Source of the DNA: a virus
Taxonomy: Duplodnaviria > Caudoviricetes
Virus record (IMG/VR): IMGVR_UViG_3300035157_000272
Coordinates: 1-25,561 of that record
Direction: 5' to 3' (one strand)
Length of the DNA stretch: 25,561 nucleotides
Shown here: positions 1 through 25,561 of the stretch, piece after piece
Position numbering within the stretch: the stretch's first letter is position 1
Layout of the letters: each line of letters begins with the position of its first letter
The notes under the pieces: model-generated
Database searches by the model: none
Seen by the model: only the letters and a program-made list of their open reading frames with translations
Told to the model about the DNA's origin: nothing
Position numbers and translations under genes: made by a program

Positions 1-71
1 TTGGTAAACGTGTCAGTCTGTTTAACTGATGTTCCTGGCGGGACTTGAAGGTTCGACTCCTTCCCTCACAG
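1..71 (+). tRNA. tRNA with GTT (Asn) anticodon and long variable arm, 5' end truncated by window edge
   Basis: D-loop TTGGTAAAC; anticodon stem TCAGT/ACTGA (13-17/25-29), loop CTGTTTA; variable arm GTTCC-TGGC-GGGAC; T-arm GAAGG-TTCGACT-CCTTC; 3' acceptor strand CCTCACA + G; no encoded CCA. Confidence 0.85.
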
Positions 72-121
72 TTTAAAAAATATATTTAGGTATAAATTAG
101 TAGGCATTTATTTTTGTAAAA

Positions 122-137
122 TGTATCAGGAATTACA
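122..137. promoter_or_regulatory. NtcA-binding site (TGTA-N8-TACA)
   Basis: TGTATCAGGAATTACA is an exact match to the cyanobacterial NtcA palindrome, intergenic. Confidence 0.65.
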
Positions 138-148
138 CACACAATTCG

Positions 149-156
149 TATAAATA
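149..156 (+). promoter_or_regulatory. T4-type late promoter TATAAATA
   Basis: exact gp55 consensus upstream of ORF 248. Confidence 0.75.
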
Positions 157-247
157 ATATCAGTCAGGGAAACCTACACACAAGAGGAACAACAAGATGC
201 ACTGAAACTTCTCTACATCATGAGTTAAGTTAACAAGGAGAACAAGT

Positions 248-415
248 ATGCATAACATCGTTTCGCAAAATAATATGGCATCATGGAGTCATAGTTACAG
301 CAACTACGCTGTCAGTCAAGATGACCAAAAATTAGATGACTATTATGAATGTCTAATAGAATGCGAGACTGATCAACCTAGTTGTAAACGAATCTGTAAA
401 GAGATTCTCATTTAA
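248..415 (+). CDS. 55-aa microprotein with CX3C-X6-CX3C motif (not in ORF track)
   Basis: MHNIVSQNNMASWSHSYSNYAVSQDDQKLDDYYECLIECETDQPSCKRICKEILI; SD AAGGAG; own promoter and terminator. Confidence 0.9.
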   Translation: MHNIVSQNNMASWSHSYSNYAVSQDDQKLDDYYECLIECETDQPSCKRICKEILI

Positions 416-432
416 GGAATAACAAAAGAAAT

Positions 433-457
433 AAAGGACTCTTCGGAGTCCTTTTTT
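433..457 (+). terminator. Rho-independent terminator with C(UUCG)G tetraloop
   Basis: AAAGGACTC-TTCG-GAGTCCTTT followed by T run. Confidence 0.92.
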
Positions 458-466
458 ATTGGGTGC

Positions 467-473
467 CTAAATA
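467..473 (+). promoter_or_regulatory. late promoter variant CTAAATA
   Basis: 22 nt upstream of structural gene g3, just after the terminator. Confidence 0.6.
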
Positions 474-495
474 TTAATGGAACAAGAATAGTCTA

Positions 496-1044
496 ATGGC
501 AAACTGGTACGAAGACCAATTAACGAATAGAAACTTTCTTTCTCCAATAGGATTTTTATTCATTTTGGATAAAGCACAAAAGGTTTCTTTCTTGTGTCAA
601 AAAGCAGAAATTCCTACTGTAGAATTAGGGCAAGTTGAGATTCCAACTAGGGGTTTAGTTCCTATTCCAGTTGAAGGAAACATGCGTTATAGTGAATTTT
701 CTATGGAGTTTATTGTTGATGAAGATTTAAGAAATTATATGCAGATCCATAACTGGATGCGAGCATTGGGAACTCCTCAAGAGTTTAAAGAAAGAAGAGT
801 TTGGATAGACAAGTATGCTGATAGTCCTTCAGAAGATCCTAGATTTTCAGATGCTACACTACAAGTATTAAACAATAATAACATTGCAAATTTTGATGTT
901 GTATTTAAGGATATGTTTCCTGTGAGTTTATCATCATTACCATTCGATGTTACTGGTGGTGATAATGATTACTTTACTGCAACAACAACATTTAGATATA
1001 CACTCTACGAAATCAGAAATACAAACTCACAAACAAGAAGATAA
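496..1044 (+). CDS. g3: T4 gp3-like tail tube terminator / tail completion protein
   Basis: NRNFLSPIGF, F-IVDEDL-NY--I-NW, FKDMFPVSLS, ATTTFRY; position before uvsY. Confidence 0.85.
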   Translation: MANWYEDQLTNRNFLSPIGFLFILDKAQKVSFLCQKAEIPTVELGQVEIPTRGLVPIPVEGNMRYSEFSMEFIVDEDLRNYMQIHNWMRALGTPQEFKERRVWIDKYADSPSEDPRFSDATLQVLNNNNIANFDVVFKDMFPVSLSSLPFDVTGGDNDYFTATTTFRYTLYEIRNTNSQTRR

Positions 1045-1065
1045 ACTATTGATTTTTTCTATATT

Positions 1066-1494
1066 ATGAACTTAGAAACATTGCAAGACATGTGGAAGTC
1101 TGATTCTAAATTAGATGAGGATTTACATGATAATGATTCCTTGGCAATTCCTCAACTTCATATGAAGTATATGGAGTTTCATAATAAGTATTCTCTTATG
1201 AAAAAAGAAAGAGATATTGAAATGAAACGTCTTATCAGAGAGAAGTGGTTATACTACAAAGGTAAAGCACCATCTTCTGTCTATAAGGAGATGCCATTTG
1301 ATCTCAAACTTACTACTAAAGAAGAGATCTCGATGTTCATTGAAGCAGATGAAGACATCGGAAAACTCAAGTACAAGATTGAATACATAGACCAAGTGAT
1401 CTTCTTTTTAGATAGTGTTTTGCGTATGATTAATAATCGTACCTATCATATTAAAAACGCTATTGAATGGAAGAAATTTCAAAGTGGTTTTTAG
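1066..1494 (+). CDS. uvsY: UvsY recombination mediator
   Basis: IPQLHMKY, WLYYKGK, C-terminal IKNAIEWKKFQSG; synteny. Confidence 0.9.
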   Translation: MNLETLQDMWKSDSKLDEDLHDNDSLAIPQLHMKYMEFHNKYSLMKKERDIEMKRLIREKWLYYKGKAPSSVYKEMPFDLKLTTKEEISMFIEADEDIGKLKYKIEYIDQVIFFLDSVLRMINNRTYHIKNAIEWKKFQSGF

Positions 1495-1496
1495 TA

Positions 1497-2042
1497 ATGA
1501 ATTATGGACTTTTTTACAAGGAAGTATCCTTTAACACTCATTCAATTAATATAGTAAGAAAAGCAATATCACAAGATTTAAAATTTACTAAAGGAGAATT
1601 ACACAGCAGTCAAAGATCAACTAGAAGTTCTGAAGTAGCGTGGGTAAGAGATATGGATCTATTGTCTATGCTTATGCGTATGTCTAAACAGATTAATAGA
1701 TCTGCTAATTGGAACTTGAATCTTGCAGGTATAGAACCTGTACAATTTGGTATCTATGGGGAGGGAGATTTTTATGACTGGCATGTGGATCAACATCCAA
1801 AACCTGTCAGGGGAATGATTAGAAAGATTAGTATGTCTCTTTTCCTTAATGATGACTATGAAGGAGGGGAGTTTGATTTGGAGATATATAGACCAGATGC
1901 AGACCCAAGGTATAAAACTTTTAAGTTAAAACCTTGGTCTGCTATTTTTTTCCAAGGTGATCAATGGCATAGGGTAAGACCTATCACATCTGGAGTTAGA
2001 AAATCAATTGTAGCATGGTTTTATGGACCTCCTTATTCGTAA
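1497..2042 (+). CDS. 2OG-Fe(II) oxygenase (PKHD / prolyl-hydroxylase type)
   Basis: YDWHVD, RKISMSLFLNDDYEGGEF, WHRVRPITSGVRKSIVAW; start moved to ATG 1497 just after the uvsY stop. Confidence 0.9.
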   Translation: MNYGLFYKEVSFNTHSINIVRKAISQDLKFTKGELHSSQRSTRSSEVAWVRDMDLLSMLMRMSKQINRSANWNLNLAGIEPVQFGIYGEGDFYDWHVDQHPKPVRGMIRKISMSLFLNDDYEGGEFDLEIYRPDADPRYKTFKLKPWSAIFFQGDQWHRVRPITSGVRKSIVAWFYGPPYS

Positions 2043-3498
2043 GAAGAATGAAGTTTATTTAAAAGTTGAAGCGGAGCCTCATCTCCATAAGGAGGCAGCA
2101 GAATTTTTTACCTTTGAAATCCCCTCTGCAAAATACATGCAAAGAACGAGGAGATACAAAGGTTGGGACGGTAAGGTACGGTTATACTCACCTGCTACTG
2201 GAGAGATTTATTGCGGTTTAGTAGATTATCTAACTGACTGGGCAAAGGAAAGGGGATATCATTATCAGTTCGAGGAATCTCAATACTTTGGGCATCCCAA
2301 GGATCAGAATGATCTAATAACTCCTGAGTCTGTAGTTGGATTTGTTCAAGCACTGGGTCTTCCTTCTGGATTGAAGGTTCGGGACTACCAATACGCAGCA
2401 ATATACGAGTGCCTACGATACAACAGAGCACTCCTATTGTCGCCAACTGCAAGCGGGAAAAGCCTAATGATTTATTCATTGGTTCGGTTTCATGTAAATG
2501 TTAAACGGAAAATTTTAATCGTTGTTCCTACCACCTCTTTGGTGGAGCAGATGTATAAAGACTTTGAAGAATATGGTTGGATGGCATCCAAACACTGCCA
2601 CAAAATATACTCTGGGGAGGAAAAAAATTCTGAAGCTGATTGCGTAATTACCACTTGGCAATCTGTTTATAAGCAACCTCGTAAGTGGTTTTCTAGGTTT
2701 GACGTAGTGATCGGTGACGAGGCTCACCTTTTCAAAGCCAAATCTCTTACTACGATTATGCATAAGTTGCATGGTTGTAAATATCGCTATGGATTTACTG
2801 GCACATTAGATGGTGCAAATGTTAATCAACTAGTGTTAGAAGGTGTATTTGGTAGGTGTTCCAAAGTTACTAAGACACACGAGCTAATGAAACAAGGACA
2901 TGTTGCTAAGTTAAAAGTTAAAGTAATTGTTCTTAAACATAAGGAAAAAATATTTGAAGGGTATCAAGATGAGATGTTTTATCTCATTGAGCATGAACCT
3001 AGGAATAAATTTATCCGCAATTTAGCGTGTGATCTTAAAGGTAATACACTAATCCTCTTTAACTATGTAGAGAAGCACGGAATCCCTTTATATGAAATGA
3101 TAAATAGTTACACTGACAGACCAGTGCATTTAGTTTATGGAGGCGTTGATACTGATGATCGTGAAGAAATTAGGAGACTAGTTGAACATGAAGACAACAG
3201 TATTATTGTCGCTAGCTACGGCACTTTCAGCACTGGTATTAATATCAAGCGGTTGCACAACTTGGTCTTCGCTAGTCCATCGAAATCTAGAGTGCGTAAC
3301 CTCCAGTCTATCGGGAGGGTACTTCGACAGTCTAAGGATAAGGTGAAGGCAACTTTATATGATATTGCTGATGATATTTCTACAGATAAGGGTAATAACT
3401 ACACTCTTAATCATCTGATGGAAAGACTCAAAATCTATAATGAAGAACAATTTAATTATGAAATCATAGAAGTAAAAGTAAAATCACATGACACTTAA
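2023..3498 (+). CDS. uvsW: UvsW SF2 DNA helicase
   Basis: RDYQ, SPTASGKS, DEAH, TGT, QSIGRVLR motifs. Confidence 0.95.
   Translation: MDLLIRKKNEVYLKVEAEPHLHKEAAEFFTFEIPSAKYMQRTRRYKGWDGKVRLYSPATGEIYCGLVDYLTDWAKERGYHYQFEESQYFGHPKDQNDLITPESVVGFVQALGLPSGLKVRDYQYAAIYECLRYNRALLLSPTASGKSLMIYSLVRFHVNVKRKILIVVPTTSLVEQMYKDFEEYGWMASKHCHKIYSGEEKNSEADCVITTWQSVYKQPRKWFSRFDVVIGDEAHLFKAKSLTTIMHKLHGCKYRYGFTGTLDGANVNQLVLEGVFGRCSKVTKTHELMKQGHVAKLKVKVIVLKHKEKIFEGYQDEMFYLIEHEPRNKFIRNLACDLKGNTLILFNYVEKHGIPLYEMINSYTDRPVHLVYGGVDTDDREEIRRLVEHEDNSIIVASYGTFSTGINIKRLHNLVFASPSKSRVRNLQSIGRVLRQSKDKVKATLYDIADDISTDKGNNYTLNHLMERLKIYNEEQFNYEIIEVKVKSHDT
2195..2479 (-). CDS. putative antisense-nested single-TM protein (94 aa) inside uvsW
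   Basis: N-terminal hydrophobic segment LATIGVLCCIVGTRILL then acidic/Pro tail; rare codons (CGG, GGG, TCG, CCC) in the overlapped uvsW stretch. Confidence 0.35.
   Translation of the reverse strand: MNKSLGFSRLQLATIGVLCCIVGTRILLRIGSPEPSIQKEDPVLEQIQLQTQELLDHSDPWDAQSIEIPRTDNDIPFPLPSQLDNLLNRNKSLQ
3099..3106 (+). promoter_or_regulatory. internal late promoter GATAAATA within uvsW
   Basis: NATAAATA consensus about 80 nt upstream of nested ORF 3188. Confidence 0.5.
3188..3346 (+). CDS. putative nested lipoprotein (52 aa), +1 frame of uvsW (not in ORF track)
   Basis: MKTTVLLSLATALSALVLISSG/CTTWSSLVHRNLECVTSSLSGGYFDSLRIR; SD AGGAG 3172-3176; upstream late promoter; local codon shift. Confidence 0.6.
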   Translation: MKTTVLLSLATALSALVLISSGCTTWSSLVHRNLECVTSSLSGGYFDSLRIR

Positions 3499-3937
3499 CT
3501 ACGCAAAACATGATGAAGAATTTTATGGACTTTTTAAGCTAGTTAGTGGAGAAGAGCTCATTGCTAAGGCAATAATTTCTAAACAAGAAGATCTTGAACC
3601 AGTTGAAGAATTGATCTTTTTAAGTAATCCTGTAACAGTTGAATTTTTTACTAAAGAGTTAGACGGAGGTAAAATTGCTAAAGGAATGGGGTTATCAAAT
3701 TGGATGCAAATGAGCGACGAGGATTTTTTTATTATTAAAGAGAAAGATCTTATATCATTAGCATCATTGTCCAAACAATATATTATCATGTATGAAGCAT
3801 ATTTGGCTGGTACTCCACCTGAACAATTATCACAAAAGCAAAGAATTAATCTAGAAAAAAGTATGGGTTATCTAGGATCTATTAATGAAGCTAGAATGTT
3901 ATTTGAAAAAATATATAATAACCCTTCCCAACCCTGA
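3488..3937 (+). CDS. conserved hypothetical protein upstream of g55 (possibly Sm-like fold)
   Basis: KLVSGEELIA N-terminal motif, MGYLGSI near C-terminus; coupled to uvsW. Confidence 0.8.
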   Translation: MTLNYAKHDEEFYGLFKLVSGEELIAKAIISKQEDLEPVEELIFLSNPVTVEFFTKELDGGKIAKGMGLSNWMQMSDEDFFIIKEKDLISLASLSKQYIIMYEAYLAGTPPEQLSQKQRINLEKSMGYLGSINEARMLFEKIYNNPSQP

Positions 3938-3945
3938 CAGTGTTG

Positions 3946-3974
3946 AGTCTACATCGAATGTCCATTGTTGTCAA
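3946..3974 (-). promoter_or_regulatory. antisense sigma70-type promoter TTGACA-N17-TAGACT
   Basis: minus strand -35 at 3974-3969 and -10 at 3951-3946. Confidence 0.55.
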
Positions 3975-3996
3975 GTCCCATTATATGTGTTATAAT
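3968..3996 (+). promoter_or_regulatory. sigma70-type promoter for g55, TTGTCA-N17-TATAAT
   Basis: -35 at 3968-3973, TG-extended -10 at 3991-3996. Confidence 0.75.
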
Positions 3997-4022
3997 ATTC
4001 ACATGCAGGTAAACCAATAGTT

Positions 4023-4496
4023 ATGAGAAAAAATGCTAAAACAAAAAAGCAACATTATGTGAACAATGCAGACTTTCTTGCTGCTCTTATTAAGTATAGA
4101 GAAGATGTAGAAATTGCAGAGAAGCAAGGTAAACCTAAACCTATAGTTAATAATTATATTGGGAGTTGTTTTTTAAAGATAGCAACACACTTATCTTACC
4201 GACCAAACTTTATCAATTACATGTATAAAGATGATATGGTTTGCGATGGTATAGAGAACTGTATACAGTATATTGATAATTTTGATCCTGCTAAAAGTAA
4301 AAACCCATTTGCATATTTTACTCAGATAGTGTATTATGCATTCCTACGTCGTATTGCTAAGGAGAAACGACAGATGGATATTAAGGAAAAGATTCTTGAG
4401 AAGTCAGGATACGATGAAGTGTTCTCGGTTGACGGAGATGGTGGAGCAGAGTATAATCAGATCAAAGCACGTATTGCAATCAATACTAAGAGATGA
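4023..4496 (+). CDS. g55: gp55 late-transcription sigma factor
   Basis: HYVNN, RPNFINY, DGIENC, NPFAYFTQI, AFLRRI. Confidence 0.95.
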   Translation: MRKNAKTKKQHYVNNADFLAALIKYREDVEIAEKQGKPKPIVNNYIGSCFLKIATHLSYRPNFINYMYKDDMVCDGIENCIQYIDNFDPAKSKNPFAYFTQIVYYAFLRRIAKEKRQMDIKEKILEKSGYDEVFSVDGDGGAEYNQIKARIAINTKR

Positions 4497-5155
4497 TTCC
4501 AACAATCATATATGATGATTTTTTTGAATATCCTGATCAGATAGTAGAGTATGCAAATACTCTAGACTATGACTTTGGACAATCAAATTATCCAGGTACA
4601 AGATCTAAATTGTTGTCTGAAATTAATCCAGATCTTTATTTTGCAGTATGTAGTAAACTTTTAAAAATATTTTATCCAACAATAGATCCTGAATCTATAA
4701 TTGAAGCAGAGATATCATTTCAAAAAATTAAACCATTACATACAGAAAAATATCATAATAAGAATAGGGGTTGGATCCACAGAGATACGGATGCAGAATT
4801 TGGTGGGATTGTTTATCTTAATAAAAATCCTGAACCAGATACAGGTACTTCAGTATATGAGTCTATAGATATTAACAATTTATATTATAATAAGTATCAA
4901 GATAGTATTAAAGAAAGATTTTATAGGGGTGAAGATATATCTGATGAAGAATATAATACAGGTTTTATTTCAACAGAAGATCGTTGGAAAGAAACTATTA
5001 AAGTAGATAACAAATATAATAGAATGTTTATGTTTCCAAATACCAAATGGCATGGGGTTAAAACTTATGGATCTGGTGAGAATGAAAGATTGACTTTGGT
5101 ATTTTTTATTACTATGTGTAATATTAAAAATGTATACAAACCTGTAAATAGATAA
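4493..5155 (+). CDS. 2OG-Fe(II) oxygenase-like protein (DUF6445-like)
   Basis: YPGTRS, GWIHRD, GIVYLN, GTSVY, NKYNR, WHG, RLTLVFF; very AT-rich insert between g55 and g47. Confidence 0.75.
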   Translation: MIPTIIYDDFFEYPDQIVEYANTLDYDFGQSNYPGTRSKLLSEINPDLYFAVCSKLLKIFYPTIDPESIIEAEISFQKIKPLHTEKYHNKNRGWIHRDTDAEFGGIVYLNKNPEPDTGTSVYESIDINNLYYNKYQDSIKERFYRGEDISDEEYNTGFISTEDRWKETIKVDNKYNRMFMFPNTKWHGVKTYGSGENERLTLVFFITMCNIKNVYKPVNR

Positions 5156-6186
5156 TGAAAGTTCTTTTAATTACTGACCAACACTTTGGTGTTAGGAATG
5201 ACAATCAACATTTCATTAATCACTATAGAAAATACTATAGTAAGGTTGTTATACCTTTTATTAAAGCATATGGTATCACAGAAATAATAGATCTTGGTGA
5301 TACATTTGACAAACGTAAATCAGTTAACTTTATGTCTTTAGAGGCAGCGAAGGAAATGTGGTTTGATCCTATTAAAGACATAGGATGTAAGATGACTGCT
5401 TTGGTTGGTAATCATGATATCTATTATAAGAATACATTGAGAATCAATGCACCAAATGAACTACTAGGAGATTATGATATAGATGTCATTGATGAACCTA
5501 CTACCCGTAACTATGACGGTACTGACATATTATTTCTGCCTTGGATATGTGATGAGAACAGAGATGATACCTTCAGAAGCATCACGAAAAGTACTGCTCC
5601 TGTCTGTATGGGCCATCTCGAGCTTAACGGTTTTGAAGCTCATCCAGGTCATGTCATGAACATGGGTATGGATATTAATCCTTTTGATAAATTTCAAAGA
5701 GTCTTTAGTGGACACTATCATATGAAATCTACTAAAGGTAATATCTCATATCTAGGAAATCCATATCAACTATATTGGAATGACTATGGATGTAAACGTG
5801 GATTCCATGTGTTTGATACAGAAACTTTAAAGACTACTTTTTATAGAAATCCATATAATATGTTCTATAAACTGTATTACGATAATGGTGTTAGAAATGA
5901 AATTCATCCTTCTGACTTAGAAGGTACTTTTGTAAAATTAATTGTAGAAGATAAGGGTGATCAAACAAAATTTGATTATGCTGTAAGACAATTGCAAAGT
6001 TGGGGTCTTGCAGATTTAAAAATTATTGAGGATCTTTCTGTTGAGATGGAAGACTCACTTGTGCTGGAAACCGAAGATACCATCACGCTTTTAGATAAAT
6101 ATATAGATGAGATAGATCTCCCAGTTGACTCTGAAAATGTTAAGAGTATAATGAGATCACTCTATGTTGAGGCATGTGAACTATAA
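5155..6186 (+). CDS. g47: gp47 recombination nuclease (Mre11/SbcD-like)
   Basis: TDQHFG, LGDTFD, GNHD, GHLE, SGHYH metallophosphoesterase motifs. Confidence 0.95.
   Translation: MKVLLITDQHFGVRNDNQHFINHYRKYYSKVVIPFIKAYGITEIIDLGDTFDKRKSVNFMSLEAAKEMWFDPIKDIGCKMTALVGNHDIYYKNTLRINAPNELLGDYDIDVIDEPTTRNYDGTDILFLPWICDENRDDTFRSITKSTAPVCMGHLELNGFEAHPGHVMNMGMDINPFDKFQRVFSGHYHMKSTKGNISYLGNPYQLYWNDYGCKRGFHVFDTETLKTTFYRNPYNMFYKLYYDNGVRNEIHPSDLEGTFVKLIVEDKGDQTKFDYAVRQLQSWGLADLKIIEDLSVEMEDSLVLETEDTITLLDKYIDEIDLPVDSENVKSIMRSLYVEACEL
5483..5659 (+). CDS. putative nested 2-TM membrane protein (58 aa), +1 frame of g47 (not in ORF track)
   Basis: MSLMNLLPVTMTVLTYYFCLGYVMRTEMIPSEASRKVLLLSVWAISSLTVLKLIQVMS; AGGAG at 5466-5470; local codon shift. 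Confidence 0.45.
   Translation: MSLMNLLPVTMTVLTYYFCLGYVMRTEMIPSEASRKVLLLSVWAISSLTVLKLIQVMS
6094..6101 (+). promoter_or_regulatory. possible late promoter GATAAATA
   Basis: consensus match about 85 nt upstream of ORF 6186. Confidence 0.4.
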
Positions 6187-6434
6187 TGTATATTCTTACA
6201 GATAAAAATACAGGTGGTGTATATGCAGTGTATAATAAAGATAAGATAAAAACTGTACAGATTTTTGAAATTCAAGATGATGCTGAAAGATATACAATGT
6301 TATTAGAAGCTCAAGGATCTAAAAAGTTAGATGTTTTAAAAGTTAATCTAGATGATGTAGCTTTGAATTGTGGGAATTATGGATATTTTTATAATGTAAT
6401 TACTAGCGATGATTTTGTCGTACCTCCTACATGA
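6186..6434 (+). CDS. conserved hypothetical protein between g47 and g46
   Basis: overlapping stop/start at both ends; FE-QDDAERY---LEA motif. Confidence 0.8.
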   Translation: MYILTDKNTGGVYAVYNKDKIKTVQIFEIQDDAERYTMLLEAQGSKKLDVLKVNLDDVALNCGNYGYFYNVITSDDFVVPPT

Positions 6435-8149
6435 TTTTATTTGATACGATTCGTTGGAAGAATTTTCTTTCAGCAGGTGACCAGTGGATTGAAATTAAAT
6501 TAGATGAGAGTATGTCAACTCTCATTATAGGATCGAATGGTGCTGGTAAGTCTACCATTCTCGATGCTTTATGCTTTGCATTATTCAATAGACCATTCCG
6601 TAGAGTTAAAAAATCTCAACTCATTAATAGTATTAATGAGAAAGGAACAAAAGTTGAAGTGTGTTTTTCTATAGGAAGTGATGACTATAGAGTGTTTCGA
6701 TCAATGAAACCAAACACATTTGAAGTGTATAAAAATAATAAAATGGTTGACCAAGATGCTGCTGTAAAAGATACGCAGAAATATTTGGAGCAATCAGTAT
6801 TGAAACTCAATTTCAAAAGTTTTACTCAAGTTGTTATATTAGGCAGTAGTACGTTTGTGCCCTTTATGCAACTAGCTGCACCTCATCGTAGAGAAGTTAT
6901 TGAAGATCTTTTAGATATTGGTATATTCTCTTCTATGAATACCTTACTTAAGGATAAGGTTAGATCAGCAATGAGTCAAAGTAAAGATTGCGATCATTTA
7001 CTTAGGTTATCTGAAGAAAAGGTAAGTGCTCAGAAAACATTAATACAGTCTTTAGAGGCAGTAAATGAAACACGTAGGGAAGAAAAGGTTTTAAAAATAG
7101 CAGAGAATGAAGAAAAGATATTTAATCTTACTGGTGGTCTTGCTGAGATGAAGACACAGGTTGAATTATTGGAGTCTGAATATACTGGATCTGATGCTCC
7201 TAAAAAGATCTTACAGGATTTACGTCAACAACAAGCAGATAATAAATCTGCGATAAAAATTACTGCTGCTGAAATAAAGTTTTTTAGTGAAAATAATGTA
7301 TGTCCTACGTGTCATCAATCTATTGATGAAGAATTTAAAACTAATAAGCTTGCTGAGTCACATAAAGAAGGTAAAAAATATGAGAGGAAGTTAAAGAAAC
7401 TTGAGAAAACTGTTAAAGAAACTATTAGTATTATTGATAAGTTAGATGATGTATCTTCTAAGTTATATGAGTCTCGTAGTGAAGCATCTCAAATGGAAAA
7501 AGAGATCATTCGTATAGAGAAAGATAATATACAGTTGACAAAAGAGATGAGTGATATTGTAGATCATCAATCTATTACACACATTGAGGATGAATTAATT
7601 GAGTTGGAAAATGAATACAAGAAAGTTGAAACTGATTGTTCTTCTATCAATAAAACATTAGATGAGTATAAAGTTGTTTCTACTTTATTAAAGGATGGTG
7701 GAATCAAGAGTCAAATTATTAAGAAGTATGTACCTGTTATTAATAAGTTGATTAATAAGTATCTACAGAGTATGGATTTCTATATTAACTTCACACTTGA
7801 TGAGGAGTTTAATGAAATAATTAAGAGTAGATTTAGAGATGAGTTTTCTTATGCATCATTTTCTGAGGGTGAGAAGCAGAAGATAGACTTAGCACTTCTC
7901 TTTACATGGAGAGAGATTGCACGTATGAAAAATTCTGTTGCAACAAATCTTCTTATACTTGATGAGGTATTTGATAGTTCCTTGGATGATCAAGCAACTG
8001 GTGAGTTGTTAAAAATTCTTAGAAGTCTTGGTGTCGGAACAAATGTATTTGTAATATCCCATAAAGGTGATATACTGGTGGACAAATTCCTCAAGACTAT
8101 TAAGTTTGAAAAACAAAATGATTTTTCTAAGATGTCTGAAGAATCATAA
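6431..8149 (+). CDS. g46: gp46 recombination ATPase (Rad50/SbcC-like)
   Basis: GSNGAGKS, zinc hook CPTC, FSEGE signature, LLILDE, ISH. Confidence 0.95.
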   Translation: MILFDTIRWKNFLSAGDQWIEIKLDESMSTLIIGSNGAGKSTILDALCFALFNRPFRRVKKSQLINSINEKGTKVEVCFSIGSDDYRVFRSMKPNTFEVYKNNKMVDQDAAVKDTQKYLEQSVLKLNFKSFTQVVILGSSTFVPFMQLAAPHRREVIEDLLDIGIFSSMNTLLKDKVRSAMSQSKDCDHLLRLSEEKVSAQKTLIQSLEAVNETRREEKVLKIAENEEKIFNLTGGLAEMKTQVELLESEYTGSDAPKKILQDLRQQQADNKSAIKITAAEIKFFSENNVCPTCHQSIDEEFKTNKLAESHKEGKKYERKLKKLEKTVKETISIIDKLDDVSSKLYESRSEASQMEKEIIRIEKDNIQLTKEMSDIVDHQSITHIEDELIELENEYKKVETDCSSINKTLDEYKVVSTLLKDGGIKSQIIKKYVPVINKLINKYLQSMDFYINFTLDEEFNEIIKSRFRDEFSYASFSEGEKQKIDLALLFTWREIARMKNSVATNLLILDEVFDSSLDDQATGELLKILRSLGVGTNVFVISHKGDILVDKFLKTIKFEKQNDFSKMSEES

Positions 8150-8152
8150 ATA
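8145..8152 (+). promoter_or_regulatory. late promoter CATAAATA
   Basis: overlaps the g46 stop, 17 nt before the next ORF. Confidence 0.55.
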
Positions 8153-8169
8153 AGTTTGTTAAATTTTAA

Positions 8170-8415
8170 ATGCTGATGAATAACGCTGTATTATATTCTA
8201 ACGAGAGTCAAGAATGTGAACGTATGGCTTCTCTATTAAGTTCAATAGACAGTAATTATCAAAAGTATGTTTTAGGAAGAGATTTTAGTGATAAACAATT
8301 CCATAATGAATTTGGGAGTGAGGCAACTTATCCTCAGATTACTTTAGATGGTAAACATATTGGTAATATCAAGGAAACTCTAAGACACATGAACAAAGTC
8401 GGATTGATTAAATGA
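8170..8415 (+). CDS. glutaredoxin-like protein with a single Cys
   Basis: ATYPQITLDGKHIG glutaredoxin motif; SQEC in place of CXXC. Confidence 0.75.
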   Translation: MLMNNAVLYSNESQECERMASLLSSIDSNYQKYVLGRDFSDKQFHNEFGSEATYPQITLDGKHIGNIKETLRHMNKVGLIK

Positions 8416-8624
8416 AAGCATGGAGGATATGGAAGTATGCGTTGGGTAGCTTTTCTGACGAAAAAACTAAACCCTACGACAACTACGTTGTTTTGGTACG
8501 TTCTGTTATTTTCGTATCTTATCTCGTCACTAACTGTTTTATTGTTGCAGGGGTTATAAGGCATTGGGACAGTAACAAAACTGTCCACCAAGTTGCACAT
8601 GCATCTTCAAACCTGTTATACTAG
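8412..8624 (+). CDS. small membrane protein
   Basis: WRIWKYALGSFSD, hydrophobic segment VVLVRSVIFVSYLVTNCFIVAGVI; ATGA-coupled. Confidence 0.75.
   Translation: MKAWRIWKYALGSFSDEKTKPYDNYVVLVRSVIFVSYLVTNCFIVAGVIRHWDSNKTVHQVAHASSNLLY
8567..8622 (+). promoter_or_regulatory. early-type promoter: inverted repeat plus sigma70 boxes
   Basis: GGACAG-N8-CTGTCC(AC), TTGCAC 8593-8598, TGT-TATACT 8614-8622. Confidence 0.75.
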
Positions 8625-8644
8625 GTGTATCAAAGACGAGGATT

Positions 8645-10786
8645 ATGATCAATCAGGAAGTTAAAGGCACGCTTGCTAAACTGCTTGCTACTGAAAATCT
8701 AAGAGTCGAGCATCGTAATGTAACTACTGCATGTTTTGATGTTGATAAGAGGGTGTTGATACTACCTGTGTGGGAGGATGCGTCTAATACTGTATATGAT
8801 TTGTTGGTAGGACATGAGGTTGGACATGCTCTTTATACTCCTAATGAAACATTCGATGCACCAAAAGATTTTGTGAATGTTATAGAGGATGCTCGTATTG
8901 AGAGAATGATGAAGAAGACTTATCCTGGTTTGAGGAAGTCATTCTTTGATGGGTATAGTGAGTTGTGGGATAGAGATTTCTTTGGAGTTAGGGGTGAGGA
9001 TCTTAGTTTGATTCCTTTCATTGATCGTATCAACCTATACTATAAGGGTAATAGGTCTATAGAATTTACAGATGAGGAAAGAGTATATGTAGATCGTGCT
9101 GCTTATACAAAAACTTTTGCAGATGTTTTAGAACTTGCTACAGAGATCTATGAGTATGCACAAGCAAAGCAAGATGAGAAGGATCAGCAGCAAGCACAAG
9201 TAGATGCTGATGGAGGTTCTGAAGGGGATATAGAAGAGATTGAGATTGAGAATGAGAAGAGTGTTGATGATATGACAGATGAGGAATTACTTGAGGAATT
9301 AAATAAACCACTTAATCCTACAACACCATCACAACCTGATCCTGATCTAGATACTCCTAGTTTTGATGCTGGTAATACTCCTGTAGGTGGAGCGACACAT
9401 GATGAAACCAAATCAATAACAGAAGAAGCACTTCGTGAGTCACTAGAAACATTAGTTTCTGATGATGCTAAGGAATGGATTTATCTTGATCTACCTAATG
9501 TCAATTTAAATGATTTTCGTATTGGTCATAAGAAAATATCTGAGGATATGGAAGAACATTTTTCTACCATAGAAGCAGTGAGAATAGAAGATAATCTTAG
9601 TGAGTATAGACAGTATAAAAAATCTGCTCAAAAATCTGTTAACTATCTTGTAAAACAGTTTGAGATGAAGAAGTCTGCAGATCAGTATGCAAGAAATTCA
9701 GTATCTAAAACTGGTGTTATTGATACTAACAAACTTCATACTTACAGATATAATGAAGATATCTTTAAGAAAATAAATGTTGTGCCCGATGGCAAGAACC
9801 ATGGCTTGGTTATGTTACTAGATTGGTCTGGATCCATGAGTCAAGTCTTAATGGATACTCTAAAGCAAACTTATAATCTAGTTTGGTTCTGTAAAAAAGT
9901 AAACATACCCTTTCGAGTTTACGCATTCCAGAATAGTTTTGGATCTTATACCGACATGGAAAAGGATCATGTAAAGGATAATAATTTGTATGTTGGTGAT
10001 GGCTTCAAACTATTAGAATTCTTTTCTTCTAGGATGAATAACAAGAAGTTAGATAGGCAGTTAGAGAACATATGGCTTCATTCTAAAGCTATGACTCATT
10101 ATGGATATTATTCTTATCATAAAGATTATGGATTAGGTGGCACTCCTTTAGGTGAAGCTATCATGTGTATGCGTCAGGTTGTAAATGAAATGAAGTCTGT
10201 TGAGAAAGTGCAAAAAGTTAATGTAGTTTCTTTAACTGATGGTGAAGCAAATCCTCTACAGTATGTTACAACTAATGAAAGATACTATGATGGTCGTTTT
10301 GGAATTGATGATAAGTTGATTGTAAGACAAATGTGTCATTCTCATGGAAAGGTATTTGTTTTAAGAGATCCTCTTACTGGGTATACTCGTAAATTTGATC
10401 ACAATCCTTTTAAGACTACACAACAAATTGTATCTTTCTATAAAGAGATTACTGATTATAACTGGATTGGTATTCGTCTTTGCAGTAAAACTGAAATGGT
10501 TAGGACTGTTAGAGAGCACATTGGTTGGGGTAATGAAGATGTGCTTGAGAAGATATCAAATACATGGAGTAAAGAAAAACATGCTACAGTAACTGGTCTA
10601 ACTGGATTCACAAAACATTTCTTTATGCCTAATAAATCTATTGGTGATGGCACTGAGGATTTAGAAGTCAAGCAAAAGGGTGAAGTTGCAACTAGAGCAG
10701 AATTGAATCGTGCATTCAAAAAGCATATGGGTTCAAAGATGACTAATAAAACTATCCTAAATGCCTTTGTTGAGCAAATAGCATGA
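8645..10786 (+). CDS. HEXXH metallopeptidase-like + VWA domain protein (CobT-like partner of CobS)
   Basis: HEVGHALYT, NVIEDARIE, acidic linker, MIDAS DWSGS...GGTP...LTDGE. Confidence 0.85.
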   Translation: MINQEVKGTLAKLLATENLRVEHRNVTTACFDVDKRVLILPVWEDASNTVYDLLVGHEVGHALYTPNETFDAPKDFVNVIEDARIERMMKKTYPGLRKSFFDGYSELWDRDFFGVRGEDLSLIPFIDRINLYYKGNRSIEFTDEERVYVDRAAYTKTFADVLELATEIYEYAQAKQDEKDQQQAQVDADGGSEGDIEEIEIENEKSVDDMTDEELLEELNKPLNPTTPSQPDPDLDTPSFDAGNTPVGGATHDETKSITEEALRESLETLVSDDAKEWIYLDLPNVNLNDFRIGHKKISEDMEEHFSTIEAVRIEDNLSEYRQYKKSAQKSVNYLVKQFEMKKSADQYARNSVSKTGVIDTNKLHTYRYNEDIFKKINVVPDGKNHGLVMLLDWSGSMSQVLMDTLKQTYNLVWFCKKVNIPFRVYAFQNSFGSYTDMEKDHVKDNNLYVGDGFKLLEFFSSRMNNKKLDRQLENIWLHSKAMTHYGYYSYHKDYGLGGTPLGEAIMCMRQVVNEMKSVEKVQKVNVVSLTDGEANPLQYVTTNERYYDGRFGIDDKLIVRQMCHSHGKVFVLRDPLTGYTRKFDHNPFKTTQQIVSFYKEITDYNWIGIRLCSKTEMVRTVREHIGWGNEDVLEKISNTWSKEKHATVTGLTGFTKHFFMPNKSIGDGTEDLEVKQKGEVATRAELNRAFKKHMGSKMTNKTILNAFVEQIA

Positions 10787-11472
10787 GTAGAAGTATAGTA
10801 GAAGATATATCAGATCTCATTCGTCAGGTAGTCCAAGAACTACCTGGCTTTGAGAAGATGGATAATGAGTATCCTGAGATAGATCATGAACAAGTACACA
10901 TTGTTAATGAGATGTGGAAGTCCACTGGTCTTAGGAAGATACATTTAGAGACTGGTAAAGCACAAGGTATGGATGTGCTTCATTGTGTTTTATTTCCAGA
11001 TCCCAGATATAATATTCCTATCTTTGGATGTGATATTGTTGCTACTCCAACAACAGTCACTGCTGCAATTGTGGATGTGTCACCTGTATATGGAGCAGAG
11101 AGAGTGTATCCTGATATAGCAAGAGTGGCTAATAACTTTACCTTTAAACATAAGAGACCTTTACCATTATGGGGTGATGATATATTTTCTCCTCATTGTA
11201 AGTTCATGCGTCTTAAAAGTGAGATTGATAAAGCAAATTATTATTGTGTAGTATCATTGTACCTAAGAATATTTTGTGATGTTGTACGTGATGCTAAACA
11301 TGATCATTTCTGGCCTAATGTAATGAGAAGAATTGATGATCAGATTTGGTATTGTCAGTCACAAAAGAAAAATGATAAGACTTTAGCAGTATTATCTAAA
11401 TGGTTTGATAAAGAATTTGCAGAGAAATATATAGATACTATACTGTTTGATGAACCAGATGCAAAATACTAA
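10783..11472 (+). CDS. pcyA: phycocyanobilin:ferredoxin oxidoreductase
   Basis: RKIHLE, DVLHCVLFP, PIFGCDIV, AAIVDVSP, LPLWGDDIFS, YCQSQKKNDKT. Confidence 0.9.
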   Translation: MSRSIVEDISDLIRQVVQELPGFEKMDNEYPEIDHEQVHIVNEMWKSTGLRKIHLETGKAQGMDVLHCVLFPDPRYNIPIFGCDIVATPTTVTAAIVDVSPVYGAERVYPDIARVANNFTFKHKRPLPLWGDDIFSPHCKFMRLKSEIDKANYYCVVSLYLRIFCDVVRDAKHDHFWPNVMRRIDDQIWYCQSQKKNDKTLAVLSKWFDKEFAEKYIDTILFDEPDAKY

Positions 11473-11623
11473 ATGGTCAGCATACATATTATTGCAATCA
11501 AACAGACTTACTAAAGTAGAGTTTGTTTGTGAATCTAATTTGAGAGAAGATGCTATACAAAGATGCAAGGCATTATATGGTGTGAGTGATGTAAGGCAAC
11601 TGACTAGGGTGTGGACACATTAG
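11450..11623 (+). CDS. 57-aa hypothetical protein (not in ORF track)
   Basis: MNQMQNTKWSAYILLQSNRLTKVEFVCESNLREDAIQRCKALYGVSDVRQLTRVWTH fills the pcyA-cobS gap; alternative start 11459. Confidence 0.75.
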   Translation: MNQMQNTKWSAYILLQSNRLTKVEFVCESNLREDAIQRCKALYGVSDVRQLTRVWTH

Positions 11624-11668
11624 AAAGTGACCACACATGGTTGATTCATGGCTTGAGCGTGTTATAAT
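11611..11668 (+). promoter_or_regulatory. early-type promoter: inverted repeat plus sigma70 boxes
   Basis: GTGGACAC-N8-GTGACCAC, TTGATT 11641-11646, TGT-TATAAT 11660-11668. Confidence 0.75.
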
Positions 11669-11691
11669 TAATCTATAAACAAAAGAGATCT

Positions 11692-12786
11692 ATGACCTTT
11701 CAAGCAAAATTTACAGACGATGCCCTAATCTCCTTCTTTGATACTGGAGATATTACTAGTGACCAAGTAACAAGTTTTGCTGAGAGTGTTGGTGTTAAGA
11801 CTCAAAGCGTTACAAAGAGAATGAATAAGTTGCCACAGTTTTCTAAGGTTGGTCGTGGTAAGTGGAATCTTAGTATTGTAGAAGCTAAAGAAGTTCAAGA
11901 GCAAGTCACTAGACAAGTGAGGAAAGCAATTGAAAATCTTGCACCAGCAAAGGATCCTAATTATGTTCCTTTTGGTAACTTCTCTGATGTTAAGAAAGTT
12001 ATTCAGTCAAAGTTATTCTATCCCACATTCATTACTGGACTCTCTGGTAATGGTAAGACTCTATCAGTAGAGCAAGCATGTGCTCAGTTGGGTAGAGAAC
12101 TTATTCGTGTAAACATTACAATCGAAACAGATGAAGACGATCTTATTGGCGGTTTCCGTCTTGTTGATGGCAACACCGTATGGCACAATGGCCCAGTCAT
12201 CGAAGCACTCAGACGAGGTGCTATCTTGCTCCTTGACGAAATCGACCTTGCCTCTAATAAAATTCTCTGTCTCCAATCCATTCTTGAAGGAAAAGGAGTC
12301 TTCCTTAAAAAAATCGGAGAATACGTCCAACCAAAAGACGGATTCAACATCATCGCAACTGCTAACACTAAAGGTAAAGGATCCGAAGACGGACGATTTA
12401 TTGGAACTAATGTGCTCAACGAAGCCTTCTTAGAAAGATTCCCTGTAACCTTTGAGCAGAATTATCCTACTCCAGTTGTTGAGACTAAGATCTTACTTAA
12501 TGCTGGATGCGAGCAAGAGTTTGCTGATAACCTAATCAAGTGGGCAGGTGTTATTCGTAAGACATTCTATGATGGTGGTGTTGATGAAGTTATAACCACT
12601 CGTAGATTAGTTCATATCGTGCAAGCTAAAGAGATCTTTGGTGATCGTCTTAAAGCAATTACTAATTGTATTGCTAGGTTTGATGATGACACTAAGGAAT
12701 CTTTCCTAGACCTTTATACAAAGGTTGACGCAGGAGAAGAAACAGAGTATACTGAGGAGGACAAACAAGATAATAATGAAGTATAG
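11692..12786 (+). CDS. cobS: CobS / MoxR-like AAA+ ATPase
   Basis: GLSGNGKT, DEDDLIG, LLLDEID, ATANTKG, AFLERF, ITTRRL. Confidence 0.9.
   Translation: MTFQAKFTDDALISFFDTGDITSDQVTSFAESVGVKTQSVTKRMNKLPQFSKVGRGKWNLSIVEAKEVQEQVTRQVRKAIENLAPAKDPNYVPFGNFSDVKKVIQSKLFYPTFITGLSGNGKTLSVEQACAQLGRELIRVNITIETDEDDLIGGFRLVDGNTVWHNGPVIEALRRGAILLLDEIDLASNKILCLQSILEGKGVFLKKIGEYVQPKDGFNIIATANTKGKGSEDGRFIGTNVLNEAFLERFPVTFEQNYPTPVVETKILLNAGCEQEFADNLIKWAGVIRKTFYDGGVDEVITTRRLVHIVQAKEIFGDRLKAITNCIARFDDDTKESFLDLYTKVDAGEETEYTEEDKQDNNEV
12131..12433 (+). CDS. putative nested secreted protein (100 aa), +1 frame of cobS
   Basis: signal peptide MKTILLAVSVLLMATPYGTMA, S/T/K-rich body, two Cys; strong local codon shift in cobS. 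Confidence 0.55.
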   Translation: MKTILLAVSVLLMATPYGTMAQSSKHSDEVLSCSLTKSTLPLIKFSVSNPFLKEKESSLKKSENTSNQKTDSTSSQLLTLKVKDPKTDDLLELMCSTKPS

Positions 12787-13087
12787 TGAAAATGAAATCC
12801 TGAAGGAGGTATCTGATTATATCAGTGCCACCTATCAGGGTCACTACAGCACTGGTGGGGTGCAAACATTAGATCTCATTGATTCTGTTGGAGATGCTGA
12901 AGCATTCTGTAGGAGTAATATCCTTAAGTATGCTTCTAGGTATGATAGAAAGGGTACAGCAAGAAGGGATATCATTAAGATCATCCACTATGCAATTCTC
13001 CTATGCCACTTCAACGATAAACGGGCTAAATCACAAGATCTAGCAGCAAACAACACTACATCATTCGCAGTTGATTACGACAAATGA
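12776..13087 (+). CDS. DUF3310-like protein (putative nucleotide kinase)
   Basis: TYQGHY, FCRSNILKYASRYDRKG, DIIKIIHY; start moved to ATG 12776. Confidence 0.7.
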   Translation: MKYSENEILKEVSDYISATYQGHYSTGGVQTLDLIDSVGDAEAFCRSNILKYASRYDRKGTARRDIIKIIHYAILLCHFNDKRAKSQDLAANNTTSFAVDYDK

Positions 13088-13746
13088 CAGTAATTTCTAA
13101 AGAGACCATTGATCTATTACAAAACTTTTCGACTATTAATAAGTCAATTGTTATTAAACCTGGTAATCAGATTGAAACACTTAGTTTAAATAAGAACATT
13201 CTTGCCAAAGCAAAGGTGCAAGAAACTTTTGATCGTGATATGGCGATCTATGATTTACCATCTTTGATATCACTCTTTAATCTATTTGATGGCAGTCCAC
13301 AAATTGATACTGATACAAGCAGTCATTTGTTAATCAGTAATCAGAATAGTAGATCTAAGGTAAAATTCTTCTATTCAGATCCAGACATTATTGTTCAACC
13401 ACCTGATAAAGAAGTTGATCTTCCTTCTGAAGATGTATCCTTTAGGTTAGAAGCACCAGTGCTTCAGCAGATTCGTAAGGCATGGTCTATCTGTGGTGTG
13501 CCAGATCTATGTTTGACTGGTAATGGTCAGGAGATGGAGTTGTGCTTGACTGATAAGAAGAATGATACATCCAATACATACTCGGTTGTGGTTGGTGAAA
13601 CTGATGAGGAGTTTTGTTTCTGTTTTAAGATGGAGAACTTAAAACTATATCCTCAAGGTTATGATGTAACTATTAGCAAAGCTAATGTTGCTCGCTTTGA
13701 AGCAGACAATGTTAAGTATCTTATTGCTTTAGAACCTAATGCCTAA
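13084..13746 (+). CDS. g45: gp45 sliding clamp
   Basis: ISKETIDLLQNFSTINKSI, AIYDL, YLIALE. Confidence 0.93.
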   Translation: MTVISKETIDLLQNFSTINKSIVIKPGNQIETLSLNKNILAKAKVQETFDRDMAIYDLPSLISLFNLFDGSPQIDTDTSSHLLISNQNSRSKVKFFYSDPDIIVQPPDKEVDLPSEDVSFRLEAPVLQQIRKAWSICGVPDLCLTGNGQEMELCLTDKKNDTSNTYSVVVGETDEEFCFCFKMENLKLYPQGYDVTISKANVARFEADNVKYLIALEPNA

Positions 13747-14683
13747 TGATTTTCTATGGGTCGAGAAGTATCGACCTCAGACTATTGAGGATTGTATTCT
13801 CCCTATAGATATAAAGGAGACCTTCAAAAGTTTCATAGAGCAAGGTGAGATACCAAATCTCTTGCTCTCTGGTACTGCTGGAGTTGGTAAAACTACCATT
13901 GCGAAAGCATTGTGTAATGAATTGGGAGCAGATTTTTATGTCATTAACGGATCCGATGAAGGTAGGTTTCTCGATACTGTCAGGAATCAAGCGAAAAACT
14001 TCGCAGCCACTGTATCCCTTACTGCAACATCTAGACACAAAGTCCTTATCATTGATGAGGCAGACAACACCACCCCCGATGTACAGCTCTTACTTAGAGC
14101 CTCTATTGAGGAATTCCAAAAAAACTGCAGGTTTATATTTACGTGCAACTTTAAAAACAAAATCATAGAGCCACTACATAGTAGAACTACTGTAATTGAT
14201 TTCAATGTCAGAGGAAAAACTAAGCAAACTCTTGCAGGTCAGTTCTTTGAAAGGTGTAGAGACATCCTTACCAGAGAGAAAGTACGGTTCAATGACAAAG
14301 TGGTTGCCACAGTTATACAAAAGTACTTCCCAGATTTCAGAAGAACACTCAATGAGCTCCAAAGATATAGTTCAACAGGCTCTATTGATACTGGAATCCT
14401 CGCAGCTTTAGGTGATGCTAAGATAGATTCTCTTACTGGATATCTAAAGCATAAAAAGTTTAATGATGTTAAGAAATGGGTAACACAAAATCTAGATAGT
14501 GATCCCACTTCTATAATGAGGAAGTTGTATGATACTCTTTCTTCTATGATGGAAGGACCAAGTGTTGCAGCAGCAGTTTTAATTATTGCTGAATACCAAT
14601 ATAAGTCTGCGTTTGTAGTAGATCAAGAGATAAATCTATTAGCATGTCTTACGCAAATTATGTTGGAGTGTGAATTCAAATGA
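13739..14683 (+). CDS. g44: gp44 clamp loader large subunit
   Basis: LWVEKYRP, GTAGVGKT, IIDEAD, PLHSR, FPDFRR. Confidence 0.95.
   Translation: MPNDFLWVEKYRPQTIEDCILPIDIKETFKSFIEQGEIPNLLLSGTAGVGKTTIAKALCNELGADFYVINGSDEGRFLDTVRNQAKNFAATVSLTATSRHKVLIIDEADNTTPDVQLLLRASIEEFQKNCRFIFTCNFKNKIIEPLHSRTTVIDFNVRGKTKQTLAGQFFERCRDILTREKVRFNDKVVATVIQKYFPDFRRTLNELQRYSSTGSIDTGILAALGDAKIDSLTGYLKHKKFNDVKKWVTQNLDSDPTSIMRKLYDTLSSMMEGPSVAAAVLIIAEYQYKSAFVVDQEINLLACLTQIMLECEFK
13917..14168 (+). CDS. putative nested ORF (83 aa), +1 frame of g44
   Basis: first ATG of track ORF 13845..14168; C-ending codon enrichment in g44. Confidence 0.3.
   Translation: MNWEQIFMSLTDPMKVGFSILSGIKRKTSQPLYPLLQHLDTKSLSLMRQTTPPPMYSSYLEPLLRNSKKTAGLYLRATLKTKS
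14205..14411 (+). CDS. putative nested ORF (68 aa), +1 frame of g44
   Basis: MSEEKLSKLLQ...DIVQQALLILESSQL; the codon anomaly in g44 ends at its stop. Confidence 0.35.
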   Translation: MSEEKLSKLLQVSSLKGVETSLPERKYGSMTKWLPQLYKSTSQISEEHSMSSKDIVQQALLILESSQL

Positions 14684-14859
14684 GAACACAGAATAAGGAA
14701 AACTATTATTATATGTTTTGGGTGGTTGCAATGGTAGCATTTATTGTACCTCAAGTATACACCGCAATAGCATATAATAAACTTGCTAATATTCTTAATG
14801 AACCTCTAGAGGTTGAGATTAAGGATATGCCACCATATAGAGTGGAGTATTATAAATGA
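14680..14859 (+). CDS. 59-aa single-TM protein (not in ORF track)
   Basis: MRTQNKENYYYMFWVVAMVAFIVPQVYTAIAYNKLANILNEPLEVEIKDMPPYRVEYYK; ATGA overlaps at both ends. Confidence 0.85.
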   Translation: MRTQNKENYYYMFWVVAMVAFIVPQVYTAIAYNKLANILNEPLEVEIKDMPPYRVEYYK

Positions 14860-15179
14860 GATTCAAAGCACTTGTCCATGTCAGATTAAGAGGATCTGTA
14901 TCTGATGCTGCTGGTAATGCAGTGATGAAAAATGTGCATCTGACTTCCCCTAAACTTCAACCACATTTGTTGAGGATTGGTAAGTGTATTGATTTTTGGT
15001 TTGATGCAGAAACTGAGGAGATAGCAAGAGAGCAGATGGATCTTCTATCTGATAGAATGCTTTCTAATACTGTGATAGAAGATTGGGAGTATACCTTAGA
15101 AGAAACTGAGGAGACTGGAATAGGAAATATATCAAATGATAATGCAGGTACATCCAAACATCACTTATTTGACGCATGA
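14856..15179 (+). CDS. purS: FGAM synthase subunit PurS
   Basis: VHVRLRGSVSDAAG, LRIGK, MLSNTVIEDW. Confidence 0.85.
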   Translation: MRFKALVHVRLRGSVSDAAGNAVMKNVHLTSPKLQPHLLRIGKCIDFWFDAETEEIAREQMDLLSDRMLSNTVIEDWEYTLEETEETGIGNISNDNAGTSKHHLFDA

Positions 15180-15442
15180 CAAAGAAACATAATTACAAGA
15201 ACCCTTCTAAGGCACAAGATCTCTCACACTTAGAGGCACAAGTTACTGAAGGTAAGAAGTATTATGATGAGCAAGGGTGGGAGATTTCCCCACCCATAAG
15301 TGATAGAGAATGTATCTATCGTTGTTTGGAGAATTGTATCAGTCTTGCTGGACTTGATAAGAAACAAGTCATGAGATTAGCAGAAGAGTTTAAGACTAAG
15401 AAAACTGAATTTGTAAGAAATGAAGAGTATCCTGTATTATGA
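15176..15442 (+). CDS. hypothetical protein
   Basis: ATGA-coupled at both ends. Confidence 0.8.
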   Translation: MTKKHNYKNPSKAQDLSHLEAQVTEGKKYYDEQGWEISPPISDRECIYRCLENCISLAGLDKKQVMRLAEEFKTKKTEFVRNEEYPVL

Positions 15443-15975
15443 TTCGAGTATTAAAAAATCCTATTACTCAGAACTATATTGATTTTAAAGAATTAATATC
15501 ACGTGATAATTTTTTATGGGGTCATGCAAAAGAAAATTATTCTACAGGATCCCATCCAGCATATTTTACGCATCCATTTATATTGAGATCATTTGCTAAT
15601 GAGATAGCACCAGTTCCTAAGATTATGTGTGAGCATACAAATTTTGCTTGGAATGTAGTAAGAGAAATATTTGAATATAATAATATACAGGTAAACCTTA
15701 TCTATAGGATGAATTTAAATATGACTTATGCACAGGATTTAGATAATCAATTTAGTCCTGTGCATACTGATCATGTATATCCTCATGAGAATTTGTTAAT
15801 TTATTTTACAGGACATAATGAAGGAGAAGGTGGTCAGGTTATAGTTAATGATGAAGAATATTATCCTAAAGAGGATGATGTTATAACATTTCCTGGTACT
15901 CCACATTATATGAAGATACCTGAAAACGGATTTAGAACAGCATTAGTAGTTACCTATCTTGCAGGATATAAATGA
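15439..15975 (+). CDS. 2OG-Fe(II) oxygenase-like protein
   Basis: RMNLN, HTDH, NLLIYF, PHY, FRTALVVT. Confidence 0.7.
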   Translation: MIRVLKNPITQNYIDFKELISRDNFLWGHAKENYSTGSHPAYFTHPFILRSFANEIAPVPKIMCEHTNFAWNVVREIFEYNNIQVNLIYRMNLNMTYAQDLDNQFSPVHTDHVYPHENLLIYFTGHNEGEGGQVIVNDEEYYPKEDDVITFPGTPHYMKIPENGFRTALVVTYLAGYK

Positions 15976-17540
15976 GAATCTTAGGACAGACAAGTCATCA
16001 TGATGCATCTATATGTTTATTGGAGGATGGTAATGTTCTTAGATTTTATAAAGAAGAAAGATTGAATGGTATTAAAAGAGATTCTCCTTGTATATTAGGT
16101 CTCTATAAGATCTATGAGGAGTTTGGTAATACTATAGATTATATTGTTGGGGAAGCTGATGATTTATCTGTACCAGCAATTTGTAAAAGATTGTTTCCTT
16201 CTGCAGAGGTAATAGATGTAAAAAACCTTCATCACTTGTGCCATGCTAGTTTAGCATTTTATAGTAGTGGGTTTAAAGAAGCTTTGACTGTAGTTATTGA
16301 TAGAAATGGATCTACTACAAATGAAGGTACTGAGAGTGAGACTGTTTTTTGTTGTAGATATCCAAATACATTCACTACAGTGTATCAAAATTTATCAAAT
16401 CAAATTGATGGGAAGTATAATATCACTGGGGTTTATGAATCAGCAACTGCTTTAATAGATCAGCATCCATTAGAGAGTGGTAAGACTATGGGGTTGGCAT
16501 CATATGGTAGAAATAAACTTGCTCCATCTTTATTTGAAGATGGCATTCCTATAAAAGAAAAATTTACTACAGTGCATAAAGATTATATGTGGGGTAGTAT
16601 TCCAGGTAAACATCATACTGTAGTTAATAAAGAACTGCACTCAAGAACAACAAGTGATTTGAATGAAGATAATTATCACATATATGCAGATTATGCTTAT
16701 CAAGTTCAATCAGAAACTCAGCAAGCTGTTGGTGATATTATTGAAAAGTTTGAACATTTGGATATAAAAAACGTTTGTATTACTGGTGGGTATGGATTGA
16801 ATGTAGTTGCTAATCAATACTTGACAGAAAGATTTCCTTGGTATAATTTTTTCTTTGAACCTCTTGCTGATGATACAGGCAATTCTATAGGTGCTGCTTT
16901 ATATTTACATCATGAATTAACTAAATCTGAAGATCCATTTGATTTTAAAAATACCATGTTTCATGGTAAGGAATATCCTATACCAAAAGAATATAAAACA
17001 TGTGAGTTAGATTTTATTGTAGATAGTTTACGCAATGATAAATCAGTTGCAGTCTTTCATAAACAGGCAGAAGCAGGACCAAGAGCATTGGGTAATAGAT
17101 CTATTTTGTTCAATCCTTGGAATCCTGATGCTAAGGAGATTGTTAATAAGATTAAGAAGAGAGAATGGTATAGACCTTTCGCAGCAATGGTTTTAGATTA
17201 TGAAGCACCATACTTATTCAATATGGGTATGCATGAAATTAATGATATCAATTGTAAATATATGACAAGAAGTGTTACTGTTAGAGATCCATTTCTTTAT
17301 GGTATAACTCATATTGATCAAACGTGTCGGATTCAAACTATAGATCATAAGCATCATTTATATCGTTTGCTTCGTAGTATAAGTAGTCATACAGGTTATG
17401 GTGTTTTATTAAATACTAGTTTTAATTTAGCTGGTAAACCGTTGGTTGAAACACTTGCGGATGCAGAGAAAACATTCTATAATAGTGACCTAGATATTCT
17501 CTGGTTTCCAGAGACTAAACAATTTATTTCTAAAGATTAA
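15972..17540 (+). CDS. NodU/CmcH-family O-carbamoyltransferase
   Basis: HHDAS, KEERL, HHLCHA, GKTMGLASYG, DDTGNSIG, EAGPRALGNRS, KKREWYRPFA, LNTSFN. Confidence 0.92.
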   Translation: MRILGQTSHHDASICLLEDGNVLRFYKEERLNGIKRDSPCILGLYKIYEEFGNTIDYIVGEADDLSVPAICKRLFPSAEVIDVKNLHHLCHASLAFYSSGFKEALTVVIDRNGSTTNEGTESETVFCCRYPNTFTTVYQNLSNQIDGKYNITGVYESATALIDQHPLESGKTMGLASYGRNKLAPSLFEDGIPIKEKFTTVHKDYMWGSIPGKHHTVVNKELHSRTTSDLNEDNYHIYADYAYQVQSETQQAVGDIIEKFEHLDIKNVCITGGYGLNVVANQYLTERFPWYNFFFEPLADDTGNSIGAALYLHHELTKSEDPFDFKNTMFHGKEYPIPKEYKTCELDFIVDSLRNDKSVAVFHKQAEAGPRALGNRSILFNPWNPDAKEIVNKIKKREWYRPFAAMVLDYEAPYLFNMGMHEINDINCKYMTRSVTVRDPFLYGITHIDQTCRIQTIDHKHHLYRLLRSISSHTGYGVLLNTSFNLAGKPLVETLADAEKTFYNSDLDILWFPETKQFISKD

Positions 17541-17541
17541 A

Positions 17542-17844
17542 ATGGCTGTAAAAAACATACGTTTCACTAGTGGTGAAAATGTTATCTGTGAGTTGAATGA
17601 AGAGAAGGAGGATAGTATTGTAATTGCAGATGCGATTATTGCTATGCCAGCAGGTGAAGATGGCACTCAAATAGGATTTGCTCCTTGGGCTCCATTGCAA
17701 GATCCTGATATTCATGAACTTGAAATCAACAAAAGAAATGTAATGTATATTACAGAAGCTGTGCCAAATCTAGTAACACAGTATAATACTATGTTTAATA
17801 AACCATCTATCGTTACTCCAAATACAGGTAAGTTAATTCTATGA
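17542..17844 (+). CDS. conserved hypothetical protein (possibly Sm-like fold)
   Basis: RFTSGENVI, IGFAPWAP, C-terminal IVTP...KLIL. Confidence 0.8.
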   Translation: MAVKNIRFTSGENVICELNEEKEDSIVIADAIIAMPAGEDGTQIGFAPWAPLQDPDIHELEINKRNVMYITEAVPNLVTQYNTMFNKPSIVTPNTGKLIL

Positions 17845-18368
17845 GACTAGGTGTTATGTGCTCTGGTAAGGGTACCAACTTCGAGAACATTCTACGCACT
17901 TGTAATAAGCATGAAGTTGTGTTGATGATACACAACAAAAAAGATTGTGGTGCTGTAAAGGTAGCAGAAAAATTTGGTGTCCCACATTGTTACATACCAC
18001 ACAAAGATGAAGAGAGGATGATTGATCTCTTAAAGGTATGGCGTGTGCAACTTGTTGTGCTTGCAGGATACATGAGAATTTTATCACCTAATTTCATCAA
18101 CTCATTCCCAGAAAGAATTATTAATGTGCATCCATCTCTACTTCCCAAGTATAAAGGCATTGATGCTGTAGAGCAAGCATTGGAAAGTGGAGATGATGTT
18201 ACAGGATGTACTGTCCATATAGTGACAGAAGAGTTAGATTCTGGTAGAATACTCCTACAGGGAAAAGTCCCTATTGAAAAAGATGATACGGTAAAAACTT
18301 TAACCAAACGTATTCAACGTTCTGAGTATGGTATTTTACCAGCAGCAATCAACAACTTTACATTATGA
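17841..18368 (+). CDS. purN: phosphoribosylglycinamide formyltransferase
   Basis: SGKGTN, LAGYMRIL, NVHPSLLP, GCTVH, LDSG. Confidence 0.95.
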   Translation: MRLGVMCSGKGTNFENILRTCNKHEVVLMIHNKKDCGAVKVAEKFGVPHCYIPHKDEERMIDLLKVWRVQLVVLAGYMRILSPNFINSFPERIINVHPSLLPKYKGIDAVEQALESGDDVTGCTVHIVTEELDSGRILLQGKVPIEKDDTVKTLTKRIQRSEYGILPAAINNFTL

Positions 18369-19189
18369 AATCTTTGAAAACTCCTCTTCGATATCCAGGA
18401 GGTAAATCACGTGCTATTACAAAGATGGCACAGTTCTTACCAGACATGAGTAAGTATAAGGAGTATCGTGAACCTTTTCTTGGAGGTGGATCTGTTGCTT
18501 TGTATATGACAAAGACCTTTCCTCATTTAGAAATATGGGTTAATGATCTTTATGAACCGCTAGTTAACTTCTGGCAACAATTACAAGATGATGGAGATGA
18601 AATTGCGAAAGACTTACGTGCCCTCAAAGAGAGACATGATTCCACAGATAGAGCCAGATACCTTTTTCTGGAATGCAAAGAAAATCTTGACAAGGAGACT
18701 ACGCCCAGAGATCGTGCTGTCTATTTTTATGTTATCAACAAGTGCAGCTTTAGTGGTCTTACTGAGTCCTCGTCATTCAGTGCCCAAGCATCACAATCCA
18801 ACTTTTCAATTAGAGGAATCGATAAGTTACCTGGCTATCAAGAGTTAATAGAAGATTGGACTATAACTAATCTAACTTATGAAAGGATGTTGAGTGATGA
18901 GAAGGATACATTTATATACTTAGATCCACCATATGAGATAGGAACTAATTTATATGGTAAGAAGGGTGAGATGCATAAGTATTTTGATCATGATGCATTC
19001 TCTAAAGAATGTGATGGATTTACTAGTCATCAGATGATATCATATAATAGTGATCAAGTTGTAAAGGATCGTTTTAAGAATTGGAATGCGTATGAATATG
19101 AGCACACGTATACTATGAGATCAGTTGGTGATTATATGAAGGATCAGCAAGGAAGAAAAGAATTGGTATTAACCAACTATGGCATATGA
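18365..19189 (+). CDS. dam: Dam/D12-class N6-adenine DNA methyltransferase
   Basis: LRYPGGKS, EPFLGGGSV, VND, YLDPPY, ELVLTNY. Confidence 0.92.
   Translation: MKSLKTPLRYPGGKSRAITKMAQFLPDMSKYKEYREPFLGGGSVALYMTKTFPHLEIWVNDLYEPLVNFWQQLQDDGDEIAKDLRALKERHDSTDRARYLFLECKENLDKETTPRDRAVYFYVINKCSFSGLTESSSFSAQASQSNFSIRGIDKLPGYQELIEDWTITNLTYERMLSDEKDTFIYLDPPYEIGTNLYGKKGEMHKYFDHDAFSKECDGFTSHQMISYNSDQVVKDRFKNWNAYEYEHTYTMRSVGDYMKDQQGRKELVLTNYGI
18588..18848 (+). CDS. putative nested single-TM protein (86 aa), +1 frame of dam
   Basis: basic KKILTRRLRP then IVLSIFMLSTSAALVVLL; local codon shift. Confidence 0.45.
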   Translation: MMEMKLRKTYVPSKRDMIPQIEPDTFFWNAKKILTRRLRPEIVLSIFMLSTSAALVVLLSPRHSVPKHHNPTFQLEESISYLAIKS

Positions 19190-19577
19190 TGATCGATATC
19201 CTCTTAAGGATTATTTGAATAGTCTCAACTATAGTAAGGAATATCTCATGGGAGATGATCCTGGTTGGGAAAAGAATTACTCCCCTTATGTAATTAATAA
19301 ATGTATGTCTCACCATATGGATACTATCATGTATGCCAATGAGATGAATCAGTATTCAGCATTAGATAAGCAACTTCAGTATGATTTTTATATACATATA
19401 GTGAGGTCTCGTAAAAGGTTTTCACCTTGGGGCAAAAAACAGAAGATGAATGACTTGGAAGTTGTCAAACAATACTATGGCTATAGTAATGAAAAAGCAA
19501 GACAGGCTCTTAGCATTCTGACTCCTGATCAAATTACTTTTATTACAAACAAACTGAATAGGGGAGGAAAGAAATGA
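19179..19577 (+). CDS. g62: gp62 clamp loader small subunit
   Basis: LKDYLNS, YSPYVIN, ANEMN, QYDF, YYGYSNEKA. Confidence 0.9.
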   Translation: MAYDDRYPLKDYLNSLNYSKEYLMGDDPGWEKNYSPYVINKCMSHHMDTIMYANEMNQYSALDKQLQYDFYIHIVRSRKRFSPWGKKQKMNDLEVVKQYYGYSNEKARQALSILTPDQITFITNKLNRGGKK

Positions 19578-19999
19578 GCGAAGAACTTAGTTGGTCTAAG
19601 GAAGACATGGTGCAGGTGACTTTAAAGGAACCTGATGATTTTTTAAAGGTGCGTGAGACATTAACTAGAATTGGAGTTGCTTCTAAAAAAGAGAGAAAAT
19701 TATTTCAATCTTGTCACATACTTCATAAGAAAGGATCGTATTACATAGTACATTTTAAAGAACTATTTGCTTTAGATGGTAAGAGAGCAAATCTTTCTTT
19801 GAATGATGTACAAAGAAGAAATAGAATTATACAACTACTAAGTGATTGGGGATTAGTTGAGATATCTGATGCTGATAGAATCTCTGATGCTGCACCTTTA
19901 AGTCAGATAAAAGTTATTTCATATAAAGATAAGGGTGATTGGACTTTAGAGTCTAAGTATAATATTGGTAAGAAGAAGCAACCTACAAATGAAGGTTAA
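19574..19999 (+). CDS. regA: RegA translational repressor
   Basis: DDFLKVRETLTRIG, QSCHILHK, YIVHFKELF. Confidence 0.95.
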   Translation: MSEELSWSKEDMVQVTLKEPDDFLKVRETLTRIGVASKKERKLFQSCHILHKKGSYYIVHFKELFALDGKRANLSLNDVQRRNRIIQLLSDWGLVEISDADRISDAAPLSQIKVISYKDKGDWTLESKYNIGKKKQPTNEG

Positions 20000-20030
20000 G
20001 GATTATATATAGAACAGTTGCAATAGGTAT

Positions 20031-20495
20031 ATGGCTGAAGAAGAAGTGAAAGAGGAGATAACTGAAGAGGTAGAAGAAAAAAAGAAAGGTGTCTTTGGTA
20101 AAGTCAAAGATGCTATACTACCAGACCCTGAAGAGCAGGCAGCAATCATCTCCACAATGGTCAGAATTACTGTCCTTGCCTGGAGCGGTGGAATATTGAC
20201 TTTGAACTACGTTTCTATACCAGGTATACCACAACAGAAAATTGATCCCACATTTATAGCTTCGGTGTTCACTGGGGTTTTAGCTAGCTTCGGAATTCAG
20301 ACAGCTTCTAAGAAGGGTGATGGTACAATGAAGATGAATGGTAATGGTAGTAGTAATGGTGGACCTCCTCCTGTTACTGCTAAGGATATTGAGGCGATCA
20401 TTGCTAAGAGTGCATCTGCTGGTCCTACTCAAACAATTAGAATTGAGCAAGCACCACTCAAGATCACTACTGACGACAAACCTTACAAATTATAG
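20031..20495 (+). CDS. 2-TM membrane protein
   Basis: VRITVLAWSGGILTLNY, IDPTFIASVFTGVLASFG. Confidence 0.85.
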   Translation: MAEEEVKEEITEEVEEKKKGVFGKVKDAILPDPEEQAAIISTMVRITVLAWSGGILTLNYVSIPGIPQQKIDPTFIASVFTGVLASFGIQTASKKGDGTMKMNGNGSSNGGPPPVTAKDIEAIIAKSASAGPTQTIRIEQAPLKITTDDKPYKL

Positions 20496-20499
20496 AGTC

Positions 20500-20763
20500 A
20501 TGAAATTTAATTTTAATGCAATTGCAAATGCTATTAGTATCGCATCAGGAGTAACACTCGCTGGTATCATAGGTGTAGGAACATACGTCTATGTAAACAA
20601 AGATGCCATTATTGAAGACATCAAGAAGGATGCAATAGAATCCATTGGTGGTGCTGCTTTAGGTGGTCTTGCTGGTGGTGCTCTTACAGGAGATGTAGGT
20701 ACAAATCCACCTTCTGCTGCACCTCAAGCTAGTTTAGGTCTTCCTGTTCCTGGCGGATTCTAA
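20500..20763 (+). CDS. membrane-anchored Gly-rich protein (87 aa)
   Basis: start moved to ATG 20500; TM ISIASGVTLAGIIGVGTYVYV; GGAALGGLAGGA. Confidence 0.8.
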   Translation: MKFNFNAIANAISIASGVTLAGIIGVGTYVYVNKDAIIEDIKKDAIESIGGAALGGLAGGALTGDVGTNPPSAAPQASLGLPVPGGF

Positions 20764-21020
20764 TGGATTTGCAAAAGATTGCTTCTACTGGCACGGCAGT
20801 AACCGTGCTAGGTACTGGTGCTTTTGTCGGTGGCAATCATGTCATCGACCAGAAGACTGGTGGTCCAGAGCGAAGACAGTCTGAGCAAATAGAACAAATA
20901 AGACAGGTGGTTGCTGAAGAGTTGTATCTTCAACTCAAGGACGCATTCCCACCCAAGACTGGTGGAGTATCTGGTAAGAAGGATGCACCACCTTTAAACT
21001 ATAGACAAGAAATAAAATGA
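20763..21020 (+). CDS. small protein with N-terminal hydrophobic segment
   Basis: TAATG coupling; IASTGTAVTVLGTGAFVGG. Confidence 0.8.
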   Translation: MDLQKIASTGTAVTVLGTGAFVGGNHVIDQKTGGPERRQSEQIEQIRQVVAEELYLQLKDAFPPKTGGVSGKKDAPPLNYRQEIK

Positions 21021-21304
21021 GCGTACCTAATGGTTACACAGAGGAAATGATCAAGGAAATGCTTGGTACTTCTATGCCTGATCCTCCAGGTGAATCTGGT
21101 AATGTAATGAGAAGGAGGAAGGGACAAGAGATGAGGGATGGTAAGAGACCATTTCCTGTATATAAAACAAAGAAGACTGGTCCTAACTTTGATGAGGATG
21201 GAAAATATATCTATCCTGAAGGATCTGGATTTAAATATACAGAATTTTTGAAAGATAATCCCAATTCAACAGAAGCAAGTTCATATGGAAATAAAGTATC
21301 ATGA
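21017..21304 (+). CDS. hypothetical hydrophilic protein
   Basis: ATGA-coupled at both ends. Confidence 0.75.
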   Translation: MSVPNGYTEEMIKEMLGTSMPDPPGESGNVMRRRKGQEMRDGKRPFPVYKTKKTGPNFDEDGKYIYPEGSGFKYTEFLKDNPNSTEASSYGNKVS

Positions 21305-21591
21305 TTGATAACACACAACTTTCTGCTTACCACGAGAAGCAATCAACACAAGATAGCGAGATTGCTGTTCTTAAATCACGTATTGATTCTATTGAAAAGG
21401 ATTTAGATGAGTTTAAGAATAAAGATAAGGAAGAATTAGATCAGAGACTGCGTAGTATAGAGAAGCAAGTCTGGGGTGCTGGTGCAGTTATTGCAGTTCT
21501 AGTTTTTGGTATTGGTATTGTTACTCAGATGGAAAGTGATGATGACTGGGATGATGAAGCAAGAATTGAACACGTAATCTATAGAGCATAA
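21301..21591 (+). CDS. coiled-coil protein with C-terminal TM (paralog A)
   Basis: QDSEIAVL...RLRSIEKQVWGAGAV. Confidence 0.85.
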   Translation: MIDNTQLSAYHEKQSTQDSEIAVLKSRIDSIEKDLDEFKNKDKEELDQRLRSIEKQVWGAGAVIAVLVFGIGIVTQMESDDDWDDEARIEHVIYRA

Positions 21592-21881
21592 TGACTGATA
21601 TTACTAACAAAGACTCAGAGCAAGACGTAAAGATTGCTGTCCTTGATAGTACTCTAGAGAATGCTACTCGTAGAATGGAATTGATTCATAAGAGAATTGA
21701 TAGGACAGACGAGAGAATCACCAAACTAAATGAAGATGTAAGAGAAAGGATCAGAGCACTTGAGAAATGGGTTTGGGGTGCAGGTGCTGTACTCACTGCC
21801 TTCATTGTGATAGGTGGTATTGTAGGGGATTTAGATATCCTTCCTGATGGTGAGGTGATAGAGAATGCATCCTATACCTGA
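21591..21881 (+). CDS. coiled-coil protein with C-terminal TM (paralog B)
   Basis: QDVKIAVL...RIRALEKWVWGAGAV. Confidence 0.85.
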   Translation: MTDITNKDSEQDVKIAVLDSTLENATRRMELIHKRIDRTDERITKLNEDVRERIRALEKWVWGAGAVLTAFIVIGGIVGDLDILPDGEVIENASYT

Positions 21882-22746
21882 TATTGGAATAAACGCTTCG
21901 GGGATACCTTTAATACCATTGCAAGGTATTGGTATACGTTCTGTAGGTACTCGGACTGTTTTTGTATCTGATATTAGGAATGTTAATATACATGAAACAC
22001 GTGACTGGTTAGTTAATCCACCAGCAGCAATACCAGTAGATGTTCCAGTAACAGTTCAAGCTGGCACACCTATTGTTAATATGCCTGGTTGTGTAACAGT
22101 ACACAAAGAGAATGCAAAGAAGGATCCATCTACTAATAAGATGCTGGTAAATGATGATCCTAAAGGACAGACCACATTATGTGATGCTGGTATGCCTTAT
22201 TACCAACCACCTGATTATGATTATAGAGAATTATCTTGGCAGACAGTCTTTCAGGATCAAGAAGAAGTTGATGAAGGTGTAGATACAGAGGTAGAAGATT
22301 TAGAAACACCCACAACACCTCCACCACCCCCTACTGGAGGTGAGACTGTTAGTGAGGTAGATTGTCCTCCATTAAATGCAAGACGCATTGGAGACCTGAA
22401 TCAGGCAGGTACAGAAAAGATTAAAGAATATAAATTAACAGTCGATGGATTGAGATGTGAAACTATTTGGGAACCTGTTCCAGTAATTGAGCAATATTTA
22501 CCATCTATAGCTACGGTATCTACGACAGCAACAATTGCTACTGTTGCAACCACGAGTGCCCTACTTGCAAAACCCCTAGCGGATTTGCTTTTGAAGGTGG
22601 TGAAACCTGTGATAAAGAAGACAATTGCGAAGGTGAAGAAGATGCTTGGTCAGAAGGAGAAGATTCTGTCGAAGAGGGAACGACTTCTTGCTCAGAAAGA
22701 GAAGAATCAAGCTGTGAAGGCTGCTCGGACGCTGAAGGGTCAGTAA
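21865..22746 (+). CDS. hypothetical protein with four Cys, acidic/Pro linker, C-terminal hydrophobic segment and Lys-rich tail
   Basis: PGC, LCD, DCPP, RCE; TTPPPPPT; ATVSTTATIATVATTSALL; basic tail. Confidence 0.85.
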   Translation: MHPIPDIGINASGIPLIPLQGIGIRSVGTRTVFVSDIRNVNIHETRDWLVNPPAAIPVDVPVTVQAGTPIVNMPGCVTVHKENAKKDPSTNKMLVNDDPKGQTTLCDAGMPYYQPPDYDYRELSWQTVFQDQEEVDEGVDTEVEDLETPTTPPPPPTGGETVSEVDCPPLNARRIGDLNQAGTEKIKEYKLTVDGLRCETIWEPVPVIEQYLPSIATVSTTATIATVATTSALLAKPLADLLLKVVKPVIKKTIAKVKKMLGQKEKILSKRERLLAQKEKNQAVKAARTLKGQ

Positions 22747-23866
22747 ATGTAGGTTGTGGGAAGTCGTGGGTGTGAGGTTTAACAGTACCACCTGGATTTG
22801 TTACCACAACGTCAGCACATATAGATGCATAAGGTGACTTAGGATGGAACATGATACCAGCCTTGAGGAGTTCACCACAATTTTTAAGACGAGCGATCTC
22901 AAAGTCTAATCTCTTGTTAGCAGTGAGCTGTTGTACAGATGCTATTTGTGCTTCTGCTGCTTCTTTACATCTCTTTTGCATACCTCTATTAAGTGGTATT
23001 GATAGTGTGGCTGATAGACCTAAGTTGAAAGATTGATTGGCTTTCATATCAGTCCTTACTGGTTTATACCAAGTAGGTGTCATTTCATTACTACTATCAA
23101 TTATATCTGGCACACCATTAGGACCATCTATATCTTGAAGGATGGTGATATCTGTTCCATCTGGGAACCATCTTACTGTGTCTCCATTTTCATCAACGTA
23201 TGTTCTATCGTCATACCATTCTTCCCAAGGATAGTTTTTGACAGTAACGTATTGCTCTGTCATCTTACCACTTACGTCAGTAGTATTATATTGTGGTTCA
23301 TTATAGAAATCTTCCCAAGGATCTTTTCTACTATCAGCAAACTGAATATACGGTGTCATATTAAGAGTCGTACCTTGACAGCTTACTCCACCACCGTAGG
23401 TGTTAGTAACGTATGGACCTTGTAAAACCTGAATTGCCTGGTTCGTCACTGAGCCAGAACTATTAGCGATAGGGTTCGCTGTAGCACTTACACCACCAAC
23501 ACCTTGTGCCAAGGCTTTCATTGGTAGTAAAGAATTAAGACCGAGAAGTGCTGCTATTACTGCGTAAACACGCTTGTTGTGTCTGTAACGGATTGGATAG
23601 TTGTTACTCTTTGTATGAGAGTTTGATTTGTCATACCTGGACCTTGATAACTCTGGGTAAATTGAAACGCTGCCCCTGGAGTTGTCATTGTGTATGCACT
23701 TTGATTGTTGAAGTCCAAAGTATCGTGAGAAGATGTTACGCTTCCTGTTACTGCATTGTCTCCTGTCCCTACGGTTGGAGCAATTGTCACTGTTGAGGTG
23801 TTGACGTTGGGATTTAAAGCCTCTCCATTGTTGGAGATCCCTACACCTGTCACTGAGTATTCCCAT
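22538..23866 (-). CDS. putative outer-membrane / secreted protein; start uncertain
   Basis: internal signal-like segment KRVYAVIAALLGLNSLLPMKALA; amphipathic strands TLNMTPYIQF and FNLGLSATLSIPL followed by helices; four Cys after the signal-like segment. Confidence 0.8.
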   Translation of the reverse strand: MGILSDRCRDLQQWRGFKSQRQHLNSDNCSNRRDRRQCSNRKRNIFSRYFGLQQSKCIHNDNSRGSVSIYPELSRSRYDKSNSHTKSNNYPIRYRHNKRVYAVIAALLGLNSLLPMKALAQGVGGVSATANPIANSSGSVTNQAIQVLQGPYVTNTYGGGVSCQGTTLNMTPYIQFADSRKDPWEDFYNEPQYNTTDVSGKMTEQYVTVKNYPWEEWYDDRTYVDENGDTVRWFPDGTDITILQDIDGPNGVPDIIDSSNEMTPTWYKPVRTDMKANQSFNLGLSATLSIPLNRGMQKRCKEAAEAQIASVQQLTANKRLDFEIARLKNCGELLKAGIMFHPKSPYASICADVVVTNPGGTVKPHTHDFPQPTFTDPSASEQPSQLDSSLSEQEVVPSSTESSPSDQASSSPSQLSSLSQVSPPSKANPLGVLQVGHSWLQQ

Positions 23867-24021
23867 CCTGTTCTATAATCAACTGAATTTATGGTTTCTG
23901 TTACCGTACTCTCAGTTTCCGTATGGCTCGTCATAGAACCTTGTTGGAAATTTGGTACCACAGGCACTGCGAGAGTTTTAGACGGTAACAGTAATAAAAA
24001 TAATAGGATAAACTTATTCAT
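23557..24021 (-). CDS. secreted Thr/Ser-rich beta-type protein
   Basis: signal peptide MNKFILLFLLLLPSKTLA; alternating T/S/V pattern. Confidence 0.85.
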   Translation of the reverse strand: MNKFILLFLLLLPSKTLAVPVVPNFQQGSMTSHTETESTVTETINSVDYRTGWEYSVTGVGISNNGEALNPNVNTSTVTIAPTVGTGDNAVTGSVTSSHDTLDFNNQSAYTMTTPGAAFQFTQSYQGPGMTNQTLIQRVTTIQSVTDTTSVFTQ

Positions 24022-24031
24022 CCTTCATCAC

Positions 24032-24532
24032 CTATTTTATTGTAAGCTCTGTTACGAATTGAGTCGTAGCTGAAGTATTAGCACCACCTGCTGCTACACT
24101 AGCAAAAGTGTGAGCACTAGTTACTTGACCAGCAAGGTCACCAGTAGTTCCAGCAGCAGTACTGCTAATGTCACCAAAGTTTTGAGATGCACCAACTGTT
24201 ACAGCGTTACCTGGAATAGCGTCAGCTTGAGTGTACGACTGGGCAAAGCTGAATGCTGCACCAGCAGTGTCTTGTGTCGCTGCAATAGTTCCTGGTGAAT
24301 AAACACCTGATGCTATAGTACCAGCTGACACAGTACCAGCCGTCGTTCCATCGGTGGTATCAATATTTGAGCCACTTATAGCGAAAGATGATCCAATTCG
24401 TTCGGCTGTTGTATGAGCACCACCTACACTGAGTTGGACACTAGAAGCGAATCTAGATGTGATGTCTGCTCTAGCTTCACCTACAGCGACACCACCCATC
24501 AATAGCATAATAACAGGTAAAAATCTTTTCAT
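24032..24532 (-). CDS. secreted Gly/Ala/Thr/Ser-rich beta-type protein
   Basis: signal peptide MKRFLPVIMLLMGGVAVGEARA; terminal strands SSVQLSV and TTQFVTELTIK. Confidence 0.85.
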   Translation of the reverse strand: MKRFLPVIMLLMGGVAVGEARADITSRFASSVQLSVGGAHTTAERIGSSFAISGSNIDTTDGTTAGTVSAGTIASGVYSPGTIAATQDTAGAAFSFAQSYTQADAIPGNAVTVGASQNFGDISSTAAGTTGDLAGQVTSAHTFASVAAGGANTSATTQFVTELTIK

Positions 24533-24553
24533 ATTCTGACACTGTACCTCTAC

Positions 24554-24569
24554 TATATAGGTGTTTATA
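24554..24569 (-). promoter_or_regulatory. possible late-promoter variants for the minus-strand operon
   Basis: TATAAACA and CTATATA upstream of a GAGG SD; each one mismatch from TATAAATA / CTAAATA. Confidence 0.35.
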
Positions 24570-24621
24570 ACCGTCAGAACGTGTACGTTAAATCACACTT
24601 CCGAAAACCTTAAGATTGTGG

Positions 24622-24628
24622 TTAAATA
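24622..24628 (+). promoter_or_regulatory. late promoter variant TTAAATA for hsp20
   Basis: directly precedes the structured hsp20 leader. Confidence 0.5.
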
Positions 24629-24683
24629 ATAGTGTCGCCATAAAGGGACACACACTAAACCTAGCTTATTAAAGGAGGCTATT

Positions 24684-25124
24684 ATGACTAACCTTACACG
24701 TTACAGTAGTGCAGATATTCCAGCACTAATGGAAAAGATTACAAAAAATAGTATCGGACTCGATAACTATTTTGATGACTTCTTCAAAATCCAAACACCA
24801 TCCAACTATCCACCTTACAATTTAGTTCAGTTAAATAACCATGAATCAAGATTGGAGGTAGCACTTGCAGGGTTTAAGAAGGATGAAGTTAAAGTCTATA
24901 CAGAGTTTGGAAAACTACATGTCGAAGGCATCAAAGAAGAAAAGGAAGCAGATGGAGAGTATCAGCACAGGGGCTTGGCACAACGTTCATTCAAACGCAC
25001 TTGGACACTCAGCGAAGATTGCGAAGTTCGACAGGTCGCATTTGAAGATGGACTCCTCACCGTGGAGTTAGGAAAAGTTGTTCCTGAGAAACATGCTCGT
25101 AAGGATTACTTGACAGGAGATTAA
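24684..25124 (+). CDS. hsp20: small heat shock protein Hsp20 (IbpA-like)
   Basis: NYPPYNL, LEVALAGF, HRGLAQRSF, DGLL; SD AAGGAGG. Confidence 0.95.
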   Translation: MTNLTRYSSADIPALMEKITKNSIGLDNYFDDFFKIQTPSNYPPYNLVQLNNHESRLEVALAGFKKDEVKVYTEFGKLHVEGIKEEKEADGEYQHRGLAQRSFKRTWTLSEDCEVRQVAFEDGLLTVELGKVVPEKHARKDYLTGD

Positions 25125-25138
25125 GATAAGTTTAAAAT
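25109..25138 (+). promoter_or_regulatory. pstS promoter: TTGACA-N17-TAAAAT overlapped by Pho-box-like repeats
   Basis: TTGA 25110, TTAA 25121, TTAA 25132 at 11-bp spacing; -35 at 25110-25115, -10 at 25133-25138. Confidence 0.65.
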
Positions 25139-25171
25139 GCTCTATATAAAAGAGCCCTTAAGCGGATCCTA

Positions 25172-25561
25172 ATGAAAAGGCTTATCGCATTAGCAGCACT
25201 TGCTGCCCTAACAGTACCTGGTTGTGCCGAGGCACGGACTAGACTTTCGGGAGCAGGTGCTTCTTTTCCATCTAAGATTTATCAAAGATGGTTTTCTGAC
25301 TATGCGAAGTCAGGAGGTAACAGAGTAAACTATCAAGCAGTTGGTAGTGGCTCAGGTAGAAAAGCATTCTTAGATGAAACAGTAGACTTCGGTGCTTCCG
25401 ATGATCCTATGAAGGATGCAGACATTGCTAAATCAAAACGAGGTCTAGTTCAGATACCTATGACAGGAGGCACGATTGCTTTCGGTTATAATATGCCTGG
25501 TTGTGATTTAAAACTTACACAAGAGCAAGCAGTGCAGGTTGCTATTGGTGAGATAAACAAC
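25172..25561 (+). CDS. pstS: phosphate-binding protein PstS, 3' truncated (not in ORF track)
   Basis: MKRLIALAALAAL...LSGAGASFP...VNYQAVGSGSG...VDFGASD. Confidence 0.95.
   Translation, partial: MKRLIALAALAALTVPGCAEARTRLSGAGASFPSKIYQRWFSDYAKSGGNRVNYQAVGSGSGRKAFLDETVDFGASDDPMKDADIAKSKRGLVQIPMTGGTIAFGYNMPGCDLKLTQEQAVQVAIGEINN

Follow-up and report, generated by a model that had tools for sequence, protein, structure and literature searches.

The window, the whole 25,561-nt stretch of viral DNA analyzed here, derives from a T4-like marine cyanophage with P-SSM7 as a near relative (83% nucleotide identity between the two uvsW genes). A sequence-only reading had proposed that core replication genes within it contain a hidden layer of overprinted genes, mostly for envelope proteins. 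We found at least nine nested frames in six genes on both strands of this one 25-kb stretch, each lying wholly within uvsW, g47, cobS, g44, dam or hsp20 (Table 1); the hsp20 frame and a second antisense uvsW frame are additions to the original set. The host genes also occur in relatives lacking the corresponding nested frame, and so are older and more widespread. Among cultured relatives, with genomes of 177-252 kb, the distribution is patchy: P-SSM7 has eight of the nine scored frames and Syn9 six, and S-SM2 and P-SSM4 have the cobS frame. None of the frames is annotated in the five cultured genomes examined, in line with the proposal that standard gene callers miss them, and our literature search found no report of nested frames in these cyanophage genes.

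Table 1. Host genes, nested frames and promoter motif in the window.
Feature	Position	Strand	Description
uvsW helicase	2023..3498	+	PHROG 16 DNA helicase, E 9e-128; hosts three nested frames
First antisense uvsW frame	2195..2479	-	94 aa; basic N-terminus, one predicted TM (~10-28), acidic Pro/Gln-rich tail
Second antisense uvsW frame	2515..2772	-	85 aa; 35 nt upstream of the first
Late promoter motif, T4-type	3099..3106	+	GATAAATA; within uvsW, 82 nt 5' of lipoprotein ATG
uvsW nested lipoprotein (predicted)	3188..3346	+ (+1 frame)	52 aa; SSG-C23; mature chain 30 aa
g47 recombination nuclease subunit	5155..6186	+	PHROG 100, E 1e-133; host gene
g47 nested frame	5483..5659	+ (+1 frame)	58 aa; two hydrophobic stretches
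cobS MoxR-type ATPase	11692..12786	+	PHROG 249, E 3e-137; host gene
cobS nested frame	12131..12433	+ (+1 frame)	100 aa; signal-peptide-like N-terminus, Cys33, Cys95
g44 clamp-loader subunit	13739..14683	+	PHROG 168, E 2e-139; hosts two nested frames
g44a nested frame	13938..14168	+ (+1 frame)	76 aa; 107 aa from GTG 13845
g44b nested frame	14205..14411	+ (+1 frame)	68 aa; hydrophilic, Ser/Thr-rich
dam DNA adenine methylase	18365..19189	+	PHROG 56, E 4e-95; host gene
dam nested frame	18588..18848	+ (+1 frame)	86 aa; conserved start 18597 gives 83 aa
hsp20 nested frame	24883..25071	+ (+1 frame)	62 aa; basic, hydrophilic; outside the span first described

C-ending codons in the host genes

The nested layer had been suspected from patches in which C-ending codons are unusually frequent, and the hand counts behind that suspicion were correct on recount. 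C-ending codons make up 37/101 in the cobS patch versus 32/264 elsewhere in the gene (Fisher p 4e-7), 21/87 versus 11/188 in dam (p 3e-5), 15/59 versus 28/285 in g47 (p 0.002), 46/189 versus 8/126 in g44 (p 3e-5) and 16/53 versus 63/439 in uvsW at 3188-3346 (p 0.005). Each patch had been matched to one ATG-to-stop ORF in the +1 frame; all these ORFs are where they were placed and in that frame, but the g44 patch holds two. The antisense ORF at 2479-2195 lacks this richness (15/95 versus 64/397), which amends the first reading. In the nested frames these third positions serve as second codon positions, and it is the Ser, Thr, Pro and Ala codons of those frames that make them C-rich; the tracts stop at the frames' starts and stops. 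C at third positions (C3) exceeds the flanks in all clade representatives (13/13, 5/5, 23/23, 23/23 and 21/21), GC-richer Synechococcus phages included. The +1 frame was open in 29/62 C3-rich overlapping 40-codon windows, compared with 21/511 others; C3 richness is thus not a sure sign of a nested frame.

Selection on the nested frames

To assess the single genome, we compared stop-free run lengths with synonymous recoding under window codon usage in 62 gene-frame tests. The cobS, g44, dam and first antisense runs were longer than recoding yields (p 0.0005-0.006), although under within-gene permutation the cobS run reached only p 0.07. Lengths of the g47 (p 0.28) and lipoprotein (p 0.60) ORFs did not exceed recoding, so support for these two comes from relatives.

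We then counted open frames in cluster representatives against codon-permutation nulls. With identity cut-offs and region edges picked post hoc, and with representatives (<88% nucleotide identity) that are not fully independent, the frame was open in 10/13 for the lipoprotein (≥79% group; 0.5 expected), 5/5 and 28/42 for g47 (0.2 and 5.5), 23/23 for g44a (≥85% group; 0.7), 22/23 for g44b (0.7), 40/47 for dam (≥60% group; 1.7) and 8/8 for hsp20 (≥70% group; 0.7), and intact in 14/70 for cobS (0.6-6.2). The core of the first antisense ORF was open in 47/82 (1.9 expected) and the second antisense ORF in 27/40 of the 72-79.5% group (1.2) and 5/11 of the ≥79.5% group (0.5), falling to 1/31 (1.5 expected) in the <66% group. 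Six control regions were open in only 0/58, 0/4, 0/96, 0/55, 0/51 and 2/68. In relatives, the frames are thus open far beyond shuffled controls.

Synonymous change (pS), compared in disjoint sequence pairs, was suppressed in g47 (0.185 versus 0.273, 32/40 pairs, p 1e-4), g44a (0.148 versus 0.286, 35/40, p 1e-8), g44b (0.160 versus 0.286, 37/40, p 6e-10), dam (0.124 versus 0.213, 34/40, p 4e-7) and the second antisense frame (0.215 versus 0.279, 33/47, p 5e-4). The suppression was absent over the same codons in distant relatives. In four of the frames, synonymous change was down 30-50%. No suppression was detected in disjoint pairs for the lipoprotein (5/11) or the first antisense frame (24/44); a lipoprotein-enriched set, itself selected by similarity, gave 0.06-0.07 versus 0.10-0.11. 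For cobS, in carriers only, host-silent change was 0.067 inside the frame and 0.122 outside. Amino acid-level constraint in the nested frame was found for g44a (NN/NS 0.15 versus 0.59), dam (0.37 versus 0.97 in the ≥68.5% group; 1.38 versus 1.37 in the 60-68.5% group), g47 and cobS carriers; NN/NS was not reduced in g44b (0.84 versus 0.61). The ATG of the first antisense ORF is present in 49/51 (7.1 expected) and is selected. On the sense strand, the host protein largely dictates most of the ATGs.

By these comparative measures, selection acts on the sense-strand frames nested in uvsW, g47, cobS, dam and, twice, g44, as well as on those antisense to uvsW. Support is greatest for both antisense frames, for g44a, g44b, g47 and dam, and for the cobS frame in its carriers; it is weakest, in pair tests, for the lipoprotein. 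Because relatives keep the frames stop-free far beyond chance, they likely encode small unannotated proteins.

Predicted products

The uvsW lipoprotein is Ser/Pro-rich in relatives. Its lipobox reads SSG-C in the window, deviating from the consensus at -3, LSG-C in P-SSM7 and LNG-C or LGG-C in other relatives; G/S-C is present in 12/15 representatives with the lipoprotein ATG. Given the host protein, a lipobox would arise by chance in 4-7%, and across all six frames the only lipobox ORFs were this one and PstS. An SD-like site precedes the frame in 6/10 (1.3 expected), and a profile of the product found 63/63 loci inside uvsW. The late promoter motif upstream is present in 47/50 representatives (2.5 expected), including phages without the lipoprotein; a published description gives NATAAATA as the late promoter consensus (PMC2984593). 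On the opposite strand, the first antisense ORF encodes a transmembrane (TM) segment beyond the synonymous null (p 0.01) and has a 51-53 aa form in Syn9-type phages.

The cobS product is a predicted exported, disulfide-closed small domain: both cysteines are present in 14/14 carriers versus 24 and 12 of 56 others, and the export signal was judged by eye. Its profile found 80/80 loci inside cobS, and there was no stand-alone homologue among 1.84 billion representatives; searches returned 28 and 26 matches, and the nine sequences inspected proved to be either cobS frameshift chimeras or copies of the nested frame. Nor did the other nested products have stand-alone homologues in PHROGs or Pfam or, for three of them, in phage tblastn searches. 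Two structure models were of low confidence (pLDDT 53 and 45), too poor for fold comparison.

The dam product has a basic N-terminal stretch of 35 aa, one predicted TM segment and a short tail. The g44a product is hydrophilic in the window and basic with a single TM segment in most relatives; those of g44b and hsp20 are hydrophilic. The g47, cobS and lipoprotein products are just as hydrophobic as the synonymous null predicts. The description of the set as mostly envelope proteins therefore holds in part: the lipobox, the antisense TM segment, the cobS cysteines and the dam TM segment of relatives exceed what the host proteins force.

Alternative explanations

Might +1 openness be a by-product of codon preference, restriction-word avoidance or RNA structure that cuts A- and G-ending codons, with no second genes? 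The whole cobS gene under-uses NTA codons (310 versus 423 outside the frame), and over all cobS sequences the depletion is not stop-specific; the non-stop NTA context is also depleted in dam (1 versus 9.7) and the lipoprotein (5 versus 14.1), and permuting codons within the region only lifts the expected open counts to 6.0 for the lipoprotein (10 observed) and 6.2 for cobS (14 observed). The same permutation, however, leaves g44a at 23 versus 1.3, g44b at 22 versus 3.8 and dam at 40 versus 10. In g44 and the first antisense frame all three stop types are avoided, yet the codons concerned are not avoided where no stop would result: NTA before a purine occurs 0 times in g44a (42.6 expected) and before a pyrimidine 28 times (10.1), and antisense NTT occurs 0 times before A (49.2) and 109 times otherwise (111.2). 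Rare codons are also fixed at the antisense ATG and the lipobox (G-ending Arg 39/39, G-ending Leu 37/39). Overall, the by-product explanation is highly improbable, and for g44, dam and the antisense frame the results already largely refute it. Least probable of all is that the patches were recombined from a C3-rich donor phage with the open frames as passengers. Carriers of the cobS frame do group as a single clade when the tree is built from the overlapped segment (1 change) but scatter when it is built from the flanks (8 changes, against a mean of 13 after shuffling). Third-position identity to clade-mates is 0.41, 0.46 and 0.48 for the g44a, dam and lipoprotein patches of the window, with flanks at 0.58-0.64. 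Exchange would account for movement of alleles but not for open frames with fixed cysteines, in tracts bounded by frame starts and stops and C3-rich in every clade representative; because synonymous change is suppressed inside the tracts, donor recombination, raised at the outset as a possible refutation, is insufficient. Translation as C-terminal extensions of truncated host proteins by +1 ribosomal frameshift or slippage has a precedent in dnaX gamma/tau. It would fit the cobS, g44b and hsp20 frames, which lack SD-like sites and have ATGs largely forced by the host, and also the single frame of 121-162 aa into which g44a and g44b merge in some distant phages. Nevertheless, a signal peptide or lipobox functions only at an N-terminus, a conserved stop just 5' of the ATG closes most nested frames, and frameshifting cannot produce antisense frames, making this route quite improbable.

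That the frames are missing lysis genes, with the uvsW lipoprotein and antisense TM protein as a spanin pair, g47 as holin and cobS or dam as antiholin, is a more serious contender that we still judge unlikely. A survey that searched all frames only for genomes <50 kb lists P-SSM7, P-SSM2, P-SSM4, Syn9 and S-SM2 as having no spanins (PMC6139136). Nested in P-SSM7 uvsW are a lipoprotein with the LSGC motif and a 94-aa protein with an N-terminal TM segment, and in the ≥70% group the long antisense form occurs in 25/27 lipoprotein carriers versus 8/57 non-carriers. The lipoprotein, with its signal and lipobox, Ser/Pro richness and position 3' of a late promoter, has features expected of an o-spanin. 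An i-spanin is a type II inner-membrane protein with a periplasmic domain; the antisense product has a predicted N-terminal TM segment above the null and a tail with 14% Pro. Against this, spanin genes sit side by side, overlap or are embedded on a single late transcript, whereas the two are on opposite strands, 708 nt apart, with the late motif on the plus strand only (no conserved ATAAATA on the uvsW minus strand); the antisense ORF is absent in eight distant lipoprotein carriers, co-occurrence being mostly within one clade; and 0/25 antisense tails have the periplasmic cysteine that intermolecular disulfides would need (an extra Cys is present in 6/25 lipoproteins). Syn9, P-SSM4, S-SM2 and P-SSM2 lack the lipoprotein and P-SSM7 lacks the cobS frame, 12/33 long loci have no scored frame, profile searches of PHROGs and Pfam matched no nested product to a lysis family, and the window has two XhlA/holin-like genes of the ordinary kind, at 21301-21881. 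A class II holin has two TM segments and a charged C-terminal tail; the g47 product was rejected as one, its hydrophobic stretches not exceeding the null, with no charged tail and no holin profile match. A dispersed and essential holin/antiholin/spanin set is not supported by these results. An essential cassette would be expected in all lytic relatives, and the set is patchy across the five cultured phages; no component is universal, which makes it unlikely that the frames hide a cassette essential for lysis and favors accessory genes.

We therefore favor, with good confidence, the reading that the patches are selected second frames, likely overprinted small accessory proteins, about half of them predicted envelope proteins, and not an essential lysis machine. 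Sense frames would be translated from host-gene mRNA, and one antisense RNA may carry both antisense frames. The lipoprotein would be made late from the uvsW-internal promoter, lipidated and anchored in the envelope, and the cobS product would be exported and disulfide-closed. Accessory envelope products likely act in exclusion or lysis tuning, and the hydrophilic frames (g44a in the window, g44b and hsp20) likely serve unrelated roles. The uvsW lipoprotein, with its late promoter, is a testable o-spanin or exclusion candidate; our single best guess is that it acts late, in the outer membrane, to block re-adsorption or to aid outer-membrane rupture.

Comparison with known systems

In phiX174, whose genome of ~5 kb is packaging-limited, gene E lies inside gene D and B inside A. 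The cyanophage frames similarly include same-strand de novo overprinting, in which a small and often membrane-bound protein is written over an unrelated core gene, but they occur on both strands, patchily, and in a group with far larger genomes. T5 Llp and Cor are receptor-blocking phage lipoproteins encoded by stand-alone genes, Llp early. The uvsW lipoprotein is likewise small, dispensable and lineage-restricted, yet it is nested and 3' of a late promoter, with no sequence match. T4 antiholin RI is a helical protein of ~100 aa with an export signal and a small periplasmic domain containing a cysteine pair. The cobS product, as predicted, would have this outline, but its low-confidence model is all-beta with cysteines 62 residues apart; it has no sequence or profile match to RI, and no T-like holin partner was identified. 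The T4 r genes are described as missing in cyanophages (PMC2984593). Like lambda Rz1 within Rz and other two-component spanins (PMC6139136), the uvsW lipoprotein is a small Pro/Ser-rich +1-frame lipoprotein within another gene, late (here by promoter motif), of a kind usually missed by annotation and with a type II membrane protein encoded nearby. Unlike Rz1, its host gene encodes a helicase rather than an i-spanin, and there is no sequence match; unlike in spanins, the partner with the TM segment is encoded on the other strand, has a Pro-rich, cysteine-free tail and is missing from eight distant carriers.

Implications

Nested genes are textbook features of tiny phages and spanin pairs; in large T4-like phages, whose hosts are the most abundant marine phototrophs, such density was unexpected within genes for a helicase, a nuclease, a clamp loader, an ATPase and a methylase. 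If the frames are translated, these genes would give biased gene counts, dN/dS estimates and marker phylogenies. It is conceivable, though doubtful, that core replication genes hold an exchangeable second proteome on both strands and that uvsW of the P-SSM7 group hides a new type of spanin pair, a late +1 lipoprotein with an antisense inner-membrane partner; a pair dispersed on opposite strands would, if this doubtful case proved true, be an architecture without earlier description. The predicted lipoprotein occurs in a virus group without a known outer-membrane lysis protein, P-SSM7 being listed as spanin-less (PMC6139136). Because cultured models carry the frames, outer-membrane breaching and superinfection exclusion without r genes become testable on named candidate proteins.

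Nested reading frames stay open in relatives

The window is the whole genome record, carries the T4-like cyanophage block g3-uvsY-uvsW-g55-g47-g46-cobS-g45-g44-dam-g62-regA-hsp20-pstS, and has Prochlorococcus phage P-SSM7 as its nearest cultured record (83% nucleotide identity across uvsW). Second ORFs lie nested within several of these genes. To assemble relatives we collected 373 IMG/VR loci from five scans and mapped host genes codon by codon; sequences with stops or less than 60% coverage were dropped, duplicates removed and cluster representatives taken at <88% nucleotide identity. Open frames were compared with a null that permutes synonymous codons within each gene and a stricter one that permutes them inside the region only, so that local bias is kept.

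Features of the window and open frames in relatives. The open counts are not formal probabilities, because we chose identity cut-offs and region edges post hoc and representatives share ancestry.
Feature	Position	Strand	Open in relatives	Expected, within-gene	Expected, region-only	Remark
First antisense frame (uvsW)	2479-2195	-	22/23 gap-free (core)	0.9	7.8	
Second antisense frame (uvsW)	2772-2515	-	27/40			1.2 expected; 85 aa; ends 35 nt before first
Late motif GATAAATA	3099					
Lipoprotein frame (uvsW)	3188-3346	+	10/13	0.5	6.0	
g47 frame	5483-5659		5/5; 28/42	0.2; 5.5	0.4; 15.4	
Second g47 +1 frame, codons 210-258	~5782-5930		30/46			10.5 expected; closed in window
g46 +1 frame, codons 109-155	~6755-6895		54/61			1.6 expected; closed by 4 stops in window; e.g. 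6606-6764 of related locus L369
Short +1 ATG ORF inside 8412-8624	8437-8559	+				beyond recoding length, p 0.004 (single genome)
cobS frame	12131-12433		14/70	2.4	6.2	
g44a (g44)	13938-14168		23/23	0.7	1.3	GTG extension from 13845
g44b (g44)	14205-14411		22/23	0.7	3.8	
dam frame	18588-18848		40/47	1.7	10.0	
Short +1 ATG ORF overlapping 20031-20495	20338-20763					beyond recoding length, p 0.02 (single genome)
Tandem genes	21301-21591; 21591-21881	+				
hsp20 frame	24883-25071	+	8/8 close	0.7	2.1	62 aa, basic; also open in P-SSM7, P-SSM2
ATAAATA late-promoter motifs	149; 6095; 8146					

The sequence-only reading had named scattered +1-frame stops in relatives as counting against nested genes; we found the frames open above the permutation nulls, and six control regions gave open counts of 0/58, 0/4, 0/96, 0/55, 0/51 and 2/68. 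Region-only permutation raises the expectations, and under it the margins for the lipoprotein and cobS frames become modest. In the best-testable cases, g44a and the antisense frame, codon depletion is stop-specific. Within g44a, NTA is absent before purines (0 versus 42.6 expected) and abundant before pyrimidines (28 versus 10.1), and NTG is absent before A (0 versus 15.8) and otherwise in excess (22 versus 9.7). In the antisense frame NTT and NCT are depleted before A (0 versus 49.2 and 3 versus 45.0) and near expectation elsewhere (109 versus 111.2 and 129 versus 138.3). Against such specificity, however, non-stop NTA is also low in dam (1 versus 9.7) and the lipoprotein (5 versus 14.1), and depletion is general across all cobS sequences.

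Further +1 frames were seen in g46, where strongly hydrophobic and hydrophilic versions lie above similar host amino acids, and candidates occur in uvsY and h120. In S-SM2 g44 (L377) and four further related loci (L050, L058, L069 and L078), g44a continues through the g44b region as one frame of 121-162 aa.

Constraint on nested codons

Synonymous difference, compared inside and outside each frame in disjoint pairs at 75-93% identity, was lower inside for g47 (0.185 versus 0.273; 32/40 pairs), g44a (0.148 versus 0.286; 35/40), g44b (0.160 versus 0.286; 37/40) and dam (0.124 versus 0.213; 34/40). The proposed synonymous-site constraint was thus borne out for these four frames but not for the lipoprotein (lower in 5/11 pairs) or the first antisense frame (24/44). 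At the same codons distant phages showed no significant drop (10/15, 7/15 and 4/10). A similarity-selected, lipoprotein-enriched set (n=39) had host-silent change of 0.06-0.07 inside and 0.10-0.11 in the flanks.

We also compared host-changing first-position substitutions that alter the nested product with those silent in it, on a tree tour that counts branches twice. Nested-changing substitutions were rarer inside g44a (ratio 0.15 versus 0.59 outside), g47 (0.24 versus 0.80) and, in the ≥68.5% group only, dam (0.37 versus 0.97); the same ratio was not reduced in g44b or the lipoprotein.

C-rich patches and the character of the products

Earlier hand counts of C-ending codons, which had been taken to mark hidden genes, proved correct: cobS 37/101 versus 32/264, dam 21/87 versus 11/188, g47 15/59 versus 28/285, g44 46/189 versus 8/126 and uvsW 16/53 versus 63/439. 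The g44 patch contains two frames, and the antisense frame lacks C richness at third positions. The third position of a host codon is the second position of a nested one, which necessarily turns every C-ending host codon into a Ser, Thr, Pro or Ala codon of the nested frame, and all those of the patches conform; each of these patches is the footprint of a second product rich in Ser, Thr and Pro. Judged from the single genome, the cobS, g44a, dam and antisense frames exceed the length that synonymous recoding yields, and the g47 and lipoprotein frames do not.

Most +1 frames come out hydrophobic simply because host codons tend to end in T: KD 1.6 was reached in 54-80% of recoded samples. For the g47, cobS and lipoprotein products hydrophobicity is not above this null and was therefore rejected as a sign of membrane function. 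In three of the four relatives compared, the dam product lies above the null (p 0.03-0.06); in the window it does not (0.23). The g44a product is a TM protein in relatives and hydrophilic here, and those of g44b and hsp20 are less hydrophobic than the null. Of the suggestion that the nested genes encode mostly envelope proteins, about half survives: predicted envelope signals appear real in about half of the set.

Frames within uvsW

Across all six frames of the window only PstS and the predicted lipoprotein carry a lipobox, and that of the lipoprotein has a chance of 4-7% under synonymous recoding. It uses G-ending Arg in 39/39 and G-ending Leu in 37/39 similarity-selected sequences, and G/S-C occurs in 12/15 unselected representatives with the lipoprotein ATG. 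Upstream, GATAAATA fits the late promoter NATAAATA from the part of PMC2984593 that describes it, and is kept in 47/50 representatives (2.5 expected). Phages that lack the lipoprotein have the motif too; it therefore probably serves genes downstream, and the lipoprotein presumably originated behind it. Elsewhere, ATAAATA is conserved in relatives at g46 codon 442 (39/91) and g62 codon 72 (27/48) and missing from the window.

The first antisense frame has its ATG in 49/51 sequences (7.1 expected) and a predicted TM above the null (p 0.01); the second is conserved in Syn9-type phages and broken in P-SSM7. In P-SSM7 (GU071103.1) the first antisense frame occupies 120601-120317 and the lipoprotein frame ends at 121471; in Syn9 (NC_008296.2) nested frames occupy 122520-122263 and 122227-122066. 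A sigma-70 scan of 1900-3600 found no promoter for the pair (4 sites, 5.9 expected); antisense transcription in this phage family is mentioned in a passage of PMC10976474. Among 130 uvsW sequences, the 35 lipoprotein carriers comprise 25 with the long antisense form, 2 with the short form and 8, distant, with none. Eight loci with 57-59% uvsW identity (L130, L135, L138, L139, L507, L510, L519 and L521) have the lipoprotein frame without the antisense frame; their lineage is distant, nearest to S-SM2/S-SKS1-type records.

A patchily distributed cobS frame

Representatives with the intact cobS frame span 64-100% host identity. Both Cys33 and Cys95 occur in 14/14 carriers, versus 24/56 and 12/56 non-carriers respectively, and host-silent change is lower at the region only in carriers (0.067 versus 0.122; non-carriers 0.111 versus 0.104). 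The overlapped segment groups all carriers in a single clade, but the flanks require 8 changes, which implies that the block was moved by recombination or lost repeatedly. Profile searches with the product gave 28 and 26 matches, and the nine examined were the nested frame or frameshift chimeras. We claim no beta-rich fold, since AlphaFold pLDDT was low (52.7 with 14 sequences; 45.2 with 48 sequences for the mature part of a relative) and Foldseek with these low-confidence models gave no match below E 2.9. Directly upstream, in 36/70 representatives, cobS codons 88-137 hold a +1 frame that opens with ATG and encodes 36-52 aa (for example 3220-3369 of related locus L295); the window lacks an ATG at that codon.

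An essential dispersed lysis set is unlikely

The sequence-only reading had proposed a dispersed lysis or exclusion set. In P-SSM7, uvsW does contain nested frames for a predicted LSGC lipoprotein and for a TM protein of 94 aa, and T4 r genes are missing in cyanophages according to a section of PMC2984593, leaving room for substitutes. Portions of PMC6139136 list P-SSM7, P-SSM2, P-SSM4, Syn9 and S-SM2 as spanin-less and restrict the all-frame spanin search to genomes <50 kb; its six supplements contained no matches, and a term search of PMC3037559 text returned no mention of lysis genes. An essential cassette is nevertheless unlikely, because the lipoprotein and antisense genes face opposite directions, the antisense tail is Pro-rich without cysteine, and their association lies mostly within one clade. 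Presence is also patchy. P-SSM7 has 8 of the nine frames scored, Syn9 6, and P-SSM4, S-SM2 and P-SSM2 2 each, and none occurs in 12/33 long loci, which were counted without merging by contig. Moreover, the tandem genes, each with a coiled coil and C-terminal TM and with weak XhlA/haemolysin and holin profile matches, are plausible candidates for ordinary holins. Accessory roles fit the nested genes better.

Novelty

Seven nested products had no usable match in Pfam or PHROGs (best phrog_3798, E 0.012; PF24428, E 0.083), 0/10 nested sequences had an exact counterpart in a set of 15 billion predicted proteins, and the best ESM Atlas score for the cobS and antisense products, 0.82, was inside the shuffled-protein range. 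The RNA runs, 16 listed and all contigs with small shares, four of which were aligned, carry no strand, start or frame and do not count as evidence. The frames are unannotated in five cultured records and under the tblastn matches listed, and unreported in a literature covered at abstract level with few subscription papers. We consider that g44a, g44b, dam, cobS and the antisense pair are very probably real genes of putative function, and that the g47 and lipoprotein frames probably are. Overprinting itself is of a known kind; what is new is how densely nested frames are packed, on both strands and as exchangeable alleles, into core genes of a T4-like phage with a large genome.

Follow-up and report, generated by a model that had tools for sequence, protein, structure and literature searches.

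The stretch of DNA analysed here, a 25.6-kb fragment referred to below as the window, derives from a P-SSM7-like, T4-type cyanophage, and its uvsW gene encodes a helicase with 86% identity to the UvsW protein of Prochlorococcus phage P-SSM7. The gene has a 2OG oxygenase gene and an Sm-like gene as neighbours (Table 1), and its 3' part is overlain by a small open reading frame (ORF) in the +1 frame, which covers the C-terminal helicase motifs of UvsW (V-VI). GC3 over the region of the nested ORF was 0.57-0.60, compared with about 0.34 for uvsW as a whole. The annotation of P-SSM7 records only uvsW at this site. Elsewhere in the window, the ORF called at 20338-20763 has 158 nt in common with the membrane-protein gene before it, in a very hydrophobic frame (20031-20763), and its true start is probably later than called.

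Table 1. Features in and around the uvsW gene of the window (positions are those of the window)
Feature	Position	Strand	Remarks
Upstream late promoter, TATAAATA	149..156	+	5' of the run gp3-like, uvsY, 2OG-oxygenase, uvsW
uvsW helicase, 491 aa	2023..3498	+	Frame 0; host gene of the overprint; PHROG 16; Pfam UvsW_N/ResIII/Helicase_C
Internal T4-type late promoter motif, NATAAATA	3099..3106	+	Common to carriers and non-carriers
Block common to the window and L003	3153..3329	+	177 bases, one mismatch (3193); Shine-Dalgarno motif and nearly the whole nested gene
Shine-Dalgarno motif, AGGAG	3172..3176	+	11 nt 5' of the ATG, 5 nt 5' of an in-frame TTG (3182)
Nested +1 ORF, 52 aa, predicted prolipoprotein	3188..3346	+	Open frame and stop conserved in carriers
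Predicted Sec/SPII signal	3188..3253	+	Basic N-region and hydrophobic core; Ser-Ser-Gly at lipobox positions -3 to -1
Predicted mature lipopeptide	3254..3343	+	Cys+1, then a proximal tether rich in S/T(/P); distal half variable
Sm-like gene, annotated 'methylamine utilization'	3488..3937	+	PF16243; next on the internal late transcript

The nested ORF runs from an ATG at 3188 to a TGA at 3344-3346, and its product consists of a 22-residue signal, with Lys at position 2, followed by a 30-residue mature part that starts at Cys23 (Gly codon 3251-3253, Cys codon 3254-3256). Of the features of a Sec/SPII signal, Met, a basic N-region, an uncharged hydrophobic core and Cys within residues 15-35 were present. 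A sequence-only reading of this DNA had pointed out the late promoter motif, the AGGAG, the ATG, the Gly-Cys pair, the stop and, within a mature part of 30 residues, another Cys, and all of these were found in place. The same reading had held that the Gly-Cys pair depends on a rare uvsW codon, CGG, and this was borne out by codon counts across 17 genes of the window, in which CGG makes up 9 of the 236 Arg codons.

Homologous uvsW loci were gathered from IMG/VR by one protein scan and by two DNA patterns that were neutral to codon choice. Gly-Cys or Ala-Cys was encoded at the lipobox position in 3 of 119 loci of a broad T4-like sample, and among 148 distinct alleles with the helicase residues Arg-Leu-His, 46 used CGG/AGG with TTG/CTG (Gly-Cys) and four used CGC (Ala-Cys). 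A pooled set was then composed of 135 carrier alleles, chosen for Gly/Ala-Cys and including that of cultured P-SSM7, and 217 others; eight rows of distant lineages (L303, L322, L347, L356, L401, L403, L419 and L432) were left out of it. The number of metagenome stretches matching the carrier pattern is estimated at about 340.

Across these alleles the signal and the proximal tether were recurrent features. The signal of the window fits a PROSITE PS00013-type pattern, as do those of 36 of 50 alleles, and K or R was present among the first seven residues in 44 of the 50 and absent from six. The canonical lipobox [LVI][ASTVI][GAS]C was matched by 27 of the 50 alleles, P-SSM7 (LSGC) included, but not by the SSGC of the window, which fails at -3; that Ser at this position fits only a relaxed lipobox had been anticipated, and Ser is indeed the minority residue (15/135 carriers, compared with Leu in 120/135). 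Non-canonical -3 residues are described as tolerated by Synechocystis and cyanobacterial Lgt (PMC8038367). The mature part ranged from 19 to 31 aa, with the C-terminus shortened to 19-23 aa in 28/135 carriers, and the share of S/T/P at its residues 2-12 was 0.73 in carriers versus 0.24 in non-carriers. The +2 residue was Thr or Ile, never Asp. Pro was common, alleles of the Pro-free window type making up 3/135, and the second Cys, present in the window as the sequence-only reading had reported, recurred in only 6/135 carriers and is thus not a general property. The aligned C-termini were polar or charged, with no C-terminal transmembrane segment of the kind found in the unimolecular spanin T1 gp11. 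No family match to the nested protein was found in PHROG (window allele only), Pfam (none above cut-off) or PDB. Word-indexed database searches returned 6 and 30 matches, and the 16 of these that were examined were the same nested frame or its shadow, none being a stand-alone homologue. One database protein of 89 aa (P0015) fuses the lipoprotein frame to a UvsW-like C-terminus, probably through a frameshift or assembly error.

The rule used to define a lipoprotein ORF was composed after the ORF had already been seen, and the following figures should be read in that light: 1 of 5000 synonymous recodings of the window uvsW gave any nested lipoprotein-like ORF, and by the same rule 0.015 nested matches were expected over 20 window genes. 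When a near-identical rule was applied to the P-SSM7 genome in all six frames, in four stretches, the nested ORF was the sole match; the rule missed the PstS of P-SSM7, so its sensitivity is incomplete. The only other rule match in the window was the phage PstS (25172-25561), which starts with a lipoprotein-type signal (VPGC). The nested, lipoprotein-like ORF in uvsW is real and beyond chance.

Several aspects of the carrier alleles point to the +1 protein as the object of selection. In the pooled set the +1 frame was open in 132/135 carriers and 81/217 others, and over 40 codons it was open in all 46 Gly-Cys alleles, compared with 41/97 and 40/120 others. An A at the third base of the hydrophobic-core codons would yield a stop, or a charged or polar residue, when read in +1. 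On allele trees of 50 carriers, from which L303 was omitted as a distant lineage, 56 third-base changes were counted in the core and A was involved in three of them, whereas the same codons in non-carriers gave 156/316 and 224/451 A-involving events (about 49%), and the carriers' own sequences gave 31/74 in the distal mature part and 67/88 past the stop. The binomial probability of this avoidance was 7e-13, or 5e-5 with the events divided by three, although both values overstate independence because the alleles are related by descent and recombination. Constraint was concentrated on the signal, the Cys and the proximal tether: the first 11 residues past the Cys were about as constrained as the signal, and the distal half (74 events in 330 cells) was nearly as variable as the DNA past the stop (88 in 349).

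A similar result was obtained with an independent metagenome set of 120 loci (103 distinct with the full region, 92 of them new), gathered with a pattern that fixed the lipobox and several core codons. At two core Gly codons the 92 new alleles used GGT, GGC and GGG, and GGA, which would place Glu in the +1 frame, was never seen (0/92); at two later Gly codons in the mature part of the same alleles, GGA occurred 23 and 45 times. The +1 frame was open in 87/92 and an ATG within range was missing in 4/92. Furthermore, the TTG/CTG, CGG/AGG and CGC variants all preserve Gly/Ala-Cys. GGAG or GAGG preceded the +1 ATG (Cys at position 19-26) in 92/131 carriers and 23/146 non-carriers, and the motif was made from different uvsW codons in different clades; a strong Shine-Dalgarno motif was missing in about one third of alleles, and the gap of 11 nt between motif and ATG in the window is long, many carriers having 10-11 nt. 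Where a terminal stop could be formed, it was present in 126/128 carriers compared with 55/83 others. The conservation of ORF, Met, lipobox and stop in uvsW homologues, proposed earlier as a check, was thus seen across the carrier alleles, together with that of the Shine-Dalgarno motif and the hydrophobic core. No RNA folding signal was detected on either strand (mean z +0.23 and -0.67 in carriers, -0.33 and -0.57 in non-carriers). Two other candidates were rejected: an antisense or +2 gene, as the other frames were not kept (antisense open in 70/135), and a product of ribosomal frameshifting, as a conserved slippery site was lacking and many carriers have stops immediately 5' of the ATG. Judged from these codon patterns, the nested ORF is an overprinted +1 gene under selection to encode a predicted lipoprotein, and it is very likely that a translated lipoprotein is made. 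It belongs to a real, widespread and previously unannotated overprinted gene family, the function of which we infer below. No description of a lipoprotein ORF overlapping uvsW was found in open-access full text.

The claim that the lipoprotein has a late promoter of its own was not supported. The motif itself is present, reading GATAAATA at 3099-3106 in the window, and NATAAATA is given as the cyanophage late consensus (PMC2984593). Its ATA-AAT-A codons were kept in 109/110 carriers and 115/120 non-carriers in which the site could be aligned, against an overall ATA share of 29% among Ile codons, and the motif occurred in 15/15 named cyanophage records. The internal late promoter motif is therefore under selection, but it is not specific to the lipoprotein, and since it is equally present in non-carriers it probably predates the nested gene. 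Codon choice thus holds this motif in almost every cyanophage uvsW, whether or not the nested gene is also there, and its older role is not described in the literature examined. The internal promoter probably serves the downstream Sm-like gene, and the promoter upstream of the gene run is predicted to provide a second late route to the ORF. No sigma-70 promoter was found inside the ORF on the + strand; a strong one of this type (11/12, extended -10) lies at 3968-3996, 5' of gp55. At the site where late transcription is predicted to start (3111-3126), a hairpin of five pairs showed paired changes in P-SSM7, L003, L012 and L030 and was broken in many other alleles, and neither it nor an upstream +1 mini-ORF was conserved; both were rejected as features.

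The distribution of the nested gene is patchy. It was found in 4 of 15 named cyanophage records, namely P-SSM7 and the single-cell viruses AG-345-O18, AG-345-F15 and AG-345-P14, of which AG-345-F15 lacks an ATG at the usual site. It is missing from P-SSM2, P-SSM4, P-RSM4, P-TIM68, S-SM2, Syn9, SynMITS9220M01 and four single-cell viruses. The gene is thus absent from most cultured cyanophages and must be regarded as accessory, and its presence in only four of the named records means that it is dispensable for lysis in general. In trees built from the N-terminal 340 UvsW residues, carriers appeared in at least six places; a tree of 53 chosen rows required nine state changes, and monophyly of its 19 carriers was rejected (p-AU 0.0004). 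Two of the eight distant rows omitted from the pooled set have a stop three residues past the Cys, which counts against universality. In a more distant UvsW lineage (GRGLRK type, bearing an insertion), an Ala-Cys lipobox lies at about position 575 in L356, 245-275 in L401 and 275 in L419, with the same TTSS linker and longer tails; this is possibly a separate acquisition outside cyanophages.

Exchange between lineages was evident at the locus itself. Outside the shared block (Table 1), the window and L003 have 68% of synonymous uvsW codons in common. Between the window and its nearest relative, L001, 81% of synonymous codons were alike outside the block and 51% inside. Strongly discordant pairs at the block numbered 29/465 among carriers and 1/2556 among non-carriers. 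These discordant pairs, together with a near-identical block in otherwise diverged uvsW genes, indicate that the nested gene moves as a block, and comparison of these alleles identifies 3153-3329 as a recent exchange between lineages. Repeated loss may also contribute to the patchy distribution.

The machinery expected to receive the product was surveyed in 31 genomes from the genus of a Prochlorococcus single-cell genome (G001), the host genus being taken from P-SSM7; it may be a different GTDB genus. Lgt was present in 31/31 and LspA in 28/31 genomes, and neither LolA nor LolA-like proteins were found (0/31 each); OMPLA (PF02253), too, was not detected in any of the 31. Cyanobacteria belong to the diderm Terrabacteria. 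For this group, a review reports a lack of the Lol pathway and of outer-membrane lipoproteins (PMC11784454). Since Lgt and LspA were found and LolA was not, the peptide would carry a lipid but would probably not arrive at the outer membrane; the cytoplasmic or the thylakoid membrane is its probable location, cyanobacterial SPII lipoproteins being reported to reach the thylakoid lumen as well (PMC5033237, PMC8038367). Rz1-like and Llp-like roles, both of which need an outer-membrane lipoprotein, are undercut.

Taken together, the reading that we favour, tentatively and at somewhat less than an even chance, is that the nested gene product is an accessory lysis lipopeptide, made late, lipidated and held in the membrane; granted that the gene is real, a lysis role comes close to an even chance. 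This reading draws on the late promoters, the constraint on an anchor and not on a binding domain, and the likeness in size and features to colicin lysis proteins, for which ESM Atlas feature values of 0.91 (L017 allele) and 0.88 (window allele) serve as leads only. The gene probably arose de novo, as T-ending helicase codons default to hydrophobic +1 residues, and birth in the leader of a pre-existing late transcript would be the simplest history. Expression would then occur late, from the older internal promoter; lipidation would be carried out by host Lgt and LspA, and the peptide would be anchored either at the outer surface of the cytoplasmic membrane or on the lumen side of the thylakoids. 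Its activity would depend mainly on the signal peptide, the lipid anchor and the proximal S/T/P tether, as in colicin lysis proteins, and membranes would weaken as it accumulates, with no i-spanin pairing. In E. coli, colicin lysis proteins work together with OMPLA. That it was found in none of the 31 Prochlorococcus genomes speaks against a lysis role, and a specificity function, exclusion for instance, would be just as compatible with the swapping of alleles and the variability of the tail. In a bolder version, which we consider doubtful, a de novo, horizontally swapped lipopeptide, anchored in the thylakoid lumen or the periplasm and working with neither Lol nor i-spanin, would use its short Pro/Ser tether to bridge closely apposed membranes and fuse or rupture them, and so overcome a barrier peculiar to cyanobacteria; if true, this would be the first spanin-replacing lysis protein in spanin-less T4-like cyanophages, lying inside a helicase core. 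At 21301-21881 the window encodes, in tandem, two coiled-coil proteins of 96 aa with a hydrophobic segment at the C-terminus (DUF7201, weakly similar to XhlA), which are possible holin-like or type I membrane lysis partners.

The nested ORF bears on how T4-like cyanophages pass through the host envelope. Spanins are reported as absent in cyanophages (PMC12596118), and a survey in which large genomes were not searched in all frames places P-SSM7, along with 19 further Prochlorococcus/Synechococcus phages, among those that are spanin-less (PMC6139136). As the nested ORF is the sole rule match in six frames of cultured P-SSM7, which has a cultured host, the lysis question is directly testable. 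The locus also provides a clear case of gene birth by overprinting of the most conserved helicase motifs, 3' of an existing promoter, and it follows that 'synonymous' sites in uvsW, a core phage gene, are not neutral.

A rather unlikely alternative is that the lipoprotein acts at the cytoplasmic membrane to keep out phages that superinfect or compete, in the manner of Ltp of Streptococcus phage TP-J34. Nine state changes, rejected monophyly, distinct allele types and block exchange would all fit a specificity gene, and the T4 r genes are reported missing in cyanophages (PMC2984593). Such a role is countered by the late character of both predicted promoters and by the lack of a folded repeat domain past the spacer, where the distal half varies nearly as freely as post-stop DNA.

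Less credible still is a target in the thylakoid lumen or in lipoprotein maturation, with the peptide perturbing Psb27, CyanoP, CyanoQ or Ycf48, or competing for Lgt, LspA or phosphatidylglycerol. The reported arrival of SPII lipoproteins in the lumen, the psbA and hli genes of P-SSM7 and the fact that the processing signals are under the strongest constraint are consistent with it; no sequence likeness to any photosystem lipoprotein was seen, however, and late timing would be odd for a modulator of photosynthesis.

It is quite improbable that no protein is made and that the DNA or RNA itself is constrained, for example by recoding that evades a homing endonuclease directed at uvsW, with a lipoprotein-like frame hitchhiking on a recombining allele. 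In its favour, T-rich codons read in +1 give hydrophobic residues by default, 146/217 non-carriers have the ATG, the nested region of uvsW recombines, and in the two distant alleles mentioned above Gly-Cys is followed so closely by a stop. On the other hand, the avoidance of GGA while GGT, GGC and GGG swap freely, the invariant Thr codons, the change at the Cys from codons ending in T to codons ending in C, the Shine-Dalgarno motifs built from different codons and the kept stop all follow the +1 protein, a folding signal is absent and other frames are not kept. No homing endonuclease was seen downstream of carrier uvsW, where the Sm-like gene, which encodes no nuclease, follows directly in 43 of 44 loci with enough flank.

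The sequence-only proposals of an Rz1/o-spanin-like protein (here with a distant i-spanin) or a T5 Llp-like blocker of the phage's own receptor must be considered highly improbable, since embedding in +1, a linker leading into a Pro-rich run in common alleles, the occurrence of LNGC among o-spanin lipoboxes (PMC6139136), a +2 Thr or Ile and never Asp, and an Atlas match to Rz1 (0.89, a lead only) are outweighed by the failure to find LolA or LolA-like proteins in any of the 31 genomes, the reported lack of a Lol pathway in diderm Terrabacteria, a host gene that is a helicase and not an i-spanin, a short and variable S/T/P-rich tail that can be truncated, has no Pro in the window and seldom has a second Cys, the absence of a PF06085 match and the absence of a conserved domain from the mature part.

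Among known systems, lambda Rz1 and other embedded o-spanins resemble the nested gene in being small lipoprotein genes that lie wholly inside the +1 frame of another gene and were missed by annotation (PMC6139136), and the common nested alleles share with Rz1 a linker followed by a Pro-rich run. Known embedded +1 lipoprotein genes of this kind are reported always to lie within their own i-spanin gene (PMC6139136). The nested gene, in contrast, sits in the catalytic motifs of a helicase with no lysis cassette, its product needs neither a Pro-rich run nor a second Cys, and the host genus has no detectable LolA. Colicin lysis proteins (PF02402) are prolipoproteins of about 50 aa with a mature part of about 30 aa. 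Together with bacteriocin release proteins they are similar to the nested protein in size and are its nearest named Atlas family by features; unlike them, the nested gene is phage-borne and overprinted, its host genus has no OMPLA in the genomes surveyed, and none of 40 alleles matched PF02402 at E<=1.

Ltp of TP-J34 is described as having a lipid anchor, a Ser-rich spacer and an acidic active part, located at the outer face of the cytoplasmic membrane (PMC3952083). The nested protein is likewise a predicted phage lipoprotein with a Ser-rich spacer, and its predicted location is similar. In Ltp, however, there is a folded repeat domain, and expression is from a prophage, whereas the nested protein has a 30-aa tail, gave no repeat domain and no Pfam match, and comes from a phage that is lytic and has late promoters. 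T5 Llp and Cor are folded, reach the outer membrane by Lol and are encoded near a receptor-binding gene. They too are small phage lipoproteins, but neither the outer-membrane location nor the folded domain (the nested protein was judged unfolded by composition) nor the link to a receptor gene was found here. The lysis proteins of phiX174 (E) and of single-gene-lysis ssRNA phages are de novo membrane peptides overprinted on essential genes. As in those cases, overprinting at uvsW exploits the hydrophobic bias of shifted frames; unlike E, the nested gene encodes a lipobox peptide, resides in a large dsDNA myovirus and has spread across clades by recombination.

Follow-up and report, generated by a model that had tools for sequence, protein, structure and literature searches.

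A probable overprinted gene for an exported protein in the +1 frame of cyanophage cobS

The cobS gene of a T4-like cyanophage was found to contain, wholly nested and in the +1 frame, an open reading frame (ORF) that is likely to be a real overprinted gene. Its product is probably exported, and a small protein of de novo origin with one disulfide is likely. The 25.6 kb piece of DNA that was analysed, referred to here as the window, carries a uvsW-like helicase, gp47, gp46, pcyA, cobS, the clamp loader and a DNA methylase, and its nearest CobS relative is that of P-SSM4 (71%). The cobS product matches Pfam AAA_5 and CbbQ_C and falls in PHROG 249; with a TIGR01650 score of 62 bits against a cut-off of 559 it is, by score, a MoxR/CbbQ-type AAA+ ATPase and no true cobaltochelatase CobS. 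The features to which the analysis refers are as follows.

11641..11668, + strand: sigma70-like promoter 5' of cobS, TTGATT-16-TATAAT with TG, a consensus match only
11692..12786, + strand: cobS, MoxR/CbbQ-type AAA+ ATPase, 364 aa
12109..12130, + strand: A/T-rich conserved stretch 5' of the ATG, candidate initiation region or internal promoter
12131..12433, + strand: overprinted +1 ORF (putative gene), ATG to TAG, 100 aa, over cobS codons 147-247 in the AAA+ core
12131..12193, + strand: predicted Sec signal peptide, aa 1-21, with an MK n-region, h-region at 4-14, Pro16 and a Thr19-x-Ala21 cleavage motif
12227..12229, + strand: Cys33, from cobS Leu179 (NTG)
12413..12415, + strand: Cys95, from cobS Val241 (GTG)

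An earlier note on this DNA, made from the letters alone, had proposed a 100-aa +1 ORF over the AAA+ core of cobS with cysteines at 33 and 95, and all of these are present at 12131-12433. The C-rich and G-poor codon ends that it described were recovered as well, third positions in the 102 codons of the span being C 37, G 3, A 33 and T 29, and so was its observation that all Lys, Glu and Gln codons are A-ending (7, 8 and 2 codons respectively). The 100 cobS codons that follow have 14 C-ending and 14 G-ending. Of the three G-ending codons in the span one is an obligatory Trp and the other two create Cys33 and Cys95; in a scan of 25 genes no other 60-codon window was as rich in C over G as the patch. 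Under a null with window-wide codon usage a stop-free frame has a probability of 5e-5 and so hydrophilic a body one of 3e-4. Shuffling of the patch's own codons raises the former to 0.17 (open in 17-23% of trials), so that an open frame in a single genome does not decide the matter; the difference in hydropathy between the h-region and the body has a probability of 5e-5 even with the own-codon shuffle, although the features tested were defined after inspection of the sequence.

Investigation of cobS homologs began with a first fetch of 82 rows (the window and 81 others). In 18 of these the span had no stop and the +1 peptide was shared, while the remaining 64 contained between one and nine stops. 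To avoid circularity the class test was restricted to loci that the CobS protein had retrieved (162 rows), which were scored at 82 sites unable to make a +1 stop against a key drawn from 80 loci that the +1 profile had retrieved. Patch scores among these rows were bimodal. With near-duplicates removed the frame lacked stops in 22 of the 23 core rows (those scoring >=0.66, including the window), in 32 of 38 rows scoring >=0.51 and in only one of the 82 below, counts which are not independent, as the rows are related by descent, and which depend on cut-offs chosen after the scores were seen. Free interruption of the frame in homologs, which the earlier note had named as telling against a gene, is therefore seen almost solely in rows without the patch (81/82). 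That note had also held +1 shadows to be usually hydrophobic; this stands for the closed cobS homologs, where body hydropathy is +0.07 to +0.46 as against -0.39 to -0.47 where the frame is open, and beyond those homologs it has been compared with the codon-usage null only. For the comparisons that follow, 92 patch-class rows, a set that includes loci found with the +1 profile, were set against the 82 closed rows.

Of the 92 patch-class rows, 79 have an ORF of 100 or 105 aa and six a shortened one. The ORF is intact in P-SSM4, S-SM2, S-SCSM1, S-SSM7, P-TIM68, SynMITS9220M01, S-SCSM2R and AG-345-F15, seven of these eight records having been chosen as top DNA matches to the patch, and is broken by one to five stops in all of 10 further named cyanophages, including Syn9, P-SSM2 and P-HM1. 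Its distribution is thus narrower than that of cobS. The +1 ORF is annotated in none of the seven annotated open records, and no free-standing homolog occurs among 13 profile matches to its product. The 4 + 13 database matches to the +1 protein (lengths of 55-184 aa were searched) were set aside as evidence, all of them being cobS-overlap calls and most of them frame-switching chimeras. Four loci, L477 (P-RSM6), L250, L283 and L291, are partly patch-like with one or two stops, internal to the ORF in L250, and look like decaying or mosaic copies. AG-345-F15 and P-SSM2, although both filed as Salacisavirus, carry different allele classes.

One indication of a gene comes from the placing of synonymous variants. 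An A-ending Leu, Val or Ile codon produces a +1 stop only if a purine comes next, and in the core-class patch such codons occur in 0/21 stop-making site contexts as against 5/12 before a pyrimidine (p=0.003). Both controls, namely the flanks of the core rows (15/40 stop-making, 9/20 free) and the patch of closed rows (19/28 and 18/23), lack this difference. The mean frequency of stop-making synonymous alternatives is 0.000 in the core patch, as compared with 0.070 for its flanks and 0.084 for the patch of closed rows, while that of other transversions in the core-class patch is 0.044. A synonymous constraint scan, which the earlier note had suggested as a check, gave an identity among open rows of 0.76 in the patch versus 0.53 and 0.60 in the flanks, climbing at codon 136 and dropping at 246, whereas closed pairs had 0.52 in the patch versus 0.51 and 0.59. 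In disjoint close pairs third-position differences are halved (0.107 vs 0.198 per codon) and first and second positions are equal (0.049 vs 0.050).

Individual features of the ORF are also retained. The ATG is present in 90/92 patch-class rows versus 46/82 closed, Cys33 in 89/92 versus 28/82, Cys95 in 89/92 versus 22/82 and both cysteines together in 88/92 versus 9/82; S-SCSM1 has Tyr in place of Cys95. At Leu179 the first base, which is doubly silent, is T in 57 and C in 35 sequences, yet the G that makes the cysteine is fixed. Gly and Arg codons that are A-ending, and hence read as Asp or Glu in +1, make up 3% in the signal region and 65% in the mature region. Support for selection on the +1 amino-acid sequence is weak: BLOSUM similarity was no significant predictor of the synonymous variants that are tolerated (rho 0.16-0.17, p 0.10-0.13; closed control 0.15), dNN/dNS was 0.76 (0.40-1.48), like the 0.68 of the closed control, and a dSN/dSS of 0.28 (0.20-0.72) was obtained from less than one doubly silent site per sequence. 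Taken together, the sequence comparisons argue firmly for selection on the frame, start, signal and cysteines and for loose selection on the remainder of the +1 protein, and they support the earlier note in its claim of a signal-peptide protein with two cysteines that is encoded by overprinting, in that frame-specific selection keeps the +1 frame open across divergent phages. A picture of this kind has been reported for young overprinted genes (PMC8227390).

The promoter upstream of cobS would transcribe the nested ORF too. Inverted-repeat-like boxes lie at 11617-11668, upstream of the cobS extended -10. The earlier note had given the lack of a Shine-Dalgarno sequence (SD) as a caveat; there is indeed none at the +1 ORF, but the caveat is weak, an SD of 4 nt or more being found at only seven of the 35 listed starts in the window, one of which is misplaced by one codon. 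The stretch before the ATG is itself distinctive. A GTAAAC containing an in-frame +1 stop is found in 82/92 patch-class rows versus 16/82 closed, and a -10-like TACWAT (12117-12122), ending eight bases before the ATG and matched 9/12 by a promoter scan, in 77/92 versus 21/82; folding is weak (-4.0 kcal/mol in the patch class vs -5.4 in closed rows). These features fit initiation without an SD on the cobS mRNA, or else an internal transcript that is nearly leaderless, from either of which the product would be translated. Among contigs from RNA runs, four runs cover parts of cobS and X1 holds near-identical pieces over the ORF, such contigs carrying no start, strand or level.

The (-3,-1) rule, by rule-based scoring, is satisfied in 78/92 patch-class rows versus 6/82 closed and Pro16 is present in 80/92 versus 4/82, although a small residue at -1 is absent in P-SSM4, S-SSM7 and P-TIM68. 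The h-region has a hydropathy of 2.9 in the patch class and 2.5 at the matching place in closed homologs. A lipoprotein or o-spanin of the Rz1 type was considered and rejected, as there is no lipobox Cys after the h-region and the first Cys, at 33, lies beyond a charged KHSDE stretch. Searches with the +1 protein gave no match in Pfam or NCBIfam, a best E of 0.01 among relatives and none for the window protein in PHROGs, a best E of 0.38 in the PDB sequence search, and a best of 0.82 in the ESM Atlas with no usable match for the mature part. AlphaFold models have a pLDDT of 54 (full) and 58 (mature) and show a low-confidence beta-alpha-beta-beta arrangement with both Cys on strands; with these models Foldseek gave no match at E<=0.001 in its PDB and viral sets, and the best VIA match had a Z of 3.8. 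The product may be called a new protein family in the sense that these searches found no family, homolog or fold for it, but absent fold matches from low-confidence models are no proof of a new fold.

The cobS segment DEDDLIGGFRLVD casts a +1 shadow that is hydrophobic by nature, and from this shadow the gene would have originated de novo. As closed homologs already have such a shadow, a signal peptide was close at hand, and the cleavage region, hydrophilic body and two cysteines would have been fixed later by synonymous choices. Sec export would remove 21 aa to leave a mature chain of ~80 aa, rich in Ser, Thr and Lys and presumably closed by a Cys33-Cys95 disulfide.

It is apparent that the patch has a history of its own. 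The 20 core rows require 11 state changes on a tree built from the flanks of 106 rows, compared with two on the patch tree, and monophyly of the core class on the flank tree (a quick tree) is rejected (AU p=9e-5). The discordant phylogeny that the earlier note had feared as a sign of recombination is therefore real, and the patch moves between lineages. It does not refute a gene, because recombination cannot pick out +1 stops and because, within the patch class, stops are avoided even though its members have diversified. Both findings are most simply reconciled by an accessory gene carried as a core-gene allele, and slower evolution of the patch in lineages keeping an old gene may add to the discordance. 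The same discordance could also be explained with no second gene, if a C/A-rich cobS allele had spread by recombination or through co-conversion with a homing endonuclease, its codons giving rise incidentally to the open frame and the signal-like start. Such an explanation would sit well with the ~20% of own-codon shuffles that are open, with the hydrophobic N-terminus found in closed homologs too and with the weakness of the amino-acid-level tests. However, recombination cuts all variation equally, yet A-ending variants arise only where no stop results. The patch class is moreover diverse (53-96% +1 protein identity), and in the seven annotated open records no annotated endonuclease adjoins cobS, several neighbours being hypothetical. 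An allele without a second gene is accordingly considered improbable.

Two further explanations, both very unlikely, bear on how the third positions or the frame might be constrained. Stronger folding around codons 159-177 in the patch class, and an antisense ORF (12064-12330) that is open in the window, would be expected if a structured RNA or an antisense gene held the third positions. Compensatory change was, however, seen in none of 32 predicted pairs (28 sequences aligned over 12100-12300), there was no Rfam match over the ORF, and the antisense frame has a stop in 6/18 rows with an intact +1 frame. A second antisense ORF, 12084-12419, was discarded, as cobS positions 1-2 determine most of it and closed homologs, too, leave it nearly open. 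That the +1 frame is entered by programmed frameshift, giving an alternative CobS C-terminus, would account for the missing SD and for database proteins that switch between both frames. The switch points of these proteins nevertheless differ in place, as expected of indel errors, a conserved +1 stop seven codons upstream (84/92) leaves a window of only six codons, and the ATG and the h-region after it are selectively kept.

The reading of the +1 frame as an accessory gene implies that it would be gained and lost as a cassette via recombination inside the conserved cobS core. Gain and loss would then proceed at constant gene content, ~330 bases being swapped inside a core gene. cobS serves as a phylotype marker that is assumed to track the virus (PMC9983427), a use on which the conflict between the central third of the gene (11692-12786) and its own flanks bears.

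As to function, the product might, by analogy, bind an envelope target and so block a second phage. Spackle-like superinfection exclusion is tentatively put forward as the most likely single function; lysis timing and a host envelope or lumen target, taken together, are at least as likely. The choice of exclusion follows from the size, signal length and Cys pair, which parallel those of Spackle, and from the reported absence of the T4 superinfection and lysis-inhibition r genes from cyanophages (PMC2984593); the ORF is thus a concrete candidate for an envelope function. T4 Spackle (gp61.3) has 97 aa, a cleaved signal of 22 aa and a Cys29-Cys81 pair (PMC7650644), so that the two share a length of ~100 aa, a signal of 21-22 aa, a mature part of 75-80 aa and one long-range Cys pair (PMC7650644, PMC7677548). 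The timing may also be alike, namely early, to judge from the sigma70-like promoter upstream of cobS. Spackle has a gene of its own and a demonstrated target, the gp5 lysozyme, whereas the cobS ORF is nested and its envelope target would be a hypothetical one. There is no sequence match between the two (none in the PDB at E <0.38) nor a significant fold match from the low-confidence models, and no tail lysozyme gene was identified within the window. The fold of Spackle is helical, whereas that of the +1 model is beta-alpha-beta-beta.

A real exported gene with another job, either an RI-like regulator of lysis timing or a modulator of a host protein in the thylakoid lumen or periplasm, is a strong possibility that falls somewhat short of an even chance. 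It shares the gene-level evidence with exclusion and differs from it in function only. A signal peptide and a Cys pair would suit any small envelope protein, and Sec in cyanobacteria also serves the thylakoid lumen. The T4 antiholin RI is likewise a small periplasmic phage protein, at first membrane-tethered (PMC6832632). RI has a SAR domain as its tether and binds the holin T, whereas the +1 product is predicted to be cleaved, to judge from its conserved Pro and (-3,-1) motif, and no match to RI was found for it. An RI-like antiholin is the weaker option, given the predicted cleavable signal and the reported lack of r genes (PMC2984593), and no T-holin partner was identified here.

Nested phage genes in the +1 frame, such as E in D of phiX174 and Rz1 in Rz of lambda, are already known. 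The cobS ORF resembles them in being on the same strand, in the +1 frame, fully nested and narrower in distribution than the host gene, with a product predicted to be envelope-bound. It differs in that its host is a cyanophage core AAA+ ATPase unconnected with lysis or morphogenesis, in that its product has a predicted cleavable signal and two Cys with no lipobox and no mature transmembrane helix, and in that it is present only in some alleles and switches lineage by recombination. Overprinted genes have been treated as a class (PMC8227390). In the literature searched, which excludes subscription papers, nothing was found on a gene that overlaps cobS in cyanophages; a six-frame study of virion proteomics (PMC3037559) may bear on the ORF. 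If the gene is real and its product exported, then P-SSM4, S-SM2, S-SSM7 and P-TIM68, model phages whose annotations are up to two decades old, would encode an exported protein that has been overlooked, and gene-plus and gene-minus phages exist naturally for comparison.

The +1 frames of 16 other window genes were also scanned, 14 of them having seven or more distinct homologs. A 70-codon +1 window is open in at least half of the homologs for dam (0.97), gp44 (0.81), gp46 (0.75) and gp45 (0.54), compared with 0.37 for gp47 and <=0.10 for the other nine. The stop-context test gave p=0.025 for dam, 0.0007 for gp46, 0.009 and 0.029 for gp44 and 0.14 for gp47, values that are inflated as the boundaries were set post hoc. 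On the evidence of these alignments the cobS ORF is one of a recurring set of +1 frames in cyanophage core genes. The gp44 stretches have the same frame and the same stop avoidance in another host gene and with another protein, and compared with such hidden ORFs that of cobS has the clearest export signal and the Cys pair. A more speculative proposal, thought rather unlikely as a whole, is that of a hidden accessory genome in the +1 frame of the most conserved core genes (cobS, gp44 twice, dam and gp46), each member born de novo and moving between genera as an allele of its host gene, with the cobS member supplying a superinfection exclusion that otherwise has no recognised gene.

Several minor observations were made elsewhere in the window. 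A weak Rfam match to SAR11_0636 at 14707-14800 (27 bits against a gathering score of 67) is probably due to chance. In gp44 there are two conserved +1 stretches, 13938-14168 and 14205-14411; the first is stop-free in 53/53 close representatives and keeps a Trp while a doubly silent base varies, and the window has a divergent variant of it. The DNA methylase gene (18365-19189) contains a +1 ORF at 18588-18848 of 86 aa, with codons 76-150 stop-free in 33/34 homolog representatives, a basic N-terminal part, one hydrophobic segment and an end conserved in most, and is a candidate for a hidden membrane protein. A +1 ORF of 58 aa in gp47 (5483-5659), with two hydrophobic segments, is open in 19/38 representatives. 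Over codons 86-168 of gp46 (window ~6683-6940; loci L333-L395) a +1 ORF of ~85 aa is open in 22/32 representatives; it is broken in the window, and its pattern of open and closed alleles is like that seen in cobS.
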